IMG/VR virus record: IMGVR_UViG_3300020576_003495
Coordinates: 96,001-160,000 of that record
Direction: 5' to 3' (one strand)
DNA length: 64,000 nucleotides
From: a virus
Lineage: Duplodnaviria; Caudoviricetes
The translations under genes and the position numbers were made by a program. The notes under the pieces were generated by a model that was not told where the DNA came from, did not search any database, and saw only the letters and a list, made by a program, of their open reading frames with translations. This document shows, one piece after another, positions 1 through 64,000 of this stretch; within the stretch, counting starts at the first letter, position 1; every line of letters begins with the position of its first letter.

Positions 1-611
1 GGGACATCGCTGTGGGGGATTGGGTATGCCCACACTGCGGAAATCGCGTTTATTTCAGCAAAGAGCCTAAAGTCCCCTGTGCCAAGTGCGGGTCAAAAAA
101 ATGGGAGTACGTCGAACTAAGCTTTCTGTCGAAAGAAATCAACGCGACAGGCAGTATCGACTTGGTAGTTGATTTGGGGTTGCCTAAGCATGTGGCTGTT
201 GAAATCAAGTCATTAGACAAGGATCAATTTAATGAGTTGGTTGCACCAAAGGCTGAACACCGTATTAGAACATCCCTCTACCTTCGGATGATTGAACACA
301 GTAACAGTTCTCACGTTGACAAGATTGATTTGACGCATGGGCGTATCCTGTATGTCTCCAAAGCCTTCGGAAAAAAGGACATCAACGGAAAGTTCACGCC
401 GTTCAAAGAATTTATAGTGAAGCGGGATGATGCAGCTACAGAGTATTACGTTTCCAAAGCAAAGCTGATCAAGCGGTTTGAGGATACAGGGGAGATTCCA
501 AGTGGTATATGCCCCAACTCTTTTTGCAAGCGACTCAAATCCTGCAACGTAGCTACATCCTGTTTCACAGGAAAATATCCCGCAGGGACAATAATACCTC
601 TTGACAAATAG
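1..611 (+). CDS. Cas4-like/PD-(D/E)XK exonuclease, 5' truncated by window edge
   Basis: IDL...VEIKS nuclease motif, Cys clusters at both ends. Confidence 0.7.
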   Translation, partial: DIAVGDWVCPHCGNRVYFSKEPKVPCAKCGSKKWEYVELSFLSKEINATGSIDLVVDLGLPKHVAVEIKSLDKDQFNELVAPKAEHRIRTSLYLRMIEHSNSSHVDKIDLTHGRILYVSKAFGKKDINGKFTPFKEFIVKRDDAATEYYVSKAKLIKRFEDTGEIPSGICPNSFCKRLKSCNVATSCFTGKYPAGTIIPLDK

Positions 612-658
612 CTGACTAGGTGGGATACTTACTGCTCTTTCTACGAACGGAGTGGTAA

Positions 659-913
659 ATGACTGATATTTATAGCATTGAGGACACGCCAAAAACGTCT
701 GTCCTTGCTGATGGGACGGTGATTATTCGGGCTTACACCGATGACGCGCTGGAAAGCAAGCGGGTTGATGCGATCAATCGGATCGGAACACGCTGGCTGC
801 TTCATCCGAAGAACCAAGTGCAACGCGGTGGCGGGTTTTCCTTTCCAAAGGTTGACGGTTCATCTTTTTATTTGACACGCCACTTCGACAGGCTTAAACT
901 GCAAGCCGCGTGA
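659..913 (+). CDS. hypothetical protein
   Basis: ORF with TTGACA promoter and ACGGAG RBS upstream. Confidence 0.6.
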   Translation: MTDIYSIEDTPKTSVLADGTVIIRAYTDDALESKRVDAINRIGTRWLLHPKNQVQRGGGFSFPKVDGSSFYLTRHFDRLKLQAA

Positions 914-919
914 TCATTT

Positions 920-960
920 GGGCCGGTGGCGAAGTTGGTTGAAACGCATTAGGTGTGTTA
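920..960 (+). pseudogene. 5' half of a disrupted Leu-type tRNA
   Basis: GGGCCGG acceptor strand plus D arm GCGAAGTTGGTTGAAACGC; pairs with CCGGCCT-ACCA ending at 1593. Confidence 0.85.
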
Positions 961-964
961 ATAT

Positions 965-1040
965 GCCCCAATACGCAATTTGGTAAAGCGGGGGGATTTA
1001 AAATCCCTTGATTCTGTCAGTTCGACTCTGACTTGGGGCA
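965..1040 (+). tRNA. tRNA-Leu(TAA), short variable arm, no encoded CCA
   Basis: cloverleaf GCCCCAA/TTGGGGC, anticodon loop TTTAAAA. Confidence 0.9.
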
Positions 1041-1046
1041 CTCATT

Positions 1047-1550
1047 ATGATTCTTGTGTCTGAATACATAAAGCTTCCAAAAGAAGCTAGGCAAGCACAC
1101 CTAGATTTAGCTTCCCCTTGTATTGAGAGGGGTGGTAGTTCAACGCAGCATAGGGCAATACTGGCTTACGTGCTAGATACCGATATAGCTACGGGCGTAT
1201 GCTGTTGTCACGCTTGTAGTAACGGTAAATGCAGTAACCCTAAGCACCTGTATTGGGGTACGTATAAAGAGAACAGTCTTGATGCGTTAGCTGACGGTAA
1301 CCCTACACCGTGGGATCGCATGGTAAAGAAGTACGGTAAGGAAGGTGCCTTGGAGAAGCTTAAGTTACTACGCTTTAATAGTATAACAGCTAGGAGAGCG
1401 GCTTCTAAGCTTACGGATGACCAAGTGAGACACTTACGTTCTTTGCCAGTAAAGTACGGTATGGCGTCAGAGTGGGGTAGAATTTTTGGTGTTGGTAGGC
1501 ACGTAATACATAATGTTCTTGCCAACAAGTCGTATCAGCACGTACAGTAA
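1047..1550 (+). CDS. HNH/His-Cys-type homing endonuclease
   Basis: CHACSNGKCSNPKHLYWGT..EN motif, C-terminal helix-turn-helix-like tail. Confidence 0.85.
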   Translation: MILVSEYIKLPKEARQAHLDLASPCIERGGSSTQHRAILAYVLDTDIATGVCCCHACSNGKCSNPKHLYWGTYKENSLDALADGNPTPWDRMVKKYGKEGALEKLKLLRFNSITARRAASKLTDDQVRHLRSLPVKYGMASEWGRIFGVGRHVIHNVLANKSYQHVQ

Positions 1551-1593
1551 CACACTAGAAACACCGAGGGTTCGACTCCCTCCCGGCCTACCA
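1548..1593 (+). pseudogene. 3' half of the disrupted Leu-type tRNA
   Basis: T arm GAGGG-TTCGACT-CCCTC followed by CCGGCCT-A-CCA. Confidence 0.85.
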
Positions 1594-1597
1594 AACA

Positions 1598-1625
1598 GGG
1601 TGTATAGCTCAGGGGCAGTAGCAAC
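1598..1625 (+). pseudogene. 5' remnant of a tRNA (Ile/Lys-type start)
   Basis: GGGTGTA-TA-GCTCAGGGGCAGTAGC then abrupt loss of tRNA structure. Confidence 0.7.
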
Positions 1626-1632
1626 TTAGTAG

Positions 1633-1661
1633 TTGACGGCAAAAAGTATAGTCCGTATAAT
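1633..1661 (+). promoter_or_regulatory. sigma70 promoter of the HNH gene (leaderless geometry)
   Basis: TTGACG-17 nt-TATAAT, ATG 6 nt after the -10. Confidence 0.75.
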
Positions 1662-1667
1662 TGCAAC

Positions 1668-2210
1668 ATGCCTACCCAAGCTGACTATCCGTACCAAGAG
1701 TATAGACTCTACGTTGTTCTCCACAAGAAAGAAAAACGTAGAATGGCGTGCTTAGTTAAACCCGGAAGCAGGGAAAGACTCACATTGTCTTATGCTAAGT
1801 ACCTAATGTCCGTCCACTTAGGTAGGGTTATGCTGCGTGATGAGACAGTTGACCACGTAAACGGGGATAAACTTGATGATAGACTAGAGAACTTTCAAAT
1901 ACTCAGTGCAAAGGCCAATAGAGAGAAGTACGTCGCTGATAACCCTGCTGAGTTGGTTCACCTAACCTGTAAAAAGTGTGGTCTAGCGTTTGTACGATCA
2001 AAAAGTCATGCGTACAAGCACACGCATTTGGGAAAACCTAGTTACTGTTCTCGTTCGTGTTCGGGCAATGTAAATATGGGTTCCTATAAAAGTCTGTCCG
2101 ACACGGTGGTAGCTGAAATAAAAAGACTACACGCCAGCGGTGTCGCCACTTCTGGCATAGCCTTGGCTTTGGGTGTCAGTGGTAACACCATTAGGAAGTA
2201 TCGTGTTTGA
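1668..2210 (+). CDS. HNH homing endonuclease with Zn ribbon and C-terminal HTH
   Basis: VDHVNGDKLDDRLEN, CxxC...CSRSC, LGVSGNTIRKY. Confidence 0.88.
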   Translation: MPTQADYPYQEYRLYVVLHKKEKRRMACLVKPGSRERLTLSYAKYLMSVHLGRVMLRDETVDHVNGDKLDDRLENFQILSAKANREKYVADNPAELVHLTCKKCGLAFVRSKSHAYKHTHLGKPSYCSRSCSGNVNMGSYKSLSDTVVAEIKRLHASGVATSGIALALGVSGNTIRKYRV

Positions 2211-2219
2211 GTTAAATTA

Positions 2220-2295
2220 GGACGTGTCGTATAAGGGTTGATTACGGGCTACTCATAATAGCCTTATTCTGGTTCGAGTCCAGACCCGTCCACCA
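2220..2295 (+). tRNA. tRNA with CAT anticodon (probably Ile2, or elongator Met)
   Basis: GGCTA-CTCATAA-TAGCC, T loop TTCGAGT, CCA. Confidence 0.88.
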
Positions 2296-2369
2296 TTAAT
2301 TGCAAGTAATTTCAACGCACACTATAGGAAGCGTCATTTCAGTCTATACTGCCCTTTTGTGGGGGACTT

Positions 2370-3149
2370 ATGTACGCATCCATATTGAAAGAAGAACTAC
2401 GCTGGCCTAAAGGCTCCCCGATGGGCGGCAAGTTTCGCGCAGGTAACTCCCCTGTACCAGAGTCAATAGACCACTGGACGAAAAAAGATGATTCACAGGG
2501 CGGATCAAACCCCGGATTCCAAGCCTATGATGAAACAGGGCAGAAGTACTACGTCAAGTTCCCCAAAACAGCAGACCACGTTTATAACGAAGTCCTAGCA
2601 TCACACCTATACAAAGCCGCAGGGGTTCGTGTTCCCGATGTGAAGCCTATCATGTACAACGGGCATATTGGCGTTGCCTCGAAATGGACTTCGGGGATGA
2701 AAAACATGCACCGTGAGATTCGACATGTTGAAGGGGCTAAAGAAGGTTTCGCTGTGGATGCGTGGTTGTCGAATTGGGATACCGCAGGGATGGGTCACGA
2801 TAACATGCTCATGCACCCTGACGGAAAAGCCTTCCGTGTCGATGTGGGGGGTTCCATGCAGTACCGTGCCCAAGGACAACCCAAAGGTGACGTGTTTGGT
2901 GATACGGTTCCTGAAATAGATCGGATGCGGGATCAAACAAAATCCTTCAACGCCGCTCAGGTTTTTGGGGGCATGTCTGAGCAGGAAGTGGCTAATTCTG
3001 TGAAGAAGGTTGCAGCGGTTTCGGATGAGGATATTGACAAATTAGTTGCTACGTATTATAATGCGTCAACTGAAAAAAGAAGTATCTTGGCTAACAAGCT
3101 AATTGCCCGTAAGAACTATCTCATTTCGAGATACGGAAGGGGGACATAA
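2370..3149 (+). CDS. HipA/PI3K-like kinase, putative virion effector
   Basis: YYVKF, NEVLASHLY, DAWLSNWD...DNML, RVDVG motifs; leader MYASILK. Confidence 0.7.
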   Translation: MYASILKEELRWPKGSPMGGKFRAGNSPVPESIDHWTKKDDSQGGSNPGFQAYDETGQKYYVKFPKTADHVYNEVLASHLYKAAGVRVPDVKPIMYNGHIGVASKWTSGMKNMHREIRHVEGAKEGFAVDAWLSNWDTAGMGHDNMLMHPDGKAFRVDVGGSMQYRAQGQPKGDVFGDTVPEIDRMRDQTKSFNAAQVFGGMSEQEVANSVKKVAAVSDEDIDKLVATYYNASTEKRSILANKLIARKNYLISRYGRGT

Positions 3150-3168
3150 CATAAGGAAAGTATAATAT

Positions 3169-3618
3169 ATGTGGATCATGCTGAATGGTGGATTTTTGTC
3201 CATCGTTGATAACTCAAATACAAAAGGCGAACTGTTGGTTCGTGCACGTCGTCGTGGTGATATTGAAAAGGTGTTCCCTGATGCTAAAGTGACCAGTGCC
3301 GTAGGACGTGATTACCTTTTTCGCGCCAGCATCAAGCGTGAACTGGTTGCCGATGCCCTGCATAAGCAGGTGATGGGTATCACCTATCCGAACTTTAAGG
3401 ATAGCGTCAAAGACGACAAGCTGCATGATGCCTATAGCGACGTGTGGGGGCGTATGGCACGGCTACAGGAAACCCCGCCTTACCATGTACCGTTCAAGGG
3501 CACTCGAAGCCATGCCGCACCGACAGTCTTTCCAAAGCTGGTGGGCAAGGGCAAGTTTGAAGTCTCTCGTCAGACGGAAATCAACGCATTGAAGCGGGGG
3601 TCTAGGCGTGGTCGGTAA
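3169..3618 (+). CDS. conserved phage hypothetical protein
   Basis: MWIMLNGGFLSIV...LLVRAR...YPNFK; RBS upstream. Confidence 0.7.
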   Translation: MWIMLNGGFLSIVDNSNTKGELLVRARRRGDIEKVFPDAKVTSAVGRDYLFRASIKRELVADALHKQVMGITYPNFKDSVKDDKLHDAYSDVWGRMARLQETPPYHVPFKGTRSHAAPTVFPKLVGKGKFEVSRQTEINALKRGSRRGR

Positions 3619-4087
3619 GCCTGTTATTTGTCTTGACTCCGATGGTGTGTTTTCTGACTTTCATGGGTTTCTGAAAGATCATGGGCTAGTTCACGGTGAT
3701 AGGAACATGTGGGCAGAGTTGTCCAAGATTCCCAATGCCTTCTATAAAATGAAGGTTTTGCCTGACGCACTTAAACTCTATGCGGCCATAAAGCATCATC
3801 GTCATTATGTTCTCACAGCGATGCCGCGCCCCACAGGATACCTGTCTACCTCAAAAGAAGACAAGGTGAAGTGGTGGGCAAATAACGTGAGTCCCGATGT
3901 GGACGTGGTAGTTGTTTCTTCAGGAAAAGAAAAAGCAGCGCATGCAGCACCGAACAAAATCTTGATTGACGATCTTCAACGTAACATCGGCATGTGGGAG
4001 AATGCGGGGGGGATCGGTATCCTTCACAAGTCTGTTCCAGAGACACTAGAAGAACTACGTGGGCTAGGTCTGCTTTCTGTAGCGTAA
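3608..4087 (+). CDS. HAD-family 5'(3')-deoxyribonucleotidase-like protein
   Basis: DSDGV, LT, K, ILIDD HAD motifs. Confidence 0.85.
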   Translation: MVGKPVICLDSDGVFSDFHGFLKDHGLVHGDRNMWAELSKIPNAFYKMKVLPDALKLYAAIKHHRHYVLTAMPRPTGYLSTSKEDKVKWWANNVSPDVDVVVVSSGKEKAAHAAPNKILIDDLQRNIGMWENAGGIGILHKSVPETLEELRGLGLLSVA

Positions 4088-4157
4088 TCCTGTTAGGAAG
4101 CCCATACTCACAGCAAGCCGTCTTACTATACAAGGCGGTTTTTTGTGTGGGACTCTT

Positions 4158-4772
4158 ATGCGTATCGCAATCGACTTGGCTTTAGATGAACAGACCGTCC
4201 AAGCTTTGTCTACTGCATTGGACGAGCGAGATACTCGTACAATGGAACATTGCAAAAGGGTTAGCCAACTGGCGTGCGCTCTGGGTTATTTTTGCAATAT
4301 CAAATCCAAAGAAATGGCACAGCTTTATGCTGCTGCTGTGTTGCATGACGTGGGTAAGATAGGAATACCTGATTCAATACTGCTTGCCCCTCGCAGGTTG
4401 TCGAACGAAGAATACGAGGTTATAAAAACCCACCCTGAGCGTGGGGAGCGAATTGTTCGGGAGATACCTAGCCCACTGGCTAGAAAAGCTGCGACCATAA
4501 TTAGGCACCACCATGAGCATTTTGATGGGGGCGGTTATCCTGACGGATTAGTTGGCGAAGAAATTCCTCTTTTATCGAGAATCCTTTTTGTTGCTGACTG
4601 TTACGACGGGGTATTGGAAGCACGCACGTACCATGAAAAACGCTCGCATGACGAAGTGATGCGGATTTTGAAAGACGAAGCGGGTGTTAAGTCGGACTAC
4701 AACGTGTTCAAGGTGTTTGCGTCCAAGATAGGCAAGCCTGACTTTTCCAACATTGTCATTTCAACCATATAA
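4158..4772 (+). CDS. standalone HD-GYP cyclic-dinucleotide phosphodiesterase
   Basis: LHDVGKIG, HHEHFDGGGYPDGL, VADCYD. Confidence 0.93.
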   Translation: MRIAIDLALDEQTVQALSTALDERDTRTMEHCKRVSQLACALGYFCNIKSKEMAQLYAAAVLHDVGKIGIPDSILLAPRRLSNEEYEVIKTHPERGERIVREIPSPLARKAATIIRHHHEHFDGGGYPDGLVGEEIPLLSRILFVADCYDGVLEARTYHEKRSHDEVMRILKDEAGVKSDYNVFKVFASKIGKPDFSNIVISTI

Positions 4773-4867
4773 TATTGCTTGACAAACTAAGTGGCAATGT
4801 GTATCATTGCCCGTGAAGTTAATTGCAACTGTTGCCCAGCATAGGGCTAATCCATTTGGAGAATATC

Positions 4868-5596
4868 ATGCCATACGAAAAAGGACTTGTAGTTGAGTGG
4901 GCGTATCATGCGGGAAAAGTGCACGGCTTCCGTCAGGGTACAATTGTTCTGTTTGTACCCGAGTTTGAATCCATCGAACATTTGGCTGGCGTTGCTGGTA
5001 TTCAGCCAAACAAGGACGTGTCCTACAAGGATTCGTCATCCATTGATCGTTACCTTGTGCAAGGCAGTGACGGCAAGTTCTACGCACCGAAGGCAACCAT
5101 TGTTACCCCGTCTGTGAAAATCGAACCGAACGACGAAAGCGATGCAGCGGTCATCAAAGCTACCATTGAAGCTGCGTATGTCGATGACGGCGCTGAAAGT
5201 GGTGATGTTGTCAGCGATGAATTTGGTTCTCTTTTTGACTTTAAGTACGTACTCTTTGCCAAGTCCGATACGGCCAGAGCCTACGGTCGTGCATACGCAG
5301 GGGGTATCAAGGTGATCCTCAAAGGGGGAGACTTCACGTTTCTTCGTGAATCTGGTGCCCACGAGGACGCGCATGTGCTGACGATCAAAGGATTCTGCGT
5401 AGCTGGTGCGTTCGGTGTCAGGACGGTTGACCTCTGCGGTGTACGTGAACTAGCAGTTGATGCTGTTGCTAAAGCCTTCGGGGACGCTGGTTTTGAAACA
5501 GACTCAAACACGGTGGCATCGCTTATCTATTCCGGCGCTGAACAAATCGACCTCTCCGACGACACTGTAGTTGGTCTGTCCGTAGCCTACTGCTGA
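4868..5596 (+). CDS. hypothetical protein
   Basis: ORF with promoter (4779), GGAG RBS and downstream terminator. Confidence 0.7.
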   Translation: MPYEKGLVVEWAYHAGKVHGFRQGTIVLFVPEFESIEHLAGVAGIQPNKDVSYKDSSSIDRYLVQGSDGKFYAPKATIVTPSVKIEPNDESDAAVIKATIEAAYVDDGAESGDVVSDEFGSLFDFKYVLFAKSDTARAYGRAYAGGIKVILKGGDFTFLRESGAHEDAHVLTIKGFCVAGAFGVRTVDLCGVRELAVDAVAKAFGDAGFETDSNTVASLIYSGAEQIDLSDDTVVGLSVAYC

Positions 5597-5686
5597 CCTT
5601 GTTTGTTTTTATTAGAATGCCCTGCTTAGGCGGGGCTTCTTTCGTTTACACTGGCGTTACTTTGTATTTATTGTACAGGCGAACCT

Positions 5687-8600
5687 ATGTATTCTTCTCT
5701 GCTTGGTGGGACAGCTAAAACTATGTCCAACAAAACCCCCAAGACACCTTTTTCTGCGCTATTGAGCAAAGAGGAAAAGCATTTTCCCGCTGGATACACT
5801 GACCCCGAAGGGCATAAGGGGGGACAGTTTGCCCCGAAAGATACGACAGGTGAAGTAGCACAGGAAACCAAGGAAAAACCATTCGTTTATTCTGATGGTC
5901 AGACTTCCCTAGTGAATTCTATGGCAGTCAACAAGCCGAAGGAACCCACAGCGCCTGATGTCAGCCCTGAAGATTTGATTGCACACCACAAGGCAGGGCT
6001 TGAAAAGAGCGCCAAGCTGCTGAATCAGTACATCAAACAGGACGGGGGGAAGCCTACCGATACCAACGCAAAAATTCTAGCAGGGAACATTGCGAACCAC
6101 GTTGACGCGCTGTCTGATCTTGGTGGGATGAGCAAGGAAGAACTAGCCAAAGGACTCAGCACACAAGGTCTGAGCATGTGGCTGAAGAAAAAGCATGGCC
6201 TACCGCTCACAGCGCAAGAGGAAAAGAACATTGCCTCTACCATGAAGTCGGCTATCGCCTTGCAGAACAAGAAGCAAGCGGCTAAAAAACTGGAAGACCA
6301 CAAAAAGAATTCAGCGCTGGCGGAAGAAGCCAAAGTTAAGTTTGGGGAGGATTCGGCGCAGTACAAAAAGCTAAAAAACAAAGCCGAAAAAGACCTAAAC
6401 AAAGCCATGAGCTATGGGGTTCTTCCTGCCGATGCTGTAAAGGAAAAAGAAGTAGTTAAAGAAAACCACGATGCTGAGAAGGTAGCACAGCTTAAGGCCA
6501 TACATGACGCAGCAGAGGAATTGGCTCATCAAGAGCATATGGGCACGCAGAACACAGCCTACTACAATGCTGTTTCTGATGCCGTAGCTGCTGCGAAGTA
6601 TGCTGACGAAAACGAGACTAACAAGGCGATTGAAGCAGGGAAAGCTACCAATGCCGCAAAGATTGCCAACGGTAAAACCCTGCTATCTATTTCAGTAATT
6701 GCTCATGCTCAGGTTCAGCACCAACAGCATGAAGCCAAGGATTCCGACGCCTACAAAGAATACAAGGACGCGGCGAACGCCTATAAATACTACTACAACA
6801 CCGGGGCGATATATAACGGGCTAAACAAAGACGACCTAAAACAAGCGGTCAAGACGGGTAAGCTGGCATTCTCATCCATGAAGGCTAACAAGAACATGGA
6901 GAAGGTTGCCCCGCCTGATGTTCCCGGTTTTGAGAAACTTGCTCCCGCACCAAAACCCGCTGTGGAAGTGAAACCAGAATCACCAAAAACGTTCTCCGAC
7001 ATTTCTTCCGAGGCCAAGGCTAAAGACGGTTTGCAGCAGTTGGTTGATTTGACGACCAGCTACAACGCCCACATGACGATGCCTAACAATCAGACCTACT
7101 ACTCTGATTTCCTTGAAGCCAAGAAAAACTTCGACACGACGATGGGGGTTGGGTACTCCGACAAAGCGCTAGCGGCTTACTATGCCTTGAAGAACAATTT
7201 GGTGGATAGTCAGGCTAAGGATAAAGAAGCGGAAAAAGAAGCGCAGAAGAAAGATTTCTTTGGTGGTCTGGATTACCTGAAAGCTTACCCTAATGACAAA
7301 GAGGCGTCAGCAAAACTAGCTGATAACCACAAGGAGATTAACGATACCTACGGGGCAGGGACTACGCTGGCGTGGCTGAAAGAGTACAACGCCAAGAACA
7401 AGCAGGTTGAACCTAAAACCTTCTCCGATTTTGTTAATGACGCCAAAGGCAAAGGTAACACAGGTAAATTGGCCTACATGACCAATGCCTACAGCGACCA
7501 CAAAGCAGCACCGACACCCGACACACAGGCCATGCTTAATGGGGCTAAGGCTTCACTTGATGCGTCTATGGGGGCAGGGTATTCGGATAAGGCTATTGCT
7601 GCGTATGACACTGCGACCACTGCCAAGCCCCTCGCAACTTCGCCTGACGGTATGATGCTGGCGAAGGATAAGTCAGACTATTTCAAAGCCATAGATAGCA
7701 CGCCAGACAGCCCCAAGGGAGAGGCTGATCCTAAGTTGATGCAGATGAAATTGGACATCGACAAGAAGTATGGCGACGGCACAGCTAACTCGTGGATTGC
7801 CGAAAAGATTAAGGGGATGCATGCGGATGCCGCTGTAAAAGAAAATGTAAAAGCGTCTTACCTTAGCATTCTTAACTACGCGAACCCTGATGCCAGTCAG
7901 CAGAGTGCTATTGCAGAGATGAAGAAAAACATTGACGCGAAGTACGGGGATGGCACGGCTACAACGTGGATGACAGAAAACATCAAAGCTGTTGGTCAAG
8001 CCGCCACAGCGAAAAGTTACGATTATGGGAAGCAGGAATATAACCTAACCGACACTAAAGCCGACGCCCTAGCCGCGCTGAGAATTCCGCACACACTGGA
8101 TGACAAGTCTGACCTGATACAGAACATCATTGATAAGGCAAAAGCGGATATTGACCTTGCTTCGGGTGTTAAAGACGCAGGGCTGAAGTACCTTAATGGT
8201 AAGTACACCGACCACAGTAACGATAATCCGAACCCTGAGTTTTCTAATTTTGCTAAAGAGGTAGCGACCAAGATGTTGGTTGACGCGCAAGCAAAAGTAG
8301 ATAGCTTAGTTGATCCAATTCTTGAGCTATCAAAGAAAGACGCGGTTAAAGCACTTACTGGCCTGAAGCAAGACGTAGATAAGTACCTTGGGCAAGGTGC
8401 AAGTGCTGACTTGTTGGACTCCTATGACGAGGCTAAAGCAGACCACAAAAAACAATTCTTTGCCAAGATGGACGCGGTACAAGGTGGGAAAGCCAACGCA
8501 GACAACGCCTTGGCTTTGGGGATGCATATCAACAAAGTTGACGAGCTATTTGGCAAGGGAACATCAAGCCTGTGGGCTGATGAATTCAACTCTAAGAAGC

Positions 8601-11449
8601 TGTGGGCAGACGCCTACGGAGGTAATCCGCCTAAGCCTGTAGACCAAAAAGCCGAAGATAAAAAGAAGTATATCAATTCCTACATTGCAAACATGGTTCC
8701 AGAACACAAACCTATAGAACAGACTATGAACGCCAAGTATGGCGTGGATACTGTTCAGGGTTGGGTTAAGGATTTTAATGCTGACAAGAAAATGCTACAG
8801 GGGAAAAATCTGGATTATTTAGATAACCCATCCCCCGAAGCTGTAGCTGCCATAAGCAGCACTACAAAAACGATTGATGCGGCCTACGGGGACGGCACGG
8901 CAAAATACATGCTGACGGGGCACAAGCCCGATGTTTTGGGTTCAAAACCAAAGCCTACTCAAGAAGATAAAGATTACCTTCTGGCCGCATCCGACACCCT
9001 CGCTGCCACAGGGGCGAAAGTAGCTGATGCTGTGGATTTTGCAAAAAAAGTTAAGATGTTCAACAGCATTTACGGGGAGGGTGCTGCTTCTGCCTACATC
9101 AAAGAAGCTAAAAACTTAAAAATCCCCAATGACATGGACGTAAGTGGTGTCAACGGAACCACCCCACTAGCATGGAAGGAAATAATTAAGGATAACTACG
9201 ACTCGTCTGTGTCGAGTTTGGTTTTTCATTCTAGCGATGTCGAAGATTACCCACAGCTTTCTAATGTGGATAAGAGCTACGGTACGGGGATGCATCAATA
9301 TTGGCTGACACAGCATATTGAAAGTTTGGATAAAGAAGCTAAAACGACGGCACCTACACCAACTACATCTAGCCCTACCCAAGCTCTGCTTGATGCAGGT
9401 AATAAGCTAGGCGCAAGTGGGGCTAAGATCAGAGATATGATTATTTTTGCCAGTAAGGTTACTGAGTACAATAACCTATATGGTGAAGGGTATGCATCAA
9501 AGCACCTAGCAGACACGGATAGTCTTGTTATTCCGTCAGACGACACAGTTGACCAGAACGGGAAGACTGCTGCGGAGTGCAAAAAGTCTTTGGGTGATTC
9601 TTACGACGCAGCAGTTAAAAATGCATACGCCACAAATCAGGCGATACCTGTGTACGCCAAGACAGCTAATGCTAGTTTTGGTTTAGCCACGTACAACTAC
9701 TGGTTGGCGCAGCATATTGAGCAGTTAGCTCAGGGAAAGAGTTCACCAGCACCAATAACTCCAGTAGACCCCAAAGCCGTAAAAGCAGCAACAGCCAAGA
9801 TGAAGAAGTCGGTACTTGCTGCGGCTAAGGCATTAATTGCAAACCCAACATCCCCACAGCATGCCGCAGCGTTTTCAAGCCTATTGTCCGATGCGGACGC
9901 AAAGTACGGCAGTGGCACGGCATTGAAGTGGATTGGTGCGGCAAACAAAAAAGAAGCCAAGGCTAATACGGGAACGGTTGCTGCATTGGAAATGCCAAAA
10001 GAATTGAACGATGTCATCGCAGTGGGGGATAGCGTTAACACGGCAAGCAAAACACAAGTACCCAAATTGCCTGACGTTCTCCCCACGGACAAGACCGAAG
10101 CCGAAGCCCTTAACGAGAAGTTGGGGTTGGCTTACTATACTATTCGTCATGAGAATGGTGGGGATAAAAATGCCCCTGATGTGCTCGCATCCTACAAAGT
10201 GTGGGATACGCTAAAAGACCACATGAAAGCCAATTTGGGCTATGACAAGAGTTTCTTTAGTAGCTCATCTAGCGACTTGAACAGTAAAGCCCAATCTCTA
10301 TGGGACAACAGTGGACAGGCCGCTGCCGATAAAAAAGCAAAAGCCACATCGGATTACGTGGATTCTGTTGCGGCATGGAGTGCTGAAGCGTCAAAGAAGA
10401 ATATTGACCCCGACAACGAAGACTACCTGAAAGATATGATGGTCACGAACGCCAAGCAAGCGGTTATTGCGGGTGTGCCTTCGAATACTATCGGTACGTT
10501 GTTTGAATCAGGTAAAGCTAATTCTGCGGCTTTCGTTAAAAAACAAAAAGACGATGCCATGAAAGAAATAGCGGCGGCAAGTCACGACTACTTCATGAAG
10601 AGCGGTTTAAAGGGTGAGGACGACCCAGAAACTAAAGCCGCTAACATGAACGCTTTGAACATCATGGCAAAGCATAGCATGCTGCTTTCAGAAGCCGAGA
10701 AGATTGACGCTTTCGGAAGGTCGAAGGGTGCTGCTGAAAAAACAGTGGCTAACATGAAGCTGCTGGGCGACTTGGGTGCCGCTGCACAGAAATATGATTC
10801 CGGTGAAATTAATTGCAAATGGGCACCTAAAGGAAGCGACGAGTTTAACCAAGCAAAAGCGGTTGGGGATGCTTTGTGGAAATCTCTTACACCATCGCAA
10901 CGTTCCGCTTTCACAAGCTATACTGGGTCTGGACACAAAGGCGTTAACAAGAATCTGGCACAAGGAACGACTACTGATCTAGCGGATGTTTTATCCAAAG
11001 CCATGGACGGTCAATCTTTGGGGGTTGATGTTAAGCTTGGGCGGAATATGCCGCAGAAGTGGTTTTGGAAGGCGATGGGGCTTCCTAACGACACCAGAGC
11101 AGAAATGAACAATTTGACAGACGAACAGCTTCAAGCTTGTGTGGGTAAGGTTTATCATGAGCCGGGGATAAGTTCAACGTCGTATGATCAGGACTGCGGC
11201 GTGTCCGTTACTAATACGGGGGACCAGTCAGGCTATCTTAAGCTTCACATCAGAGCCGCCAAGGATATTTCACAGGGGTTGTGGATAGATACTCACTCGA
11301 CTTGTTCCAGTGAGCGTGAGGTTATGCTGAACAAAGGGGCAACGTATTTGATTCGTGGAATACAGCGCAATGATACGTCTAGCTACGGCCCGTACTCATA
11401 CACCATTGACCTTGACTTAATCGGCTACACACAGGAACCAAAGAAATGA
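5687..11449 (+). CDS. giant Alt-like ADP-ribosyltransferase with helical repeats, putative virion protein
   Basis: C-terminal R-S-E clade motifs (YTG..N..L, LGRN, ISSTS, EREVML); repeated D.KYG.GTA..W units. Confidence 0.8.
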   Translation: MYSSLLGGTAKTMSNKTPKTPFSALLSKEEKHFPAGYTDPEGHKGGQFAPKDTTGEVAQETKEKPFVYSDGQTSLVNSMAVNKPKEPTAPDVSPEDLIAHHKAGLEKSAKLLNQYIKQDGGKPTDTNAKILAGNIANHVDALSDLGGMSKEELAKGLSTQGLSMWLKKKHGLPLTAQEEKNIASTMKSAIALQNKKQAAKKLEDHKKNSALAEEAKVKFGEDSAQYKKLKNKAEKDLNKAMSYGVLPADAVKEKEVVKENHDAEKVAQLKAIHDAAEELAHQEHMGTQNTAYYNAVSDAVAAAKYADENETNKAIEAGKATNAAKIANGKTLLSISVIAHAQVQHQQHEAKDSDAYKEYKDAANAYKYYYNTGAIYNGLNKDDLKQAVKTGKLAFSSMKANKNMEKVAPPDVPGFEKLAPAPKPAVEVKPESPKTFSDISSEAKAKDGLQQLVDLTTSYNAHMTMPNNQTYYSDFLEAKKNFDTTMGVGYSDKALAAYYALKNNLVDSQAKDKEAEKEAQKKDFFGGLDYLKAYPNDKEASAKLADNHKEINDTYGAGTTLAWLKEYNAKNKQVEPKTFSDFVNDAKGKGNTGKLAYMTNAYSDHKAAPTPDTQAMLNGAKASLDASMGAGYSDKAIAAYDTATTAKPLATSPDGMMLAKDKSDYFKAIDSTPDSPKGEADPKLMQMKLDIDKKYGDGTANSWIAEKIKGMHADAAVKENVKASYLSILNYANPDASQQSAIAEMKKNIDAKYGDGTATTWMTENIKAVGQAATAKSYDYGKQEYNLTDTKADALAALRIPHTLDDKSDLIQNIIDKAKADIDLASGVKDAGLKYLNGKYTDHSNDNPNPEFSNFAKEVATKMLVDAQAKVDSLVDPILELSKKDAVKALTGLKQDVDKYLGQGASADLLDSYDEAKADHKKQFFAKMDAVQGGKANADNALALGMHINKVDELFGKGTSSLWADEFNSKKLWADAYGGNPPKPVDQKAEDKKKYINSYIANMVPEHKPIEQTMNAKYGVDTVQGWVKDFNADKKMLQGKNLDYLDNPSPEAVAAISSTTKTIDAAYGDGTAKYMLTGHKPDVLGSKPKPTQEDKDYLLAASDTLAATGAKVADAVDFAKKVKMFNSIYGEGAASAYIKEAKNLKIPNDMDVSGVNGTTPLAWKEIIKDNYDSSVSSLVFHSSDVEDYPQLSNVDKSYGTGMHQYWLTQHIESLDKEAKTTAPTPTTSSPTQALLDAGNKLGASGAKIRDMIIFASKVTEYNNLYGEGYASKHLADTDSLVIPSDDTVDQNGKTAAECKKSLGDSYDAAVKNAYATNQAIPVYAKTANASFGLATYNYWLAQHIEQLAQGKSSPAPITPVDPKAVKAATAKMKKSVLAAAKALIANPTSPQHAAAFSSLLSDADAKYGSGTALKWIGAANKKEAKANTGTVAALEMPKELNDVIAVGDSVNTASKTQVPKLPDVLPTDKTEAEALNEKLGLAYYTIRHENGGDKNAPDVLASYKVWDTLKDHMKANLGYDKSFFSSSSSDLNSKAQSLWDNSGQAAADKKAKATSDYVDSVAAWSAEASKKNIDPDNEDYLKDMMVTNAKQAVIAGVPSNTIGTLFESGKANSAAFVKKQKDDAMKEIAAASHDYFMKSGLKGEDDPETKAANMNALNIMAKHSMLLSEAEKIDAFGRSKGAAEKTVANMKLLGDLGAAAQKYDSGEINCKWAPKGSDEFNQAKAVGDALWKSLTPSQRSAFTSYTGSGHKGVNKNLAQGTTTDLADVLSKAMDGQSLGVDVKLGRNMPQKWFWKAMGLPNDTRAEMNNLTDEQLQACVGKVYHEPGISSTSYDQDCGVSVTNTGDQSGYLKLHIRAAKDISQGLWIDTHSTCSSEREVMLNKGATYLIRGIQRNDTSSYGPYSYTIDLDLIGYTQEPKK

Positions 11450-12699
11450 TTTTCTCTAAACTTTTCAAAAAAGAACCGATAAGTGAAAAGCAGCGTGTCA
11501 TGGGGCGTGTGGATGATGAGAGTTCATACGGGGAGTCCCTAGACAGCCAGTGCCAAACCTGCCGTTGGTATCATCCCGCACAGGCGACATGCGAAGCCTT
11601 TCCAGAGGGTGTCCCCACACTAATTTTGATGGGGGCTTACGACCACACCTACCCCTATGCCGATGAAGATTTAACGTATGAACCCAACCTTGCTACACGC
11701 ATAAACTCTGTAGTGAAGGGAAGCAAAGATCAACCTCGTATTCCTAAAGGAAACCCCGGTGGTGGGGAGTTTGCTTCCGAAGGATTTTCAGCGGCATCGT
11801 TTGCTAAAAAGAAGATTGATCCTTACGCCAAGATGTCTTCTATGGACAGGATGAAACGGGGCTATGCGTTAGCCAGTAAAATTCTTTCCAAGGAAGATTA
11901 CAACGATTTTGTAGCCAAGCAAAATGAGTTGCAGGACGATATTGCCAATGGAAAAATAACAGCCAAGTTTTACACCAAGGATGGTGATGAAAAAACCTAC
12001 ACATCCGAGCGGACTCAGGTTCATAACGATCTAATAAAAGAATACATGGGGGATATTTCCCGATTTTTACCCGAAAAAGGGAAAGAGCCTACCTTTACCA
12101 TCATCGGGGGTAGAGCAGGGTCAGGTAAGGGCGGGTTAGACGAGAAGGGTCTTAAAGAGTACGACAGGAACAAACAACTGGTGATTGACAGCGACATAGT
12201 GAAAAGTATGCTCCCTGATTACGATCCAGAAAAAGCCCACCTTTTTCACAAGGAAGCGCACTATCTTGTGACCCGTCTGTTACGGCAAGCCAGAAAACTG
12301 CATATCAATACGGTATATGACTCTACGATGAGCCAAGATGATTCCAGAGTTGTACAGACCTTCCATCGTCACCAATTTTCTACACGGGCTGTCTTTATGC
12401 ATGTGCCCCCATATGAATCTGCGGGACGCTCTTTGCTACGGTGGGCTAACGTAGGAAAAAAGAAGAAAGATGGCACACCAGACAGGGGGCGGCTGGTTAA
12501 TCCTCAGATTTGTTTGGGGATGACTAATAACGAGAGTAACTTTGACAAGACAAAAAAGCACGCAGACAGTTGGGCGTTCTACCGCAACGACGCCCCATCA
12601 AAGCTGGTTCCTGCCAGTCTGTACGCAACTGAAAAGGGTGTGGTGTCGGACGATCCCAAGGTGAAGAAGTATTCAAAACTATTGACAAACTATACCTAA
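11446..12699 (+). CDS. zeta-toxin-like P-loop kinase with Cys-rich N-terminal module
   Basis: GGRAGSGKG Walker A, IDSDIVK, HKEA, YDSTM; N-terminal CxxC...CEAFPEGVP. Confidence 0.8.
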   Translation: MIFSKLFKKEPISEKQRVMGRVDDESSYGESLDSQCQTCRWYHPAQATCEAFPEGVPTLILMGAYDHTYPYADEDLTYEPNLATRINSVVKGSKDQPRIPKGNPGGGEFASEGFSAASFAKKKIDPYAKMSSMDRMKRGYALASKILSKEDYNDFVAKQNELQDDIANGKITAKFYTKDGDEKTYTSERTQVHNDLIKEYMGDISRFLPEKGKEPTFTIIGGRAGSGKGGLDEKGLKEYDRNKQLVIDSDIVKSMLPDYDPEKAHLFHKEAHYLVTRLLRQARKLHINTVYDSTMSQDDSRVVQTFHRHQFSTRAVFMHVPPYESAGRSLLRWANVGKKKKDGTPDRGRLVNPQICLGMTNNESNFDKTKKHADSWAFYRNDAPSKLVPASLYATEKGVVSDDPKVKKYSKLLTNYT

Positions 12700-12732
12700 A
12701 GTGCTACACTTTAATAAAGAGAGGACTATTAA

Positions 12733-12945
12733 ATGAAATATGTTGATACATGCACACCCGAAGAAAGAGAACATCGTGCGCTCGCGGCAATGAAAGAGAT
12801 GGACGAAGCGTATAGCCTTGTCACTGACATGACTGACGACGATGGGGATTACGCCCTGATGAAGTTCTTAGGCACTAAGATTGAAGACCTTCCAGAAGAA
12901 GAAGATCGTAAGAATTACTCTGCCTATCTTAAGGCTAATCCTTGA
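12733..12945 (+). CDS. small acidic protein (candidate immunity protein)
   Basis: own promoter and GAGGA RBS, directly after kinase gene. Confidence 0.65.
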   Translation: MKYVDTCTPEEREHRALAAMKEMDEAYSLVTDMTDDDGDYALMKFLGTKIEDLPEEEDRKNYSAYLKANP

Positions 12946-13003
12946 CAAATTAACTAAGCTGTAGTAAATTGGCTACATCGAACAACTTCCCACGGAGGGG
13001 AAA

Positions 13004-13327
13004 ATGCAAAAAGTAAGTAAAAAGGTAAGACCCTGCTCAAAAGCGCACCAACGCTATTTGGACTTGGTGACGGGCTATGGCATGTCGACGGAAGTTCGTA
13101 CCAAGACGGGGTTTCCAGTACGGGTGTGGATGAATGTTCAACCTGCTGATTTTGAAGTGGGGATCAATCGTTCCTACGTTGATGAGTTTGTTATCACCAC
13201 GAGAAACGGCTTTGAAGTGCCTTGGCTCAAGTTATCTGAGGATGAACAGGAAGATTTAGTCATCAAGGCGCGTGAGCAACTGGACGTTGACGAAGACTTC
13301 TGCGAGCCAGATAGCTACTACGACTAG
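13004..13327 (+). CDS. hypothetical protein
   Basis: promoter and GGAGG RBS. Confidence 0.7.
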   Translation: MQKVSKKVRPCSKAHQRYLDLVTGYGMSTEVRTKTGFPVRVWMNVQPADFEVGINRSYVDEFVITTRNGFEVPWLKLSEDEQEDLVIKAREQLDVDEDFCEPDSYYD

Positions 13328-13454
13328 GAGCTATGCTTAGCCGTTAGGAAGTTGTATCATGGGGGTAGTTACTCTAAAAGGCATCCCCCATGTACGCACG
13401 CATATTGAAGCGCGAACTGAAGCTAGCCTTCAACCCATATCACGACGACCGACC

Positions 13455-14111
13455 ATGCTAGTTTACCTCATTACTAGCAAAGATACGGGTAGGGTTTATG
13501 TCGGTCAAACAGTACGCCCTTTACACAAAAGAATGTATCGGCATTGGGAGCATGCTAGGCGTGGGCGTATGCACCCTTTATACGCAGCTATTAGAAAGTA
13601 TGGGGAGTCATCTTTTAGCGTGCGTGTTCTGGAAGTTGTTACAACACAGGAAGAGCTAGATTCAGCAGAACGTAAATGGGTGTTGTACTTTAATAGCGTA
13701 CACCCAGAGGGATACAACTTACGTGGTGGGGGAAGAGGGCGTGGAGAAATTAGTAAAGACACGCTACAACGCATGTCCGAATCGCATAAAGGTTTTGTCG
13801 TAAAAGAGGACACAAAAGAAAAAATACGTGCAGCCATGAAAGTCCGTTTCTTTTCTCCTGAGCATAGGGCGAGAATAAGTGCAGCTAAAAAAGGAAAAAA
13901 GGTGCCCTCGATGTTAGGTAAACTAAGCGGAGAAGCCAGTCACTTTTCTAAACATTCTTGGGAAGTCGTTAACGCTGTTAGGCTTGATTATGCTTCGGGC
14001 GGCTATCGCCAATTTGAGTTGTCTAAGAAGTACGGAATTAAAGCGGCAAGTCTATGCATGATTCTCAGTGGTAAGACTTGGAAAACGGAGAACTATCATG
14101 CCCCTATATAG
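13455..14111 (+). CDS. GIY-YIG homing endonuclease with NUMOD3-like repeats
   Basis: LVYLIT...VYVGQT, R...H, GYN, HRARISAAKKGK. Confidence 0.9.
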   Translation: MLVYLITSKDTGRVYVGQTVRPLHKRMYRHWEHARRGRMHPLYAAIRKYGESSFSVRVLEVVTTQEELDSAERKWVLYFNSVHPEGYNLRGGGRGRGEISKDTLQRMSESHKGFVVKEDTKEKIRAAMKVRFFSPEHRARISAAKKGKKVPSMLGKLSGEASHFSKHSWEVVNAVRLDYASGGYRQFELSKKYGIKAASLCMILSGKTWKTENYHAPI

Positions 14112-14946
14112 TAGGATATTAAAACGTGACCTTAAATTAGCATTCAACGTGTACCACGGGGATGATGGTAAATTTACGGACGCCGAGCATTCCGTTATTG
14201 AATCGGGGCATGCGGGGATCACTCAAGCCCGAAGCTACGGCAAAGACCATGATCAAGCTAAAGGCGCTATCGCTGAATCCACCAACCGTGGGAGAAGCAG
14301 GGCTAGCAAAGGTATCCGCGCCGATGTCGATTCCTTTTTCAAACTAAACGAAAATCAAAAAATACGTCGTAGCGCTGTCTCTGGCGTCTACCCTCACGCC
14401 GATGACGACGGTGTTAAGCACGTGCAAGCGGTTCAATCTGACATGGTTTATACTGATCGTCAGAAGTCGGGGATCATTCAGTCGCAAATAAACAATACGC
14501 TGATGGACGCATCAATGATGAAGGCAGGGCTGTACGGAAAGAACGCTGTTATCTTCCAATCTGACCCGCACCTGAAAGCCAAAGAACAAGTATCCAAGAA
14601 GATTCTCATGCACGCGGGGACAAAGGCATTCCACAGTCTCAATGGTGCAACCAAAGCATTGGAAGAATCCGGCCTACACGGCTATGCAATCGTTCAGAAA
14701 GAGTCCAACGGCTTCAATGTGAGCATTGACATACCCAAGCAGAACAGTGCCCACGGGAAGGGATTACGCGCCCTTGCAGTGATGTTCCGAAGGAAGTACG
14801 GCTTGACAGGGGAACACTTCAACGGTCAGTGCACGTTGTTGAGAGCGAACAACGTTGACACCAAGGTAAGTCAGCGGTTAGCCTCAGATGCTACTGCAAC
14901 AGCAAAATACGCCGAGTTGAAAACCAAATACGTACAAGGTAAATAA
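14098..14946 (+). CDS. hypothetical putative virion effector
   Basis: leader LYSRILK and FNVYHGDDGKF motif. Confidence 0.65.
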   Translation: MPLYSRILKRDLKLAFNVYHGDDGKFTDAEHSVIESGHAGITQARSYGKDHDQAKGAIAESTNRGRSRASKGIRADVDSFFKLNENQKIRRSAVSGVYPHADDDGVKHVQAVQSDMVYTDRQKSGIIQSQINNTLMDASMMKAGLYGKNAVIFQSDPHLKAKEQVSKKILMHAGTKAFHSLNGATKALEESGLHGYAIVQKESNGFNVSIDIPKQNSAHGKGLRALAVMFRRKYGLTGEHFNGQCTLLRANNVDTKVSQRLASDATATAKYAELKTKYVQGK

Positions 14947-14948
14947 CC

Positions 14949-15131
14949 ATGAAGAAGCTGCCTGAGTATATCGCTGGACAATCCCCTACGGATTATTACG
15001 AATCTTGTTTAGCCGCAGGGTGGACAGAGGATGAGTTGGATGCTGCGTTTGAAAACGACTTCCCAGAAGGCGACGATGCCTATACAGAGTTGGATGTGTA
15101 CGATGGTGAAGGTGTGCCTGACGATGCCTGA
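14949..15131 (+). CDS. small acidic protein (candidate immunity protein)
   Basis: translationally coupled, D/E rich, terminator at 15143-15163. Confidence 0.65.
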   Translation: MKKLPEYIAGQSPTDYYESCLAAGWTEDELDAAFENDFPEGDDAYTELDVYDGEGVPDDA

Positions 15132-15378
15132 TGCACTACCAAGCCCCCACGAGGGGCTTTTTTAATGGTAGTTCGGCACAGCATGACTTATTCTGTTCCG
15201 TCCGGTGAACGTCGGTGTGAGCGGTGTCAGCAGTATCGACTGAGTTCAAAGGGTAAGTACGTCAATAAGACTTTGTTGAGGCGGCAGTGGCTCTGTGAGT
15301 TTTGTTTGGCGGCGGTTGACAAGCCTGTTCCTGCCCTATAAACTCAGCGGCATACTAAACCATAGTTTTGGGAACATC

Positions 15379-16179
15379 ATGCTTAAGGTACTTGAGTACA
15401 CCGACAAAAGTTACACGCCCTTTTCATTGTGTTTGAGCACACCCCACGAAGAACCTGACGATGCCTATAACATCTTGTCATTTGCATTTATCAAATGGGC
15501 GTGGTACATCAAAGTCCCGCAGTTCATCAAGCCCGTAGGTAAGAAGGTTAAAGTGACCACATGGGACGCGGCGACAATCGCTCGATTAGGGCGGGACTGG
15601 TACATGGACTACACACCAAAGAACTACGGTTTTACCTTCTTGGAAGACTCCATTCACATAGCCCACGGTATTCAACCGGGGTGCTTCATTTCCAACGACA
15701 AGAAAAACTCTGACCACGTAAAGATATGGGATTACCCGTGGAACTACACGCATGTCAGGAACACGATTTATACTCGAAACGGCGGTGAGTATAGTTATGG
15801 TGATTGGCACAAGCATGACAGGGTAAAGTACGATATTAAAGATCGTGACCTTGCTTGGCTTAGTGATCCCACAGGAGCGTATTACTATTTCATATATCGT
15901 GACACGTTTGATGGGATGGACATACCCACTAAAGCGCATGTTTCTGAGCGTGAGTGGCGCAGAGGAAAAAGTAAGTTTTGGCGTGTACTTCTTAGTATTT
16001 TTCCCAGCAGCAAAAAAGTTGTTTGTAGCCTAGAAATAGAATTCAAACATGAGGTTGGTGCACGAAAAGGATCATGGAAAGGCGGCACCATGGCTATGAA
16101 TATGGCGATGCTTGACGGTGAATCCGTGAATGATGCTATTTCTCGATTCAATACTACTTCCGCAGGGAATAAACGATAA
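15379..16179 (+). CDS. hypothetical protein
   Basis: long ORF; start chosen at internal ATG. Confidence 0.65.
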   Translation: MLKVLEYTDKSYTPFSLCLSTPHEEPDDAYNILSFAFIKWAWYIKVPQFIKPVGKKVKVTTWDAATIARLGRDWYMDYTPKNYGFTFLEDSIHIAHGIQPGCFISNDKKNSDHVKIWDYPWNYTHVRNTIYTRNGGEYSYGDWHKHDRVKYDIKDRDLAWLSDPTGAYYYFIYRDTFDGMDIPTKAHVSEREWRRGKSKFWRVLLSIFPSSKKVVCSLEIEFKHEVGARKGSWKGGTMAMNMAMLDGESVNDAISRFNTTSAGNKR

Positions 16180-16366
16180 TGGAAACTCAAGGAACAACGC
16201 TTTTGATTGAGAGTGAGAAGCGTGTGGGTGCAGTGTCTTTTTGTGAGTTCATGGCGCGTCGTTTGATGGAGTGTATTGAAGAATCCGGTGGGGACTTTAC
16301 CCGATTGGATAACTCAGGTGCCGAGTGGGTTCTGATGGTCGTAAACGAATACGAGAGTGGTGCACG

Positions 16367-16888
16367 TTGATTTCTGTTGGCCTTGATCTTTCTACCCGCA
16401 CAGGTTTTGTGGCGCTTTCAGATGATCCACCGAAGCAGTTTTCTGATGAGCTATCCACACCAAAGAAGGGTTTTGCACGCCTAGCGTGGTTTCGAGAGCG
16501 CGTGTTGAAATTACTTGCAACGTACCCACCCGATTTGGTGGTGATTGAGGGCTATGCTTTTTCAGGAAAGTTCACCAACTCGTTTCAGTACGAGATTGGT
16601 TCGGTGGTTCGCATGGCACTCTATGATGCGGGGATCGTGTGGGTTGATATACCCCCAACCACGTTGAAGGCGTCTATGGGGTCTGGTGCCAGCAAGAAGG
16701 AAAAGATTTTATTAGAAGTATTCAAGCGGTGGGGGTTTGATGCTACCACTAACAACATTGCTGATGCTTTCGTGCTGGCTAAAATTGGTCAGGCTATATT
16801 GGGTGTTGATGTGGGGTTCACCAAAGCAGGATTAGCATCCATTTTTAAAGTTGAATCGGTGAAGGGTTATGTCGCAAGTAAAGCCTAG
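16367..16888 (+). CDS. RuvC-like Holliday junction resolvase
   Basis: GLDLSTRTG, VVIEGY, K, NNIADA catalytic pattern. Confidence 0.88.
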   Translation: MISVGLDLSTRTGFVALSDDPPKQFSDELSTPKKGFARLAWFRERVLKLLATYPPDLVVIEGYAFSGKFTNSFQYEIGSVVRMALYDAGIVWVDIPPTTLKASMGSGASKKEKILLEVFKRWGFDATTNNIADAFVLAKIGQAILGVDVGFTKAGLASIFKVESVKGYVASKA

Positions 16889-17150
16889 AATTTTTGCGAT
16901 TAATGAGTTTGAGGTCTGGTCTGCTTTTACACAGAAGGATGCTGTAGCTGCATCCATGCTGTTATCCGGTCTTTCTGAGGATTACACGCTAGACCCTTAT
17001 CATGCTAAAGAGATTTCGATCAAAGAAGCAACCAAACGGCGTGTGACTTCCCCCTCGGGAGAGGAAACAACGCTCTACGCTCTGTACGTTGCCGCACAGA
17101 CGGTGCCGTGTTTGCTGCATACCCTAGAAACTACAGAAGGCGACCGTTAA
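16869..17150 (+). CDS. hypothetical protein
   Basis: overlapping coupled ORF. Confidence 0.55.
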   Translation: MSQVKPRIFAINEFEVWSAFTQKDAVAASMLLSGLSEDYTLDPYHAKEISIKEATKRRVTSPSGEETTLYALYVAAQTVPCLLHTLETTEGDR

Positions 17151-17261
17151 CTTATTTGGTTGACTTTTGTTTTGTCAAGTGGTACAGTAGCGGCATAAGT
17201 ACAGAGTTACTTTCTCAGGGGCACTGCCCCGTTATGTTATTCCATTTTTTAGGAGCATACT

Positions 17262-18029
17262 ATGTCTACCCTTGAATTGCTTAAAAAGTCAGCAAAGAAG
17301 TCTGAGTCGTCCGAAGATCAGATTCTTGACGTAGCGCACGAGATTGAAAATCTCACACAGGACAAGGCGGAAGCACTGGTCTTTGAACTGCTGGATCAAG
17401 ACAACTCAAATGCCTTCAAGCTGGGCGGCGTTCTATCAGTCATCAAGTCGAACGGCTGGTTCGATGGTTTCAAGGACTACAAGGATTACGTGTCCAAGAC
17501 CTTCGGCCTTGAATACCGCAAGGCGCAGTATTGGATCGGTATCTATGACAAGCTGGTTGGCGAGTCGATTTCGTGGTCTAAGGTGTCGTCCTTGGGCTGG
17601 ACTAAAGTTTCCATTCTTTGCCCGGTGCTGACCGAAGCTAACGTTGACGAGTGGGTTGAAAAAGCCAGCAAGGTTAATTGCGACACGCTTAAGGCGATGG
17701 TCAAGGCGGCTTTGGGTGGCGATGCCGACGAAGGCGTACCCGAGAAGGTGACCACGGATGTATCCAAGCTGGCGTTCACGGTGCATGCCGACCAGAAGGA
17801 AACCATCAAGTCGGCGCTTGAAAAGGCGAAGGAAGAAACGGCTACGGAGTTTGACACCGTGGCGCTTGAAAACATCTGTATCGGTTACCTTGGTGGTTCG
17901 GTCAGTGTTGAAAAGAGCCTGAAGCAGATTCTGTCTGAAGCGGGGTACAAAGCGGTGCTTGATACGTTCGGTGAAATCTGGCCTGACATCGGCATCGTCA
18001 TTGACGAAAAAACTTTGCCGCAAGCGTAA
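17262..18029 (+). CDS. DUF3102-like putative DNA-binding protein (paralog 1)
   Basis: LGGVL..IK...F.DY...FG..YRKAQY.IGIY...LGWTK; strong RBS and codon bias. Confidence 0.6.
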   Translation: MSTLELLKKSAKKSESSEDQILDVAHEIENLTQDKAEALVFELLDQDNSNAFKLGGVLSVIKSNGWFDGFKDYKDYVSKTFGLEYRKAQYWIGIYDKLVGESISWSKVSSLGWTKVSILCPVLTEANVDEWVEKASKVNCDTLKAMVKAALGGDADEGVPEKVTTDVSKLAFTVHADQKETIKSALEKAKEETATEFDTVALENICIGYLGGSVSVEKSLKQILSEAGYKAVLDTFGEIWPDIGIVIDEKTLPQA

Positions 18030-18390
18030 GTCTGGTTTTTAGCGTCGGTGCATGGCTAGTTGAGTCCCCGCTTCGGCGGGGATTTTCTTTGTGAGGATTA
18101 CAATGATCGTCCTTAAGAGTAAAGGCAAGCTAGTTCCCTTGAAACCCTTTGACCCATCGCTGAAGAAGGGGATGGATACCTACATTGTTAACAGGAAAAC
18201 AGGAAGGCGGTTCAAGGTAAAAAAGTACTACCCGCTAACGGGTGAATTGCATTTGATTGACCTCAGCGGCGGCAGGATAAAATCCATGCTCAGACCCCAT
18301 TTAGGGTTGAACTACGACGTGGTGCGAGAGAAGAAGTCTTGACAAATTATACGCTGTGTGTAATACTATAGTTTTATTTAGGGGGTGTGC

Positions 18391-18978
18391 AGCATGTTTG
18401 ATTTTTTGCGTATAACGAGTCTTGCTGATGTTCTTTTAGTGTTAGGCGTGTTGATCCTCTTGTTCTCCTTGGGGTACTTTGCACTTGATTTTTACCGAAC
18501 CTTAGCGGGGCTAGCTCGCCGGGGAAAGGACAAGCCACCTGTCGGTGAAGACACAGTACAGGGTCTTGAAGCACAGATAAAAGAACTAGACTTGGCGTTG
18601 TTCATGAATAAGCAGCGGCTTGAGGAAGCCGAAGCAGACCGTGATAACCTAGTCAAGATTAAAGCCCACATGGAGTTGCTAGAGCATCTACTTGGCACAG
18701 CGCAGAACTACATTAAATTGTTGGAAGAACTGCGCGACACGCCAAGCGCACCTGCCCCCGAAGCAGAGAGTTTTGATTTCTTTGCTTTGGTGTCTTCAGC
18801 GCTGGACGATATTGGTACGCCAGAGAACCTGTATGAAGCTGGCGTCTACAATGGCTTGGCTTCAATTCTCAAGGTGTCTGGTGAAGTTGTTGACGTGGTT
18901 GATCCGAAGAAATACCCACAGCCAGCGAAACCGTTTGCGCGTGGAAAAGACGGTCGGTTTTGTAGGGCATCTGCCTGA
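18391..18978 (+). CDS. membrane-anchored coiled-coil protein
   Basis: N-terminal hydrophobic helix, heptad region. Confidence 0.65.
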   Translation, partial: SMFDFLRITSLADVLLVLGVLILLFSLGYFALDFYRTLAGLARRGKDKPPVGEDTVQGLEAQIKELDLALFMNKQRLEEAEADRDNLVKIKAHMELLEHLLGTAQNYIKLLEELRDTPSAPAPEAESFDFFALVSSALDDIGTPENLYEAGVYNGLASILKVSGEVVDVVDPKKYPQPAKPFARGKDGRFCRASA

Positions 18979-19122
18979 GAATATGCCCCTGTTGGGCGAC
19001 TATAACGGGGTGCAGTTGTGCCGTTTGTGCGTTGCCCCACATAACAGAAATATTTCTTTCATTTAAGATTAGGGGGGTGTATTATCATCCTTCCTATCCC
19101 AATAATAATTGAAGATTTTATA

Positions 19123-19977
19123 ATGACGCCTTTTCCGATAGTTGCGCAGGGTGAGGATTTCTTGCCTGTTGCTGATTCCACAGCAGCTTACTTCCAAACG
19201 GTAACACGAGAAGACGCCCTTGCTGCAATAAAGCAGCTTTCACAGCAAGAATCTGAGGATTGGTTCAACATCGGCAGGGTTCTTTCAGCCTATAGGTCAG
19301 GCAGGACAGACTCCGAGTGGAACGATCTTCTGTCCTACGCGGAAGACAATTTTCAGGTCAACAAGCGCAAAGCTTATTATCTGATCGGAATTTACGAAAG
19401 CCTATCCAAGAGCAACATTGCCGTAGAACAAGTTAAGCAGATTGGTTGGACGAAGCTTAAGGAAATCGCCCACCTACTCACACAGGACAACGTTGAGTAC
19501 TGGGTTCAGATTGCCACAGAAAACTCTACAAAGAGCCTCTTAGCACTGCTTAAATCGAAGGCTACAGCAGACTCCAAAGTAGCGGTGATGCTGGACTCGC
19601 ACCTGTCAGATACGAACGCGGACGATCCTGTAACACCTTCACCCGATTTTAGTGCCGCTGATGACGTAGCTGAAGACGGCAACTATGTTAACGGCGCGGA
19701 TACTTATTTTGTTAGCCCTGTTGTGGGGGTTGATCTAGCCTCGGGGGCTGATATAACGGCAGTTTTTGTTGGAACCACGGATGGTGGTGGGGAGGTATTT
19801 GTACATGAACATGCTGTTTTACCTGTTGAAGTACCGACTGAACACGACACTACCGAACATGCCAGTCTTGTCGCCGGTGCCGTTGGAGTCCTCAAACAGT
19901 ACAGCGCCAATGACGTTATCAAAGCCGTGTCGGAACTATTTCCTAATATGAAGATTGTGGCTAAGGGGGTTATTTAG
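19123..19977 (+). CDS. DUF3102-like protein (paralog 2)
   Basis: IGRVL...RKAYYLIGIY...IGWTKLK. Confidence 0.6.
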   Translation: MTPFPIVAQGEDFLPVADSTAAYFQTVTREDALAAIKQLSQQESEDWFNIGRVLSAYRSGRTDSEWNDLLSYAEDNFQVNKRKAYYLIGIYESLSKSNIAVEQVKQIGWTKLKEIAHLLTQDNVEYWVQIATENSTKSLLALLKSKATADSKVAVMLDSHLSDTNADDPVTPSPDFSAADDVAEDGNYVNGADTYFVSPVVGVDLASGADITAVFVGTTDGGGEVFVHEHAVLPVEVPTEHDTTEHASLVAGAVGVLKQYSANDVIKAVSELFPNMKIVAKGVI

Positions 19978-20610
19978 ATGTCCGCACTGTTACCACACTA
20001 CCCACAAGAATTGACCTTCGAATACCAGAATCTAGCGAAGCTTTCCAAACCAGAGATACTGAATCTGCTGTCTTTCCTCACGGAGAAGATTAGCCGTTCG
20101 TTTATCATGATGGGGGGCTTGTTGCACACCATACGCAAGAACAAATGGTACAACCCAGACTACCCCAACTTCCAAGACTTTTGTGATGCTTACGCGGAAA
20201 TACAGTACCGCAAGGCCATGTACCTGATTACGATCTACGAGTCACTGGTGAACAACCATATCCCGTTTGAAGAAGCCGTCAAGTTAGGGTACACGAAACT
20301 CGTTTTGTTGGCACCCTACTTCACGCAGGAAAACTACGAAAGCGTCATATCGTGGGCACTTCCGCTGAAGACTTTGCAGGTTGAAACCGCTTTAGCGGGG
20401 ATGTCCAAGACCGCAAAAGATTTTATTGACAAGGTTTCCAGTGCGTCTACGCTTGAGCCGAGCTACAAAGAGCCGAAACAGGAAGCACCCGAGTTGCCAC
20501 ACCTTAAGACGTATCTGCTGACCACACCTTTAGCTTTGGTGGTCGAGGCTTTGAATGTTCTGCATCCTGATAAGGGCTACGTACTCATTTCAGAAGAGCT
20601 ATTTGCTTGA
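19978..20610 (+). CDS. DUF3102-like protein (paralog 3)
   Basis: MGGLL..IR...YRKAMYLITIY...LGYTKL. Confidence 0.6.
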   Translation: MSALLPHYPQELTFEYQNLAKLSKPEILNLLSFLTEKISRSFIMMGGLLHTIRKNKWYNPDYPNFQDFCDAYAEIQYRKAMYLITIYESLVNNHIPFEEAVKLGYTKLVLLAPYFTQENYESVISWALPLKTLQVETALAGMSKTAKDFIDKVSSASTLEPSYKEPKQEAPELPHLKTYLLTTPLALVVEALNVLHPDKGYVLISEELFA

Positions 20611-20662
20611 CAAATTAGGTAGTTTGTTGTAAAGTATAGTCATACTCACGGAGGGTTGACAA

Positions 20663-20908
20663 ATGGCAAGCATCAGCAAAATTGTAAATCATATCGAGCA
20701 GCTACAAGAAGACGCAGTAGTTCCCTATTACAAGGAACTGTACTCACGAATCCTTAGCGCTTTGCGTTTTAACGACTTGCGAGCCGCGTTGTGCATCGCT
20801 GAGTCAGGTATATCGGGGGCTGATGAGGATCGTAGTTGGGATTCACAGGTAACGTCTGTAATCAACGCCATAGACGGTACCTTGGAACACTACGGAATCC
20901 CGCTCTAA
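20663..20908 (+). CDS. hypothetical protein
   Basis: promoter and RBS. Confidence 0.6.
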   Translation: MASISKIVNHIEQLQEDAVVPYYKELYSRILSALRFNDLRAALCIAESGISGADEDRSWDSQVTSVINAIDGTLEHYGIPL

Positions 20909-20963
20909 TCGTAATGTGCCTTCCGGTGGTGTAGAATAGGGCATCCAAACGAGCGGTGACCCT

Positions 20964-21338
20964 ATGAAGCAGATGTGCCTTTACTACGCCCTTGATAAGT
21001 GGCAGGAAGAAGGGGGCTACATTCTGTTTAGAAAAAACACGGATTGGTGCATCCCACATGCGCTGCACTTAGACCCGAAAACCAGTAAGCTGACGCACTA
21101 CGTCCCAAAGCAGGGGTTGGCCTATCCATGGTATACCATGTTTGGTTTCGACGGCTACGTTCAGTTTGGGGATTTGGAGAAAGCCACACCCCTAGACACG
21201 CCTTGTATTGTTTTTGGTTCGTTGTGGTTGTCGTTCTTTACTTGCGTCTGGTTTGTTTCACGGCTATTTACCCGGCGAAACAAGAGGCGTGCCGACAGGG
21301 TGAAGTTTTGGGTCGGTAAGGATAGGCGCAGCCATTAA
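20964..21338 (+). CDS. hypothetical membrane protein
   Basis: C-terminal hydrophobic helix and basic tail. Confidence 0.55.
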   Translation: MKQMCLYYALDKWQEEGGYILFRKNTDWCIPHALHLDPKTSKLTHYVPKQGLAYPWYTMFGFDGYVQFGDLEKATPLDTPCIVFGSLWLSFFTCVWFVSRLFTRRNKRRADRVKFWVGKDRRSH

Positions 21339-21365
21339 AAAAACCTGCCGAAGCAGGTTTATTTT
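21338..21365. terminator. bidirectional intrinsic terminator
   Basis: A-tract, AACCTGC-CGAA-GCAGGTT hairpin, T-tract, between convergent ORFs. Confidence 0.75.
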
Positions 21366-21375
21366 GCAAGTAATT

Positions 21376-21681
21376 TCAACTGCCTTTGGTGCCGTTAATC
21401 GACGCCATTATGTCGCTGTGCAGTTTTGACAGGGTATTAAGTGTCCACAGGAATACTTCGGGGTTCCTTTGATGGACTTCTTTACAGTTGGGGCAGTCAG
21501 TGCCCAGCGGAGTAACTTCAAACCCGCGTGGTTTTTCTTCATCAAGTTCCTTGAGCGCCACAGTACCACACGTATTGCATAGGCCCAAAAAGAAGTGTCC
21601 CTTGTCTTCTGACAGTCCTTTGTCCTTGGCGAAGTTTGTTACTATTTCATCGTAGCGGCTGGTCATCGTTTCTCTCTCCAT
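21376..21681 (-). CDS. hypothetical Zn-finger protein
   Basis: two CxxC pairs; converges on terminator. Confidence 0.6.
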   Translation of the reverse strand: MERETMTSRYDEIVTNFAKDKGLSEDKGHFFLGLCNTCGTVALKELDEEKPRGFEVTPLGTDCPNCKEVHQRNPEVFLWTLNTLSKLHSDIMASINGTKGS

Positions 21682-21782
21682 AAAAGCAGTCATTATAGGT
21701 TCGCACTTGTTTTTGTCAAGGCTGAGTCTTGTTATCGTGTAAGTTTAAGTGTACACTGCCGAAAAATAGCTTGGGGGCGATC

Positions 21783-22508
21783 ATGGGCAGTAAACAACAC
21801 ACTTTCCCGAAGATAGAAAATCTTCCACCACAAATAAAAATCAAGCTGGACGCTATGCTGTTCGATAAGAAGGGAGTAACAGCAGGGGCTAAGTTCTTAG
21901 CCACACTGATTGAGTTCCCAAGTTACCAGAGTTGTTACGCCTATGTGCGTGATTACAAAGAACATTTAGCAAAAGCTTACGAAGAAAATAAACTACTCCC
22001 CCCAACGCTTGTTGAGATAACCAAGGCCAATGTATTAGAAGCCATAGACCTTACGCACAAACAGGCTATGGAAGCGTCAGACTTGATGCAGCAGGTAAGA
22101 GCAAACGAGCAGTCTTTGGAGTACGTGCGGGATTTCACAGCGCTGCAAGAAATGACGCTACTGGCGTTCATACAAAAAGAACGTACACTGAAGCTTTACG
22201 CGCAAGAAAAAGCATCAACTACGGCAGAGGGGTTCATTTCCCCTGTTTGCGGTTTGCGGGATCAACTGGAATCTACGTTCGCCATGTTCTCAAAGATAGC
22301 TCAACTCCAAATGGACTTGGGTATTCTTGAAAAGACAGAGAAGGATTCCAAGGGTCTGAACGTAGTTGCCAAACAGCAACAGGAAGCGTTGATAAAACGG
22401 TTCAAGCAGCAACAGCACCTAAACGACTTAACCACACGTGCCTTGGAAGTCATTCTGGAAGATGGTGATGGTGGGGACGACGATCAACCCGAGCCAACAG
22501 AAGGGTGA
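21783..22508 (+). CDS. DUF3486/Mu gp27-like protein, possible terminase small subunit
   Basis: N-terminal KIENLPPQIKIKLDAML, helical body, acidic tail. Confidence 0.45.
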   Translation: MGSKQHTFPKIENLPPQIKIKLDAMLFDKKGVTAGAKFLATLIEFPSYQSCYAYVRDYKEHLAKAYEENKLLPPTLVEITKANVLEAIDLTHKQAMEASDLMQQVRANEQSLEYVRDFTALQEMTLLAFIQKERTLKLYAQEKASTTAEGFISPVCGLRDQLESTFAMFSKIAQLQMDLGILEKTEKDSKGLNVVAKQQQEALIKRFKQQQHLNDLTTRALEVILEDGDGGDDDQPEPTEG

Positions 22509-22514
22509 TACCCC

Positions 22515-22832
22515 ATGTTTTTATTAGATCAGCTTGTAGCCGCGTCAAAAAACTCAGTCTCCAAGGCAAAGAGGAAGCCGACGATAAGGAAAAAGTCTTC
22601 TGGACTAACCCAACGTGAGCAGGATCATCTTGATGCGTTAATTGCGATGGGTGGCCGGGGGACAACAACTGACATCGGGTTTAGAGTAGCGGGACTCTAC
22701 TACAGCGGGTTGATGTACCTAAGAAAGCTTGAGGCCAAAGGATTTGTCCGTGTTGTGGGTGCTGTTGATCGGGACGGGTCTAACCCCCCCTACATATGGG
22801 AAGTCGTTGATGCAGAAAAACAACACTCTTAG
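22515..22832 (+). CDS. winged-HTH DNA-binding protein
   Basis: TTTDIG...LRKLEAKGFV...YIW; similar to 56243..56548. Confidence 0.6.
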   Translation: MFLLDQLVAASKNSVSKAKRKPTIRKKSSGLTQREQDHLDALIAMGGRGTTTDIGFRVAGLYYSGLMYLRKLEAKGFVRVVGAVDRDGSNPPYIWEVVDAEKQHS

Positions 22833-23364
22833 TCCCCACAAAAATAATTTCAAAAAATAGTTGACACTTCGTTTTTAGGTGAGTTACCATAGCAACACTT
22901 CTGGGGGATTCCTCAGAGCTAATCGGATCAGAACCATGTTTTCACTGCTGCATTCACGACTTGAAAAACCACTAAGCCCCAAAAGGGCCGCGTGTGCTAC
23001 CACTTCGTTTATTAGTCAGGAGAATTATGATTGGTCTGGTTGTGGGCTTGTAGGGATGGGATAAAACTCACCCCCTCTAACTCTAAAAAGAGAAGCCCAA
23101 GACCCTAACGGATTTTGGGCTTTTCCCATTTTTGCAACATGAAATGAAGTTTTTGAAGAAAGTGCTTGACAAATGGTTTGATGTTCTGTAGAATGCGAAC
23201 TGTTGAATCAAGAAAGGAAGCAAGATGCAAAAAGAATGGATGCGGAGAATTTTCCGCTAGTAGTAACAGTGGATGCGCAACGAGGGTGCATACCCCACTT
23301 AAAACATGGTAGAACGGGCGGGACTTAGGATCGTAACCCTAGTGTGGGCGAAAAGATCAAGTTC

Positions 23365-23485
23365 ATAAGCAAGCACCTTGCGACAATAGCGAGCAGCGAT
23401 AGGGTAGGTCAGATTTTGCCAGACTTCGGGGATTTCATGATAACGCCTGACAATAGTTCGCAGCGATAGCAGGATGCTTCCTTAT
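23365..23485 (+). ncRNA. rod hairpin with two inverted 7x7 internal loops
   Basis: GACAATA/AGCGATA loop occurs twice, flanked by pairing helices. Confidence 0.6.
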
Positions 23486-23692
23486 AAAGAAAAACGTCGC
23501 GGAGTGATAACAACGGGTGCCTAATATTGGCCGATGTGACACCACCAACGAGCCGCTAGCAGCGGTCAAGGGGATGAAAAGTCTCCACCAGTAAAACAAC
23601 TTGTGAAGGTTGAGGTCGACTCAGGACACACCTTTGCGGATTGATCGGAGCAGGTTGTTTTACTGAATACCTTCGCAAGAGGGTGTTGTTTC

Positions 23693-23772
23693 GGGGATGG
23701 GGACTGCTTGGTGTGGTCGCTTCACTGTCAATGAAGATATTCAGGCGAGTTCGAATCTCGTCATTCCCGCCA
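23693..23772 (+). tRNA. tRNA-Asp(GTC)
   Basis: CTTCA-CTGTCAA-TGAAG, CCA. Confidence 0.92.
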
Positions 23773-23781
23773 CAGGAAATT

Positions 23782-23868
23782 GGGTTAGAAGCCGTAATGG
23801 TATGGCCCCGGACTGTAAATCCGAGAGCGTGGCTGCACGAGTTGGTTCGATTCCAACCTAACCCACCA
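23782..23868 (+). tRNA. tRNA-Tyr(GTA)
   Basis: CTGTAAA loop, long variable arm, CCA. Confidence 0.93.
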
Positions 23869-23903
23869 TTGACATTCTTTACAGAGTGCAGTATTCTGTA
23901 ATT

Positions 23904-24308
23904 ATGAAAATATGCACATCCTGCAAGCAAGAGCTTCCTTCGGAAGCGTTTTATAAGAACGCCGTTACGCTGGACGGTCTAGGTTCTCAGTGCAAGCGTT
24001 GCGACGGCGCGGGTAAGCAAGTTAAAGCTAGAGAAAATAAGCGCCGTCTTGTTGATGCTTTTGGCGGTTGTTGTAGCGTCTGCGGATACAGTAAATCCCT
24101 ACAAGTTCTACAGTTTCATCACCACGAGCCTAACAAAGAACGTGGTGTGTCTGATTTACTTAGGAATAAATACGAAGTAGCACTGGCCGAAGCTAAAAAG
24201 TGTATCTTGCTTTGCTCTAACTGTCATTTGGAATTACATGAAAAAGAGAGGCCACCATTAGTATATGGTGCTACTCGTAGGGGTAGGTCTAAAACAGTGG
24301 TATGCTAG
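23904..24308 (+). CDS. HNH endonuclease with N-terminal Zn ribbon
   Basis: CxxC, CSVCGY...LQFHH...KCILLCSNCHLELH; promoter TTGACA-17-TATTCT upstream. Confidence 0.88.
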   Translation: MKICTSCKQELPSEAFYKNAVTLDGLGSQCKRCDGAGKQVKARENKRRLVDAFGGCCSVCGYSKSLQVLQFHHHEPNKERGVSDLLRNKYEVALAEAKKCILLCSNCHLELHEKERPPLVYGATRRGRSKTVVC

Positions 24309-24341
24309 ACATAGGGGGTTCGATTCCCTCACCCACCACCA
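24309..24341 (+). pseudogene. 3' remnant of a Tyr-type tRNA
   Basis: GGGGG-TTCGATT-CCCTC-ACCCACC-A-CCA without a 5' half. Confidence 0.8.
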
Positions 24342-24343
24342 GA

Positions 24344-24890
24344 ATTCGCTTGGTTAGCGAAGTAGTCAGAGCACAACTGACGATAACTCAAACGTGGGAG
24401 ATGCCGTCACCTTAATAGGCAACCGTGGATGTCAGGGAGTCTGGCTCACTAAATCACTGGTAGAAGGATGTTGATTAGATACTCATCTGAATAAGGTCTT
24501 AGGGATTTGATCACCCTATCTCTACGGGTACCAGAGAGAGAAGCACTAACCATGCAGATCACCTTATTTTGTCCAACAGGGTCGCCCCCTGTAAGCAAAG
24601 CCTTGATTGATCATCAAGGTACTCCAAGGTCGTCCAATGGGAAGATACCCTGCATTTTGCGCGGGGAGATGCGGGTTTCGAAGTCCTGCCCTAAACGGAG
24701 TCAAGAACAGCGTAACGCTTACGGTGTAAATCCGAAGCTTCGTGGGCTAATCTACCCCCACTGAGGTTATCCCCACCAAGAAACAGAAGGGGCAGAATTT
24801 GTCGTTAATCAGAAAAGAATGCAGTTAGCCGAATAACCGGACTCTACTTGTAGAGCGACAGTGAAAGCCTGTACCGGGAGACACTAAGTA
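24344..24890 (+). ncRNA. large structured ncRNA candidate containing a degenerate tRNA-like module (24621-24701)
   Basis: no credible ORF, many hairpins, D- and T-arm-like element. Confidence 0.45.
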
Positions 24891-24896
24891 TTATAC

Positions 24897-24923
24897 GGGG
24901 GTATGGCTCAATTGGCACAGCAC
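24897..24923 (+). pseudogene. 5' remnant of an Ala-type tRNA
   Basis: GGGGGTA-TG-GCTCAATTGGCACAGC. Confidence 0.78.
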
Positions 24924-24940
24924 TTATGGTATACTAGGGT

Positions 24941-25417
24941 ATGAGTTATATATTTGTACCCGCCCCTGAGAATTACCCCGGAACGATCTACCAGTACGGT
25001 AATAGAATTTTAGAACACCATTTAGTGTGGTGGTTGTCTACGGGGTTACTTGTTCCAGATGGTTACGTTTTGCACCATAAAGACGAAGACCCAACTAACA
25101 ATGAATTTAGTAACTTGGAGTTGATGCTTGAGGGTGACCATATCCGCCACCACAACACACAGCACACCATTGCTAGATTTGTATGCCGTAGGTGCGGAAA
25201 TACGTTTGACCGAAATACCAGAGTTATTTCTGATGGGTCAAAACATATCTATTGCTCAAAAAGGTGTTCAGCGCTCAGCACATCAGGAAGATGCCGCCTT
25301 AGCGAAGATATGAAGGAAAAAGTGCGGTTGCTTAGAATTTCTGGTGGGTCGACTAGAAGTATTTCCAGAGAGTTAGGTATTAGTCGCAACACTGTGATGA
25401 AGTATTGGGGGATATAG
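24941..25417 (+). CDS. HNH homing endonuclease with C-terminal HTH
   Basis: LEHHLVWW, LHHKDEDPTNNEFSNL, LGISRNTVMKYW. Confidence 0.9.
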   Translation: MSYIFVPAPENYPGTIYQYGNRILEHHLVWWLSTGLLVPDGYVLHHKDEDPTNNEFSNLELMLEGDHIRHHNTQHTIARFVCRRCGNTFDRNTRVISDGSKHIYCSKRCSALSTSGRCRLSEDMKEKVRLLRISGGSTRSISRELGISRNTVMKYWGI

Positions 25418-25478
25418 ATGGGCTAAACAACTGATTTGCAATCAGTTAGGGACGGATCGTTACCGTCATTCTCCACCA
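25407..25478 (+). tRNA. tRNA-Ala(TGC), reduced D arm
   Basis: G3:U70 pair, A73, AACTGA-TTTGCAA-TCAGTT, CCA. Confidence 0.85.
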
Positions 25479-25578
25479 AGTTTCAAGCTAGACGGCAAGA
25501 TTGAGCTACGGGTGCTCTCTTGTTCGTGACAAGCCAGTAAGGCTCCCCAAAAGAGATAGCTGGTCGCTTTTTTACAAT

Positions 25579-25662
25579 GCGAGTGTGGCGTAATTGGTAG
25601 CCGCAGCGGTTTTAGAAGCCGCCGTTAATTCGTGGTGGGTTCGACTCCCCCCACTCGCACCA
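25579..25662 (+). tRNA. tRNA-Leu(TAG)
   Basis: cloverleaf, loop TTTAGAA, CCA. Confidence 0.92.
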
Positions 25663-25670
25663 AGTTTTAT

Positions 25671-25748
25671 CTACCTGTCGCCTAGTCTGGTATGGCCCCT
25701 GATTTGGGATCAGGCATAACCTCAGTTCAAATCTGAGCAGGTAGACCA
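25671..25748 (+). tRNA. tRNA-Pro(TGG)
   Basis: CCTGA-TTTGGGA-TCAGG, CCA. Confidence 0.92.
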
Positions 25749-25829
25749 GAATACTCCGTCATTGCGACTTGCACAGCAGCAGTGCCGGGAAAGGCAGTGT
25801 GCAAGCTGCCTGAGAGTTTTATTAGATTT

Positions 25830-25905
25830 GCCCCCTAAGCACATGTGGACGTGTGTCAGTCTCCAAAACTGAAGGTAGGCGGTTCGAGGCCGTCAGGGGG
25901 TGCCA
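25830..25905 (+). tRNA. tRNA-Trp(CCA)
   Basis: TCAGT-CTCCAAA-ACTGA, CCA. Confidence 0.92.
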
Positions 25906-25928
25906 ATGAAAGTAATTGCAAATACCCA

Positions 25929-25957
25929 TTGACAAATCGGGGGAGCTTTTATATAAT
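25929..25957 (+). promoter_or_regulatory. perfect consensus sigma70 promoter
   Basis: TTGACA-17 nt-TATAAT directly before ncRNA copy 1. Confidence 0.9.
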
Positions 25958-25963
25958 TAGTAA

Positions 25964-26316
25964 AACACTGTTAGATGCGTGTTTTTGGAGGTGGGCTTAG
26001 AAGCAGCCATCCTTAATGAGTAGGGCAAGTGCTGTATGCGGATACACATAGGCTGAGAAGGGCATCATTCAGGCCGAAAAGTTCAATAGGGTTTTGTGTG
26101 GATTCTTAGGGAGGCTGGCGTTAGGCCAGATAGCCGAAAGACGAAGCAAAATCACGCCAAGGCAGCTTCGCAAACTGCTGAAGGAATGGGAGTAGCACTC
26201 CCTGAGAACGAATGGGCGTACAGGGCCACACAGCTAGTATCAAGGGGAAGTTGCCGGTAATCCCCACGATCCCTTTTGGCGTGACAGCACACCAAGAATA
26301 CGCATCTAACACTGTT
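25964..26316 (+). ncRNA. 23S rRNA H43/H44 mimic ncRNA, copy 1
   Basis: GGAGGTGGGCTTAGAAGCAGCCATCC ... GCGTGACAGCACAC inside a long terminal helix GTTAGATGCGTGTTTTTGG/CCAAGAATACGCATCTAAC. Confidence 0.85.
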
Positions 26317-26326
26317 GTAAAAAGTT

Positions 26327-26366
26327 TGGCGAGGAGGTTGTTGGTTACCAGACAGGCTCATAACCT
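26327..26366 (+). pseudogene. 5' remnant of a CAT-anticodon tRNA
   Basis: retains D region and AGG-CTCATAA-CCT, lacks T arm and 3' strand. Confidence 0.75.
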
Positions 26367-26405
26367 TTTTCGCTAGTTGTGTTATGATACCCGTGGGGGT
26401 ATGCA

Positions 26406-26858
26406 ATGACACACTTACTATGTTGCAGTTGTAAAGAAAGCAAGCCTTTAGCTAGCTTTTCCAAAGACAAGAGTTCAAAGCGTGGGTACGCTAGTAAATG
26501 TAAAGACTGCCATAATACCTACGTGCGTACTGTGTGGTACCCAAAGAACAAGGATAAGCAGGTAGCGTCTGTTGCTCGTTTTAAAACAGCCAACAGACTG
26601 AAAGAAATCGCTTGGCGGCACGGTGTTCCGTTAGCGGATGTAGAAGAAGCAATAGAGCGCAGTTCTGGGGCTTGTGAAAGCTGCGGTTCCACTGTCTCTG
26701 TTGTGCTAGACCACTGCCACACCACGTCTAAAGTTAGAGGCGTCTTGTGCATGCGTTGTAATACAGTTTTAGGTAGGCTAGGGGATTCTTACGAGAGTGT
26801 TAAACAGCACATGGAGAGTTTGCTGGCCTATTTGGAAAAAAGTTTCGCGGGTGAGTGA
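26406..26858 (+). CDS. endonuclease VII-like homing endonuclease
   Basis: CESCG...LDHCHTT..VRGVLC..CN..LG. Confidence 0.9.
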   Translation: MTHLLCCSCKESKPLASFSKDKSSKRGYASKCKDCHNTYVRTVWYPKNKDKQVASVARFKTANRLKEIAWRHGVPLADVEEAIERSSGACESCGSTVSVVLDHCHTTSKVRGVLCMRCNTVLGRLGDSYESVKQHMESLLAYLEKSFAGE

Positions 26859-26923
26859 AACGTCTTACACAATGGGTTCATATCCCATTAACAGCAGGGT
26901 TAGACTCCCTGTACCCGCAACCA
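26846..26923 (+). tRNA. initiator tRNA-fMet(CAT)
   Basis: C1:A72 mismatch, GGG/CCC anticodon stem, CCA. Confidence 0.9.
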
Positions 26924-26925
26924 GT

Positions 26926-27052
26926 TTCTGTGGCGTAAATAACGATTTCCTCAATGCCAATGAAGTAACGTGGGTTCGAATCCCATCGGCTCGTAAGGGC
27001 TGTCGTCTAGTGGTTAGGACACTAAAAATTTCGTTGTTGCTTGTTCCCAGAA
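26926..27052 (+). ncRNA. YrlA-like Y RNA (permuted tRNA-like domain)
   Basis: T arm, closed acceptor-like stem, then D arm, on a long terminal stem ending CTTGTTCCCAG. Confidence 0.8.
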
Positions 27053-27162
27053 TTAAACAAAGGCCAGAAGCCTAAGTAGTTCCCCGAGCATACGGTAAAC
27101 GTGGGGTTCCCTTGAACAGACTGTTCTTCAACTTCTGTTCGGGGGGATCATGCGACAGTTTT

Positions 27163-27301
27163 ACGGTGTGTGCTTTCGTGCCGGTTCTACTAGAATCAAA
27201 ATTTTATCAAAGCATAGAACCTTGGTGGGGGCTAGGAAAGCCTCAAAATCACTAAAGGTCAGCAGTTGTATTTACAGAATTACGTGGGGGCTTGTTCCTG
27301 T
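27163..27301 (+). ncRNA. Y-RNA-like stem 2
   Basis: GGTGT...CTTGTTCC terminal motif shared with neighbours. Confidence 0.55.
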
Positions 27302-27332
27302 GTTCATAGAAGGATCACCCCAGTAGCAGATT

Positions 27333-27398
27333 TGCGTGGTGTATGGTTACCGTTACTTCTATCTTAGTGAAATCACACGGTTACCGCTTGTTCCCGCA
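27333..27398 (+). ncRNA. Y-RNA-like stem 3
   Basis: GTGGTGTA...TACTTC...GCTTGTTCCC. Confidence 0.65.
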
Positions 27399-27407
27399 TT
27401 TATTTAT

Positions 27408-27484
27408 TGCTTGTTAGCTCAGTCCGGCAGAGCATTGTCTTGATAAGGCACAGGTCGTCGGTTCAAATCCGACACAAGCAACCA
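27408..27484 (+). tRNA. tRNA-Ile(GAT)
   Basis: loop TTGATAA, CCA. Confidence 0.9.
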
Positions 27485-27488
27485 AGTT

Positions 27489-27551
27489 TCGGTGGTGTTG
27501 GTTAGTCGTTCTTCTTTCGGTGAAAAATCCGACTAGCTGTTTGTTCCCCGA
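27489..27551 (+). ncRNA. Y-RNA-like stem 4
   Basis: GTGGTGTT...TTCTTC...TTTGTTCCC. Confidence 0.6.
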
Positions 27552-27611
27552 TTAATTTCCCCAGTCTTAGTGGCGGGATGGTCTTAGGTATTTATACCCA
27601 CAGGAGTCAAC

Positions 27612-28112
27612 ATGTCCCCCGAACAGAAACAAGCCACATCCGAAGGTATTGAGAATGCTTTAGCTAGCGTACCCCCCGAGATTGTTGATGAAGCCCTACG
27701 CTTCTGGTATGCCTACGCAAAACTCCATTATCGTTTTACATCGGCACAAGTCCTCGTTTCTTTCCTTGCTCGCAAGGGCACAACACCCGGAAATGGCAAG
27801 GGTTGGCGGGATTGTTGGGGGTCGATTTGCGTGAAAGCCAAAAAGCAAGGCATCATGCAAAAAGTGGGGATCATGGTCACCACTGAGAAGCATACCCACA
27901 TGGGTCACGGTGCGTACTGGCAGTCCAAGGTTTATGAAGGTGGGGATGAGCAGTATCGAAACAGCCCCGAGCAGGATTTGAAGCGTGCGCTGTACATGCG
28001 CTGGCTCAAGAAGGATTATGAGAATCTGCGTGACTACACGGATGACGTGTTTTCGATGGGGGTCAAGTTTGCCCTTGAGAACAAAGAGTACGTTGCGGGG
28101 ATAAAAATTTAA
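27612..28112 (+). CDS. hypothetical protein
   Basis: AGGAG RBS, clean ORF. Confidence 0.7.
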   Translation: MSPEQKQATSEGIENALASVPPEIVDEALRFWYAYAKLHYRFTSAQVLVSFLARKGTTPGNGKGWRDCWGSICVKAKKQGIMQKVGIMVTTEKHTHMGHGAYWQSKVYEGGDEQYRNSPEQDLKRALYMRWLKKDYENLRDYTDDVFSMGVKFALENKEYVAGIKI

Positions 28113-28148
28113 CTGTGTGTGCTAACGTACAGACAGGTAGTTTCAACT

Positions 28149-28223
28149 GTGTCCCTGACAGAGAGGCCGATGTGCAGGATTGCAAACCCTGATAGCCCGG
28201 TTCAATTCCGGGGGGACACTCCA
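28149..28223 (+). tRNA. tRNA-Cys(GCA)
   Basis: loop TTGCAAA, U73, CCA. Confidence 0.9.
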
Positions 28224-28226
28224 AGT

Positions 28227-28378
28227 TACGTAGCATCACGGAAGGAACGTGCGTGGCCCACGAGGTCGATGGGGTACGGTCAGTTTTCATGTGGGGGTCG
28301 ACGCCCTAACATGCAAAGCTTAATGCTGTGCTGACAAGAAGGTGAGCAGGGCGCAACCCTGTAAGACCTTCCTACGTA
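28227..28378 (+). ncRNA. structured ncRNA candidate
   Basis: closed by TACGTAG/CTACGTA, internal hairpins, flanked by tRNAs. Confidence 0.45.
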
Positions 28379-28381
28379 TTT

Positions 28382-28459
28382 GCGCTCTGAGCTAGTCTGG
28401 TGATTCAGCGACAGTTTGAAGAACTGTAGAACTAGGTTCGATTCCTAGAGGGTGCACCA
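28382..28459 (+). tRNA. tRNA-Phe(GAA)
   Basis: ACAGT-TTGAAGA-ACTGT, CCA. Confidence 0.88.
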
Positions 28460-28478
28460 AGATTACTGTATAGTCGAG

Positions 28479-28553
28479 TGGGGTGATATGCAATGGATGC
28501 ATACTTGGCTTTGAACCAAGGTTAGTCAGGTTCGATTCCTACCACCCCTTCCA
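28479..28553 (+). tRNA. tRNA-Gln(TTG)
   Basis: CTTGG-CTTTGAA-CCAAG, CCA. Confidence 0.88.
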
Positions 28554-28559
28554 GTTTTT

Positions 28560-28643
28560 AGAGAGATGAGCTTTGGAAGCAAACTATCTTGGAAAGGTAG
28601 TCCATCCGAAAGGGTGACAGTTCGATTCTGTATCTCTCTGCCA
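28560..28643 (+). tRNA. tRNA-Ser(GGA)
   Basis: CTATC-TTGGAAA-GGTAG, long variable arm. Confidence 0.88.
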
Positions 28644-28651
28644 TGTTTTAA

Positions 28652-28739
28652 GGTTAGGTGCGCGAGTGGCTAAAGCGTCTTGTTTGCTAAACAATGAGTC
28701 CGAAAGGGCACTAGGGTTCGAACCCCTACCTAACCGCCA
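28652..28739 (+). tRNA. tRNA-Ser(GCT)
   Basis: loop TTGCTAA, long variable arm, CCA. Confidence 0.92.
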
Positions 28740-28745
28740 TGTTAC

Positions 28746-28822
28746 GCCGGGTTGACGGAATTGGCATACGTGCAAGTTTCAAAAACTTGATCTTGCGGGT
28801 TCGACTCCCGCACCCGGCACCA
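28746..28822 (+). tRNA. tRNA-Leu(CAA), short variable arm
   Basis: CAAGT-TTCAAAA-ACTTG, CCA. Confidence 0.9.
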
Positions 28823-28828
28823 AGTTTT

Positions 28829-28905
28829 GCCCTTGTGGTGGAATAGGCATACACACGCGCTTGAGGGGTGCGGTTCTGTCGGTTCGAGTCCGACCAAGGG
28901 TACCA
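28829..28905 (+). tRNA. tRNA-Leu(GAG), short variable arm
   Basis: CGCGC-TTGAGGG-GTGCG, CCA. Confidence 0.9.
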
Positions 28906-28911
28906 GTCTAT

Positions 28912-28982
28912 GCCCTCACTATCGAATAGCATCAGGTTTCCTAAACCAGATTGTGACAGTTAAACTCTGTCTGAGGGCACCA
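28912..28982 (+). tRNA. tRNA-Arg(CCT), minimal D arm
   Basis: loop TTCCTAA, perfect acceptor and T stems, CCA. Confidence 0.8.
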
Positions 28983-28983
28983 T

Positions 28984-29054
28984 ACCCCGACTGTGGGACA
29001 GATTTTGGCCTTCTAAGCCAAAAATGGGAGGTTCGAAACCTTCTCGGGGTGCCA
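28984..29054 (+). tRNA. tRNA-Arg(TCT), minimal D arm
   Basis: TTGGC-CTTCTAA-GCCAA, CCA. Confidence 0.82.
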
Positions 29055-29060
29055 AGTTTT

Positions 29061-29134
29061 GCGGATGTAGCTTAGTGATAAAGCGCTTGTTTGCCAAGCA
29101 AGATACGCGAGTTTGATTCTCGTCTTCCGCTCCA
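29061..29134 (+). tRNA. tRNA-Gly(GCC)
   Basis: loop TTGCCAA, U73, CCA. Confidence 0.9.
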
Positions 29135-29140
29135 AGTTTC

Positions 29141-29215
29141 GCCCTTGTAGCACAGTGGCAGTGCACTCGCTTGGTAAGCGAGAGGTCGTGGGTTCGATTC
29201 CGACCAAGGGCACCA
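29141..29215 (+). tRNA. tRNA-Thr(GGT)
   Basis: CTCGC-TTGGTAA-GCGAG. Confidence 0.92.
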
Positions 29216-29221
29216 AGTTTC

Positions 29222-29296
29222 GCCCTTTTAGCGCAGTGATAGAGCAATCGTTTCGTAAGCGATAGGTCGTCTGTTTGATTCAGACAAGGGGCACCA
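29222..29296 (+). tRNA. tRNA-Thr(CGT)
   Basis: ATCGT-TTCGTAA-GCGAT. Confidence 0.9.
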
Positions 29297-29306
29297 GAGT
29301 TTTAAT

Positions 29307-29383
29307 GGGACGTTAGCTCAGTCGGTAGTAGCACTCGCCTCTTAAGCGATAGGTCGTCAGTTCGATCCTGACACGTCCTACCA
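29307..29383 (+). tRNA. tRNA-Lys(CTT)
   Basis: loop CTCTTAA, CCA. Confidence 0.92.
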
Positions 29384-29454
29384 TCACATACTCCTTGACA
29401 AACTGTGGGGATTGGATTATCATTACTCCATAGTCAATCAACGGAGTGATGATC

Positions 29455-29745
29455 ATGTGGAATATAGTAATCGAAGGTAGTCAGGAAGTGTACGTTCGCC
29501 ATAATAATGAAATCGTGGCCCGGTTCAAGTACGCATCCCCCAAGGCCAGTGCCAAGCATTTTGTGAAGTTTCTGAAGGCGAACTACAGCCCCGAAGAATA
29601 CTTTGCCAAGCGCAAGTTGGGCATCCCGCCTTTGCGTATCCTTCATCAAAAGGGGTACGTCAGCTACAACGTTGAACGTGCCGACAAGGAAGCTATTGCG
29701 GGGGCTAAGAAGGTTTGGGCGATGTATGATCGTCTGAGTTTTTAA
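29455..29745 (+). CDS. hypothetical protein
   Basis: promoter 29395 and ACGGAG RBS. Confidence 0.65.
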   Translation: MWNIVIEGSQEVYVRHNNEIVARFKYASPKASAKHFVKFLKANYSPEEYFAKRKLGIPPLRILHQKGYVSYNVERADKEAIAGAKKVWAMYDRLSF

Positions 29746-29751
29746 AGTTTC

Positions 29752-30087
29752 GGTGTTCGTAGAGGGTGGGCTTAGAAGCAGCCATCCCTTAAAGAGTAGG
29801 ACAAGTGCTGTATGCAGGTACACATAGGCAGTTTAAGGGCATAGTTAACTGGCCGAAAAGTTCAATAGGGTTTGTGTGGATTCTTAGAACGGCTTGGGGT
29901 CTGGACTCCAAGTACCAATCGAAAGACGAAGCAAATCACGCCAAGGCAGTCTCGCAAACTGCTGAAGGAATGGGGGTTGCACCCACTGAGAGCGAATGGC
30001 ATACAGAGCCACACGGCAAGTATCAATGGAAGGCAGAGATGCTAAATCCAACGATTCCTTTTAGCGTAGTAGCACACTACGAACACC
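29752..30087 (+). ncRNA. 23S rRNA H43/H44 mimic ncRNA, copy 2
   Basis: AGGGTGGGCTTAGAAGCAGCCATCCCTTAAAGA ... AGCGTAGTAGCACAC closed by GGTGTTCGTAG/CTACGAACACC; colinear with copy 1. Confidence 0.85.
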
Positions 30088-30146
30088 ACCCATTTTTAGG
30101 AGATTTATCATGCGTTCAGAAGAAAGTGACAAACGCCCCGAATAAT

Positions 30147-30221
30147 GGGCGTGTAATTCAATTGGGAGAATCACCGGCTTTTACCCGGTTTACCAGAGTT
30201 CAAATCTCTGCGCGCCTACCA
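30147..30221 (+). tRNA. tRNA-Lys(TTT)
   Basis: ACCGG-CTTTTAC-CCGGT, CCA. Confidence 0.9.
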
Positions 30222-30239
30222 GTTGCAAGTAATTTCAAT

Positions 30240-30274
30240 GGTGATTGAAGAGCAAATTGGCCGCGCCAGCAGCC
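30240..30274 (+). pseudogene. 5' remnant of a His-type tRNA
   Basis: GGTGATTG-AAGAGCAAATTGGCCGCGCCA matches the D region of the adjacent tRNA-His. Confidence 0.7.
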
Positions 30275-30285
30275 ATAGTTTCAAT

Positions 30286-30374
30286 GGAGTCGTAAGAGCA
30301 AAGAGGACGCGCCACACGGCTGTGAACCGTGTCTCGAAAGAGGTTAGTGGGTTCAAGCCCCACACGACTCCCCA
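30286..30374 (+). tRNA. tRNA-His(GTG) with long variable arm
   Basis: 8-bp acceptor (G-1:C73), CACGG-CTGTGAA-CCGTG. Confidence 0.9.
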
Positions 30375-30496
30375 ACTGCATCAAAGGCTTTAACGGAAGC
30401 TACTAATTAGCGCACGGGTGTTCCAGTTTTTCTTGTAGTCGTAGCTGTAACGGTAAAAAGTCTCGTATGATTAAGCTATGCGAGGCGGGTAACAAT

Positions 30497-30573
30497 GCTG
30501 GTGTCGTCTAATGGACTAGGACATTTGACCTTCAATCAAAGCAATGTGGGTTCGACTCCCATCGCCAGCGCCA
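30497..30573 (+). tRNA. tRNA-Glu(TTC)
   Basis: TTTGA-CCTTCAA-TCAAA (C at position 33), CCA. Confidence 0.87.
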
Positions 30574-30610
30574 TTACTTAGTAAGAAATCTTTGTTGACC
30601 GATACCGTTC

Positions 30611-30646
30611 AAGGTGAGGCGGGTTTGACTCCCGTACCGGATACCA
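30611..30646 (+). pseudogene. 3' remnant of a tRNA (probably Glu)
   Basis: GCGGG-TTTGACT-CCCGT-ACCGGAT-A-CCA with no 5' half. Confidence 0.72.
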
Positions 30647-30655
30647 AGTTTCAAT

Positions 30656-30688
30656 TCCGCAGAATCCAAGCAAGGTGCAAGGACTTGT
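30656..30688 (+). pseudogene. 5' remnant of an Asn-type tRNA
   Basis: TCCGCAG-AA-TCCAAGCAAGGTGCAAGGA D arm, truncated in the anticodon stem. Confidence 0.6.
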
Positions 30689-30714
30689 CGGAAAGTGGGT
30701 GCAAAAAGATCAAT

Positions 30715-30803
30715 TCCCCGGTACTCTAATGGTAAGAGGCGATACTGTTAATATCGTGTAGTCGGCCTAGCGCCGTATAGAAGTTCGAGTCTTCTCTGGG
30801 GAG
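30715..30803 (+). tRNA. tRNA-Asn(GTT) with long variable arm, no encoded CCA
   Basis: CGATA-CTGTTAA-TATCG. Confidence 0.88.
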
Positions 30804-30808
30804 CACGT

Positions 30809-31216
30809 ATGAAGAATGGTGAGTATACTTTAGTCATAGCGCCTGAAGGGTATCCGGGCAAGAGGTACCGTGGTCGCTACTGCTATGAACATCATTTGGT
30901 TTGGTGGTTGAATACAGGTGAAGTCGTACTTGCTGGCGAGTTGATTCACCACAAAGATGAGGACAAGCGCAATAACGTTTTCCTTAACCTTGAGAAAATG
31001 TCAAAGACTTCTCATGATGCACACCACAGTAACCTACCGATTAAGTCGCCTGTTCTGGTGTCTCTTTTTTGTTTTTGGTGCGGTTCTGCTTTCACCTTGA
31101 GGAAGCATGTTTACGTGTGCAGGGTTAGAGCTAACGGGCATGCTGATGTGTGTTGTGGAAGGTCGTGCCAAGTCAAGAAGCAGCAGCATGACAAAAAAGT
31201 TAAAAAGGAAAATTAA
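30809..31216 (+). CDS. HNH homing endonuclease
   Basis: YEHHLVWW, IHHKDEDKRNN..NLE; related to 24941..25417. Confidence 0.9.
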   Translation: MKNGEYTLVIAPEGYPGKRYRGRYCYEHHLVWWLNTGEVVLAGELIHHKDEDKRNNVFLNLEKMSKTSHDAHHSNLPIKSPVLVSLFCFWCGSAFTLRKHVYVCRVRANGHADVCCGRSCQVKKQQHDKKVKKEN

Positions 31217-31290
31217 GCTATCAGGGTATAGCCTCTGCCTCGAAAACAGAAGGTTCCGAAAGGGATGAGTTTCGATTACTCAATTTTCCA
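31207..31290 (+). tRNA. tRNA-Ser(CGA), no encoded CCA
   Basis: GGAAAAT/ATTTTCC, loop CTCGAAA, long variable arm. Confidence 0.85.
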
Positions 31291-31341
31291 CACTAAAACT
31301 GTTCGACTTCTGCTAAAATATTATTTTTGTGGAGTCGAACC

Positions 31342-31866
31342 ATGCGGATAAGTAAAAAACAAATAGCTAGGTTTTGGTCTAACGTGCAGAAAACAGATAG
31401 CTGTTGGCTTTGGTTGCGGCAACCAAATAATAAAGGCTACGGTAAGGTAACTATAAGGCCGAATAGTCAAGAGCGTGTAATGCTATTGGCACACAGGCTA
31501 GCTTGGCTTCTAGTTAAAGGTGAAATACCAGATGGGTTATTTGTCCTACACAAGTGCGATACTCCCTTGTGTTGCAATCCCGAACACTTATTCCTTGGAA
31601 CTCAACAAGATAACATGGGTGATATGTGGGCTAAGGGGCGCAGTCGACTGCATGAGTTCAGGCACTTGGGGACGATTGCTGCACATACTGAAGTGGCTAC
31701 GCAAAAGCGGAAAGATACGTTTATTGCCATTGAACACCAGAAGGGTAAGCGCAACTCGCAGTTTGGGTCTTTTTGGATTACCGATGGTAAAGTTAATAAG
31801 AAGTGGCGTTCTGAGTTGGGCTGTATCCCCTCTGGTTTTTTTAAAGGACGTAGTAAATTTTTTTAA
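31342..31866 (+). CDS. HNH homing endonuclease
   Basis: CWLW, AHRLAW, VLHKCDTPLCCNPEHLFLGTQQDN. Confidence 0.93.
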   Translation: MRISKKQIARFWSNVQKTDSCWLWLRQPNNKGYGKVTIRPNSQERVMLLAHRLAWLLVKGEIPDGLFVLHKCDTPLCCNPEHLFLGTQQDNMGDMWAKGRSRLHEFRHLGTIAAHTEVATQKRKDTFIAIEHQKGKRNSQFGSFWITDGKVNKKWRSELGCIPSGFFKGRSKFF

Positions 31867-31871
31867 GTTTT

Positions 31872-31959
31872 GGAAACGTGGCAGAGTGGTCAATTGCACC
31901 GGCTTTGAATACCGGCAGTCCGAAAGGGCACGTGCGTTCGAATCGCACCGTTTCCGCCA
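31872..31959 (+). tRNA. tRNA-Ser(TGA)
   Basis: loop TTTGAAT, long variable arm, CCA. Confidence 0.92.
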
Positions 31960-32021
31960 TAAATTATTAGAATGTCCCCCCCTAGTGTAGAGTGTTAAAG
32001 TTGGCTTTTTTTAGGTGCGAT

Positions 32022-32444
32022 ATGAATAACTTTGCAAAGATTCTTAAAGGTGGGCCGGGTTCGGGTCGTCATGCGGGAGCCTATTCACCCGCTCAAAGAA
32101 AAAAAATTGAAGAAAGATCACACATGCTCTTGCGTAATAGTCGTTTAAATGGGGGGGGTAAGCAGTCACACACACCCGTAGTTGTTCCAATTTATCACAA
32201 TAAAGACGCTAAAGACTCGGAACTGAATAGGAATGCCTATCAGATGCTAGTTGATAAAGGTCTAGTTAAGCATGTAAGCAGTGTAGATCACGTTAGAGAG
32301 CCGTGGACGTCTAAATTCACCCCCGAGCCTACTAAGTATAGGCAGCATGATCACACGTTGTTAACAGGGGAGTTAACAGATGCGGGTAAAGCACACCCAG
32401 CGGCTAGTTTGGCTGTTAATTCTAACGGTGAGTTTACTACTTAA
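32022..32444 (+). CDS. hypothetical putative virion protein
   Basis: leader FAKILK-GGPGSG. Confidence 0.7.
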   Translation: MNNFAKILKGGPGSGRHAGAYSPAQRKKIEERSHMLLRNSRLNGGGKQSHTPVVVPIYHNKDAKDSELNRNAYQMLVDKGLVKHVSSVDHVREPWTSKFTPEPTKYRQHDHTLLTGELTDAGKAHPAASLAVNSNGEFTT

Positions 32445-32456
32445 AGCCGCGTCCCC

Positions 32457-33281
32457 ATGTTTTCACATATCCTTAAGTTCAACCACAACCATGGGGTTGA
32501 TGGAAAGTTTTCATCGTCCAACGGTTCGGCGTCTGTTCAATCTACCGCCCCTGTAGGCATTCAATTTGTCTCCCCCAATGTGCGTGAAGGCACGGACATT
32601 AACTACGCCATGCGGCGTTCAGGCGGCACGTTACAGCGCCATTTCCGCAAAGACTTCCAAGCCGTTGACAATCTTTTGGGGACGCAAGGCGCTCAAGAAG
32701 ATGCAATAGGCGCATGGTCGGACGGTGGTGAGAATTCAATCGCACAATTTAGTGCTAACGACCTTCCATTAGAAAAGCTGAATGTTTCAGCCGCGATGAA
32801 AGGCTATTTAGCAGAACAGAAAGCCGTAGTTTCCTTTAAAACAGGAAAAGGCAACCAGAAGATGCATACGTTTGATGCGAACATTTCTGACCCTGTGTTG
32901 CTGAGCAAGGAACTGGTAGAGCAAGGACTCCCATTTCATACATTGCTCCCCCATGCAGGACATGAAGGATTTCAGGTGATTGTGTTTAGCGACAACGCAT
33001 CATCGAAAGAAGGTAAGGCGCTGTCCCTGAATGTAACCAAAGCGGCTAAGTCTTTCGGCAGCAAGCACACCTATATGAAGGGTAGCGGGGGCTTCATTGG
33101 GAGTTGGGATACCCGTGAAGCAGGAAGAACAGAGTACAATAAAGTCATTGATCCCTATATTGCCAAGCACCCGGAGTTGAAAGCCGGTTGGGACGCCATG
33201 GTGAAAAAGATGAAGCACCGTGTCACAAAGTTCATCAACATATTATTTAAGAAGGCTTTTACAGGAGTATCCTATGCCTAA
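32457..33281 (+). CDS. hypothetical putative virion effector
   Basis: leader MFSHILK-FNHNHGVDGKF. Confidence 0.7.
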   Translation: MFSHILKFNHNHGVDGKFSSSNGSASVQSTAPVGIQFVSPNVREGTDINYAMRRSGGTLQRHFRKDFQAVDNLLGTQGAQEDAIGAWSDGGENSIAQFSANDLPLEKLNVSAAMKGYLAEQKAVVSFKTGKGNQKMHTFDANISDPVLLSKELVEQGLPFHTLLPHAGHEGFQVIVFSDNASSKEGKALSLNVTKAAKSFGSKHTYMKGSGGFIGSWDTREAGRTEYNKVIDPYIAKHPELKAGWDAMVKKMKHRVTKFINILFKKAFTGVSYA

Positions 33282-33492
33282 GATAAATTTACCTGAGTTT
33301 CCCCCCTTAGACTCGAAACATTATCCCTCTGATGAAGCCATCTCTGCGGAGCTAAAAAGACGTAGAGCGTTGATTGACGCAGCATGGCCTGATGATCTTG
33401 AAGTGTCCGACGACGAACTGCATGAATTGGGTTACGCTGTAGAAAAGACCGGGGACAACAAGGGTCTTAACGTGATCTTGGGGCGCGGTTAG
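33274..33492 (+). CDS. small acidic protein (candidate immunity protein)
   Basis: AGGAG RBS, overlaps the stop of the upstream gene. Confidence 0.65.
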   Translation: MPKINLPEFPPLDSKHYPSDEAISAELKRRRALIDAAWPDDLEVSDDELHELGYAVEKTGDNKGLNVILGRG

Positions 33493-33516
33493 TCTGCACG
33501 GTTGATTGGAGTTGCT

Positions 33517-35133
33517 ATGTTTGCTGCCCTACTAAGAAATGATATATCTTATGTCCTTAAAGGGGATGTGGTAGGCCACCCTTTCCGTGGAAACCAATAT
33601 GGAAAAGGCGTATCCCAAGGCCAAGACTATACCGACAGTAAGGGCCGTGCACATATTGGTGATTTAGACCCAACACAGCGCAGAGCAGAGTCGGCGTTTT
33701 ATGGTGCTATTGAAAAAGATTTGCCGTCGCTGATCAAAGCCTATCAGGAAAAGAACGGGCACACGATTGACGCGGATAAGGTAAAAGAACTATCCCCCGA
33801 TTTCCTGTCGAACCCTTCTTTGTTTGCTGCTGCCGTGCATGAGCCTAGTTCGTTGCTCTCCAAGGTGTTGTTTAGTACAGAACTGGATGCTAAGGCCAAA
33901 GCAGGGGATACTAGCCCCACGATACTGACCGCAGGTGGCAGTGGGTCGGGCAAGAGCGAAGCCATGCCGATTGTGCTAAAGGCCATCAACGCTAAAAAGG
34001 GTGGTTTGGTTTTTGATTCTGTCTTGGGTAACTTTGGTTCAGCCAAGAGCAAGATTGATGAAGCCTTGGTTAAAACTAAAGGTGATGTGGTGATTGCCTA
34101 CACCAACAGAAAACTTGAGGACGCTTTCCGTTCAAACGCTAAACGTGCACGCACAGTTTTGACGAAGACGTTGGTTGGTGCACATGTCGGTGCTTCTAAT
34201 AATATTAGAAAGCTGGCAGAACACTACGCTGGAAATCCTCGTGTGAAAATCCACGTGGTCAATAATTTTGGGGGTGTCGAGGATATTCACCAAGGAAAAT
34301 TGGAGGATGTTCCCACATACGGTTCAGATACAACCGATAAACTGCATGCAATTGCTGATACAATGCATGCCAACAAGGAAATTAGTGATGAAATCTACGC
34401 CCACATTACAAAAGGACGATCCGTTCAGAAAAGCTGCGCTCGAATTCTCAAAGAAACATCCGGGAAAAACTTTGGACGATATTGCTTTGGAACAGGAGAA
34501 GGAATCCGATGCCAGAGCAGCGGAACACCTGAAGAATCCGAAGGTGCAAGCGGCGTTCGGAAAGGCGAGTCCGCAGGGCACCCCTTCCGGGGAAACCAAT
34601 ACACCAGCAAAGACATTGGAACAGGTGGTGGAACAAATCAATCAGGAGCTAGCGGAGACAGTTCCCTTCCACTTCGGGCAGACGGGAAAGTAGAGCTAAC
34701 GCACTGGTCGAATGCGGCTAATTTGAGCAGCATTGATCCTTCGCACTACGGTCACGGCTATGCGGGGGCTGAAAAAGCACGTAAGGACTCTGACCCTGAT
34801 GATTGGGTCGACAGGAGTTACTACGGCATTGGTGTAGGCCAGCCGGGGGGCTATGAAAAAGAAGAAGGCTTGGGTAGTCACAAGTACATCAGTGGTGTTG
34901 ATCCCAAGTCGCTCTACGATATTGTCAAAGACCCCGATGGGCTGAATCCCAAAGGCACGCTGGATAGCTGGACAAACCAGATGAGCCTGTATGAGAAAAA
35001 CATCAAGGGCAAAGGGTATACAGGATACTGGTTGAAGCACCCGAGTCTAGGGATGGTTGCAGCGGTGTTCAAGCCCCTTGTCCCTGAGCAGTACATTGCC
35101 CCCGTACAGAAGTTCGCTAAGTTCTTCAGATAA
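33517..35133 (+). CDS. two-domain protein: zeta-toxin-like kinase plus unknown C-terminal domain
   Basis: AGGSGSGKS, VHEPSS, FDSVL; GHPFRGNQY motif precedes each domain. Confidence 0.75.
   Translation: MFAALLRNDISYVLKGDVVGHPFRGNQYGKGVSQGQDYTDSKGRAHIGDLDPTQRRAESAFYGAIEKDLPSLIKAYQEKNGHTIDADKVKELSPDFLSNPSLFAAAVHEPSSLLSKVLFSTELDAKAKAGDTSPTILTAGGSGSGKSEAMPIVLKAINAKKGGLVFDSVLGNFGSAKSKIDEALVKTKGDVVIAYTNRKLEDAFRSNAKRARTVLTKTLVGAHVGASNNIRKLAEHYAGNPRVKIHVVNNFGGVEDIHQGKLEDVPTYGSDTTDKLHAIADTMHANKEISDEIYAHITKGRSVQKSCARILKETSGKNFGRYCFGTGEGIRCQSSGTPEESEGASGVRKGESAGHPFRGNQYTSKDIGTGGGTNQSGASGDSSLPLRADGKVELTHWSNAANLSSIDPSHYGHGYAGAEKARKDSDPDDWVDRSYYGIGVGQPGGYEKEEGLGSHKYISGVDPKSLYDIVKDPDGLNPKGTLDSWTNQMSLYEKNIKGKGYTGYWLKHPSLGMVAAVFKPLVPEQYIAPVQKFAKFFR
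34388..34693 (+). CDS. out-of-frame nested ORF (candidate antitoxin)
   Basis: AAGGAA RBS, helical charged product, overlaps the interdomain linker of 33517..35133. Confidence 0.5.
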   Translation: MKSTPTLQKDDPFRKAALEFSKKHPGKTLDDIALEQEKESDARAAEHLKNPKVQAAFGKASPQGTPSGETNTPAKTLEQVVEQINQELAETVPFHFGQTGK

Positions 35134-35138
35134 GTTTT

Positions 35139-35162
35139 GCCGGTTTCGCATAGTGGGATTGC
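35139..35162 (+). pseudogene. 5' half of a disrupted Thr-type tRNA
   Basis: GCCGGTT plus D arm; pairs with AACCGGC-ACCA ending at 35899. Confidence 0.85.
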
Positions 35163-35234
35163 CCTTACTAGCTTAGTGGCATTGCACTAAATCTTTTCTC
35201 CGTGTATACTGTTGGCTTTTGCGGAGACTAGCCG

Positions 35235-35777
35235 ATGAAAGGGATACCACTAACATACCCTTATAATGATTGTGTGGGTTACATTCAACACAGTAAGGAC
35301 GGCAGGGCGTATTTGTACCTATACAACCCAACAACTAAAAGAAGGCGTCTAATAGCTTACGCTAGGTATTTATTGTCTGTGGAGTTGGGGCGCTTTTTGC
35401 TGCCAGAAGAACAAGTTGACCACATAGACGATAACCCGCTTAACGATGCGTTGTCTAATCTACAGGTTCTCTCTGTGGATGACCACAAGAAAAAGACAGC
35501 TAAGAGTGCTGCCAGCAAAATAGAGTGGGTAGAGTTTTCTTGCCCTACATGCGGTGTTAAATTTAAACGCACTAGGCGAATTGTTAACCAGAGTATGAAG
35601 TCTTATGGTGATAGTTGGGCTCCAAGCTGTTCGATAAGCTGCGCTACGGCACGCACTAAAGGTACATCTGACGACACTAAGCTTAAAATAAAACAGCTTA
35701 GGCTTTTGGGGCAGTCTGGTTATGAAATAGCCAGTGCTCTAGGCGTTAGCAGGAACACGGTAATGAAGTATTGGTAA
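35235..35777 (+). CDS. HNH homing endonuclease with C-terminal HTH
   Basis: VDHIDDNPLNDALSNL, LGVSRNTVMKYW; paralog of 1668..2210. Confidence 0.9.
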   Translation: MKGIPLTYPYNDCVGYIQHSKDGRAYLYLYNPTTKRRRLIAYARYLLSVELGRFLLPEEQVDHIDDNPLNDALSNLQVLSVDDHKKKTAKSAASKIEWVEFSCPTCGVKFKRTRRIVNQSMKSYGDSWAPSCSISCATARTKGTSDDTKLKIKQLRLLGQSGYEIASALGVSRNTVMKYW

Positions 35778-35781
35778 TTTT

Positions 35782-35857
35782 GCTTTCGTGCCTCAATTGG
35801 TACAGGACAACTCTTGTAAGGTTGCATTTGTCGGTTCGAGTCCGACCGAAAGCTCCA
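35782..35857 (+). tRNA. tRNA-Thr(TGT)
   Basis: CAACT-CTTGTAA-GGTTG, CCA. Confidence 0.92.
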
Positions 35858-35863
35858 AGAACG

Positions 35864-35899
35864 CAGCTTGAGTGTGTTCGATTCACACAACCGGCACCA
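35864..35899 (+). pseudogene. 3' half of the disrupted Thr-type tRNA
   Basis: GTGTG-TTCGATT-CACAC-AACCGGC-A-CCA. Confidence 0.85.
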
Positions 35900-35965
35900 A
35901 AATAATGCTTGACAAAACTGTTGCATAGAGTAGAATCACTTCCACTTATAACGGAGTGATTAAAT

Positions 35966-36250
35966 ATGAATACTATTAAACAGGAGGATACCCCCGCCCG
36001 TCGACGTTACACCATTCAAACCGTGTATTACTTGCGGGATAAGGTAGTCCGTACCAATCATGCGGCACACGCCAACAATGCCGTGCAGAACTGCGTAGGA
36101 CACATGCAACTCAATCGCTATGCCGCCATGAGGGCGGAAGTGTTTGACAGCGCCAGCGGCGTGCTGCATGCGGTTATTACCCGTAGTATTGTTGGGCACA
36201 TCGGTATCGTGTTCAAGCGTGAAGTGAAGGAGCACTACAATGGCGGATAA
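35966..36250 (+). CDS. hypothetical protein
   Basis: promoter 35909, ACGGAG RBS. Confidence 0.65.
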   Translation: MNTIKQEDTPARRRYTIQTVYYLRDKVVRTNHAAHANNAVQNCVGHMQLNRYAAMRAEVFDSASGVLHAVITRSIVGHIGIVFKREVKEHYNGG

Positions 36251-36659
36251 AATCTCTAGGCATGAGCAGTTGGTGCGTGCGGCTAAAGGGCGAGCCATTA
36301 TCACGTCTTACTTGAATACCAAGACAGAACCCGTTCCCCGTGGGAAAATATTGGAAGACTGTGGAGACAGACTGGCCGAGTTGGATTATACCGAATCGAG
36401 TCTGGACAACTTTCTGTACACCATGGGTAACAGCGGTTTGTTGACCAAGAAGCCCGACCCTACCGGAAAATTATATCTGTGGAGTACCATGCCCAGCGAT
36501 GGGGGCAAAGTGCCGTTGCGAAAGGCACCATCGAGTAAGGTCAAGGATAAACAGGACAAAGCTAGTCCAGCAGCGATTACACTGGACATTATCAAGTCGT
36601 CGGGGCGTGTTCGGTTGACGATCAACGGTCTGGTGATCGAAGTCGGTGTGATTGAGTAA
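36240..36659 (+). CDS. putative winged-helix protein
   Basis: AGGAG RBS, wHTH-like N-terminal region. Confidence 0.55.
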   Translation: MADKISRHEQLVRAAKGRAIITSYLNTKTEPVPRGKILEDCGDRLAELDYTESSLDNFLYTMGNSGLLTKKPDPTGKLYLWSTMPSDGGKVPLRKAPSSKVKDKQDKASPAAITLDIIKSSGRVRLTINGLVIEVGVIE

Positions 36660-36710
36660 GCACCCACCAAAAAACTCTTGACAAACGTAGATGGTTGCAG
36701 TAGACTGTAG

Positions 36711-36985
36711 TTGTGTTTCGGAGAATCGTTAGAGTGAAACACGGTATGGAAGACAGGACGCGCATTCCGGCATCAAAAAGCGCCTGAGTTACCCGAATCG
36801 AGTAGGGTTGGCCTCTGAAAAGAGTAAGTCCAGTAAGGGTGTTAGTAAGGGAACGGTGACGCGGATCGGTGTAGCGTAGGTGCCTTCGGGCCGAGAGTGG
36901 CAAAGTATGAGCCAGCAGACCATGTAGCCGACAACGAGCCTGACACAAAGCCGCGAGTAGTGTAGACGACGATTCTCCAAAACAA
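36711..36985 (+). ncRNA. promoter-driven structured ncRNA candidate
   Basis: TTGACA-17-TAGACT upstream; terminal helix GGAGAATCGTT/GACGATTCTCC; no ORF. Confidence 0.65.
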
Positions 36986-37691
36986 TTGAAATTACTTGCA
37001 ACGGAGTGTTAAGTGAAAAAGAGAAGCGCAAAACGAAATGTCTGGGGTAACGTGGTTGGTTACGAGGGTGGTCGTCGCGCCGAAGAATTTGGTCACGCTG
37101 ATTACGCTGATCTTTGGGCTGAGTTGTGGGTTAGCGGGATGAGCAGAGAAGAAGCAGAGTGCAGGGCGCTTGATTCACGCACTCGTGAGCCTGTTCATGG
37201 TGTTGGGCATATGCAAGGTCGGGGTGCCGCATGACCGTACCTTTCAAGCAAGATACGTTTTACCGATGTTATGATGAGGGTTGGGGGGAGAAGGGTGTTT
37301 ATGATCACGAACTATCCTTTGACCAAGCGTATCAGCACATAGTCGATGCGTCTGGAAAAGATGTTGCTGACATGTGGGTAAAGTATGAAGACCCGATGTT
37401 CGAGTACGGTATGTTTGGACACACTCGCATGGTTGCTTCGCTTTGGTTTGATCCTGATGATTGGGAAGGGTCTGATGACTGGTAATACTGATAGGGGGGT
37501 GGCTAATGAAAGCTGAATACAGGAAGTTGAACGACAGAACACAGAACAGCAGCACTTACCACAAGAAGGATGGCACTGCTGTTCGGGCCAAGCTTAACGC
37601 TGAAACCCGCAAGGAAGAACTGGCAAGGCAAGCACAAAACCCTATGCCTGTTCATGGTTTTTGGTAGGCTATTAGTTTGGCGGTTAACATT

Positions 37692-37855
37692 GCAAGGGTA
37701 GTTCAGTCCGGTAGAACCATCGCTCTGGATATATTGAAACGGAAACAGCTAAGGAAAACAAGTAAGGCTGATACCTGCCACACTGCACCCGAAAAGTGCA
37801 ACACTGTGGCCTCAAGTGAGTGTAATCGCAGGTTCGAATCCTGCCCCTTGCACCT
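37692..37855 (+). ncRNA. tRNA-like RNA with a ~90-nt structured insert replacing the anticodon loop
   Basis: perfect acceptor GCAAGGG/CCCTTGC, canonical D and T arms. Confidence 0.8.
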
Positions 37856-38302
37856 AACGGATATTTATGAAACTGACTGACGAATTAAAAAACAAGATTG
37901 ACAGCATGAGCTACATTGACATGCTAGCCCAGTGGCGGTTTTACCCAATTGGCTACGAACTGTTTCAGGATGAATCGGGTGAGTATTTCTCAAACAGGCT
38001 GTTTGCTTTGCGGGATGCTTATCCAGATGCCGCTGTGGCCGCAAGCAAATCAATAGGGTGGGATCAATGAAAGCCGCTATCGTTATTGATTCATGGAAGT
38101 ACGAGATTTTTGATCGCAACCTTCGTCAGTTTGGTTATGCTTATGAAGAAGCCCCAAGCCTGACTAAGACTACACGGACGCTTCTGGTTAAGACCGACAA
38201 TCTTGAAGCCTTGGCTGAAGTCGTGAAGAAATCAAACATCGAAGCGGCTAAGACAAAAAAGGCTTGACAAATGTTTTAACCTGCTGTATCATACTTTTCT
38301 TT

Positions 38303-38384
38303 GAAAACCTTTTCGTAGTCCAGTGGCAAGATATGTGACATACCAGACACGACGGCGGGTTCGATTCCCCCCGAAAAGGTTTTC
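38303..38384 (+). ncRNA. tRNA-like RNA with 13-bp acceptor helix and no valid anticodon arm
   Basis: GAAAACCTTTTCG/CGAAAAGGTTTTC, D-like and TTCGATT loops. Confidence 0.6.
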
Positions 38385-38613
38385 CGTAGCACTAGGGTAC
38401 TTTTTGATCGACAGTTTTTAGTAACGCACTGGTAGACGATTCTACCGTTAAGCCCTCGGAACTAGGTGGCACTAGGGGCGGTGCTGCCACTACCGAAAAC
38501 TGCCGTTCAAAGAGTATTTAGGCGGGGCATATTCGTTACAGGGCGTTTGAAGTCCCGTAGGGCGCGGGTCTAGTTCTGTAGGGGAGTCTGGATAGCCCCG
38601 CCTAAGTATTTTT

Positions 38614-38698
38614 GCGGGTGTGGTACAAAGGTGTGCACTTGCCTTCCAAGCAAGCAGTCGAAAGACGTATGAGAGTTCGAGTCTCTTCACCCGCTCCA
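38614..38698 (+). tRNA. tRNA-Gly(TCC) with long variable arm
   Basis: CTTGC-CTTCCAA-GCAAG, U73, CCA. Confidence 0.9.
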
Positions 38699-38875
38699 AG
38701 TTTTAGTCAGTGCAGTGCATCGGAACGGTTCGGGTTCTGGTTGGCAGCAAGGTCGTGTCATGGTCGAAACAGTTGATGCGGTACTGCACTTACTAAAGTC
38801 AGGTCTGTATTGAGGTTGTCACAGGTTCCATACCCCTATGGCTGGAAATCCGGCAACGGTAGAGCAGACTTGATA

Positions 38876-39150
38876 ATTGCTGTAATTCTACTTGACGGTA
38901 AGCGTTTCGGACGCGGGGGCAGAACCCGCCGCCTCCACCAAACAGGGTCTTGCAAAGGGCTTTGCTTAATGGGGGCGACACAGTTTCGACGGGGCGTGGA
39001 TAAGATGGTGGCAGCAGGATAGGTGACTGCCCTAAGCAGCGCAAAACTTTAACTGCAAACGACTCGCAGTATCGTGTAGCGGCTTAGCCGTTACGGAGTT
39101 TGCCCACCAAACCTACTTTGTAGGGGGCTTGGCAACAGAAAGTGGGCAGT
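38876..39150 (+). ncRNA. ssrA: permuted two-piece tmRNA, tag (A)ANDSQYRVAA
   Basis: acceptor piece ends CGCCTCCACCA (38940) upstream of coding piece GGGGGCGAC...TTCGAC (38971); tag ORF 39055-39087. Confidence 0.93.
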
Positions 39151-39658
39151 ACTTTTTATGGTCACCCATAAAAAAATTAAACGCCATTTCTTTACGGCAG
39201 ATAAGGCAGCTAACCCTACGTTGTTTTTTACCCTGCATGGGGTTGTTACCAGAAGCCGATTGTTCTTTTCGTTTAGTTGTGATGTAGTCTTTGAAAGACG
39301 GGTCATCCCTAGTTTTTTTCCACAAGGCACCAGACCCGAGTATTCCAGCGGCTCGTTTGTTCATAGTGCTAAATAGCACGGGCTGGACGGCTATATTGAG
39401 GCTTTGTTTAGACGCATAAGTTTCGCGTATAAGGGATTGTTCATATTCAAACGCAGCTTCTTTATTGGGAAACTCAGCAATAACTTTGTAGTCGAACAAC
39501 TTGAATCGGGGTTTTACTAGCTTAGACGAGGTTTTATAAATGTGCCCAAGGTCTTCAAGGGCGGGTACTTTATTAGCCCACCTGACACCGATATAAAATT
39601 CTTGTGTTTCTCTGTTGGTGCATTGGTACACGTATGGTAGTATTTTAGGTGAGGTCAT
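39113..39658 (-). CDS. GIY-YIG-like homing endonuclease
   Basis: YVYQCTN...FYIGVR, YEQ..I, NNPMQGKK. Confidence 0.8.
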   Translation of the reverse strand: MTSPKILPYVYQCTNRETQEFYIGVRWANKVPALEDLGHIYKTSSKLVKPRFKLFDYKVIAEFPNKEAAFEYEQSLIRETYASKQSLNIAVQPVLFSTMNKRAAGILGSGALWKKTRDDPSFKDYITTKRKEQSASGNNPMQGKKQRRVSCLICRKEMAFNFFMGDHKKYCPLSVAKPPTK

Positions 39659-39860
39659 AAGGTATTTTACCTTTTGTTGATTATTCTGACAACAGAATCT
39701 AACCCTTACCACCTACTTCGAGGGGCATTGTCGAGTAAGCAAGCTGTGTGGGGTTGATTGTCGACGGACGATACGAGCGCACAAGGAAACGAAAGATGCA
39801 GCTTTGGGGATGGTACCGTTCCCTTAGAACATAGAACAGTGCAACGCGAAGTGTGTGTTT

Positions 39861-39992
39861 TTAGCAGGGGTGGTCTCACTGCAATGAATGGGCACCATGG
39901 AAGGCTCAGACAAAGCAGGACGAAACGAGACTATGCTATCGGGAGGCATCCTTATAGATGACGAAGGGTTCAAGTCCCTGCACCCCCGCTAA
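39861..39992 (+). ncRNA. structured RNA with T-arm-like element
   Basis: TTAGCAGGGGTG/CACCCCCGCTAA helix, AGGG-TTCAAGT-CCCT. Confidence 0.5.
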
Positions 39993-40334
39993 GAGCATAC
40001 TATGTGGAGTTATTATGAAAGCAACACCGAAATCGTGTTCATGCGTACAATGCACGTATGGCAAGAGAACAAAGCCGGGTAAGACCATGTTGAAGAAAGC
40101 TGAGCGTGCTTTCAGGCACGGCAGCAAGCAAGCCCTGTCGATGGGTAAAGAAGACTATCTTCCTGCCCCAAAGACGGATAGAATAAGTTAGGATTTACCT
40201 TGATGGGGTCTGGCTTAGGTGTCGATGTGGGGCCAGCATCCAAGGTGACAGTTAGACTCCATCAAAGTGAGTGCTACCTTGTACTGCGTGATAACACGCG
40301 GCAGCGGTACGGTCTGATCGTCAGACCACTCACT

Positions 40335-40476
40335 ACCTACCTTGGTGGGCACTGGTAACACGGTCAGAGTTGGGCGCTGGCTGGCTGGTAGCGACCGATT
40401 TAGTCGGCTTAAAATAGCTATCCGCAGCGTCTTCCGTAGCTAGTGCACTAGCTGATCAGTGCCCACCAAAGTAGGT
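40335..40476 (+). ncRNA. long rod RNA with internal bubbles (6S-like candidate)
   Basis: ACCTACCTTGGTGGGCACTG/CAGTGCCCACCAAAGTAGGT closing helix. Confidence 0.5.
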
Positions 40477-41169
40477 TACAGGAAACGTCAAGGCAAAAAG
40501 CCAGTCTCACGGGTAACACCCGAGCATGGGGCGTGATGGCAAGCCACAGGAAAGGGAGAACGGGAAACCGCAGTCCTGCCTGACTTGAAGCTAACGGGAT
40601 TCGCCCCGGTGCCTGTACCTACACCTTATTGGGGGTCTTATGGAAACCGCTAACGAAAAAGTAGGAACTGCTGTTATTGTTGATGGGCAGATTGTGGCGT
40701 GGTTTTCTGAGTGGGATGAAGCTGCACGAGATTGGTGTACAGAGAACTTCTTTGGGTTGTGGTTGACGTTCCGAGCTAAAGCCCCCGCGATTATTCCTTT
40801 GACTGAGGATGAGATTGTTGAGATTGAAAAAGGTGCTGCTGAACTGTGTGCTAAGTTTGCCGACATGGGCGAGTCGGGGTATTGAAAGTGATTGTAGTCT
40901 TGCCGGGGGAATAGTTATGCTTGAGAATACGCAGAAGTGGGTACACCTAGTTATGGATTCATCGACAACCCCTATTAGCTACTTTGTTGATGGGGTGCTC
41001 GCAACAGAGCAGGAGTACCACAAGTTGAAATTCGTGGCTGTTCGGCGCGGGATTAACCCTGACTTTTATTTGATTAACGTGTCAGACGCTAATCATTAGA
41101 AATTGAAAGTAATTGCAATTTTCGGAAGATTGCCTCTGTGTTAGAGTTGTGTTTTATGCGGGGTGAGCT

Positions 41170-41511
41170 ATGTTTGCTAAAATTCTGAAAGGTGGGCCGG
41201 GGTCAGGGCCGCACGCCGTAGGTGAGTTATATCGCGGCCACAGGATTTACACTTCGGTTTCGCAAAGCAGCACAAAGGTTCCTAAGTTCGTGGGCGGGAA
41301 GCAGACGGGTTATCAGAATAAGAAGCTGGATGTTCCTAAGTACGAACTGCTTCACCCAGAAGATCACAAGACCTTGATTAACCCAAAGACAGGGGAAGCA
41401 TCAAGCGATTGGGCTAAGACGCAGTATTGGAGTACGCGAGGGACGTTGGATGACGCCAAGAAGGCTGTGGACGCCCTGCACGAAAAAGGATTATCACAAT
41501 TTAAAGAATAA
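41170..41511 (+). CDS. hypothetical putative virion protein
   Basis: leader MFAKILK-GGPGSG. Confidence 0.7.
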   Translation: MFAKILKGGPGSGPHAVGELYRGHRIYTSVSQSSTKVPKFVGGKQTGYQNKKLDVPKYELLHPEDHKTLINPKTGEASSDWAKTQYWSTRGTLDDAKKAVDALHEKGLSQFKE

Positions 41512-41515
41512 CACT

Positions 41516-41590
41516 CGTGGTGTGGCAGAGAGGCTATGCAACTCTTTCATACGGAGTACCACGGAGATTCGAATTCTCCCACCACGACCA
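41516..41590 (+). tRNA. tRNA-Met(CAT), elongator type
   Basis: ACTCT-TTCATAC-GGAGT, CCA. Confidence 0.88.
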
Positions 41591-41607
41591 GTTTTATTAG
41601 AATCATT

Positions 41608-41677
41608 ACCCCCTCCAATGGAAGGCTTGTGGTCTACGAAACCGCTATGATACGTTCGATGCGTATAGGGGGTGCCA
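41608..41677 (+). tRNA. tRNA-Arg(ACG), minimal D arm
   Basis: GTGGT-CTACGAA-ACCGC, CCA. Confidence 0.82.
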
Positions 41678-41684
41678 GTTTTAT

Positions 41685-41759
41685 GCGGGGTTGGGTGAAA
41701 GATTAGCCGCCTCTCCTACAAAGAGTTCGATGCAGGTTTGAGTCCTGCACCCCGCACCA
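41685..41759 (+). tRNA. tRNA-Val(TAC)
   Basis: loop CCTACAA, CCA. Confidence 0.87.
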
Positions 41760-41765
41760 TGTTTT

Positions 41766-41833
41766 GCCCTTGCCAGTGGATAGGGCTTTGGTTTCCGATA
41801 CCGAAGCTGTAGGTTCGATTCCTACCAAGGGCG
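41766..41833 (+). tRNA. tRNA-Arg(CCG), minimal D arm, no encoded CCA
   Basis: TTGGT-TTCCGAT-ACCGA. Confidence 0.8.
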
Positions 41834-41854
41834 CGTAGTGTAACGGAGTGTGGA

Positions 41855-42472
41855 ATGAAACCGCTGAAGTACGCTGATGAAGCCCTTGACATGTTTACCA
41901 AGCTGCTAAAAGTGGCTGGTACAAAAGATCGCATGCAGCAGGTAGAAGACGCTTTTGGGTTTAAGCAGTACGGGATACTGGACGCACTAAAATCAGCGCC
42001 ACGGTTCATGATGCCCGATGCGGGGCTGTATTTTGAGAACAAGCAAGAAGCCCTGAAAGTGGATGATGAAATACTCCACTTGCCGTACCCTGAAATAATT
42101 TTAGAGTATGCCTTTCCAAAAACACTTCATGATTTGAGTGACCCAAAATCCCCCGAAGGGGGCGGGTATTGTACAAAGCGCATCGTCATTGTAAGGGAGC
42201 ATACCGCAGGGGCGGATGACATGGGCAAGGGTGGTGTTGAGTTCTCTGGGATCATGATCCTACCCGTATTGTATTTTGACGACATGGGTAAGTGGATTAC
42301 TACGGATGGGTTCTCCATGATCCCCCGAACGGAAGGACACACAGATGAGGTTATGGGCGCTCACTGCATGTACACCAAGCACCACCAAGTTCCGCTGATC
42401 GCACTGAAATCATCAAAGCTTCTTTTTGAGCAAAAGGGTTTGGGTTACGCCCTGTATTGTGGGGAACCCTGA
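41855..42472 (+). CDS. hypothetical protein
   Basis: ACGGAG RBS, clean ORF. Confidence 0.65.
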   Translation: MKPLKYADEALDMFTKLLKVAGTKDRMQQVEDAFGFKQYGILDALKSAPRFMMPDAGLYFENKQEALKVDDEILHLPYPEIILEYAFPKTLHDLSDPKSPEGGGYCTKRIVIVREHTAGADDMGKGGVEFSGIMILPVLYFDDMGKWITTDGFSMIPRTEGHTDEVMGAHCMYTKHHQVPLIALKSSKLLFEQKGLGYALYCGEP

Positions 42473-42560
42473 GTTGGGAGTGATTACCAAGGACTACGCC
42501 TTGGTCAAGTAGCTCTATTTGTGTTAACCTACGGGAATTGTCCCAATTTTATTAGAAAGG

Positions 42561-43127
42561 ATGTGTGCTGTGAGTGCGCTTGTTTTAACCCTAGACGGAG
42601 CCGGTACCCCACTCAGATGGGATACGTGGGAGGACGCCGCGATTGCCCACTGCAAGAATCAAGTTGCGTGGGCTACGGGGGATTTGACCGACCATTTTGG
42701 TGGAATCAACCGCATTTCCGGCAACCGTTCGTTTATCTCCATTCCTTCAATCATGGCGTTGAAGGGTGTGTACGCCAAGTCCCGCAAGATCGTTCGGCTT
42801 AACAACCGGGCACTGTTCGGTAGGGATCGCCATACCTGTGCTTACTGTGGGGATGTGTTTCAACCAAGTAAGCTGACGCGGGATCATGTTGTTCCTGTGT
42901 CGCGTGGTGGGAAGAACACCTTCATGAATTGCGTAACGTCCTGCAAGAAGTGTAACAACCGAAAGGACAACAAGCTTCTTGAAGAATGCGGCATGGTTCT
43001 TCTGTACTTGCCTTATGTTCCCTGCAACAACGAAGCGCTGATCCTAGCCAACCGCAACATTCTGGCGGATCAAATGCAATTCTTGCTTGCGAAAGTCCCT
43101 AAGCACTCTCGGGTGTTTATGTCATGA
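42561..43127 (+). CDS. McrA-like HNH endonuclease
   Basis: LFGRDRHTCAYCG, TRDHVVP.SRGG, NCVTSC..CNNRK. Confidence 0.93.
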   Translation: MCAVSALVLTLDGAGTPLRWDTWEDAAIAHCKNQVAWATGDLTDHFGGINRISGNRSFISIPSIMALKGVYAKSRKIVRLNNRALFGRDRHTCAYCGDVFQPSKLTRDHVVPVSRGGKNTFMNCVTSCKKCNNRKDNKLLEECGMVLLYLPYVPCNNEALILANRNILADQMQFLLAKVPKHSRVFMS

Positions 43128-43128
43128 A

Positions 43129-43165
43129 AGAGCCTCTGCCCTTCGGGGTGGGGGCTTTTTTTTTT
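43129..43165 (+). terminator. intrinsic terminator
   Basis: GC hairpin with TTCG loop and long T tract. Confidence 0.85.
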
Positions 43166-44330
43166 CGCCTGTCGTTTGCCTGATTGAAAGTAATTGCAAT
43201 TTACCTTGACAAACTATCTTAGGTGATCTACCGTGTAGTAACTACATACAGCAGGAGAACTATCATGATGTGGATTCTACATATTGTTGCTTTCATCTTT
43301 TTCTTTCCAGCGTTGTTCATTACGATCCCGCTGCACCTTTTGATCATCAAGACGAAAGCACAGCAGCAACCCCCGCAGCAGTAAGTAAGGTGAAGGTTTA
43401 TTTCCACAGACACATTGACAAACTGTGGGGTTTGTGAGATACTGACTGTACTTAATCAACGGAGTGATTTAAATGAGCTACCCCAAGTGCGACACTGCGA
43501 TTTATCAGACTCGCACTAGCCGAACTGTAAACAAGCTTGGCGATGCAGCGTTCCATGGGTTTAACCAAGGGTTCTTGCTGGAAGCTTTGTGCGGATACAA
43601 TATTGACGCCCCTGAACAATTACCAAGCGGGAGCATGAAGTCCTACGGTAAAACTGACCCTTTCATGCTACCTAGCATACACTCAAGGGAAGACGACAGC
43701 GTTAATCAAGCGTATCATGACTCAGTAGCAAAAAAATTGATCGCTCAAGTTCTTGCAGACCTTGAAGCGGAACGAAACAAACTTTAATCAACGGAGTGAT
43801 TTAAATGGCTGAACAAACCAGAAAAGAAAAAAGTCTTCAGATGTTTGGTCTTGAGGACATTCATGCCTTTGTTGCCCAAGCGAGGGCCAGCAGAACCTAT
43901 ACGACTTTGGGTGGCAAGGAAGTCGTTGTTAACCTCTTGTCTGATGCGCAACATGAACTGATGCGCGGTCGTGATGACGGTGCGCGTCGGATAATCAATC
44001 TGGCAAAGTACCTTCTCACGGAAGAAGGATTCGTATGAAAACCAAGAATTTTGAAATCATCAACCACGGAATCCACAACGAACAGTACTTTCAAGGCTGC
44101 GGAACAGCGTTTTCCAGCTACGACTACTGCTTTACGGGGATTGGAAACTCTGCATCGGAAGCCTATGAGAACGCTCAGGAACAGGCATGGTCATGCGCCG
44201 ATGATGATTTGAAGAAGGTGCTTGAAAAACTCCCCACAGGACGCGGGGCACGCATGAAAAAGCGACCCACGGTGCCGAAGAAGTGGGAAGACAGTTACTT
44301 CTACGTGTCGATTAGACTTAAGGTTGAAAA

Positions 44331-44729
44331 ATGAGTTCGTACCTTGTGCTTATTCGAGGTTTGCCGGGGAGCGGGAAGTCGACGCTAGCTAAGTCAATGA
44401 CAGGCTACCGGCATTTTGAGGCGGATCAGTTTTTTGTGGTCGATGGTGTTTACCGCTATGACCCCGCTCTGGCAGGTGCGGCACACCAGCAATGCCAAGA
44501 AAAGACGCATAAGGCTTTGCTATGCGGGGATAACGTGGTGGTCAGTAACACTTTCACGCGCCTGTGGGAAATGGAACCCTACTTTCGTATGGTTGCGTGT
44601 TTGGACGTTACTGTGCGTGTTGTTGAGGCTCTTGGCGAGTACCCTAATGTGCACGGTGTTCCCTCTGAAGTTATTGATAAGATGCGTGCCCGATGGGAGC
44701 CAACACCACTAGAATACTTGACAAACTAA
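44331..44729 (+). CDS. AAA_33-type P-loop kinase
   Basis: RGLPGSGKST, EADQFF, VVSNTF, HGVP. Confidence 0.88.
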   Translation: MSSYLVLIRGLPGSGKSTLAKSMTGYRHFEADQFFVVDGVYRYDPALAGAAHQQCQEKTHKALLCGDNVVVSNTFTRLWEMEPYFRMVACLDVTVRVVEALGEYPNVHGVPSEVIDKMRARWEPTPLEYLTN

Positions 44730-46633
44730 CAGGGTTGTGATACACTGTAGTCTCTTAATCAATGGAGTGATGAATGAAAAAGAATCCGAAAGTCGATGAT
44801 TACGTGGTTCTCAACAAGAATCCAGAAGCGACGATCTTTGTAGTGACGGGTGTTGATGGGCGTAATGTGACCATCATCGACTCTAATATTCCTGCCAACG
44901 TCAAGCAGCGTGGCTACACGTGCGACATAAGCCTTGTTCAACTGGCAACCAAGAAGCAGTTGGCAGCATGAAAAACCCACCTGTACTTGGATCATACGTT
45001 GTGCTGGCGTCAAACGACGAAGCCGACTTCTATTTGGTGGTCAACGTCTGCGGTGATTATGTTGACCTATTACCCTACGGTGCGCTAGGTGTTAAGCGCA
45101 GACCCATAACCCAAACGTGTGAGTTTTCCTTGGTTCAGTACCCGCAGGGAAAACAAATCGAACGGCTTTATAGCTTACATGATGAAAGGGTGTGCAATGA
45201 GTGTTAAGACGACAGGATCGTTGTTCAAGAAGTTTTATGATGATCCATCCGTATGGCTTGACGGTTATTATCACGATGATACCGTTATTACGGTGGACGG
45301 AAAGCTTGACGAAGGCGACATTGACCTTGCGGAAGTCCAAGACGCCGCTGTTGTCGTGGTGTCTTCTGGCTGGATCATCAATGCTGACGGTGCTGCGGTT
45401 GTCGACTTTGGTGCGGCGTTGAAGCGATGGCTGAAAAAGCAAGACACGGTTTCGTTGGTTGTCGAGTGCGATGCTTCCGTTCTGGAAGCTGTTAAAGCAG
45501 CGATTAAAGCTGCGGGGGGAAAGGCTATATCATGAGCATTGTTGCTTACGCAGGAAAGCCTCATATTGACCTTCGGGGTCAAGACGGTAATGCGTTCGTT
45601 CTTATGAATCAGGCTAGCCGTTTTTCACGGCAGTTGAATATGGACGCAAAGCCTATTCTTGCCGAAATGATGAGCAGTGATTACGATAATTTGGTCAATA
45701 CCTTCGATAAGTATTTCGGGGATGTTGTTGATCTTGTTCGGTAGGGGGGGGGTAGCGATGCTTACGAGTGTAGTTCCGGGTTTTGAAGGTAATTGCAAGC
45801 CTGTGTGGTTGAACAGGAATCAAATCTACATCAGACAGTCTGGTGGTGTTACGGGGTTCTTTCGCCTGACCAAGAAGTTGGCATGGCTTCCAATAACAAT
45901 CAAAACTGGCAAAGAGTTCCACGGAATTATCCGTGGGGGTGTTGTCTATTCAACAGAAGGGCTAGGATCATGCTGATGTTTCCTAACAAGGCGGGGGATC
46001 ACGCTGACACCGATGATATTCTTCGGGGAGAACTGAAAGCAGCGGGGATTCCTACGCTACAAGAGGCTGACGGAAAGCCGCCTGAGTACATGGCTGACAT
46101 GCTGCGCAGGGGTAGTGGAGAAGTGAAAACGTCCGTTATGGGCGTTCTACACGGTTGGGAGTTTAAGCGTGCGTGGTATTACTGGATGTGCAGTGGCCCC
46201 GGCATTGAGCTTGCTGCGGCAGAGCGTTTACAGGAAGATCACGGTACTGTTGTGCGTGCTGCTGGCGACTGTGCATGTCGAGGGCCGCGTTTCTGGTTTG
46301 ATGGTCTGGCATGTGGGAGCTACCATGTGGATAGTCCTGAAGGACTTAAGGCGCTGGCGGATACGATTAAGTCTTTGGTGAATAGGGGTGCGTCAGAATG
46401 AAAATATGGGCGTTGTTCAGTGTGTCGTGTGACTACGATCAACCACCAAACAACCTTGAAGCGTGGTGGGTTAACAAGCCGGATAAAAAACAGCTACGTG
46501 CTGTTATCTATCCAGAGCAAAAAGAATTCAACGAGGAAAATTCCGTGGCAATGGAAAAACTTCTCAACGGGGGATCACTGAGCATTGAGTACGTAGTTGA
46601 TTATCGACTCGAACAACTAGAGGAAGGTGCAGT

Positions 46634-46957
46634 ATGAGTCTTGATGTTTATTTGGAAAAAGTTGAGCCATGCGAGGTCTATAGCGATAACATCACGCACA
46701 ACTTGAATGTGATGGCAAAAGAGGCGGGGTTGTATTTCGCCCTTTGGCGTCCCGATGAAGTTGGCTTAACGAGAGCAAAAGAACTTATCCCGCTGCTTAC
46801 GGATGGTCTGTACAAGCTGATAGAAGACCCCGAGCGATTTAAGGCGATGAACCCGATCAACGGTTGGGGCGATTACGATGGTCTGGTAGCCTTTGTTTCG
46901 GAGTACTTGAAAGCCTGTATTGCTAATCCTGATGCTCGCGTCAGGGTTTCACGATAG
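46634..46957 (+). CDS. conserved phage hypothetical protein
   Basis: MSLDVYL...NITHNL...NGWGDY. Confidence 0.7.
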   Translation: MSLDVYLEKVEPCEVYSDNITHNLNVMAKEAGLYFALWRPDEVGLTRAKELIPLLTDGLYKLIEDPERFKAMNPINGWGDYDGLVAFVSEYLKACIANPDARVRVSR

Positions 46958-47815
46958 GAGCAGCAAGCATGAATCACACAATACAGCCCTTGGAAAAGGA
47001 CGGTCACGGTGTTCTACGTTTTAAGTCAAACAAGATCGTCAGTTATTTATTAGATAACGGGGGGATCGACATGAACCATCTGGCCGTGCAGAACTTTAGC
47101 GACGAAGACCGTCAGCAGTTCGCTCAGTTGATCGGCTACAGCCTGAGCGGTTATGGTGATTTGAGTTACGTGAGTGACGAGGCTTACACTGCGGCTTCTG
47201 ATGCGGCCAGTGGCTTTATACTTAAGGAAGAAGCGCAATGATTCCAACGTTTTCTTGGGAAGGTGAGACTGATAGCCCCGGTGGCGTGGCGACCTATACC
47301 TGTGGTCGTGAAAAGATTACGGTGCCGCTGCAAAAGTTTACACAGGCGATTGATGTGAACAACATTTTGCTCAAAGCGTATTCTATGGGCGGCTCTGATG
47401 CACGAAACAGGCTTCGCAGCGGTGTTGATCGTGTGTTTTCCGATGACCTGTCTAACAACTTATCTGTCGGCAAGCCGATAGACTATTGACAAATTGGGCT
47501 GCTTGGTATAGTCTAAACACATCGAATAAGGAATAAGAAGCCAGATGACACCGAAACAACTGCATGATTACTGTGTAGCGGCTGCTTCCCAGTGCCCACA
47601 GTACCCTATGAAGAATTGGAGGTATGGTGACCCCGCTTATGGTGTGAAGTATAGCACGCTGGAACGGGTGGCTAATTACTGGTTAAATGATCGTACCTTG
47701 TGGCACTACGGCTATAACGTGCATTTAGACGGAGCGGCGTCTGATTTTTTTTCTGGTCTGTGGAAGGCGAAGCGTAAGGCTGTGTTTGACTTTTGCAAAG
47801 AACACGAACAGCGGT

Positions 47816-48248
47816 AAGAAAACTGATAGTACCGTGGAGTAGTGCCGAGTACGTGGAGGGTAATTACCCGATGAAGCGCGGCAGGGTGCCAAAACCTATC
47901 ACCCACACCTGACCCGTGTGGGGTAAGCAGAATGCTGACGGTTAGGTGTGGTCGACCTTATACCTTGCGGGATAAGTGGATCGGGGAGTCCCCTGCAAGT
48001 AACGTCGTGATGATTCCCCATAGGAGAACGAAACCAAAAACCCGCTTGTAAGCGTAATGAACTGGACTCAGAGATTCTGGTAAACACGCTATTCAAATAC
48101 AGGGGCTGGTACCAACAGGAAAACATCAAAACGGTAAACAGAGAGATGATTAAATGAAAAGGGTTTTAAGTCTTCACAGTGAGGCAAGGCGGCGAATGGC
48201 CTGTAGACGCAGCACCCCACCAACATGAGCCTTGGTGGTTTTTTCTTT
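47816..48248 (+). ncRNA. large structured ncRNA candidate
   Basis: ORF-free gap in a gene-dense region with many hairpins. Confidence 0.5.
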
Positions 48249-50329
48249 AGGAACTGTACTTTGACAACCGATTCTAATAAAGTATTCATTGTCAAGCTTA
48301 GCAACGGTAACTGGCCTGTGCTGTCACGCGACAAGCCGAGTGTAGAGCGTTCACTGGCCTATTGGAAGAAGCTGGACGCCAACGCCAAGATGGTTTCTGC
48401 AACGCTTAGCGAAGATGAATCTATACAGGATTTTGCTGATAACCTTGACCTTTCGAAAGGAACAGATTAATGGGTGATGTGGCTGACATGATGCTAGATG
48501 GCACTCTCTGTGAGGGCTGCGGCGTGTATATGGGCGGTGAGGTTGGTTACCCTCGTCGGTGCTCATCCTGCCGAAAAGAACAGCGTGTGGACGCAATACG
48601 TGCTGCTACGCATGCGCATAACCGTGATAAGAAAACAGCTTGTCCTCAATGCGGTAAGCGGGTGAAGATAGTTGGTTTATCCGACCATATGAGGGATTCA
48701 CACGCAGTAAAATCTACCCCATAAAACGTATGTTTTAGGGTAGTTTTACCCCATATTTTTACCCCACATTTTTTAGGGAGATTTTCATGGATTTTGGTGA
48801 CTTTTTAGAGCGCATGAAAAGAGTAAATACATTCTCTGGCACACGGGCTGGCGACCTGAAAGTACGCATCAAAGTTTGTTCTCCGGGGGGCTTGGGAGCC
48901 ACACCAACGGTCGAGGTTAAGTCCGTTATGCGCGGCATAGACTGGGATAGTGGAAGCTTTCTAATAACGCCTGAGAAGCCCCTTACCGTTCTCACGGATG
49001 AACAACTTGAAGCGGTCAAGAAGGTGGCTAAGGACGCCCAATCCTACGAGTCGTATGCCTACAACAAAAAGCTGAAGGCTGAAAATGCCGCCTTAGCTAA
49101 AGAGAACAAGCGCCTCTCGGAAGAATTGGCGCTGTTAAAGGCATGCTACAAAGTGGATTCCGGTACTGTGTCAACCCCGCTCCCCCCTATCACAGTGGAC
49201 ATTCCTGTCGGGGTTGCGTTTGAGCCTGTTGTTCCAAAGCCTGAGAACACACCCGCATCACCCTACACCACCAAGGTTTCTTTGTTCGCTACCAAAAACG
49301 GTAAGCCTATAACTTGACAAAGTGTGGTGCTTGTAGTAACCTAGTGCGTATTGAATACGGAGATTCTTGATGGCACAAACATTATGTGAGTTTGTTGATG
49401 AGCAGAGAAAAATTCTTCTTGAGTTTAAGGCGTGGTGGACTAAAAAGAACATGGAAAACCCAGAAGGTTTCCCTCTCAATATGCCCGATGGTAACGATGG
49501 TTTATGGGTAGAGATGCTGCTTAATTTCACTGAGTTCAAAAACTCTGATGGTTGTCACGGATTCTATGATTGAAATTACTTGCAACGGAGTGTGCTGTGG
49601 CGATTGCGTACAAGAAGTTCACATCGGGTAGGGTAGCATCCTCTGCGGGTGTTACGGCGCTGTTGCGTGAGTCGTGGGGTCGTCTTTCTGAGTTGAATTT
49701 CCTGTTTGACTGTCATCAGCAAGGCGATTGGGGCTACGTGACACGGGAAGAAGCCTACGCTAACGAGTTGCGCTTGAAGAACGATGAGCCTGTTCAGTCA
49801 AAGTTTCTTTTGGGCGGACACGAGATACGAATAACCACGTCGGGGGATCGTAGCGTCACCACGGCATTTTTGGAGTACGAGGAATGAGTGCTAAGAAAAA
49901 GTTGAATCCGGCGTCTAGGCTAGCCGTGGACGAACTTTGTTCCACTGCTATGACTTGGGGTTGGGAATCAGACCAAGGAAACGGTAACGCTGTTGTTCGA
50001 GCAGAAAAGCGGTTCATTGAAGCCAAAGCGGCTATGGAAAAGCGGCTGCGATACCTTGAATCACAGCTTAAAAAGCATCGTCATTTGGTAATACTGTTGG
50101 GGGATCACAGTGAGTAAAAAACTGAGTGACTACAAGCAGTACAAGGGGAACAATGACTTCGAAGACCTGCTTGAAGAAGCCCGTATGGCAGCGGATAGTG
50201 ACGTAGCTGAAGAATTCGTTAAGTCGCTGATTGAAAACCACAAAAAGTGGGGGGCTGGCCTATTTCTAAGCGATAAGCAGCATGACTGGCTGTTAAAGAT
50301 AGCCGAGTGGGACGATTGATGGTGCTATT

Positions 50330-50944
50330 TTGAAAAAAAGAGCCGACCTATCTGGTTTAGTTTTCGGACGACTCACCGTTATTGGTGATCCGCTTTACGA
50401 CGGTAAGCGGTGGTGGTGGAACTGCACTTGTTCTTGTGGTAAATCTATTGTTGTACGGACAGGTAATTTGGTTAATGGGGGAACAAAGTCGTGTGGTTGT
50501 TCTCGTTCTGATGTAGTGGGCGTAAGAAGCCCCACTTTTAAGCACGGTAGATCAAAAACAAAAACATACTATGTATGGTGTACTATGAAAGACAGGTGCT
50601 ACCGCAAAGAGGGCAAGCAGTACGTAAATTATGGTGGTCGCGGTATTGATGTGTGCAGCGAGTGGCATAACTTCGATAAGTTTTACGCTGATATGGGCGA
50701 GAAGCCAGTAGGCATGTCACTAGAGCGGATAGACAATACTAAGGGTTACAGCCCGGAAAATTGTGAATGGGCTTCTCGTAAGACACAGGGCCGAAACACT
50801 AGAGCGAATATATTGGTGCAGTATGATGGTAGATCACAGTGCTTGTCTGCGTGGTGTGAGGAATTGAACCTGCCCTATGATAAGACGCACAACAGACTAA
50901 CTAACCTTAAGTGGTCTGTAGATCGTTGTTTTACTACTAATTGA
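50330..50944 (+). CDS. HNH-type homing endonuclease
   Basis: FGRLTV, C.CSCG, KSCGC, YGGRGI.VC..W, LERIDNTKGYSPENC.WA. Confidence 0.88.
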   Translation: MKKRADLSGLVFGRLTVIGDPLYDGKRWWWNCTCSCGKSIVVRTGNLVNGGTKSCGCSRSDVVGVRSPTFKHGRSKTKTYYVWCTMKDRCYRKEGKQYVNYGGRGIDVCSEWHNFDKFYADMGEKPVGMSLERIDNTKGYSPENCEWASRKTQGRNTRANILVQYDGRSQCLSAWCEELNLPYDKTHNRLTNLKWSVDRCFTTN

Positions 50945-51692
50945 ATTGGCTACTCAACATAGCTGATTGGGATTCTTAACAAGGGGGGTTATATGGCAAT
51001 TAAGAGTTTGAGGCATCTACGAGATTCCTTTTGGGAGTCTCATCACTACCAAAGGGTGAAGGGTAAAACGCAGAACGATTACCCTGTGGACGTTCGCATG
51101 GCGTGGTGTGGCTACGTTGAGTGCTTGCATCGTGACGGGGAAATCTCCGATGAACTGGCTCAGGATGCAACGCTGTGAACGTTTATGGGTGGCTTTTTCT
51201 GGTTTCCTTTCTGGTGCTACAAGTCGGGATATACATCCGCTACAGGCAAACCTTCAGTGATCCACACGACAAATACGTAATCGGAAAAAAATTCGCTAAT
51301 AGCGTGCTGCGGGACAGTAGCGATAAGGCATCTGCTATGAATGCGTTAAGGGCTATGGCCGAAAACCCATTTGACTACGATGACTTTGATTGTGGGATTG
51401 AGGACGCCCTTCACGGCTACGAAGTTAATCATCTGGATTAATCTTTCCGCTCCCCGTGCGTAGCCTTTTTCGAAAGGTGAATCTGTGGCGGGAAACTACA
51501 GGAACGGGGAGCACCTTACACCGGGTTTTGCGATGGACATTGTAGCTAAGTTTATGCTTTATTTAGTCTGGCTGTCAGCAGGAGCCTATTTGTTGGGTAG
51601 AGTGCAGACTAGGAAAGGTCTTGTCCTAGCGGCGTTGGCATTGGCTTGCACTTTGTTCGTACTTCCAAAATTTACATTAACGTGGGGTGGTG

Positions 51693-52163
51693 ATGCGGCA
51701 CAAGCGGTTGTACAAAAAGAAGGACACAGTACAAAGGATTAAGCGAGAAGAAAAATTAGAACGCGAAAAAGAGAAGAAGGTCTTATGCCCCTACTGTATA
51801 ACTCGTGCAGTATTGGTAGCGGGTGATGTTATTTATCCCCACCGCCCTGACCTGCATTCCCTCAATTTCTGGTTTTGTCGTGACTGTAGCGCTTATGTGG
51901 GGTGCCACAAAGAAAATTACGCGATGGGTTACGATGGCACAGAGCCGCTAGGAAAACTGGCAAATAGAGAACTTCGCATAGCTCGAATGAAAGCCCACCA
52001 TGCTTTTGATCCTGTGTGGAAAGAGGGGAAGAACACACGAAGTTTTGCTTATCTCTGGCTGGCAGACCACATGGACTTAACAGTAGCCGAGTGCCATATT
52101 GGGATGATGAATCTCGAACAGTGCGCCAGAGTGCTGGAACTGGTAGCAGAGCACTATGGCTGA
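51693..52163 (+). CDS. DUF3268-like zinc-finger protein
   Basis: CPYC, IYPHRPDL, C.AYVGCH, PLG.LAN.ELR..R..AH..FD. Confidence 0.8.
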   Translation: MRHKRLYKKKDTVQRIKREEKLEREKEKKVLCPYCITRAVLVAGDVIYPHRPDLHSLNFWFCRDCSAYVGCHKENYAMGYDGTEPLGKLANRELRIARMKAHHAFDPVWKEGKNTRSFAYLWLADHMDLTVAECHIGMMNLEQCARVLELVAEHYG

Positions 52164-54731
52164 TTTCTCTTGACAAACGTGGTGAGTTGTGGGATACTGT
52201 ACTTAATTAATAAACGGAGTGGCTACAAAATGTCAAGACTGGATTCGGTTACTGAAAAGAAAAAGATGCGTACAATCGCCATTGTTTTGGGTGACAACGA
52301 CTTTGGCCTGACGTTTATGCCGCTACTCGAAACGCTCAATAACGCGATTCAATACAACGGTGAGTTGTCTGAAGACTGTGTACGTGCCTTCGTCAAAGAC
52401 GCTGCCCTTTCTCACTACAAAGCTTTTCAGCGGGGTTCGACTTGGGGTGACGATGGTTACGGCACCTTTGAACACACGGAGAAGTACCTTCAAAAAGCTA
52501 AGGTGTTGTTTGATGATGAGGCCGAAGCCGACATTGCCACACGCTTTAAAAATGGTGAGGCTTGGTATCTTGAAATTCCCACGGGCAAAGTGTATTCGTA
52601 CTAATCAACGGAGTGATAAGTGATGGGGGTTAAATTATTTATTAGATCGGCGCTGTGTACTCTTGGAGTGCATGGCCCGAACTGGTACGGAAACAAGTCA
52701 CGCCCTACGAGCTATCGTGATCCAGACCTACCCTTTAATCGTAGCTGTACATATTGCGGTGAGCAGTGGTATGGTACACAAGTTTATGGGCGTACAAGGC
52801 GCTACTTGGGGGATTGGAAAACCAAAGAGCAGCTAATTGAAACAGGCGAATGGCAGGAGATTGTCGCCGGAAAGGAAAAAGCATGACACTGTTTATTATT
52901 CTTGTGCTGTATATCCTGCTAGTTTGCCTAGTCGGGGGCTTCGTTGGGTTTAGTGACCAAACAAATCATTCTCTTACTCTACGATGAGCGAGCAAGAGTT
53001 GAGAGAAAAGCTGGTACAGCTTATGGCTGATGCGTCCTACAGCATGTCAGCAGACGCTATCTACGGGGCTTTTGTTACGGTAACTCGTGCGGCTGAACTA
53101 GCCTATGTGTCGGAACTGACAGAAGCGGTGGGTAAGTAGCCGTGGTTCCTTTGGACACGTATGGGACGTGCTTGGGTACGCACAGCATGCCTACGTCTGG
53201 TGTGACTACTACCACCATGGATTACGCCATGCTAGAGCGTAGGATAATGCTGATCAATGGTATGACCTACGCGACGTTTAGGGTGCCGTCTAAACTTTCA
53301 GAATACACTACAGCGTACAGCATTCCTACGACATCGGTTTTGTGCCGTCCTGTCCCCGCACCCCCGCCGAAGAATTGGCGGTGGTATGATGTATTCAGGA
53401 CGTTTGAAGAAAAAAAGACATGCCCTGATGATTGTAGGACACCTTATTTTTTCAGGAAGAATAAAAAGGGTTGTTCTCAAAAACAAGTGCGGGATCAAAA
53501 GAGAAAATCGTATATCGAGCGACTAAAGTTTGATTGGAAATTGCAATGACTACATCATGTATTACCGGGCAGTTCTGTGGTCACTGTGGGCGACCTGTGC
53601 TTAACGCCTTTTACATCTGGGGGATTGCATACCACTATGAGTGCACCCAATCACCCTACGCGCAATGCAGCAGCGTCCCCGCTGATGCGACAAAGGTTAG
53701 TCCTCACGCAAAGAAGCCCCTGCATTGGTTTTACAACGGGTTTTAATTATTGACAAACTAGCCTAGTGCGGCTATACTGTAGCCATATTCATAGTCATAG
53801 AGGTTTTATATGGGCGAAAATCTGAACAGCTTAGAAGGTTTCAGTGATTTAACTTCACTGATGATGGATTCTTACCTGTTGATGGTAGCGGCACAAGCGA
53901 GTAGACCAGTTCAGTCAGGCACCTTTACTGCCCTTGATGACTACCCCGCCCTGAAGTCGTTGGTGGAAAAAAACCTTCCTGAGTACAACAGCCTTTTTTC
54001 TTCTTTTACGGAGCCGAAGCGTACCGACAGAAGAAAAAAGTCTAGGGTCGCCCATGCCTAGCGTAAGTCACGAACCCCGTATTGTTGGGGGCTGTTCTCT
54101 CCATGAGCAGTACGATCCTGAGAAGTGTCCAAAGGAAAGCCATGATCCCAAAGTGCGTAGGGAAAAGTGTGGTTTTGCGCGATGCGTAGACTGCTGCAAG
54201 CAGCAAGACGACATGGATATTGACGAGTGTAGCAAGTGCGGTCGTCAGCGTATGGTGCCGTGTTATTTCGATGAGGAATGTTCGTGACATGAGCGATTGT
54301 TGGGATCACATGGTGGACGCCTATGAGAGCGCAGACCATGGGTATGACTATAACCACGAGGGTAGCGGTGGGGGCTATCCGCCTAAGCCACCGACCTGTA
54401 GTAATTGTGGGAAAAATGGTTTATCGTGGGGGATTTATGGTCAAGGCTATCGCCTGTTTGAACACGGTAAGCTGCATGTATGTGACGCCAAAGGCTTTAA
54501 GGAACAAATGAGGAAGTTGTTTGGGCGTTGCAATTAATTTCATTCGAGGCAGGTGATGAACGGACATTGTTCTACGTGTGATGTTGAAGATAAGTGCGCT
54601 TACCCGTACAAGCCGTGTGACTGCTGTAACTATCGTAAGTTTGTAAAAAAGATAAACCCTAGCTCTATGCCTGAGCCTTACTACGGGCGGAAAAAAGCTC
54701 AGGTTATACCTTTTATTAGATTGGTGAAGAA

Positions 54732-55295
54732 ATGACTGATAAAACCTTAAGACAAACCGTGTTTGAAATAATCAATGATGCTGGTAGGGAGTTTCTACAG
54801 GGTGATGGTGAGCCTTTTGACTTTGAAGCACACTTAGCCCTTCAAAGGGAGTGGTCAGAGAGCACGTTCGGCCCTGACCCACGGGTTAATGGGATTGTTT
54901 CTCACATCAGGAAAGAGTTGGACGAGATTCTTGCTGACCCTACGGATTTATACGAGTGGATTGACGTGGCTATTCTTGCGCTTGATGGGGCTTGGCGTGC
55001 AGGGTATTCTCCAAAGGAAATCATTGCCGCGCTGGTAGCGAAACAGCAAAAGAACCTGTTGCGTAAGTGGCCTGATTGGAGAACAGCACCCCCAGACACA
55101 GTGATTGAGCATGTACGGGATGAGCGAGAACCCGTAAGGACGGCTGCTGGGGAGTTGGAGCAGTTCACGATACGTTCAGAGCGCGGAAACCTGTTCCGCT
55201 GTGACTGCGGCTGTAACGTATTCCACAAGCCAGACAATACTAGGCTAAGGCATTACAAGTGCAATGGTTGCGAGGCCGAGTACGATGGGGAGTAG
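54732..55295 (+). CDS. DUF550-type dNTP pyrophosphohydrolase (MazG-like)
   Basis: WSESTFGP, HIRKELDEI, EWIDVAILALDGAWRAG. Confidence 0.85.
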   Translation: MTDKTLRQTVFEIINDAGREFLQGDGEPFDFEAHLALQREWSESTFGPDPRVNGIVSHIRKELDEILADPTDLYEWIDVAILALDGAWRAGYSPKEIIAALVAKQQKNLLRKWPDWRTAPPDTVIEHVRDEREPVRTAAGELEQFTIRSERGNLFRCDCGCNVFHKPDNTRLRHYKCNGCEAEYDGE

Positions 55296-56242
55296 TCCGA
55301 AGGATAGACTTGACCTGCTTGAGAAGATTGTGAATGACATGTTATTGATTCAGTTGGGTGGTGTAGATCGACGTATCGCACACCTTGAAAGCGAGAACAA
55401 AAAACAGTGGGCGCTGTTCAAAAACCAATCCAACTTGATGGAAAGCATGCGCCGGGAGATTAAAGAGTTGAAAGAAAAAACACGCTTGGGTGCGGTGGGT
55501 GAATGAAGTACCCTGTTTATGTGGTTCGGTCTGAGCATGACAGAGATGTTATTCTTGAAGGGTGCCCATCTAACCTTGAGAGAATGGACAAGCGCGTTAT
55601 AGGCTTGTTGTGGTCGGAACGTTACAGGGCGCATACCTGTAGAATCAGGGTAGATGGGGTTCGGTGCCATCGCATTGTGTCGGTAACACCTAAAGGCGTC
55701 TATTGGGCGAGGGGTTAAATGCACCCAACGACAGGCTGTAGAGTCAAGCTGACCAAGGACATTTACGATGATGGTGAGGATCATCATCCCCCCGGCTACA
55801 TCGCGTATCTCGGGGAGACAGTTATCGTCAAAGATGTTTATGGGTCAGGGCGTATTGTTGTGGCTCATGAAGGAAATCCGGGGGGCTTTTTTGTTTACCC
55901 CGGTGAGTATGAAACAGTGGGGATTATATGAAACTGGAAATAACCAAAAATGTTAGTCAAACGGAAACCATCGACGTGGAGTTCCCTTTCTACTACAAGA
56001 ATGATATGCTGCTGGATGACATTGACTACATCATCTATGGAAAGATAGAGCCGATGTTGCACACCAAAATCCATGTGATTAAAAACTACAGGGACAAGCG
56101 GTTTGATTTTCAACTCGAACACGAAAAGCCTAACTTTGCACAGTTGGGCTGCTATTTTGTTGATGGTGACTATGCGAGCAACGAGGCCGAGTATCTTGCG
56201 GCAAAGACAGCACTAATCGCTGAGGCGAACGAGGCTTAACCA

Positions 56243-56548
56243 ATGGGAAGTTTATTAGAATCTCTGTTGTTCCCCACGACGCCTATTGCTCCCCCAAAAA
56301 TAGCCAAGAAGAAGTTGGTGGGGATCGTAAAGAAACAAAGAAGCAGAGCAGACAATGACGACCTGATTCTATCCAAAATGTCCAAGGACAAAGGAAAGAC
56401 CACCCATGATTTAGTGGGGCTAACAGGATTGAGTATCGGCGTGGTCAGAGAGTCTTTCCGGCGTCTATCAGAGAGTGGTGCAATTACTTGCACCAGACCC
56501 TACATCCAAGGGAACGAACGACGCCATGGCCTGTGGGTTAAAAGTTAG
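56243..56548 (+). CDS. winged-HTH DNA-binding protein
   Basis: TTHDL...GLS...L...GAI; similar to 22515..22832. Confidence 0.6.
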   Translation: MGSLLESLLFPTTPIAPPKIAKKKLVGIVKKQRSRADNDDLILSKMSKDKGKTTHDLVGLTGLSIGVVRESFRRLSESGAITCTRPYIQGNERRHGLWVKS

Positions 56549-57439
56549 GGTGGGGAGTCATGAGTCTAACAAGTGAACCATTAACACCAGTAGAAGAAGC
56601 CGCCTTCAAAAAAGGCGCACGTGCCATGTACGACTATCTTCTAATACGAATCGCAAACAACTATCACTGTCGTCATGAAGTTCAGGCTATATGTACGGCA
56701 GAGAATGATTTGGTAAAAGAATGGGCCGAGGATGCTTTGGCTGAAGTATCTCCCGAAGACTACGCTCAATGGATTTCAATCAACGAAGCCTACACACGCG
56801 CCTACGCCCAAGGCAAGCAAGACGAACGTTCAAGCTGGCTTCGTGAGTGTGCAGAAGAGGACGATGTTGATACCGTGGTCAGGCGCATGGGCTACGGAAC
56901 AAGCCATTCACCTAAAGGATGAAACATGGAAGTATGCCCTAGCTATCCTAACGGGGTTGTTCAGTGTGCCTTTACTCTAATATTTGGGACGGGTTTAGCT
57001 GTAGTTGTCTTGCTACTCATTGCATCATTGGTGGAAGTATTATTAAACGACTAATTTTGGGGATCATAATGTCCACTACATGCAGACTCTGTAACAAACG
57101 CGGCAGCGAACTTCGGGGGAGCTATTTAACAAGAGTCAACCCACTAGGAGAAATAGGTATATGGGAGTGTAGACCTTCCTGCACATCAAACCACACACAA
57201 GAAGAACTTCTACTCATGGCACTGGAATCAAACGACACCAGTTCGGGGGACAGTGTTAACAAAAAATCAACACTAACCACAGAAGAAGCACTAAAACTAA
57301 TGGGTGAACGAACACAGTACCCGAGCAGCATTACAGTCATCCTCAAGGGAAGAAAGGATACCCCTAAATAATCCTTGACAAACTGTATTATGTAGGTGAT
57401 AATACAAATCATAGAACATAGACATTACGGAGAATGTGA

Positions 57440-57973
57440 ATGAAAGTCAGAAACGAAGACCCAGCGCCTTACAGAGTTGATGTTGCTGCGGCTATACAAC
57501 GGCAAGAAGACAACAAGAATGCCAATGATAAATAGCGTGATGATCTGATTATTGCTAAGGCAATCAGTATCTTAGAGAAGCGTCTGCACAAGGCAAAGGA
57601 CGTGTTGGATAGCCCGAGTCTGGTTATGGACTTCCTGCGGCTTAACTATTCCTTGCTCGAACGTGAGCACTTCGGCGTGTTCTACCTTACGGTTCAGAAC
57701 GGTCTGATCAAGTACGACGTTGAATTTAACGGGACGCTATCACAGTGTTCTGTACATCCCCGTGAGATTGTAAAGAAAGCCCTCGCATTGAACGCTGGCG
57801 CTGTGGTGTTCTGCCATAACCATCCTTCGGGGCTGGCAAAGCCGAGCGGGGCGGATGTTAACCTTACTAACTCCCTGAAAGCAGCACTTGCCTTGGTGGA
57901 CGTTCGTGTTCTGGATCATCTGATCGTGGGTCAGATGGAAATGGTTTCCATGGCTGAAGCGGGGCTGATCTAA
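57440..57973 (+). pseudogene. RadC-like JAB domain gene with in-frame TAG at 57533
   Basis: EREHF, VHPREIVK, HNHPSG...S..D, VLDHLIVG; upstream reading frame continues through one amber codon. Confidence 0.8.
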
Positions 57974-60900
57974 TGACTAGAAGCGAACTAGACGACTGCA
58001 TCAGCCTGTTGGAAATAGCACGCGATGAGATTGTGTAAGGTGCCTGTAAGGTAGTCTATAGTACTACGCATCAAGAAAGGATGCGTCATGACTGTGAAAC
58101 TAAGCACCGAAACAGGCGATAAGTATTTCGACAGCGAAGAAGACTGCCTTGAGTTTTATAATGAGTACGTTCCTGCTTTTGAAATACGCAAACGTGAGGA
58201 CGGTAATGAACTGTGGCATAAAACACAGAATAGGCGTGTGGGTGTGTTCTCACTCGCCCCATCCATAGGATTCTTTTGAAAGATGTTATGCTCGACCACG
58301 AAGTAGACTTGTTGATTTTTGCAGGACGTTCCATCGGTATCGTGGGGAATGTTCACCAAGAGTCTGGCAGAGTCCATGGTATTTCACTCCCCAATATCAC
58401 GCCTGATTCCGAGCCTAGATTTTGGAATCCACTGCTTGATGATGGGGACGCCGCACGCCTAAATTCTGTACTAGCCCAATCGACCATCTGGTTCAATACT
58501 TATGTGCTTGTGGGGCGTGATGATGAGGATTCTTGCTGTGAGTTCTTCTTCAATCATGGTGGAAATAAAGACAAAGCTTTTCGGGTTGCATCGACCAAAG
58601 CGGCTGCGGCTGTAGAACGTCACAGGGGGAAACAAGATGCCTAGCTTGCTTGTTTTCTTTTCTCTTTTTCTTTTGCTTTTTTTGGTTAGTGTTTTTCGTT
58701 TTGTTGGTTTGCTCGCACCATCCCCCGCACAGGTATGGCTATACGACTATGTAGAATTTCTTGTGCTAATACTACCTGTGGCGTACCTCGCGTTCTATGG
58801 TGGGCGGTGGTTCTTGCGTAAATTACAGAAATACAAGCGGATTAGTTGAAATTAATTGCAACAACTTTAATATGGAACAGAAGAATCCCGAGGGTTGCCC
58901 GGACATTGATCCCCTTTCGATTGTGGGGGTCACTATCGTTCTTGTGTTCGGTGTCGGCGCGTTATTAGTTATTTTTTTACAAGTAGCATTTAGTGCTTGA
59001 CAAACGTAAAACGCACTAATACAATTCAGCAATACTACAACGGAGTGAAACATAATGTCAGTGTCAACGAATGCCTATTTGTGCTATGGGGTTGTTTTTC
59101 CTGAAGAATATGAATTTCCGTGGGATGCCGCCCCCTATGAAGGTGACATTGATGAATGGTGGCTATGGCAAGTTCTGAAGTTCAAGCCAACAGTCGAGAT
59201 TTTTAATGCTGAAGGCAACTTTCTCGAAGGCATGAATGAAAATCACCCGCTTTTTGAGCAGTATTTCAAAGAACAGGACACCCTAATCGCTGACAACCCA
59301 CTACCTGTCGGGCTAGTCAATTGTTGTTCAGGCTCTTATCCACGGTACGTCCTCGCTATACCAAGTACCACTAAAACAGCCCTTCGCGGTTACCCAACGT
59401 CAATCACCCTTGATGATTTTAGCGTGTCTGAAGAAGACTACAGGGCATTGCTTCAGTTCATCGTCTTGCACAAGCTGACCTTCAAAGGAATGAATCCCGG
59501 TTGGGTTCTGGCGAGCTATTGGGGCGAGTGATGAGCCTACTGGATGACTTGGTGTTCGTTGAGCAAAGTGAAGAAGTCGCATGGCGTTGCGTGGTTAGAT
59601 TAAGCACAAGTGCGTGGTCAGACAAGCGGGGGCTTCACTTCAAACAAAGCTTGACCTACTTGCGCCGGAAGTCCTGCGGCTGGAATCCGTTGGAAGATGA
59701 AGCGGATGGGGCGGGTGCGTTGAGGGCTTATGAGGCTATTATTAACCTTGCTGAGTGCAAAGACGGGCTGTACGAAGTCTTTACGTGCAATCATTCCCGT
59801 GATTGGGAGACTGGAATCTTTGATGGGTACGATTTGAAGCTGGTTCCTTTTGAGTGTGCTGAATGACCTACAGACCCTACGTACCTGCCACGTGGAAATG
59901 TGGTGGGTGCTTAACATGGAACAACGGACTGTCCAACATCTGTAGAGGGTGCGGTAGGCACAACTAATTTTATTAGAACTGGGGGCAGCATGGATACTAG
60001 CGTAAGCAACTCTATTCTGACGATTGAAACCATACAGGGTGCTATGAAGAAGCTGAAAGATTTCCCTGAGCCTTTTGATCGCCCACGGTCGTTGTTTGGT
60101 ATCAACATAGTCGAAGTACCTACTTACACGTTTCCCAAGTTAAAACTAGGAAAAGACGCCCCTGTGAGCGACGACTTCAGGAAAGAATTCGATGCGTGGC
60201 TGCTTGAGCGCTTTGGCGTGCGCTACGAGTGTGCTGTGCCGAAGGACACGGCTTATCTGTTCCAAGATACGTTGTTAGCCCGGTTCGACATGGTATGCAA
60301 GCTTATTAACATAAGCTAATTGAAGCTGATTGCACAAATATTAGGAGGATTCATGAACACCCTGACACCCGCACAGATTAATGAGATATTTAAGCAGTGC
60401 CTTGCTCAAGAGGCTAAAACAGGTGCCCCACAGGCGCAAGAATTTGTTGATGCCGTCATTGCGCACTGCCCAAACTGTGTGTCACGGTTCGATGAAGACG
60501 AGGTTCCCCTGTTTCGCCAAGGTGCTCCCCGGCACGAGCTAGAGGGCTACGTGGATGCTGAGTTTTGCACATGGGCGGTGGCCGAGATTGAGCGACTGAA
60601 CAAGTTGCTCAAGATTCAGAATGATGCGGGTGTAACCTTGGTGGGGGGTAGCGATGCTTGAAGTTCTTCAGTTTGTTTTCAGCAGCTTCTGGATATGGTT
60701 GGGGACAGTGATCCTCGTGTCTGTACTTGGGAGCATGGTTTGCAATACAGTCTACGCGCTAAGGGAGAAACATGACACCGAAACAAGCAAAAAAGCTTAG
60801 AAAAGCGATTAAGAAGCTGGTTAGGGCTAAGGTCAATCTGTCTTGGCGCGGTGCGGGGCCGCTAGAAGAACTTGAGGGGTTGAAGTTCGCCTGTAAAAAC

Positions 60901-62341
60901 GCCAAGCACAGGGTCAATCAGTTTATTGATGAATACACTGAGGTAGACATGCCATGTTGAAATTACTTGCAAAACTAAAGGATAAGCTGTTTCCCGTGAA
61001 ACCCTTGGACGATTCGTGGGATCGTCGTGAGCATGATCGCGGGTGTTTTAATGACTCCCTTGGTAAGCTGTGGGAAGCGACACGACGCAAGTATCCGAAC
61101 AGTGCCACCCCTAACACCGATGTATTTCTGTCGGATTATTTTCAAAAACAACGAAGCGGATCAAAATGGCCTCATTAGCCCTCTTTGCATCAACCTACCT
61201 ACTCGTGTTCTGTCTGGGGCTTCAGAGTCTCGTCGTGAATCATGGTCACAAGAAGCTGGCTTTCCTGAACAGCTTTGCCATTGGTACGGCTAACTTGGTT
61301 CTGTTCAAACTCGCCCCCGATGCACAGGGCATGGAAATCGCGGCTTACCTTTCAGGGGGGCCATTCGGGATTGTGTCGTCCATGTACGTCTTTCACTGGT
61401 TCAAGACTAGGGGGAAGCGATGATGGTCGTCATTACGTTTAGCGGGGTTTTCGCGGCAGTGTTTGTTGTTGTGTTTGTATCTATTCTTTTGGCTTTCGAG
61501 TTTAAGTCATGGCTGAAGCAACGACGCTGCAAGCATGATGGGGGCGTTAATGAAACCTCGTCCTGTGATGCCATTTGCAGGAAGTGCCTGAAGAACTTGG
61601 GGTTCATCGGCACATGGAGAGAACAAGTTTTGAAAAGGGATTGTGATGAGCGCAGAGTCAAGTAACACAGGTGACTTCTCTTTTGGGACGGGAGACTTCA
61701 CTGTTGAGGGGTATTTTTTCCCTTTGAATGTGTCGGCGGCTTCTGAGGTCAAGACTGCGAATATTCGCCTTGAGCGGACAGCACGAACATTCACAGTGCA
61801 CACACAGAAGTCGATTGATGGTGTGCTGTACATGTCAACACAGGTATTTGACGAGCACAAAAGCATGCTATCAGAGCAGTTGATTCGTGCTGACCTAGTG
61901 CGTGGGTAGATTTCGTGGATATAAGTTACCGTGATGTTGAAGTTGAGTACAAGGGTGATCGTTTTAGCCTTTTTGATTCTTACGCCTTGCGACTAACCTG
62001 CACCTGTGCCGGTGGTTGGGAGTTGTGGAATACATGGGAAGGTAAAGAAGAACTACTTGCCGGTGAGTTCGATGTGGTTCCCCTTCGGGTTTATGTTGCG
62101 GGGGTTTTGGTTTGCGGGGATGATGATTCATAAATCCCCCCATTTCTGCAAGCACTGCGAAACAGATTTTTACGTGCCTGAAGTAGAGACAGGGGATTTT
62201 TTTCTGGTGTGTCCCGAGTGTCTATGGATGCACTATCGACGGTTCGAGAAGGGCAAGGCCGTTCATTGTGATTTGGCTGCACGACGTAACGAGCCTCTGG
62301 TTTTGAATGGCAGCAGGACACCACGGAAAGGATTTTATTAG

Positions 62342-62725
62342 ATGGGCTGGATACGCGCTGAAGACAAGAGGCCAAAAATAGGGCAAGTTTGTCTTGTCTG
62401 TTTCAATGGGGTCGTGCAGAATGAAACCTATGTCTATGATGGTGGGGATGAGTGTCAACCGTTTTGGGCAAGGGATGAACTAGATCGCTGCCCGGAAGTA
62501 GAAGACTCTGACTTGTGGATGCCTTTGCCGAGTTACCCCACACCAATACCGCAAGCGGAATCATGGAAACCGCACGCGGTTAAGTGGATTCGTGAAAAAG
62601 CAAAAGCACAGCAGAAGATAAACGATGACCACCCACGTCATGCAGCATGTTACCCGTCATGGGCGCAGCGTGTGTATCACATTGAACAACTGGCTCTTGA
62701 ATTGGAAAAAGAAGTTGATGAGTAG
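62342..62725 (+). CDS. DUF551-like protein
   Basis: WIRAEDKRP...WMPLP. Confidence 0.65.
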   Translation: MGWIRAEDKRPKIGQVCLVCFNGVVQNETYVYDGGDECQPFWARDELDRCPEVEDSDLWMPLPSYPTPIPQAESWKPHAVKWIREKAKAQQKINDDHPRHAACYPSWAQRVYHIEQLALELEKEVDE

Positions 62726-64000
62726 GCTAATGTGTCTTTTCTTTGGGCATAAACACGGTAACGTCATGCCCGGTGATTGGTTCTTTGGAAGCAGCGGCCC
62801 TAAGACTTTGCTGTGTAGTCGATGCGGCAAAATAAGTGTGATGGTTTAAACAGGAGTAACACTATGTCAAAAACGTATGATGAAGCAAAGGCGAAACTTC
62901 TAGCCGCACTCCCTTATTTACGCCATGGTATTGCCGAGGCGAACAAAGAGGGTACGGCGCAGATAGGCATTATCTCCACCCACCCGAACGGTGCGGGGCG
63001 GGTTGTGTTGGGGTTTGTGGTGGACGAGTTCATTAGTGATCTTGAAGTCGTTCTTAACGCCCCACCACAGACGGCTGAAGACGAGGCACAGGCCAAGGCG
63101 GTAAAGTTTTTGGATCAACATGGCTTGAGATTGGGGACGTGATGGTGCTGGATAACAAAGTGCTGGAAGACATTAAGCGTTTTGCTGTTGAGCGGCTTAC
63201 TCAGGAGCATGGCTATTGTGGCGTGGCTGTATGTAGCCAAAGTGCATATCTCAACTCGGGCAGCGGCGAAGAAAAATTAACAATTACGTTCGAGACGATC
63301 AAAGAAGGGGGCTAGAAATGCAGTACCTACTGACAGAAGAAGAATTTCAAAACAGGGTGCCGAAGATAACGCTGTATCCCCTCGAAACGGCTTTGAGTGT
63401 AGCTAGACAAAAGCTGCTAGACCTTACGGAATTTCCCTGCATACACGCAACGGCTAGTCAGAATGAATATTGTGATCTTTGCCCGTGTATAGTCACCCGT
63501 AAAGAAAAAGATGCGATGGGGATTTTTTCTGACAAGGTTGAAATTTGCCGTTTGGATAAAAATTACAGTAGGTAGCTTGCTGGTGTAGTCTACCCAAATT
63601 TAGGGGTATTGGACATGCCTACAGGTATTGATGTTGTAGAGCTAGCGGTTGACGTGCATGAGGTCGCTGAGGCTGAGGTAGGTGTATCGCCTTCATGGAA
63701 TCGACGTGCCGACAGAACTACATACCCACAGGCTTTTATTGAAGCAAAACAACAACTAGCCGTATTGTCTGAGTTCATCCTGTCTTTGGACTGGTCGGAG
63801 ACAGCGATTCCTGATAATATATTTCATATCATAGCTAAACAGGTAGAAGAACTTCATGTTTCAAATAAGAAAGTATGTAGCCCACGGTGATGTCATCCCC
63901 CCGTGGTACGGTATTGCTTGGCATGATTTTTACAGGGATTGGGCGGTATGCTATCCGATGCCTGTAAACATGGTTGCTGGTGTGCTGTACGTGGTTTATT

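Follow-up and report, generated by a model that had tools for sequence, protein, structure and literature searches.

T4 SegB, an enzyme that cleaves tRNA genes internally, close to the 3' end, and thereby drives the inheritance of the tRNA region (PMC2330249, PMC13096335), is a precedent for the predicted tRNA cutting by the nucleases considered here. We found no published description of a design in which a nuclease and a replacement tRNA are combined in this way. In the phage analysed here the tRNA array has probably been colonised by three families of His-Me-finger nucleases, free-standing and of homing type, which would drive the replacement of tRNA alleles in it.

The window, that is the whole stretch of DNA that was analysed, comprises 64,000 nt of a 178-kb phage genome, and positions are given in its coordinates. 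More than 30 + strand tRNA genes were found (ARAGORN, Infernal), and eight HNH/EndoVII nuclease ORFs lie in their array, next to intact genes and orphan halves. Each of these candidates has a match to an HNH or endonuclease VII family (Pfam, PHROGs), and together they fall into three families, A (N2, N4, N6 and N8), B (N1 and N7) and C (N3 and N5), rather than into the several unrelated subfamilies of the original prediction:

1047-1550, + strand: N1, HNH/His-Me nuclease, family B (PHROG HNH families, E 1e-9; weak Pfam zf-His_Me_endon)
1668-2210, + strand: N2, family A, with HNH_3, zinc ribbon and C-terminal HTH (phrog_14913, E 5e-26)
23886-24308, + strand: N3, HNH nuclease, family C (phrog_2255, E 2e-31)
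24941-25417, + strand: N4, family A, with HNH_3 and HTH (Pfam HNH_3, E 4.5e-9)
26406-26858, + strand: N5, endonuclease VII-type, family C (Pfam Endonuclease_7, E 4e-15)
30809-31216, + strand: N6, family A HNH (Pfam HNH_3)
31327-31866, + strand: N7, family B HNH (Pfam HNH_3, E 1.6e-15)
35235-35777, + strand: N8, family A, with HNH_3 and HTH (phrog_14913, E 4e-33)

N1 is related to N7, and N2 and N8 are 36% identical. The central observation of that prediction, nuclease ORFs and intact tRNAs lying against broken tRNA halves, proved to be real by tRNA finders, regular expression, tRNA profile and Pfam/PHROGs matches alike.

Orphan 3' halves were sought in the whole 178-kb genome, on both strands, with a regular expression for a T arm, a 7-nt acceptor strand, N and CCA. 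Its matches were confined to the tRNA region and to the + strand, and those outside complete tRNAs lay at 1566 (Leu), 24314 (Tyr side), 30619 and 35872 (Thr). The same four 3' halves were recovered by a tRNA profile with E values of 0.001 to 0.4, everything elsewhere having E above 2. Full acceptor complements up to 2.5 kb upstream exist only for 920/1566 (with one G·U) and 35139/35872 (7/7 Watson-Crick), and a canonical D arm then follows both acceptor strands, at 920 and at 35139. The 5' halves at 1598 and 24897 show a D stem together with T8, A14 and G18G19; both strands (356 kb) contain six matches to the motif T[AG]GCTCA..GG..AGC, namely two real tRNAs, these two remnants and two sites elsewhere. 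Several pieces that looked orphaned were rejected as such: they belong to complete but non-canonical tRNAs that neither finder had reported, namely His 30286-30365, Arg(cct) 28913-28983 and Arg(acg) 41608-41676. A split tRNA at 37692-37853 has no nuclease adjoining it.

Both halves of the old gene are kept at Leu and Thr, as had been claimed, and the acceptor strands are complementary across compact inserts of nuclease plus tRNA:

920-964, + strand: old class-II tRNA-Leu, 5' half, with acceptor GGGCCGG, which complements 1584-1590, and D arm TGGCGAAGTTGGTTGAAACGCA
965-1041, + strand: cassette tRNA-Leu(taa), intact, variable arm short, CCA not encoded (ARAGORN; Infernal 53.2 bits)
1551-1593, + strand: old tRNA-Leu, 3' half, with the rest of the variable arm, T arm and CCGGCCT-A-CCA (regular expression, acceptor pairing, tRNA profile)
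35139-35188, + strand: old tRNA-Thr(UGU), 5' remains in two pieces, 7/7 complement to 35890-35896
35782-35857, + strand: cassette tRNA-Thr(tgt) (ARAGORN; Infernal 57.1 bits)
35866-35899, + strand: old tRNA-Thr, 3' half, GTGTG TTCGATT CACAC AACCGGC A CCA (regular expression, pairing, profile)
L288:2949-3030: intact tRNA-Thr(TGT) in a metagenome contig

The order at the Leu locus is old 5' half, tRNA-Leu(taa), 5 nt, N1 and, right after the N1 stop codon, old 3' half. The D arm of the remnant is identical at 21 of 22 positions to that of an intact tRNA-Leu(taa) at the syntenic site of a sister strain (L270:2786-2879), and a nearest-neighbour test on this arm alone returned Leu in 10/15; judged from sequence, there is good evidence that the insert tRNA and the broken tRNA share an isotype. 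The Thr 5' remains consist of acceptor plus D arm (35139-35163) and of a second D-arm copy plus ACT (35171-35188), the two D-arm copies being 12/15 identical by eye. About 45 nt then lead to N8, which is separated by 4 nt from tRNA-Thr(tgt), and the old 3' half follows after some 8 nt more. Among the IMG/VR tRNAs sharing the remnant's acceptor pair (n=102), 97 are Thr, of which 86 are Thr(tgt), and its first 24 nt are those of the intact tRNA-Thr(TGT) in four metagenome contigs (L285-L288), which argues strongly for a shared isotype here as well. N8 is absent from the gene table of one contig. The claim that the new tRNA is highly divergent from the remnant was borne out: identity between the old copy and the new one is about 60-70%, a similarity not above that of unrelated tRNAs. 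The break had been said to lie always around the anticodon arm, but the Leu break point has no clean placement in that arm; in the old Thr gene and the old CAT gene (below) the arm is truncated or missing.

A broken tRNA next to an intact, divergent tRNA of the same isotype makes the element look like a replacement of the destroyed gene and therefore not like a self-splicing one. It is very improbable that the split genes are functional, with the insert being intron-like or the halves being joined as a split tRNA at the RNA level. What suggests this idea is that N1 relatives, P0099 among them, adjoin a genuine group I intron that is flanked by tRNA-like exons (L414, Rfam 58.4 bits), that another tRNA of the jumbo-phage family described below carries a group I intron-like insert, and that the inner ends of the Leu halves can pair at 9/10 positions (by eye). 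However, no group I intron or ribozyme was matched in window 1-43000 at E values up to 10, in agreement with the claimed absence of an intron, and the inserts are too tight for a ribozyme: where only 5 nt part the tRNA from N1 and the N1 stop codon borders on the old 3' half, there is no room for one. Damaged anticodon arms in the old Thr and CAT genes also speak against splicing, as do the sister strain's ordinary, uninterrupted tRNAs at corresponding sites and a genome in which no RNA ligase or RtcB was found, nor a CCA-adding enzyme.

Since tRNA genes are frequent targets of integrative elements, whose insertion leaves part of the gene duplicated, the tRNA pieces seen here might be ascribed to integrase-type islands or to assembly artefacts. 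This is already contradicted and keeps practically no probability. No integrase adjoins any of the loci, the ORFs there being nucleases; the two copies at a locus are too dissimilar to be near-identical repeats; and the old genes are broken in the middle instead of at the 3' end. As the loci are 100% identical in assemblies from other samples (L257, L259, L263, L271 and L274), with at least five independent assemblies giving the same sequence, they are not an assembly artefact.

The sister strain, whose backbone is 96-99.6% identical to the window, is without N3, N5 and N6, carries N4 at 100% identity and has N7 in common with the window, where this ORF ends 5 nt upstream of tRNA-Ser(tga) (31872-31959). 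At two remnant sites it has intact tRNAs. Uninterrupted alleles, the search for which had been named beforehand as a refutation test, do exist in relatives, namely in this strain and in contig L018 (below). The loci at which one half remains can be compared with the sister strain:

23693-23868, + strand: replacement alleles tRNA-Asp(gtc) and tRNA-Tyr(gta), by divergence from the sister strain
24309-24341, + strand: old tRNA 3' half, syntenic to tRNA-Tyr (regular expression, tRNA profile)
L258:7368-7450: sister-strain tRNA-Tyr, intact
24897-24928, + strand: old Ala-like tRNA, 5' half, with canonical acceptor and D arm
25407-25478, + strand: tRNA-Ala(tgc), non-canonical, with G3:U70, overlapping the N4 end (ARAGORN; Infernal only 24.8 bits)
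26328-26366, + strand: old CAT tRNA, 5' part, with the CTCATAA anticodon loop kept (sequence)
26847-26919, + strand: cassette tRNA(cat) with an initiator-like C1xA72 mismatch (ARAGORN; Infernal 34.7 bits)
30612-30646, + strand: orphan 3' half, Glu-like by position (regular expression, tRNA profile)
30656-30695, + strand: weak 5' remnant, Asn-like by position (synteny with the sister strain)
30715-30804, + strand: tRNA-Asn(gtt) with a long variable arm (ARAGORN, Infernal)

The 24309 remnant ends exactly at the end of the sister-strain tRNA-Tyr, with GAATTCGCTT next in both, so that the predicted Tyr remnant does occupy the syntenic position; Tyr also ranks first in the nearest-neighbour test (6/15). 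Between the strains Asp is 59% and Tyr 68% identical, while the flank upstream is 99.6% identical. The predicted fMet remnant, recognisable by its loop, likewise stands: in the sister strain the same left and right junctions enclose an intact tRNA-Met(cat) (L258:9504-9580), to which the cassette tRNA(cat) is 61% identical. For the 24897 remnant, support for a shared Ala isotype is modest, resting on IMG/VR tRNAs with its 5' pattern (2/2 Ala(tgc)) and on the nearest-neighbour test (Ala 7/15). The 30612 half, absent from the first list of loci, ends at the sister-strain tRNA-Glu end before the spacer AGTTTCAA; the nearest-neighbour test gave Asp or Glu, and no nuclease adjoins it. The 30656 remnant starts directly 3' of AGTTTCAA, at the sister-strain tRNA-Asn start, TTCC, and the predicted Asn identity is thus supported by position, while no isotype was supported in sequence-based tests. 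The neighbouring tRNA-Asn(gtt) matches its sister-strain allele except for compensatory changes in the anticodon stem and differences in the variable arm. Isotypes are concordant at most loci, and at CAT, Tyr, Asn and Glu this concordance rests on synteny with the sister strain.

The claimed pairing of an intron-less cassette with a same-isotype tRNA, which holds at most loci, does not extend to N6 or to the region of N2:

1598-1640, + strand: old tRNA 5' half, Val-like, with canonical acceptor and D arm
2220-2295, + strand: tRNA-Met(cat) beside N2, within a block common to L270/L272 (ARAGORN)

Bacterial tRNAs beginning GGGTGTATAGCTCAGNGG, as the 1598 remnant does, are tRNA-Val in 100/107, and its original assignment to CAT/Ile2 had to be abandoned. 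The block common to the window and to sister-strain contigs L270/L272 begins at 2212, and in the sister strain the tRNA-Met(cat) is identical but stands behind a 153-aa HNH instead of N2. We thus rejected this tRNA as a cassette payload and regard it as a resident gene. At the CCA end of tRNA-Asn, between it and tRNA-Ser(cga), N6 has been inserted plainly, as a nuclease without a tRNA; in its empty allele, in the sister strain, both tRNAs are present 7 nt apart. Conversely, the sister strain has an extra 180-aa family B HNH cleanly inserted in the CCA of tRNA-Gly, for which the window is the empty site. A tRNA payload is therefore not universal.

Such cases lend themselves to a reading that we consider rather unlikely, in which the nucleases merely start breaks and gene conversion from diverged syntenic relatives repairs the array. 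The same-isotype tRNA by a scar would then be the donor's tRNA at that position and not a travelling payload, and half-tRNAs would be what imprecise repair leaves behind where short genes that resemble one another stand in tandem. Besides the nuclease-only insertions, this reading is favoured by the two different nucleases upstream of one resident tRNA-Met, by the Val-like remnant beside a CAT tRNA and by the nuclease-free scars at 30612 and 37692-37853; moreover, SegB-type homing with co-conversion is its textbook case (PMC2330249). Isotype concordance is equally expected from synteny-preserving exchange among related phages. Strongly divergent alleles of Ile, Lys and Leu(tag)/Pro lie away from nucleases in either strain, which again fits gene conversion, and the fMet and Tyr sites have homologous flanks in the two strains, so that ordinary recombination can swap whole blocks.

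It is the architecture of the inserts that argues against this. An unrelated jumbo-phage family (L004-L020) has a 5' half, an HNH 40% identical to N8, tRNA-Met(cat) and a 3' half in this order; L018 carries an intact tRNA-Met(cat) at the syntenic site and represents the empty allele, and L008, L015 and L017 have nested extra 3' halves. In this family, as at Leu and Thr, the inserts are bounded on one side by the tRNA end and on the other by the nuclease ORF or its short leader, the two joins fall within the old gene, and no donor flank was brought along. Furthermore, L013 has a different HNH variant with a different tRNA-Met inside the same halves, and the nuclease-tRNA pair recurs across unrelated genomic contexts.

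For the allele replacement that we favour, the following course may be proposed. A nuclease from one genome would cut, in or close to the anticodon arm, the sensitive tRNA allele of a relative that infects the same cell, and repair of the break would copy the nuclease gene together with the adjacent tRNA, which differs at the cut region and would therefore be immune. Where repair used homology on both sides, the old allele would be lost, and such full replacement would make sister-strain alleles either the same or only about 60% identical. The comparison of the strains favours this: 12 tRNAs match at 100% and 3 more at 96-99%, while identity is only 59-68% for Asp, Tyr, Leu(tag), Pro, fMet, Ile and both Lys, and the tRNA-Pro alleles differ mainly in the anticodon arm. 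Where one or both joins were illegitimate, half of the old gene would be left: both halves at Leu and Thr, the 5' half only at Ala, CAT and Asn, the 3' half only at Tyr and Glu. The intact tRNA would restore the decoding lost by the insertion, and the element could thus settle in an RNA gene without a self-splicing intron. We infer which nuclease cuts which allele, the immunity of the new alleles, the succession of the steps and the activity of the new tRNAs; several cassette tRNAs, such as that for Ala, are non-canonical, and their function is putative. The turnover might also counter host anticodon nucleases, as the original prediction proposed.

The association of these nucleases with tRNAs extends to other phages. 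N8 homologues, 34-40% identical, lie directly upstream of a tRNA, and family A homologues are found 0-25 nt upstream of one in 5/6 of the metagenomic protein clusters that were inspected. In cultured phages, namely RaK2 (Asn) and Bas91 (Arg), a family A homologue likewise lies at such a distance upstream of a tRNA, and tRNA fragments are present nearby.

The window belongs to a single virus record (178,170 bp, about 91% complete). Searches of the annotated phage collection and of IMG/VR, with DNA or with flanking proteins, revealed no close relative. Every tRNA gene of the genome is located in the window, on the + strand. ARAGORN found 32 genes, a count which includes a permuted alpha-type tmRNA, and three complete, non-canonical tRNAs were missed by both ARAGORN and Infernal:

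28913-28983, + strand, tRNA-Arg(cct), complete, non-canonical, with a reduced D arm
30286-30365, + strand, tRNA-His(gtg), complete, non-canonical, with G-1/C73 and an odd D arm
41608-41676, + strand, tRNA-Arg(acg), complete, non-canonical, with a reduced D arm

As complete tRNAs of odd shape can escape both finders, apparent orphan pieces need to be checked before they are labelled remnants. Other genes of the array are also peculiar: three tRNA-Leu genes (taa at 965-1041, caa at 28746-28822 and gag at 28829-28905) have short, class I-like variable arms and tRNA-Asn(gtt) at 30715-30804 bears a long extra arm, both being unusual among bacterial-type tRNAs.

We searched the whole genome for 3' halves using a strict pattern, composed of a T arm, an acceptor strand, N and CCA. 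Outside complete tRNAs, it was found at 1566, 24314, 30619 and 35872, in agreement with the tRNA profile, and nowhere in the genome beyond the tRNA region. Only two of these 3' halves have an upstream partner with a proper D arm, 1566 being matched by a piece at 920 and 35872 by a piece at 35139 (7/7 Watson-Crick pairs). Pattern search and acceptor pairing thus confirm the original prediction that both halves of an old gene are kept at the Leu and Thr loci, which are arranged as follows (N1 to N8 denote the eight nuclease ORFs of the array):

920-1593, + strand, Leu locus: old 5' half, tRNA-Leu(taa), 5 nt, N1, old 3' half
35139-35899, + strand, Thr locus: old 5' remains, short leader, N8, 4 nt, tRNA-Thr(tgt), 8 nt, old 3' half

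At these two loci, and at one locus of another phage family (contig L004), both halves surround a nuclease ORF and an intact tRNA alone, while a single half is left at the other five loci of the window. Canonical 5' halves are present at 1598, 24897 and 26328, the last retaining a CTCATAA loop, so that the fMet remnant does keep its CAT as foreseen; the 5' half at 30656 is weak on its own. Altogether, the genome holds at least six scars. The old and new tRNA copies are 60-70% identical, which bears out the high divergence noted for them, and independent assemblies are identical across these loci.

All eight ORFs of the array are His-Me-finger nucleases matching HNH or EndoVII in Pfam and PHROG. 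They had been thought to belong to several unrelated HNH and EndoVII subfamilies; the two types were recovered, and grouping of the proteins gave three families:

Family A, + strand, HNH_3: N2 at 1668-2210, N4 at 24941-25417, N6 at 30809-31216, N8 at 35235-35777
Family B, + strand, HNH / His-Me: N1 at 1047-1550, N7 at 31327-31866
Family C, + strand, HNH and EndoVII: N3 at 23886-24308, N5 at 26406-26858

N2, N4 and N8 have a common C-terminal helix-turn-helix and end in ...RNTVMKYW or close to it. Grouping within family A does not follow the isotype of the adjoining tRNA. With a known fold and no intron match in window 1-43000, all eight qualify as free-standing homing nucleases. In this same range no Rfam match to a group I or other intron was obtained, Intron_gpI giving none even at E = 10, and a group I intron residing in a tRNA gene is also at odds with the truncated anticodon arms of the old genes and the failure to find a ribozyme core. 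Joining of the halves at the RNA level would have to take place in a genome without RNA ligase, RtcB or CCA-adding enzyme, and a permuted tRNA composed of the 3' half at 24309 and the 5' half at 24897 would have acceptor strands that are not complementary. As for an integrase/att island, the adjacent ORFs are nucleases with no recombinase among them, and the copies are too divergent (60-70%). We therefore regard an intron, a split tRNA, an integrase element and an artefact as ruled out or highly improbable.

The inner tRNA had been proposed to share the isotype of the remnant, and this holds for Thr, Leu, CAT, Tyr, Asn and, modestly, Ala, and fails at 1598. Concordance is strong for Thr: among IMG/VR tRNAs with the acceptor pair GCCGGTT/AACCGGC-A-CCA, 97 of 102 are Thr (86 of them Thr(tgt)), and a metagenome scan with the leading 24 nt of the old 5' half hit four contigs, all of which carry an intact tRNA-Thr(tgt). 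Against this, the old Thr gene is broken before the anticodon loop and its 5' remains carry two copies of the D arm, identical at 12/15 positions, which suggests more than one round of damage. For Leu the concordance is good. The acceptor-pair test is ambiguous there, returning mostly CAT tRNAs; a class-II tRNA-Leu(taa) is, however, intact at the syntenic site of the sister strain (a close relative known from metagenomic Logan contigs). The D arm of this gene agrees with the remnant at 21/22 positions, and CACACTA of its variable arm recurs in the old 3' half. The Ala case is modest, as just two IMG/VR tRNAs have the 5' pattern of the half at 24897, both being Ala(tgc). For CAT, Tyr and Asn, concordance rests on synteny with the sister strain, the acceptor-pair test being uninformative for Tyr. 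The remnant at 1598, previously assigned to CAT/Ile2, appears instead to be Val-like (100/107 bacterial tRNAs with the same 5' end are Val), in mismatch with the adjoining CAT tRNA. Exact 20-21-nt searches in IMG/VR for the 1598 and Ala halves returned zero matches. Comparison of the halves with the phage's own tRNAs did not settle their isotypes, a nearest-neighbour isotype classifier was only about 50% accurate on intact tRNAs, its reference set being biased, and a generic 5'-half profile had no power and picked up 3 real tRNAs only.

The backbone of the sister strain (contigs L258, L261, L262, L270 and L272) is 96-99.6% identical to the window, and the differences sit in the tRNA array. Window 23685-24335 (Asp, Tyr, N3 and the 3' half) corresponds to 243 nt with a different tRNA-Asp and tRNA-Tyr and without a nuclease, and the end of the orphan 3' half beside N3 coincides exactly with the end of the sister-strain Tyr. 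Similarly, window 26335-26907 (the rest of the CAT half, N5 and the new tRNA) corresponds to a single intact tRNA-Met(cat), with identical junctions. A search for uninterrupted alleles in relatives had been suggested as a check, and these intact tRNA-Met(cat) and tRNA-Tyr genes at syntenic sites are such alleles. For the Thr locus, the gene table of a contig from sample SRR35987605 is without N8, its 560-aa and 94-aa ORFs being separated by a gap of 230 nt. N6 is missing as well, the Asn-Ser(cga) gap being 7 nt and the insertion point lying within CCA, so that N3, N5 and N6 are all absent from L258, L261 and L262; the sister strain in turn has an extra family B HNH within the CCA of tRNA-Gly, at a site which is empty in the window. 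A spacer AGTTT[CT] recurs directly 3' of CCA between tandem tRNAs (window 27480-29300 and elsewhere), and both plain nuclease insertions fall within the CCA that precedes it. The sister-strain order of Glu, spacer and Asn is matched in the window by the 3' half at 30612, the spacer AGTTTCAA and the weak 5' half at 30656, so that the two halves are what is left of the inner ends of an old Glu-Asn pair. At the Leu site, a further Leu-like 5' half is present in the sister strain, along with intact Leu(taa), an HNH of 153 aa that differs from N2, and the tRNA-Met(cat) also found in the window.

Identity of tRNAs between the two strains is bimodal, with 12 at 100%, three at 96-99% and eight at only 59-68%. 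Divergent alleles adjoin N3, N5 and N6 and are also found away from any nuclease; those beside nucleases are either strongly different or different in the anticodon arm only. In the Asn alleles, the differences are confined to the anticodon stem, where changes are compensatory, and to the variable arm. Pro(tgg) at 25671-25748 is 86% identical to the sister-strain Pro(cgg) (L258:8847-8924), differing mainly in the anticodon arm, anticodon included, and at three positions outside it. A Pro(tgg) gene is present in the sister strain in addition, and some contigs of this strain lack segments of 276 nt (27057-27332) and 310 nt (36689-36998), small indels beside the tRNA array.

The best reading of these comparisons is that the ORFs are probably free-standing homing nucleases which target tRNA genes, as T4 SegB does. 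Several of them may well be coupled to a presumably immune tRNA of the very isotype that they break; the half-tRNAs would then be scars from illegitimate joins, and one-sided scars would fit repair with homology on one side only. The main rival explanation is that the nucleases cause the breaks but the adjoining tRNA is no payload. Plain nuclease insertions, scars without nucleases, the Val/CAT mismatch at 1598 and the resident tRNA-Met shared by N2 and the 153-aa HNH of the sister strain all speak for it, while the tight borders of the inserts at Leu, Thr and L004 weaken it.

Other phages also bear on whether nuclease and tRNA move together. In an unrelated, AT-rich family of jumbo phages, a 5' half, an HNH, a tRNA-Met(cat) and a 3' half lie between a 139-aa ORF and a Macro gene, with an extra nested 3' half in some members. 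In one phage of the family (L013) the same halves enclose another HNH variant together with another tRNA-Met, so that the pair differs as a unit, which again weakens the idea that the tRNA is no payload. Another member (L018) has an intact tRNA-Met(cat) at this site, and its nuclease copy is without a tRNA. In five of the six metagenomic clusters examined, relatives of N8 (34-40% identity) precede a tRNA at a distance of 0-25 nt. Two cultured phages look similar. In Klebsiella phage RaK2 (L284, 1398-2490) a family A HNH is directly followed by tRNA-Asn, with an Asn-like 5' half downstream, and in Escherichia phage Bas91 (L283, 1470-2110) an Arg-like fragment is followed by a family A HNH and this directly by tRNA-Arg. 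At 1398-1474, RaK2 carries in addition an intact CAT tRNA that is missing from its annotation. In phage contig L414, a homologue of N1 adjoins a true group I intron (58.4 bits) that lies between tRNA-like exons (split gene at 1120-1906), and thus family B is found with a ribozyme there and with a spare tRNA in the window. A tRNA gene split by a group I intron-like insert (36.4 bits, below the family threshold) was seen at L004:5567-6434. No nested halves were found in 236 unrelated viral loci, a search of limited sensitivity whose filter would have missed the Thr case.

SegB of T4/T6 is a free-standing GIY-YIG homing endonuclease of a tRNA cluster, which cuts within tRNA genes and causes the tRNA region to be rearranged and to be inherited preferentially (PMC2330249; PMC13096335). 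Like SegB, the nuclease genes described here lie between tRNA genes and are missing from close relatives, and the plain insertions interrupt the end of a tRNA gene at C|CA, close to the position of the SegB cut. Unlike SegB, they have HNH and EndoVII folds, and for SegB neither a nested arrangement nor half-tRNA scars have been described, there being no replacement tRNA inside the broken target. Group I introns with homing endonuclease ORFs occupy anticodon loops of tRNA genes (review PMC3984707). They resemble our loci in that an element with an HNH-type nuclease separates the two halves of a tRNA gene, the N1 relative in L414 being in such a setting; however, our loci lack a ribozyme, RNA-level repair of the old gene does not occur, and the function would come from a second whole tRNA gene. 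Genomic islands and prophages in tRNA or tmRNA genes restore the gene and leave a partial copy. They rely on an integrase and on a short repeat nearly identical to the 3' end, whereas our loci have no integrase, a mid-gene break and 60-70% identity. In fungal mitochondria, for example in Allomyces atp6, a free-standing endonuclease ORF reportedly inserts in a gene and brings a substitute gene end, the original piece persisting. That case is an in-frame replacement of part of a protein-coding gene, whereas our loci receive an RNA gene as a whole and have the break in the middle of the target.

Homing endonucleases are known to survive in essential genes by means of self-splicing introns or inteins, or else by sitting between genes. 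Our literature search turned up studies on SegB-type nucleases, none of which describes a broken tRNA gene with its replacement lying inside it. An element which settles in an RNA gene and supplies a spare copy of it would be a third way, beside introns and inteins, akin to engineered 'cleave-and-rescue' gene drives. In its fullest form, which we consider rather unlikely, the proposal is that phage tRNA arrays are arenas for distinct 'cut-and-rescue' elements tying a nuclease to an immune tRNA of the same isotype, and that the resulting swapping of whole tRNAs or anticodon arms is adaptive against host tRNA-cleaving defences and rival nucleases. Such elements would explain the sharp differences in tRNA sets between near-identical phage strains, the frequent odd-looking phage tRNAs, and the tRNA 'pseudogenes' beside HNH genes in annotation pipelines. 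The genome stands out by the number of its scars, its three nuclease families, the natural empty alleles of the sister strain and the allele differences limited to the anticodon arm. Because the sister strain supplies these empty alleles, nuclease specificities are directly testable, and the anticodon-arm-only alleles offer a handle on selection by nucleases versus host tRNA-targeting defences.

Several minor features of the region deserve mention. A non-coding element of about 320 nt is present in the tRNA array in two copies, about 80% identical (25990-26301 and 29765-30086). The permuted tmRNA, at 38848-39178, is 3 kb downstream of the Thr locus, and in metagenome contigs with an intact old-type tRNA-Thr(tgt) a permuted tmRNA (L286:3331-3735, L287:4349-4753) is also present, about 700 nt from that gene. 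A 1920-aa ORF at 5687-11449 has a match to the ADP-ribosylating exotoxin domain PF03496 in the precomputed gene table; its sister-strain counterpart is longer (2158-2168 aa). A tRNA-like piece at 26953-27044 consists of a T arm followed by a D-arm-like stretch and gives a weak match (27.5 bits, below the family threshold) to YrlA, a Y RNA-like family. Finally, a third split tRNA lies at 37692-37853 (acceptor GCAAGGG/CCCTTGC, Infernal 40.4 bits); it has a structured insert of about 106 nt after the 5' strand of the anticodon stem, with neither a nuclease ORF nor an intron match, and its 3' end is CCT instead of CCA.

Follow-up and report, generated by a model that had tools for sequence, protein, structure and literature searches.

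In cyanobacteria, the tRNA-Leu(UAA) gene is known for group I introns situated in its anticodon loop, some of which carry a homing endonuclease. Among the nucleases of this kind, I-PpoI acts as a homodimer on a pseudo-palindrome, where its cut produces TTAA overhangs. In phage T4, the translation of I-TevI, e (lysozyme) and soc is controlled by a late promoter in combination with a hairpin. To our knowledge, homing endonucleases have been thought to persist in essential genes solely by means of self-splicing introns or inteins. “Fractured genes” have been described in which a homing endonuclease lies between the halves of a split intein (PMC2677866), and the T4 nuclease SegB is reported to recognise a T-psi-C motif and to be inherited at nearly 100% (PMC2330249). 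SegB was the nearest described case that we found in the literature for the locus presented here, and no paper was found on nucleases carrying a replacement tRNA.

The locus lies in a 64,000-nt stretch (hereafter “the window”; positions 96,001 to 160,000 of the Caudoviricetes record IMGVR_UViG_3300020576_003495), whose own numbering is used throughout. The 178-kb IMG/VR phage record around the window contains 31 tRNA genes and a tmRNA. At 920-1593, a tRNA-Leu(UAA) (965-1040) and a nuclease gene (1047-1550) are both situated between the halves of another tRNA. We propose that this is probably a free-standing homing-endonuclease cassette inserted into the anticodon loop of the phage’s own tRNA-Leu(UAA) gene and provided with a replacement copy of it. 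This proposal goes beyond an earlier note made from the sequence of this DNA, where its main point was not considered.

Anatomy of the nested locus

The features of the locus are collected in Table 1. A tRNA-Leu and an HNH reading frame nested inside another tRNA, as the earlier note had it, are borne out by ARAGORN, Rfam and the intact reading frame; the paired acceptor, D arm, T arm and CCA that it had ascribed to the outer halves are likewise found on reading the sequence. The outer acceptor strands (920-926 and 1583-1589) form seven of seven pairs, including a G1-U72 wobble, and position 920 is the start of the sole heptamer fully complementary to 1583-1589 in the 4 kb scanned upstream. 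The D stem has 3 bp (929-931 with 945-947) and a loop containing GG, constituting a Leu-type D arm, and the T arm (1566-1582) has a canonical T loop and is followed by A73 and CCA at 1590-1593. The inner tRNA lacks an encoded CCA, unlike most tRNAs of this phage, the outer one included; its acceptor stem has a probability of about 1 in the computed fold.

Table 1. Features of the nested locus in window coordinates.
Feature	Coordinates	Strand	Evidence
Sigma-70-like promoter of the resident tRNA gene	872..900	+	10/12 consensus positions, 17-nt spacer
Outer (resident) tRNA-Leu, 5' half: acceptor strand, D arm, position 26, 5' strand of the anticodon stem (five bases)	920..953	+	Sequence reading; start coincides with that of the intact tRNA-Leu(UAA) of L066
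Left insert border: left arm of the helix extension (954-960) and 4-nt spacer	954..964	+	954-960 pairs with 1548-1554
Inner complete tRNA-Leu(UAA), 7-nt variable region, A73, no encoded CCA	965..1040	+	ARAGORN; Rfam tRNA 53.2 bits, E 4e-10
Six-base spacer between inner tRNA and nuclease ORF	1041..1046
Homing-endonuclease gene, 167 aa	1047..1550	+	Open ORF; Pfam, PHROG, I-PpoI motif
ORF-internal site pairing with 949-959, rival of the border helix (codons 16-19, family motif H-L-D)	1094..1104	+	11 contiguous pairs
Right arm of the helix extension, holding the nuclease stop codon (1548-1550)	1548..1554	+
Outer tRNA-Leu, 3' half: 3' strand of the anticodon stem (4 nt), 7-nt variable region, T arm, acceptor strand, A73, CCA	1555..1593	+	Sequence reading; T-arm scan; acceptor complement

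Bacterial tRNA-Leu normally has a long variable arm. Molecules with a leucine anticodon, a Leu-type D arm and a variable region of 5-7 nt (77-78 nt in all) are common in these phages, and are found in the window (965-1040, 28746-28822 and 28829-28905), in the related contig L066 (7198-7275) and in the loci L105, L130, L131, L133, L142 and L143. Two further tRNA-like stretches of the window receive no ARAGORN call: at 37692-37856, a 5' acceptor strand and D arm stand about 140 nt apart from a matching T arm and acceptor strand, and a 70-nt tRNA-shaped stretch (41766-41835) directly follows a tRNA-Val.

The outer tRNA and its unbroken counterpart in a relative

Positions 32-38 of the outer tRNA are replaced by the 600-nt insert, and the outer tRNA is called neither by ARAGORN nor by Rfam; at a lowered threshold, ARAGORN only builds a spurious Val(AAC) construct out of its 3' half. 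An insert located in the anticodon arm, as in the group I introns of cyanobacterial tRNA-Leu(UAA), and having borders that pair, could be read as a self-splicing or enzyme-spliced intron, whose removal would leave the outer tRNA still working. However, no group I or group II model was matched between 600 and 2600 by Rfam in permissive mode (E up to 1), and 965-1550 is wholly taken up by the tRNA and the ORF, with no free sequence for a ribozyme; a group I intron was ruled out on both counts. Neither does any join of the borders yield, on reading the sequence, a 7-nt loop with U33 and a leucine anticodon, and ARAGORN in intron mode (intron lengths of 0-700 nt) called the inner tRNA only, which disposes of the outer tRNA as an intron-containing call. 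An archaeal-type intron or split tRNA was also discarded, as the border helix has a single 1-nt bulge (none in its 9-bp register) in place of a bulge-helix-bulge. We therefore give the intron reading next to no credence. For want of a ribozyme, of space to house one and of a usable anticodon loop, the outer tRNA gene is dead as far as decoding is concerned.

The origin of the outer tRNA can be traced through L066, a metagenomic contig encoding a homologue of the 295-aa protein that flanks the locus in the window (85% identical). L066 shares the small upstream ORF, the promoter and nearly the same leader with the window, and the promoter is followed, at the same distance as in the window, by an unbroken 78-nt tRNA-Leu(UAA) with a short variable region, the same G1-U72 pair and 59.7 bits on Rfam. 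The start of this gene matches the start position of the 5' half in the window, and the nuclease ORF is absent from the 578-nt gap of L066 up to the next shared gene. Thus, L066 presents the same locus in a relative without the nuclease and with the target intact, as is characteristic of free-standing homing cassettes. Since the same promoter leads there into one unbroken tRNA-Leu(UAA), the outer tRNA is, as far as can be judged from the sequences, the resident tRNA-Leu of this lineage, broken between positions 31 and 39 and split by the cassette. The two tRNAs differ substantially in sequence, being about 65-78% identical (78% in the 3' part), so that they are taken as orthologues on the strength of position, type and promoter. 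No decay at all is seen in the outer halves, a state that fits either a recent insertion or a continuing selection on them.

Searches for additional relatives of the locus were made by several approaches. Exact IMG/VR scans with either half of the outer tRNA or with the anticodon arm of the inner one gave no match, a gapped acceptor-pattern search returned unrelated tRNAs only, and IMG/VR queries with the flanking proteins found no relatives. A metagenome scan with the 84-aa neighbour recovered 9 distant loci, all without tRNAs, and more distant relatives of the 295-aa neighbour had no comparable tRNA. The inner tRNA has no close relative among 78 distinct tRNA-Leu genes, the best being 76% identical.

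The region that follows the locus has its own history. Window positions 1598-1640 are the 5' remnant of a tRNA-Met(CAT), the unbroken form of which lies at 7542-7616 of L066. Next to the remnant come a promoter (1633-1661), an HNH-HTH ORF (1668-2210) and, in divergent orientation, a CAT tRNA (2220-2295); this tRNA is called by ARAGORN, yet has no Rfam match listed at E up to 1. As the remnant corresponds to the 5' part of the L066 tRNA-Met, this neighbouring gene has therefore been broken by a second nuclease cassette. Between its intact tRNA-Leu and tRNA-Met, L066 has 265 nt of non-coding sequence (7276-7541), where the window has 4 nt; this segment had no Rfam match, and may represent either an RNA of unknown type or what another element left behind as a scar.

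The nuclease

In its N-terminal part, the 167-aa product is a His-Me finger nuclease, whose His-Cys motif is like that of I-PpoI. It matches PHROG HNH families and, weakly, the Pfam family PF05551 (19.2 bits, below the 27-bit cut-off). By phmmer, residues 39-76 align with residues 79-118 of I-PpoI (E 0.02), conserved His, Cys and Asn included; the catalytic motif is aligned to I-PpoI H98 to N119, and the catalytic and zinc-binding motif that defines a His-Cys box is accordingly present in this alignment. The AlphaFold model has a pLDDT above 90 for residues 1-100, and I-PpoI is also its top Foldseek match, albeit a weak one (38-40 residues, E 0.5, TM 0.17). When 25 family members are aligned, 27 columns are invariant, and the nuclease of the window keeps every one of them (27/27). 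Judging from sequence and model, the nuclease is intact. Its last 60 residues form a helical DNA-binding-like domain in place of the basic tail usual in the family, and this C-terminus resembles (E 2e-7) that of a different HNH protein, which sits after a tRNA-Leu(UAA) in the locus L068. With His-Me/HNH matches and no intron model, the gene is an ORF of a homing-endonuclease family located outside any intron or intein, as free-standing homing endonucleases are.

A nuclease family around tRNA-Leu genes

Related nucleases were collected at 84 IMG/VR loci. In 62 of them, the start of a tRNA-Leu (mostly UAA) falls within a span reaching from 37 nt ahead of the nuclease stop to 150 nt past it; an orphan Leu-type 5' remnant is found up to 260 nt upstream of the start codon in 28 (at most of these about 65-95 nt away); and 9 of the 84 additionally have an orphan 3' remnant after the intact tRNA, with an acceptor strand fully complementary to that of the 5' remnant. 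These patterns make nesting inside a broken tRNA-Leu a habit of the family. The junctions fall at various positions of the resident tRNA, from 26 to 36. Loci of the family are usually arranged as 5' remnant, hairpin leader (containing a late-type promoter), nuclease, tRNA and 3' remnant. In the window, the tRNA comes ahead of the nuclease and occupies the place of the leader, of which all but the first bases are gone, and the 10 nt across the start codon are identical to those of L139 and L161. The window copy is a rearranged variant of the family design, with the basic tail swapped for a helical domain.

The family leader, conserved 50-60 nt upstream of the nuclease start in L088-L167 (e.g., L139, 1440-1503), has its T4-late-type promoter box within a hairpin loop, and the 5' pyrimidine arm of the hairpin covers the Shine-Dalgarno sequence. 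Pairing of this sequence occurs in 22 of 28 leaders; among shuffled controls the share is 44%. RNAalifold gave no consensus structure for 25 leaders, owing to indels, whereas folds of single sequences do show the hairpin.

Two of the loci, L127 and L128 (both 1422-2175), share an identical cassette, spacer and anticodon-stem halves, while their resident acceptor and T arms differ; going by these sequences, they appear to be a natural record of a co-conversion tract ending inside a tRNA. The same cassette in different backgrounds has hence been seen for the family, and the window’s variant is represented by five identical assemblies. In L005, the replacement tRNA is followed by a 31-nt mini-hairpin (752-782), built from an acceptor-like stem of 6 bp, a small stem-loop inside it and ACCA, which looks like a tRNA gene collapsed by internal deletion. 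Of the cultured phages that have this nuclease family, Citrobacter phage Ursula, Klebsiella phage vB_Kpn_AM_K6 and Ralstonia phage RsoM2USA have it annotated simply as an endonuclease or hypothetical protein, with no nested tRNA.

The border helix at the DNA level

The borders of the insert had been described as an 11-bp helix with one bulge standing where the anticodon stem should be, the ORF stop being part of its right arm. As a matter of sequence this helix exists: 949-952 are complementary to 1555-1558, G953 is bulged, and 954-960 are complementary to 1548-1554; in an alternative register, 952-960 and 1548-1556 form 9 contiguous pairs. The four pairs of 949-952/1555-1558 are the leftover of the resident anticodon stem, and are expected. 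For the seven further pairs (954-960/1548-1554), chance was estimated with random genomic 15-mers set beside the fixed stem remnant. Seven additional Watson-Crick pairs appeared in 3e-4 of the random trials, and an equal or better duplex energy in 0.016. The left strand pairs promiscuously because it is all G and T, and when wobble pairs are counted, at least 7 extra pairs are formed by 2.9% of random neighbours.

Part of these figures would be compatible with a plain coincidence, in which four pairs of the resident stem are prolonged where a G/T-rich left border meets an A/C-rich right border: a duplex-energy chance of 0.016 is not negligible for a feature picked by eye, the wobble-tolerant frequency is higher still, and the same strand finds a better partner in a conserved coding motif inside the ORF, so it pairs easily. 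Nonetheless, all seven extra pairs are of the Watson-Crick type (the 3e-4 case) and begin directly beyond the stem remnant, separated from it by a single bulged G, and we regard coincidence as rather unlikely.

The left arm has a recognisable source. It starts precisely where the resident anticodon stem stops, and the six bases with which it opens are identical to the conserved left end of the L139 family cassette; a close variant of these six bases is found at the corresponding junction in L005, L127, L128 and L159. Since its first bases are the left terminus of the family cassette, placed at the junction, the left arm belongs to the mobile element. No source was traced for the right arm, and the two arms bear only a weak, if suggestive, resemblance to the hairpin of the family leader (P 0.025 and 0.035, the latter for the right arm against the 3' arm of the hairpin). 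The alternative offered in the earlier note, namely that the inverted repeat marks the ends of the element, thus receives partial support, from the exact junction and shared terminus of the left arm, and is left without a traced counterpart on the right. The seven extra pairs are most likely a DNA-level legacy of the cassette ends, and not a working RNA element.

A more specific DNA-level reading takes the two arms as half-sites of a 12-bp palindrome with a central TTAA, recognised by a dimeric I-PpoI-like enzyme, with the cassette inserted at its centre; it adds that every tRNA-Leu(UAA) gene has an anticodon arm that comes close to a palindrome with TTAA at its centre. The arms do end in TTAA (left) and TAA (right), I-PpoI is the best match to the nuclease core by sequence as well as by fold, and the joined palindrome is absent from the 178-kb genome, although a mere 0.01 copies or so would be expected there. 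On the contrary side, joining the arms would make the anticodon arm 4 nt too long, and hence this palindrome was never part of a working tRNA; furthermore, the I-PpoI matches span 38-40 residues at E 0.02 (sequence) and 0.5 (fold), the nuclease has its DNA-binding-like domain set apart at the C-terminus, as is typical of monomeric modular homing endonucleases, and the junctions of the family vary along positions 26 to 36. A split palindromic target is accordingly very doubtful in our opinion.

Folding of the transcript

From the border helix, the earlier note had suggested that the outer tRNA may still fold and be processed by RNase P, acting as a scaffold around the inner tRNA and the nuclease mRNA. 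Folding of 907-1600 gives this suggestion no support: the probability of the border helix is about 0 in the partition function, and it is absent from the minimum-energy fold. Its 5' strand prefers the ORF-internal site, with 949-959 and 1094-1104 forming 11 contiguous pairs of -15.7 kcal/mol (chance P of about 0.006-0.011), whose probabilities are mostly 0.9-1, with 0.41 and 0.79 for the two terminal pairs. Blocking the rival site alone (1090-1108) does not bring the border helix back; only when the whole ORF is barred from pairing does the outer cloverleaf with the border helix emerge, at a probability of about 0.68. The acceptor stem, with a probability of about 0.9 in every fold tried, is the only robustly predicted part of the outer tRNA. 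The rival helix encloses the inner tRNA and the start codon and dominates each fold in which 1094-1104 may pair; it is not conserved in L004 or L005.

Comparison between loci was also considered. The locus is identical in five assemblies (L073 to L076 equal the window over 600-2400), and consequently there is no covariation to count. Regarding other nested family loci that keep a T arm, L127 and L128 have border pairing of 0.09 and 0.06 against shuffles, stemming from their retained anticodon stems, and L131, L134, L142 and L161 have none.

In its full form, the scaffold reading states that a tRNA-shaped clamp is restored in the transcript by the outer halves together with the border helix; its ends at 920 and 1593 would be defined by RNase P and 3' processing enzymes, and this would stabilise or regulate the inner tRNA precursor and the nuclease mRNA. 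Several observations are consistent with it: the halves retain all tRNA landmarks, the acceptor stem forms in all the folds tried, the T stem and helix reach about 0.68 (the D stem about 0.4) when the ORF is unavailable, and the helix extension is improbable by chance. Against it, the helix is missing in the free transcript, even with the rival site blocked; processing of the inner tRNA would leave its arms on different molecules; none of the six other nested T-arm loci has significant border pairing; and identical assemblies provide no sequence variants in which covariation could appear. We judge the scaffold quite unlikely. A bolder version is that the split halves are kept on purpose, the helix closing the transcript of about 674 nt into a tRNA-shaped handle (acceptor and T minihelix, A73 and CCA) that would be cut at 920 and 1593 by RNase P and 3' trimming enzymes, giving the nuclease mRNA a protective and perhaps leucine-chargeable tRNA-like end, with the rival pairing to codons 16-19 as a translation-dependent switch; this is speculative, and we consider its chances slim. 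An RNA role of the border helix is, overall, possible but unsupported.

Proposed mechanism and significance

For the homing cassette with a replacement tRNA that we favour, the following course can be envisaged. The nuclease would cut the cassette-free tRNA-Leu genes of co-infecting relatives near the anticodon arm, and repair would copy the cassette into the cut gene. The imported tRNA, which would not itself be a target, may keep the phage supplied with tRNA-Leu(UAA). The whole nested unit would be transcribed from the resident tRNA promoter. The sole Shine-Dalgarno-like run ahead of the nuclease start (GGGG; 1030-1046) lies in the 3' acceptor strand of the inner tRNA, and for this reason the translation of the nuclease is probably kept low.

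The window locus and dozens of related loci point to another route of entry into essential genes for homing endonucleases, by which a tRNA gene is broken and the damage is paid for with a spare copy. One nuclease family appears to be devoted to tRNA-Leu genes, and the tRNA arrays of phages can be seen as a playground for gene-drive-like elements. Break-and-replace would also explain tRNA fragments in such arrays, which are missed by gene finders. With its exchangeable DNA-binding tails and its conserved regulatory leader, the family is a tractable system for studying how a target is chosen within RNA genes and how a cassette is rebuilt by recombination. An RNA scaffold would be more surprising if true, and is so far unsupported.

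Comparison with known systems

The group I introns of bacterial tRNA anticodon loops resemble the locus in the kind of host gene, the insertion in the anticodon arm and the presence of a mobile nuclease; here, in contrast, there is no ribozyme and no splicing, and function would be kept by a spare gene and not by RNA repair. The split tRNA genes of Nanoarchaeum share with it a gene in two pieces with complementary sequence by the break, and the “fractured genes” a homing endonuclease between two gene pieces (PMC2677866). In both of these systems, the pieces are rejoined by trans-splicing of RNA or protein, whereas no rejoining machinery or signal was found here.

I-PpoI (PDB 1a73, 1cz0) is similar in the motif around the general-base histidine and the metal-binding asparagine, and in being the top Foldseek match. 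The likeness covers about 40 residues only; outside them the fold is different, as is the C-terminal domain and, in all probability, the oligomeric state, and the host is a nuclear rDNA intron for I-PpoI and a phage for the nuclease of the window. The control of T4 I-TevI, e and soc has its parallel in the usual leader of the family, with a promoter box in the loop of a hairpin that covers the Shine-Dalgarno sequence; the window copy has lost this leader apart from its first bases.

The closest parallel is T4 SegB and the free-standing Seg/Mob nucleases of “intronless homing”, where a nuclease gene likewise sits in a phage tRNA cluster and is absent from the homologous place in relatives, the nuclease has sequence within a tRNA gene as its target, and tRNA markers in the flanks are inherited together with it (PMC2330249). 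The gene of SegB, which is of the GIY-YIG type, lies between intact tRNA genes, whereas the nuclease of the window is of the His-Me/HNH type and lies inside a broken one; moreover, unlike SegB, the cassette of the window travels with a full replacement tRNA bearing the same anticodon.

Follow-up and report, generated by a model that had tools for sequence, protein, structure and literature searches.

In an uncultured 178-kb phage, three ORFs for His-Me/HNH nucleases terminate within the 5' end of the downstream tRNA gene, and the borrowed stop codons fall in the first 8-13 bases of these tRNAs. The overlap is probably a by-product of the minimal, flush insertion of homing endonuclease genes, with no device built around the stop codon. 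The ORFs are located in the window, which is the whole stretch of 64,000 nucleotides analysed here, within a tRNA array in which nine or more putative homing endonuclease genes of the His-Me/HNH type, all free-standing and one only weakly matched, lie flush with tRNA genes.

An earlier note on this DNA had reported overlaps of three ORFs with the tRNAs for Ala, fMet and Ser(CGA), and all three are present; the features of the window described below are on the plus strand. ORF1 (24941-25417) encodes a nuclease of 158 amino acids with an HNH_3 domain (Pfam, 4.5e-09; PHROG) and a C-terminal HTH. Its stop codon, TAG at 25415-25417, corresponds to positions 9-11 of tRNA-Ala. In the C-terminal alignment, the conserved family ending ...SRNTVMKYW is followed by two added residues (G, I) and then by TAG, and an identical copy of the protein is found on 10 public contigs. 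ORF2 (26406-26858), an endonuclease VII-type His-Me nuclease of 150 amino acids (Endonuclease_7, 4e-15; Pfam, PHROG), passes in its final codons through the spacer-like motif AAAAGTTT and stops at TGA 26856-26858, which is positions 11-13 of tRNA-Met when C1 is set at 26846. ORF3 (30809-31216), an HNH_3 nuclease of 135 amino acids (2.4e-07; Pfam, PHROG) whose family adjoins tRNA-Asn in many phages, stops at TAA 31214-31216, positions 8-10 of tRNA-Ser(CGA). The abutment of nuclease and tRNA genes is beyond chance coincidence, since of the eight ORFs in this genome that are at least 100 amino acids long and finish close to the start of a tRNA, seven end between -13 and +9 of it, and the layout recurs in many phage contigs.

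The three overlapped tRNAs keep the cloverleaf fold, and they have the lowest Rfam scores of the whole array. tRNA-Ala(TGC), at 25407-25478 (ARAGORN; Rfam 24.8 bits, under the cut-off of 29), is the sole Ala tRNA of the array and has G3:U70, an encoded CCA and a reduced D arm. The initiator-like tRNA-Met(CAT), at 26846-26923 (Rfam 34.7 bits; ARAGORN, with a start at 26847), is mismatched at C1xA72, carries three G-C pairs at the base of its anticodon stem and encodes CCA. tRNA-Ser(CGA), at 31207-31291 (Rfam 33.5 bits), lacks CCA (A73-C74, then ACTAAA), and the next HNH gene is directly 3' of it. The low scores might reflect a cost of the overlap or another role for these tRNAs. CCA is encoded by 27 of the 30 tRNAs of the array; the three that lack it all end N73-C74 and are each directly followed by a nuclease ORF, so that CCA is missing from 3/4 nuclease-followed tRNAs vs 0/26 others (Fisher about 0.001). 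The HNH_3/His-Me nuclease that follows tRNA-Ser(CGA), at 31342-31866 (Pfam, PHROG, sequence), is open from TTG 31327, with ATG 31342, preceded by GGAG, as its likely start, and is closed by a stop codon of its own, 5 nt ahead of tRNA-Ser(TGA) (31872).

The decisive evidence on the ORF3 overlap is an empty allele in L148, a sibling strain represented by a contig recovered from public assemblies, where the site reads tRNA-Asn...GAGC/CA GTTTT/tRNA-Ser. The joint 30804->31207, found in contigs of two studies, leaves out 402 nt, with CAGTTTT in between. ORF3 is therefore a 402-nt insert (30805-31206) that takes the place of these 7 nt and carries a start codon 4 nt in and no stop codon. The first 27 nt of tRNA-Ser(CGA) are the same in the filled and empty alleles; hence the TAA triplet (positions 8-10) belongs to the tRNA itself. 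On the other side, the insertion breaks the encoded CCA of tRNA-Asn(GTT), assigned to 30715-30804 from the sequence and the sibling comparison (GAGC/ACGT here vs GAGCCA in the sibling), and the sole Shine-Dalgarno-like GGAG for ORF3 lies within the 3' acceptor strand of this tRNA. The reciprocal case is found between tRNA-Gly(GCC) and tRNA-Thr(GGT), where comparison with L148 identifies an empty site in the window at 29132-29140 (...GCTC/CA AGTTTC/GCCC). In L148, C74 and C75 of tRNA-Gly are cleanly separated by an HNH insert of 575 nt. Its HNH_3 ORF (180 aa) continues through the spacer CA+AGTTTC as far as a TAG at positions 8-10 of tRNA-Thr, which scores 68 bits. Another L148 HNH ORF, on the minus strand, also sits behind a tRNA ending N73-C74 and extends 20 nt into tRNA-Lys, so the overlap is independent of gene orientation.

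Other nucleases of the array are accompanied by a tRNA and by remains of an older one. Between an older 5' stump with a CAT anticodon loop (26328-26367; sequence and sibling comparison) and ORF2, lie TGTTATGAT, which resembles an extended -10 box, and GGGGG as a Shine-Dalgarno sequence. L148 has at this locus one intact, different tRNA-Met(CAT) with identical flanks on both sides, and both ORF2 and its tRNA-Met are missing; as the two are present or absent jointly, they behave as one cassette, of which tRNA-Met appears to be the cargo tRNA. A second cassette, read from the sequence at 35139-35899, is composed of an HNH-HTH ORF (35235-35777), which has its own stop 4 nt upstream of the tRNA, and tRNA-Thr(TGT) (35782-35857). 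It is flanked by the 5' acceptor GCCGGTT (35139-35145) and the 3' end ...AACCGGC-A-CCA (35873-35899) of an old tRNA, 7/7 complementary. The ORF and tRNA-Thr are missing together in the sibling strain, with a depth over the ORF of 0. Upstream of ORF1, an Ala-like stump read from the sequence (24897-24923; acceptor strand and D arm, GGGGGTA TG GCTC...) precedes a -10-like box, TATACT, which lies 5 nt upstream of the start codon; for ORF1 neither an empty allele, in the public contigs of sibling strains, nor a clear 3' stump was found. These alleles bear on a claim of the earlier note, that the overlap locks each nuclease genetically to its tRNA. ORF2 and tRNA-Met do covary in the siblings, but the overlap is not the cause of nuclease-tRNA linkage, and that of ORF3 locks nothing, because the sibling strain has an unchanged tRNA-Ser(CGA) and no ORF3.

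The overlap recurs in other IMG/VR phage contigs, where 13 of 19 non-redundant junctions run into the downstream tRNA (Asn, Asp, Phe, Ala, Met, Pro or Ile). Conservation in homologs, raised in the earlier note, thus holds as recurrence and fails for a fixed stop position or frame: the stops fall at positions 4-77, in all frames. At 4/19 junctions the stop is 1-8 nt ahead of the tRNA. In the ORF1 family, 0-2 residues follow ...SRNTVMKYW in five members, of which one overlaps and four terminate 1-39 nt upstream of the tRNA, and in the ORF3 family the C-terminal Cys/His motif finishes at tRNA position +1 in three members. The conserved trait is the flush abutment of ORF and tRNA, rather than the overlap. 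A stop triplet is present at position 8 in 44% of surveyed tRNAs. The stop positions agree with use of the first available stop: under a null for first stops within position 77, 50% are expected at position 15 or before, and 11/16 were observed (p about 0.1). Without this conditioning, the observed overlaps, with a median of 14 vs 44 in the random-frame expectation, are shorter (Mann-Whitney p = 0.001), which indicates some selection for early stops; more than protein tolerance could be behind it.

The junctions come in two layouts. In one, a bare nuclease ORF is inserted in the few bases separating two tRNAs, directly after C74 in the encoded CCA of the upstream tRNA, as with ORF3 and the reciprocal L148 insert. 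In the other, a resident tRNA is displaced, wholly or partly and with stumps left behind, by a cassette that brings a promoter, a nuclease and a tRNA of matching isotype; ORF2 with tRNA-Met and the Thr cassette belong here, and ORF1 with tRNA-Ala probably does. In both layouts the ORF has no stop codon before the mobile DNA ends at its outermost base. Translation would then run into the neighbouring tRNA until an in-frame stop triplet is met, in many cases the conserved U8-A9-R10, and the 2-4 added C-terminal residues would be tolerated. Since the tRNA would supply the first stop, the overlap would follow from the insertion itself. The nucleases may cut insert-free tRNA genes at or near the CCA end and then spread via repair.

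Two alternatives question the genes themselves. We give next to no credence to an annotation artefact, in which the ORFs are unreal or shorter or the tRNA 5' ends are off by a few bases. The ARAGORN and Rfam starts do lie 1 nt apart for tRNA-Ala and tRNA-Met, but the overlaps of 10-13 nt far exceed this uncertainty; family matches that span all three ORFs end to end, conserved C-terminal motifs that extend to the junction, and the empty allele, which fixes the ORF3 boundary base-exactly, leave the artefact unsupported. It is also highly improbable that the overlapped tRNAs are products of decay or decoys, retained solely to flank the nuclease, for instance as target mimics immune to cleavage; such copies would not be matured, so that translation and tRNA processing would not conflict. 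Their low scores, with tRNA-Ala under the cut-off, its reduced D arm, and the many tRNA stumps scattered through the region would fit such decay. However, tRNA-Ala(TGC) and tRNA-Ser(CGA) are the only genes with their anticodons in the array, tRNA-Ala retains G3:U70 and a 7-bp acceptor stem, tRNA-Met shows initiator hallmarks, the nuclease-free allele conserves tRNA-Ser(CGA), and the overlapped tRNA-Thr and tRNA-Lys of L148 score 68 and 65 bits.

The earlier note had also proposed a self-limiting switch, in which RNase P removes the stop codon and tmRNA tags the product for decay. As an evolved device, with ribosomes stalling on the stop-less mRNA and the tmRNA coming from phage or host, it would cap nuclease dosage and tie it to tRNA maturation. 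This we consider unlikely. The phage does have its own tmRNA, as that note stated, predicted from the sequence as a permuted (two-piece) molecule at 38848-39178 with the tag ANDSQYRVAA. All genes are on one strand, and no terminator-like sites were found to part the ORFs from their tRNAs. Each end of ORF3 is embedded in a tRNA, with the GGAG inside tRNA-Asn and the stop inside tRNA-Ser, so a processed mRNA would be nearly leaderless and stop-less. The recurrence of the overlap at other junctions and its shortness against the unconditioned expectation would suit a switch, as would the tight limits on homing-endonuclease expression in T4 (I-TevI). Against it, neither stop position nor frame is conserved, and sister nuclease genes end at a stop of their own, 1-9 nt short of the tRNA; a stop 4-9 nt ahead of the RNase P cut would be almost equally exposed to 3' trimming, and the overlap therefore adds little. 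The antisense HNH gene of L148 overlaps its tRNA likewise, and RNase P logic is inapplicable there. The phage tmRNA is not a constant companion of the overlaps, scoring above the cut-off in 2/5 other contigs tested, neither of them among the two contigs rated as 100% complete; the phage record yielded no SmpB. To our knowledge, every host possesses its own tmRNA, which makes a phage copy needless.

The closest likeness to insertion as proposed here is SegB, a GIY-YIG homing endonuclease whose free-standing gene lies among the tRNA genes of T4. SegB recognizes the T-arm, prefers tRNA-Asn, in many cases cuts the 3' end of the tRNA gene directly behind CCAR, and promotes inheritance of adjacent tRNAs (PMC2330249; PMC13096335). 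As with SegB, a selfish nuclease gene is located between phage tRNA genes and is missing from close relatives; SegB targets tRNA genes, and the same target class is suggested here. Unlike the GIY-YIG SegB, the nucleases of the array are of the His-Me/HNH_3 and endonuclease VII types, have many copies within one array, and have ORFs that abut tRNAs, with insertion within CCA (after C74) and a stop from the next tRNA. No description of nuclease stop codons taken from the next tRNA was found in the literature searched. Free-standing endonuclease genes also take part in intronless homing, with an immune target allele, and in gene-splitting insertions in T4-like phages (segG, mobE, Aeh1 nrdA). There too the nuclease lies beside the targeted gene, flanks are co-converted, and filled and empty alleles differ near the insertion, as tRNA-Asn does here by indels at 30739-30770. 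In contrast to those systems, what accompanies the nuclease here as a spare part is an entire tRNA, heterologous but matching in isotype, and the old tRNA persists as stumps. The families involved here, in a phage, are HNH_3 and EndoVII, and the filled and empty alleles are base-exact.

Coding regions that abut tRNAs are known from E. coli secG-leuU, an mRNA-tRNA co-transcript processed by RNase P, and from mitochondrial tRNA punctuation, where stop codons overlap the tRNA or are completed at its border. The arrangement here, known from its sequence, is alike, and with both on one transcript, 5' maturation of the tRNA would set the 3' end of the mRNA. Unlike in mitochondria, it arises from insertion of mobile DNA and not from genome reduction, and bacterial polyadenylation would rebuild a stop only in ORF1 (..UAU U + A), not in ORF2 or ORF3. 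If the tRNA matures from a transcript containing the ORF, the upstream product is without a stop codon. We argue that an RNase P/tmRNA switch would be logically sound, and that selection for such use is not required to account for the overlap. As a physical effect of RNase P maturation of the downstream tRNA, the nuclease mRNA would lose its stop codon and be cleared by tmRNA of host or phage, and this, with the ribosome-binding site of ORF3 buried in the upstream tRNA, should hold nuclease output low.

Three open reading frames, ORF1 (24941-25417), ORF2 (26406-26858) and ORF3 (30809-31216), each end inside the next tRNA gene, as claimed in the earlier note, and we could place their stops to the base. 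The stop of ORF1, whose end reads ...KYW-G-I-TAG, is the TAG formed by positions 9-11 of tRNA-Ala. ORF2 stops at the TGA of positions 11-13 of an initiator-like tRNA-Met (C1 at 26846), and ORF3 at the TAA of positions 8-10 of tRNA-Ser(CGA). ORF1 matches HNH_3 at 4.5e-09 and has in addition a C-terminal helix-turn-helix (Pfam, PHROGs), ORF3 matches HNH_3 at 2.4e-07, and ORF2, which is of the endonuclease VII type, matches Endonuclease_7 at 4e-15; the best PHROG HNH/EndoVII family match among these nucleases is 8.6e-28. The array has at least nine nuclease ORFs of this kind, one of them by a weak match alone. Three, at 1668-2210, 31327-31866 and 35235-35777, have their own stop 4-9 nt before a tRNA, as does ORF 41170-41511, which matches no family.

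The window (bases 96001-160000 of the IMG/VR viral contig) has a G+C content of about 47%, with long ORFs mainly on the + strand, and all 31 ARAGORN tRNA calls of the 178,170-bp record fall in it. The overlapped tRNAs are those that Rfam ranks lowest in the array, with 24.8 bits for Ala, 34.7 for Met and 33.5 for Ser; Met and Ser are above the cut-off of 29 and Ala is below it. They fold as cloverleaves, Ala with a G3:U70 pair, and Met with C1xA72 and three G-C pairs. The overlapped tRNAs of L148, a public contig of a sibling strain, score 65-68 bits. As drawn by ARAGORN, the acceptor stem of tRNA-Ser(CGA) [31207-31291] has 8 bp and its T stem 4 bp, which resembles the 8/4 'allo-tRNA' cloverleaves described in PMC5389517. 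Two further calls are irregular: an Rfam tRNA match is spread over 161 nt (37692-37852) and may be an interrupted tRNA gene, and the ARAGORN tRNA at 38308-38380 has a 2-base anticodon '(ac)'.

Among GenBank phages no close relative was found, a 7.9-kb region used as query giving tRNA-sized matches only. Near-identical DNA is present in metagenomes of river, activated sludge and wastewater (nine studies). Among the public runs no RNA data set with this stretch was found; the wastewater runs labelled 'RNA-Seq' are probably DNA and consist of contigs. The sibling strain, which occurs in two studies, was found by mapping public contigs onto segment 23500-36500; its shared parts are near-identical to the window while whole cassettes differ. 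L148, whose ORF1 protein is identical to that of the window, was retrieved by way of this protein, and the junctions were then compared base by base. The empty allele of ORF3 comes from Logan assemblies; an exact-pattern scan of IMG/VR and JGI metagenome contigs for the empty ORF3 junction found none.

At the ORF3 site (16609-16790 in L148), L148 reads ...CTGGGGAGCCA|GTTTT|GGAAAATTAAGC...., and the window reads ...CTGGGGAGC|ACGTATG...(402 nt)...GTTAAAAA|GGAAAATTAAGC..... Comparison of the two junctions shows that ORF3 is a 402-nt insert, with its start codon 4 nt in and without a stop codon. The insertion breaks the encoded CCA of tRNA-Asn, and the 5' 27 nt of tRNA-Ser, TAA included, are identical in the alleles with and without ORF3. 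A reciprocal site (29061-29215) is empty in the window, where ...CCGCTC|CAAGTTTC|GCCCTTGTAG corresponds to tRNA-Gly, a 6-nt spacer and tRNA-Thr. At this site in L148, C74 and C75 of tRNA-Gly are separated by an insert of 575 nt that contains a 180-aa HNH_3 ORF (1.6e-13). The ORF continues through CA+AGTTTC to a TAG at positions 8-10 of tRNA-Thr, a fully canonical tRNA of 68 bits. The catalytic domain of a homing-endonuclease family is found in this insert, as in ORF1, ORF2 and ORF3. L148 also has an antisense case, an HNH ORF on the opposite strand behind a tRNA-Lys that ends in A73-C74; its final 20 nt, with the stop, lie inside tRNA-Lys. Two genes of L148 located between tRNA-Lys(TTT) and tRNA-Glu (14952-16439, minus strand) are missing from the window; they encode a 138-aa HNH protein and a 299-aa Cys-rich protein without a Pfam match.

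Other differences involve larger units. At the fMet site, L148 has one different tRNA-Met(CAT) (11462-11538) between flanks identical to those of the window. The window has there ORF2 and the initiator-like tRNA, preceded by the 5' stump of a tRNA and a promoter-like box, so that ORF2 is gained or lost together with its tRNA. In the Thr cassette, two halves of an old acceptor (35139-35145 and 35873-35899), complementary at 7/7 positions, enclose an HNH-HTH ORF and tRNA-Thr(TGT), and the depth of this ORF in the sibling strain is 0. ORF2 with its tRNA-Met and the HNH genes at 23886 and 35235 are all missing from the sibling strain, and ORF1 is present in both strains. These genomes, near-identical in their shared parts, are thus polymorphic for the presence of nuclease genes, with discrete boundaries. 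As mobile DNA, the nuclease ORFs form discrete inserts or cassettes that lie flush with tRNA genes, and the overlapping ones have no stop of their own and end at a tRNA triplet that was already there.

The tRNA stumps were found by reading the flanks by eye; they are heterologous, and local alignment of cargo tRNAs to the flanks was therefore of no help. The window segment 23693-24341 comprises tRNA-Asp, tRNA-Tyr, an HNH ORF (23886-24308) and a 3' tRNA stump ending ...CACCCACCACCA; the nuclease of this cassette sits behind its tRNAs. Between the same flanks, L148 (9159-9403) has three divergent low-scoring tRNAs (unassigned, Asp and Tyr) and no nuclease. tRNA debris is also found at 1551-1667, 26953-27044 and 30600-30651. 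It includes 3' halves composed of T arm, acceptor strand and CCA (about 1567-1593, and 30610-30651) and 5' halves (about 1598-1625, and 27000-27025); a weak Y-RNA-like (YrlA) Rfam match covers 26953-27044. The tRNA array looks as if it had been repeatedly broken and repaired.

The point of insertion appears to be shared. Among the 30 of 31 ARAGORN calls that were tabulated, 27 tRNAs have an encoded CCA, behind which an (A/T)GTTTy spacer usually lies. Leu-TAA, Asn and Ser-CGA, the three without a CCA, all end N73-C74, and a nuclease ORF directly follows each of them. CCA loss thus affects 3/4 of the nuclease-followed tRNAs vs 0/26 of the others (Fisher, about 0.001, computed by hand). Three insertions right after C74 in the window and two in L148 make five at one position and suggest that a site after C74, within the encoded CCA, is shared by these insertions. 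The record (91% complete) yielded no CCA-adding enzyme encoded by the phage.

Homologs of ORF1 and ORF3 in IMG/VR contigs are located in tRNA arrays, the ORF3 family adjoining tRNA-Asn in most of those contigs, and ORF2 homologs lie mostly away from tRNAs. The earlier note had proposed to check whether the overlap is conserved in homologs: the next tRNA is overlapped at 13 of 19 non-redundant junctions, with the stop anywhere from position 4 to position 77, in all frames. At the six other junctions the ORF stops before the tRNA, four times by 1-8 nt and twice by 39-54 nt. Five members of the ORF1 family end ...SRNTVMKYW plus 0-2 residues, and only one of the five overlaps. In three members of the ORF3 family, a Cys/His C-terminal motif ends exactly at tRNA position +1. 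As a null for the stop position, 264 tRNAs were read in three frames; the first stop has a median position of 44, and the triplet at positions 8-10 is a stop in 44% of the tRNAs. The observed overlaps have a median of 14 (p = 0.001, unconditioned). When the null is limited to stops inside the tRNA, the difference is gone (11/16 vs 50%, p about 0.1, not significant, by hand), and selection on stop position is not claimed.

The nucleases are probably homing endonucleases and would cut tRNA genes at their CCA end or close to it, as T4 SegB does. SegB, which recognises the T-arm, has a preference for tRNA-Asn and often makes its cut after CCAR (PMC2330249). The five insertions after C74 are hints, read from the sequence, that the gene-less allele would be cut near the insertion site and the gene copied in by repair. 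The flush arrangement would result from selection for small inserts, for close linkage to the target and for neighbouring tRNAs that stay intact.

The interpretation in the earlier note was supported in part. It proposed that RNase P cleavage would remove the stop from the nuclease mRNA, which tmRNA could then tag for decay as a self-limiting switch. The window does encode a tmRNA, a permuted two-piece one at 38848-39178, as had been stated. Moreover, no terminator-like site was found between the nuclease ORFs and their tRNAs, and if an ORF and its tRNA are on one transcript, the proposed consequence follows logically. As the reason for the overlap, however, such control is weakened by the antisense overlap in L148, by the sister genes with their own stop and by the variable stop position. 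It is weakened also by what was seen of tmRNA and SmpB. In five other contigs with tRNA-adjacent relatives, tmRNA was above the cut-off in only two, and not in two that are judged 100% complete. SmpB was not found in this record (91% complete), and a dedicated tmRNA and SmpB were not seen to go along with the nuclease-tRNA arrangement. It also counts against such control that, to our knowledge, every host has a tmRNA of its own. Polyadenylation, which restores stops in mitochondria, would do so here only for ORF1 and was rejected as a general mechanism.

The expression signals bear on a further, unlikely reading. ORF3 has a Shine-Dalgarno-like GGAG only within the 3' acceptor strand of tRNA-Asn, so that the ORF is embedded in tRNAs at both ends. 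ORF3 would then be a 'tRNA-punctuated' selfish gene, with nuclease expression gated by tRNA maturation at both ends: for genes of this type, the ribosome-binding site would lie in the 3' acceptor strand of a CCA-less upstream tRNA and the stop codon in the 5' part of the downstream one. Since both signals lie inside tRNAs, only the unprocessed, unfolded precursor would give full-length enzyme. RNase P and 3' processing of the upstream tRNA would make all other transcripts leaderless, stop-less mRNA, to be cleared by tmRNA. Insertion exactly after C74 would be a selected feature, by which the upstream tRNA goes over to endonucleolytic 3' processing with subsequent addition of CCA.

A sigma-70 scan found no strict-consensus promoter directly before ORF1-3, and its total was not above that of shuffles. 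Candidate -10-like boxes, which are leads only, were read before ORF1, ORF2, ORF 1668 and ORF 35235. Within 1634-1670, TTGACG-17-TATAAT ends 6 nt 5' of the ATG of HNH ORF 1668-2210, and TATACT ends 5 nt 5' of the ATG of ORF1. These distances suggest leaderless mRNAs for some of the nucleases. Perfect and near-perfect sigma-70 consensus promoters (12/12 and 11/12) are located at 25929-25957 and 29395-29423, where they directly follow tRNA blocks and precede non-coding stretches. Segment 29764-29808 has an Rfam match to the LSU rRNA region around position 1200 (23.9 bits), and depth spikes of sequencing run X10 in bins 25670-26103 and 29576-30009 suggest rRNA-like sequence.

The current view of phage tRNA arrays is that they are cargo with which phages counter bacterial immune systems that cut tRNAs. 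Homing endonucleases in phage tRNA clusters are known, including SegB and the T5 enzymes cited in PMC2330249 (see also PMC8421152 and PMC13096335), and SegB-type nucleases were recently shown to reshape phage tRNA arrays (PMC13096335). In the literature searched on homing endonucleases in tRNA clusters, we found no account of nucleases whose stop codon belongs to the following tRNA, that have inserted within the CCA, or that form replacement cassettes together with a tRNA. The present comparison gives base-exact filled and empty alleles, with and without the insert, for several HNH nucleases from natural wastewater, activated-sludge and river populations, and it reveals that a mobile unit can consist of nothing more than a bare ORF with no ribosome-binding site or stop of its own. 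With these alleles, target sites for a set of putative HNH_3 homing enzymes that has yet to be characterised can be tested directly. The locus also explains a recurrent annotation conflict, that of a protein gene overlapping a tRNA. As a simple natural case it lends itself to the question of whether the dosage of a selfish gene is limited by tRNA processing and trans-translation. If the overlap is only structural, this is ordinary homing-endonuclease natural history.

Follow-up and report, generated by a model that had tools for sequence, protein, structure and literature searches.

An uncultured 178-kb phage, seen in rivers and wastewater, carries two non-coding RNA genes of ~340 bases each, the ends of which fold into a self-closed copy of the 23S rRNA GTPase-associated centre. 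The two genes belong to a large phage RNA family that probably imitates this site away from the ribosome. With a probability of roughly 0.55, the RNA would serve as an off-ribosome decoy for host uL11, or for another factor that reads the GTPase-centre site.

The GTPase-associated centre comprises the top of H42 together with H43 and H44 (E. coli 1051-1108), and is the 58-nt domain that binds uL11 and thiostrepton. The window, the 64,000-nt stretch of phage DNA that was analysed, holds both genes on the + strand at the places given by the first-pass annotation, and these are the only two in the 178-kb record. The copies are 80-85% identical to each other. As that annotation had described, their terminal helices differ yet are fully paired, and the hairpins that differ between the copies remain paired, as seen in a two-sequence fold and by direct reading of the alignment. 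The features are listed below with rRNA positions in E. coli numbering.

24941-25417, strand not given: HNH gene, a homing endonuclease near copy 1
25929-25957, + strand: consensus sigma-70 promoter, TTGACA-17 nt-TATAAT, 12 of 12 consensus bases; predicted start near 25964, just before copy 1
25964-26316, + strand: copy 1, whole gene as first drawn; paired structure 25969-26311
25969-25988, + strand: copy 1, 5' strand of the H42-like closing helix; 20 bp with 26292-26311, two of them G-U (read and folded)
25989-26021, + strand: copy 1 5' core, comprising the H43 hairpin (loop UUAGAAGCA), the junction and GAGU; equivalent to E. coli 1056-1090 less one pair or base
26022-26274, + strand: arm inserted in copy 1, 253 nt, with AGGG/CCCU as closing pairs; branched, hairpins with loops AAGGGCAU and UUCGCAAA
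26275-26291, + strand: copy 1 3' core, comprising the UUUG linker, H44 hairpin GC-GUGACA-GC and ACA; E. coli 1091-1103
26292-26311, + strand: copy 1 closing helix, 3' strand (read and folded)
26406-26858, strand not given: Endonuclease_7 gene, a homing endonuclease near copy 1
29395-29423, + strand: promoter-like site, 11 of 12 consensus bases, before the 99-aa ORF
29446-29745, + strand: 99-aa ORF; stop codon six bases before copy 2
29752-30087, + strand: copy 2, whole gene (alignment, folding, LSU rRNA model match)
29752-29762 with 30077-30087, + strand: copy 2 closing helix, 11 bp
29763-29797, + strand: copy 2 5' core (sequence against E. coli 23S)
29798-30059, + strand: copy 2 inserted arm, 262 nt, branched
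30060-30076, + strand: copy 2 3' core, H44 loop GUAGUA (sequence against E. coli 23S)
30147-30221, + strand: tRNA-Lys(UUU), 60 nt beyond copy 2; illustrates the tRNA arrays in which the family is found

A two-sequence consensus fold that paired the H44 hairpin with arm bases 26029-26039 was dropped for a seven-sequence fold that is backed by covariation.

Comparison with E. coli 23S rRNA (L122) showed that the H43 hairpin, a 9-nt loop (UUAGAAGCA) on a G-G-C/G-C-C stem, is identical in both copies to that of bacterial 23S rRNA. Copy 2 is identical letter for letter at 1059-1060, 1062-1079 and the junction 1082-1088, while both sides of the pairs 1057-1081 and 1058-1080 are altered and now read G-C; the Rfam LSU rRNA model matches this copy at 29764-29803 (22.4 bits, E 5e-6). 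Copy 1 has an H43 shorter by one pair, or a junction shorter by one base. The H44 hexaloop, GUAAUA in rRNA, is GUAGUA in copy 2, which keeps A1095, and GUGACA in copy 1, in which A1095 is replaced by G. We take U1060-A1088 and 1082-1086 to be tertiary partners in the GTPase-centre crystal structures; the latter pair is U-A in copy 2 and U-U in copy 1. The docking bases (G1071 and C1072 with G1091-C1100 and C1092-G1099) are present in both copies. The insert, which the first-pass annotation had put at the start of H44, instead lies within H44 in both copies, between 1090 and 1091. The proposed ribosome-mimic structure itself was borne out, as free-standing RNAs rebuild the top of H42, H43 and H44, with covariation in the helices and at 1082-1086 and with the tertiary bases kept.

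The likeness to the GTPase-associated centre extends over the H43 hairpin and loop, the junction, the H44 hairpin and the docking bases, and the family varies at the same positions as rRNA (1057-1081, 1058-1080, 1061, 1082-1086) with the same others fixed. In contrast to the rRNA domain, the phage elements lie outside any rRNA gene, among tRNA genes, and are closed by a private helix; their H44 is split after 1090 by the arm and the UUUG linker, and position 1101 is an A that is able to pair with U1090. H44 is interrupted, and the domain does not run on into H42 or the remainder of 23S rRNA; the flanks self-close and no rRNA sequence lies beyond them. Judged by sequence, the core resembles the GTPase-centre domain without being part of an rRNA gene. 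L11 binding needs the tertiary fold, and A1070 and A1095 are invariant in rRNA without making a tertiary contact, A1095 being a base that touches cofactors (PMC6239185). Since such bases make no tertiary contact in rRNA, their retention in the phage RNAs argues for a shared ligand and not merely a shared fold.

Two motif scans of IMG/VR phages yielded more than 110 different elements, 88-410 nt long. Unannotated examples are also present in cultured phages such as Pseudomonas pf16, Cronobacter GAP32, Pectobacterium CBB and Xanthomonas XacN1, and Serratia BF is a further cultured carrier. The hosts of the carriers include both Gram-negative and Gram-positive bacteria, in keeping with a universal target. 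A covariance model across phages (R1), a check that the first-pass annotation had proposed, was built without the two copies and matches their 5' cores with E values of 3e-9 and 7.5e-11. Chance is excluded as the origin of the two copies, because this independent model finds both 5' cores and nothing else in the 64 kb below E 0.25. The model cannot span arms of ~260 nt and misplaces the 3' ends of both copies because their arms are long. A 16-mer scan of bacterial and archaeal genomes (596 Gb) returned mostly coding-sequence matches, with ~550 chance matches expected; about 11-17 of the 121 matches are real elements, and hence no host range can be read from that list. The mimic could be compared with the GTPase centre of the host in the same genome in two usable pairs only (Thioploca and a Clostridiaceae isolate), which suggested host-like variable positions.

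Conservation was tallied in 65 elements found through the H43 word and 75 found through the 3' word alone. Among the former, the pair 1057-1081 is AU in 49, CG in 9 and GC in 3, and 1058-1080 is GC in 29, UA in 23, AU in 8 and CG in 4. The tertiary pair 1082-1086 alternates between UA (31) and CG (20), as it does in 24 short members (12 and 8); U1060 occurs together with A1088 in 63 of the 65, and G1091-C1100 and C1092-G1099 are present in all 65. In the H44 loop of these elements G1093, U1094 and A1098 are invariant, A1095 is kept in 61 and positions 1096 and 1097 are variable. The H43 loop, tallied in the 75 elements chosen by the 3' word, retains A1067 in 63, A1069 in 72, A1070 in 70, G1071 in 74 and C1072 in 75, with compensated changes at 1062-1076 and 1064-1074. 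In the 24 short members 95.3% of cells are paired, against 70.2% in shuffles, and the covariation score is 0.628 against 0.152 when shuffled, a value reached by none of 500 shuffles (slid controls, 0.10-0.18). The covariation supports the closing helix, H43, the base of the arm and the 1082-1086 tertiary pair. The closing helices differ in sequence in every member, with pairing always kept.

The genomic setting is that of tRNA arrays. Nearly all tRNA genes in the element loci (583 of 584) are on the strand of the element, and 42 of the 110 elements have a tRNA gene within 30 nt. Clustering of ~2,600 neighbouring ORFs revealed no protein family common to more than 10 of the 110 loci. A uL11 RNA-binding domain was found in none of 50 carrier records, 30 of which are at least 90% complete; any uL11 partner is therefore that of the host. 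PHROGs and Pfam searches of the window ORFs gave no clue to host or function except the homing endonucleases. The promoter reported as perfect before copy 1 does match the sigma-70 consensus at every base. Copy 2 is probably co-transcribed with the 99-aa ORF, because the stop codon of the ORF is so close upstream. Two metatranscriptomes, each from a separate study, were compared with 5.4 kb of the phage, and their only long contigs free of mismatches fall within copy 1 (26020-26303 and 26029-26273); these are strandless and may reflect DNA carry-over, and give a hint that copy 1 is expressed. Cover of copy 2 in the RNA runs is confined to the rRNA-identical H43 word and hence is uninformative on this copy; the very high read depth at 25987-26014 and 29765-29797 is rRNA of other organisms. 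In a close relative from wastewater runs, copy 2 is exactly skipped or replaced (joint 29745 to 30097), and thus one copy is dispensable.

In the preferred reading, each copy would be the gene for a stable free-standing RNA, copy 1 being made from its own early host-type promoter and copy 2 from an ORF-plus-tRNA transcript. The two RNA ends would meet and rebuild a compact H43/H44 head in which the private helix replaces H42 and the variable arm leaves H44 between 1090 and 1091. The mimic probably shares transcripts and processing with phage tRNAs; where a member directly adjoins a tRNA gene, tRNA-processing enzymes would trim its ends and make a dedicated maturation machinery unnecessary. The RNA would accumulate during infection and act in trans, off the ribosome; tRNA co-orientation, the always-paired private helices, the lack of a shared neighbour protein and the copy 1 promoter all point to action in trans. 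The RNA may then trap some component of the host that recognises the site in its folded form. The likeliest partner would be host uL11, given that this very fold is its binding site and that it exchanges on ribosomes; a factor that reads the loops of H43 and H44 could also bind, by itself or jointly with uL11. Ribosomes or factors would be diverted from their usual GTPase-centre contacts, an example being uL11-poor ribosomes that fail to activate RelA. Binding of the uL10/bL12 stalk appears unlikely, since the sequence of the closing helix varies freely.

Several observations count against this reading. The arm interrupts H44 and may obstruct the uL11 face. Copy 1 has G1095, U-U at 1082-1086 and a shortened H43 or junction, and one copy is dispensable in the wastewater relative. 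Since uL11 roughly equals ribosomes in abundance and is tightly bound to them, its titration would require tRNA-like levels of the RNA.

The main rival to the uL11 decoy, in itself unlikely, is that the RNA may be a decoy substrate that soaks up a toxin or defence enzyme of the host directed against the GTPase centre and thereby spares ribosomes, in parallel with phage tRNAs that replace or shield tRNAs cut by anticodon nucleases. We know of no anti-phage system that targets the GTPase centre. The bacterial toxin Tre23 does ADP-ribosylate H44 loop bases 1095-1098 (PMC8661411), and the location of the family in tRNA arrays recalls the phage tRNA that neutralises PARIS (PMC11464382). The early host-type promoter of copy 1 and the retention of the H43 and H44 loops beyond folding needs would also suit such a decoy. 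However, conservation within the core is lowest in the H44 loop, with 1096 and 1097 variable and GUGACA in copy 1; decoys are poorly suited to out-competing a catalytic enzyme, and the clustering of neighbouring ORFs revealed no repair or reversal enzyme accompanying the RNA.

The arm bears on a further alternative. The ~270-nt insert described as conserved is so only within one sub-class; family-wide, arm length ranges from ~30 to ~350 nt. It is conceivable, though rather improbable, that the rRNA-like core is only a handle, which would protect or chaperone the RNA by recruiting uL11 or by stable folding, and that the arm is the working part, for example an RNA or protein site. Consistent with this, arms can be long and branched and covary within sub-classes (34 of 53 arm pairs show compensation in the seven-sequence fold of the class that holds both copies), and their length range is wide. 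On the other hand, many members have a plain hairpin arm of 30-60 nt and one (L015) has none, and the core is extremely constrained in all members whereas arms of different sub-classes have nothing in common. Comparison of the arms with all fetched loci by blastn gave weak matches only (L028, L109, L210). Neither a blastn search of GenBank phages with the whole of copy 1 nor a search of IMG/VR with an exact 21-mer from the arm gave a match, and thus the arm is lineage-specific and the core alone is common.

A cis-acting leader, through which uL11 or another r-protein would regulate a downstream phage gene, is very improbable. Leaders of mRNAs that imitate rRNA sites are well established as a mechanism (PMC3616713) and provide a precedent. 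Yet the elements lie beside tRNA genes of their own strand and small unrelated ORFs, without a conserved ORF or shared protein family, the element is self-closed with no start codon or ribosome-binding site folded in, and a tRNA follows copy 2; examination of neighbouring genes found no 5'-UTR position before an r-protein or regulated gene at the mimic loci. Finally, a group I intron, other ribozyme or mobile element within 23S exon scraps, or a decaying rRNA pseudogene, might be suggested by the homing endonuclease genes close by, group I introns being known in rRNA genes, but this scarcely credible reading is already largely refuted: there is no Rfam match even at E 10, the flanks are not rRNA and self-close with member-specific helices, the arm may be a mere 30-nt hairpin, family-specific departures from rRNA (A1101, the UUUG linker) recur in more than 100 lineages, the covariation reflects selection on the fold, and the endonuclease ORF is a separate cassette that is missing in a relative.

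No published description of such a mimic RNA was found in the literature searched, and cmscan against Rfam, proposed in the first-pass annotation as a means to exclude a known family, gave no family overlapping either copy at the gathering score or at E up to 10; the element is likewise unmatched in 10 other loci by Rfam 15, which includes group I introns, ROOL, GOLLD, RNase P, Y RNA and r-protein leaders. The r-protein autoregulatory leaders (e.g. L10, L1) are similar in being off-ribosome RNAs that copy an r-protein site on rRNA, but they act in cis on cellular r-protein operons and copy the site loosely, whereas the phage mimic is free-standing, nearly identical to rRNA in H43 and located beside tRNAs; we know of no leader that imitates the L11 site. 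Phage tRNAs and tmRNA share the arrays and strand of the mimic, and both copy host translation RNAs. In contrast to a tRNA, which can serve translation, a 58-nt rRNA domain cannot replace its counterpart inside the ribosome, and the mimic must therefore act by imitation. ROOL and GOLLD are large ornate phage RNAs often near tRNA genes (PMC12286853); they resemble the mimic in being phage-borne, structured and tRNA-linked, but the mimic is much smaller and has no Rfam match to either, and rRNA resemblance is unreported for ROOL and GOLLD. The phage pseudo-ToxI RNA, which mimics an antitoxin RNA (PMC3475682), likewise comes from a phage and works by imitating a host RNA. It differs in target and fold, and is a case of a single phage lineage, whereas the mimic family spans highly varied phages.

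Among the translation components known from phage genomes are tRNAs, tmRNA and a few ribosomal proteins; to our knowledge, no phage copy of a functional rRNA centre was known before. The mimic reproduces a universally conserved site of the ribosome with almost every letter intact, the bases of its tertiary contacts included, and selection has kept this RNA in more than 100 very different large phages of Gram-negative and Gram-positive hosts. For annotators, the family supplies a new gene for 'empty' gaps in phage tRNA arrays, and its members are candidates for naturally occurring RNAs that fold by themselves into the uL11 and thiostrepton site and tolerate an insertion at one point. The availability of cultured carriers (pf16, GAP32, CBB, Serratia BF and XacN1) makes the proposal directly testable. 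More tentatively, the family may be a phage counter-measure at the GTPase centre, either stripping off or retaining host uL11 and so blinding RelA and other alarm or defence pathways that read the site, or acting as a decoy for an undiscovered class of anti-phage toxins that would modify or cut H43 and H44; in either form, it would be the first rRNA-domain mimic in virus-host conflict. The finding points to a general, undescribed way to manipulate translation, the stringent response or a defence pathway.

A free-standing, selected, rRNA-like fold resides inside phage tRNA arrays, and the window carries two genes for it on a phage record (IMG/VR) of 178 kb that is about 91% complete, of which it spans bases 96001-160000. 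The window is dense in same-strand tRNA genes (32 called by ARAGORN, plus a permuted tmRNA), and a search of the whole record returned no copies beyond these two, which are 80-85% identical to each other.

Parts of the two copies (E. coli 23S rRNA numbering for U1090 and G1091)
25964-26316 (+), copy 1, complementary ends and rRNA-like core
25969-25988 with 26292-26311 (+), closing helix of copy 1, 20 bp, G-U pairs among them
26022-26274 (+), arm of copy 1, 253 nt, between U1090 and G1091
29752-30087 (+), copy 2, complementary ends and rRNA-like core
29752-29762 with 30077-30087 (+), closing helix of copy 2, 11 bp
29798-30059 (+), arm of copy 2, 262 nt, between U1090 and G1091

The closing helices of the two copies are unrelated in sequence. 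The top of the H43 stem and its 9-nt loop are identical in both copies to an E. coli 23S rRNA (L122), as is the junction (1082-1088) of copy 2, which the Rfam bacterial LSU model matches at 29764-29803 (22.4 bits, E = 5e-6). The first-pass annotation had placed the insert at the start of H44; the actual site is inside that helix, between U1090 and G1091. Each arm leads into a UUUG or UUUA linker, and the 3' side of both copies forms a two-pair hairpin with a hexaloop, then ACA, equivalent to H44 positions 1091-1103. Copy 1 differs from rRNA at three places: base 1095 is G, the pair 1082-1086 is U-U, and either H43 or the junction is one unit short.

A separate observation concerns the rRNA itself. 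In the 23S rRNA of E. coli NIPH17_0020 (L121) a single AAAG stands in place of the AAAGAAAG of other E. coli, so that the junction and H44 together are four bases short. The gap could be a real variant or could stem from a collapse in the assembly.

Scanning IMG/VR for exact matches to an 18-nt H43 word yielded at least 115 stretches. Where readable, the matches listed run into the junction and arm rather than rRNA, with the exception of one chance-looking match (L039). Elements were closed by an H44 hairpin and a 3' strand complementary to the 5' flank, which gave at least 65 distinct elements from the H43-word matches listed. A second IMG/VR scan, using a 3' word absent from rRNA, gave at least 75, and the two scans pooled comprise at least 110 distinct elements, with a median length of 193 nt and a range of 88-410 nt. 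The shortest arm is a 30-nt hairpin (L119) and the longest measures about 350 nt. One armless member, a minimal domain copy of ~60 nt, adjoins a tRNA-like stretch (L015:3715-3775, +). Nine members (L127, L143, L150, L168, L186, L191, L192, L208 and L214) leave the rRNA sequence directly after 1077, as if their arm lay in the H43 3' strand, instead of or besides H44.

Cultured phages carry the element as well, with no annotation at its position. In Pseudomonas phage pf16 it occupies the gap between tRNA-Asn and tRNA-Pro; other carriers are Cronobacter GAP32, Pectobacterium CBB, Serratia BF, several Erwinia, Xanthomonas and Yersinia jumbo phages, Aeromonas 4_4572, Paenibacillus Pd_22F and a Vibrio phage. 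The few copies in bacterial assemblies are presumably prophages or binned phage contigs, and chance accounts for most matches of the bacterial-assembly scan. Among 30 near-complete carrier genomes searched with the family model, 25 hold one copy, four (including the present phage) hold two and one holds three.

The fold is maintained by compensatory change. Closing-helix positions 1-4 are paired in all 65 elements, as the search rule demanded; at the next four positions, where pairing was not demanded, it occurs in 62, 57, 52 and 49 of the 65, with all four pair types represented. Pair 1057-1081 is AU in 49 elements, CG in 9 and GC in 3, and pair 1058-1080 is GC in 29, UA in 23, AU in 8 and CG in 4 (n = 65 for both). 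Pair 1082-1086, a tertiary pair of the rRNA domain according to the crystal-structure literature, alternates between U-A (31 of 65) and C-G (20). U1060-A1088, a further tertiary pair according to the same literature, is retained in 63 of 65 elements and G1087-C1102 in 59. G1091-C1100 and C1092-G1099, which in that literature accept base triples from G1071 and C1072, are retained in all 65. In 75 elements ascertained solely from the 3' side the H43 loop is near-invariant, and the rare changes in its stem are compensated at 1062-1076 and 1064-1074. Covariation was counted formally for 24 short members, using a MAFFT alignment and our own structure. Paired cells amounted to 95.3% versus 70.2% in shuffles, cells changed on both sides to 141 versus 44, and the covariation score to 0.628 versus 0.152, a value reached by none of 500 shuffles; slid controls scored 0.10-0.18. 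The basal helix of the arm also covaries strongly in these members.

In rRNA, L11 binding is limited to the folded domain, position 1061 is variable, and two residues that make no tertiary contact, A1070 and A1095, do not vary, A1095 being a residue that touches cofactors (PMC6239185). The phage family behaves alike: position 1061 is U, A or G, 70 of 75 elements have A1070 and 61 of 65 have A1095. This parallel argues that the phage RNAs are selected for reading by the same ligands and not merely for stability. Departures from rRNA that are specific to the family (A1101, the UUUG linker and the arm) are common to very diverse phages, which indicates a family evolving as its own lineage, not through repeated capture of host rRNA.

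The arms of copies 1 and 2 are colinear and their differing hairpins remain paired, as the first-pass annotation had described. The stem of the AAGGGCAU-loop hairpin is CUGA/UCAG in copy 1 and CAGUU/AACUG in copy 2, and the variable hairpin near 26116-26131 is a second example of differing sequence with pairing kept. The same plan recurs at low sequence identity in five other phages (L028, L210, L070, L014 and L082), and the consensus of the seven sequences contains 53 pairs, 34 of them with compensated change. It comprises a basal helix, a long-range helix, the AAGGGCAU-loop hairpin, a four-pair helix closing an inner multiloop, a hairpin with a UUCGCWA loop and, near the 3' end, a GNRA hairpin followed by UAAGG, of which copy 1 has no clear version. 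The conserved insert postulated earlier is thus real, though restricted to one class, as the arms of other sub-classes are unrelated to it. In copy 1, the 5' part of the arm (26029-26039) is complementary to the H44 hairpin (26279-26290), with seven perfect pairs plus more. This complementarity is weaker in copy 2 and absent from other class members, and may reflect an alternative conformer or chance.

No Rfam 15 family overlaps either copy at E up to 10, a negative outcome for the cmscan check proposed at first pass, and ten other family members have no Rfam 15 match at gathering score. This lack of matches excludes group I introns, ROOL, GOLLD, RNase P, Y RNAs and r-protein leaders in their catalogued forms. 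Full-text literature searches turned up no account of an RNA of this kind; the nearest papers concern phage-encoded ribosomal proteins (PMC6375957) or the rRNA domain itself.

tRNA genes lie in the few kilobases covered around each element for 82 of the 110 elements listed, and within 30 nt for 42. Because 583 of 584 neighbouring tRNAs are on the element's strand, that strand is fixed, and the close same-strand linkage suggests that tRNA-processing enzymes release the mimic RNA. No recurring protein family was found among the ORFs neighbouring family loci.

Other features of the window
24941-25417, HNH_3 ORF
26406-26858 (+), recombination endonuclease VII ORF, 150 aa, E = 4e-15, just after copy 1
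26953-27044 (+), weak match to YrlA (bacterial Y RNA-like), 27.5 bits against a gathering score of 69, E = 0.0065, adjoining a degenerate tRNA-like stretch
30111-30146 (+), 11-codon ORF between copy 2 and tRNA-Lys(UUU), strong RBS AGGAG 7 nt before its ATG
37692-37852 (+), 161-nt tRNA match not called by ARAGORN, 106 nt in place of the 18-nt anticodon-arm region; the ~88 nt inserted are an intron or insert
38308-38380 (+), ARAGORN tRNA call, identity not assigned, two-base 'anticodon'
38848-39178 (+), permuted (two-piece type) tmRNA gene, tag peptide ANDSQYRVAA, tmRNA_permuted 134.7 bits, alpha_tmRNA 95 bits

The endonuclease VII ORF is absent from a close relative seen in DNA-like wastewater runs (26332-26922 missing, joint 26331 to 26923), which marks it as a mobile homing-endonuclease cassette. 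The same relative has a second joint, 29745 to 30097, at which precisely copy 2 is skipped or replaced.

The perfect sigma70 promoter ascribed to copy 1 at first pass is present (TTGACA-17-TATAAT, ending seven bases before 25964) and would be compatible with early transcription by the host polymerase. Only six bases separate copy 2 from the stop codon of the preceding 99-aa ORF, for which a promoter-like site is present; 60 nt downstream of copy 2 lies a tRNA-Lys gene. The phage DNA was detected in river, freshwater, wastewater and activated-sludge runs. Across 25300-30700, the sole long mismatch-free contigs in two freshwater metatranscriptomes from different studies were 26020-26303 (284 nt) and 26029-26273 (245 nt). 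Both fall within copy 1, showing neither strand nor ends, whereas contigs of DNA-like runs continue through the flanks. This confinement hints at, but does not prove, accumulation of copy 1 as RNA.

The mimic RNA would act in trans by imitation, more likely than not by capturing some host component which recognises the folded site (a probability of 0.55). The main rival, considerably less probable, is that of a decoy for enzymes attacking the GTPase-centre site; Tre23, which ADP-ribosylates the H44 loop, exemplifies that toxins aimed at this site exist. It is doubtful, and somewhat more so, that the core is only a handle and the arm the working part. For capture, host uL11 would be the first candidate partner, since it binds exactly this fold and is an exchangeable protein. 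The uL11 RNA-binding domain was absent from all 50 carrier genomes examined, so any uL11 partner would be the host's. Since sequence is not conserved in the H42-like helix, the uL10/bL12 stalk is unlikely to be the partner. Capture would leave ribosomes or factors without their normal GTPase-centre contacts and may, for example, blunt RelA activation.
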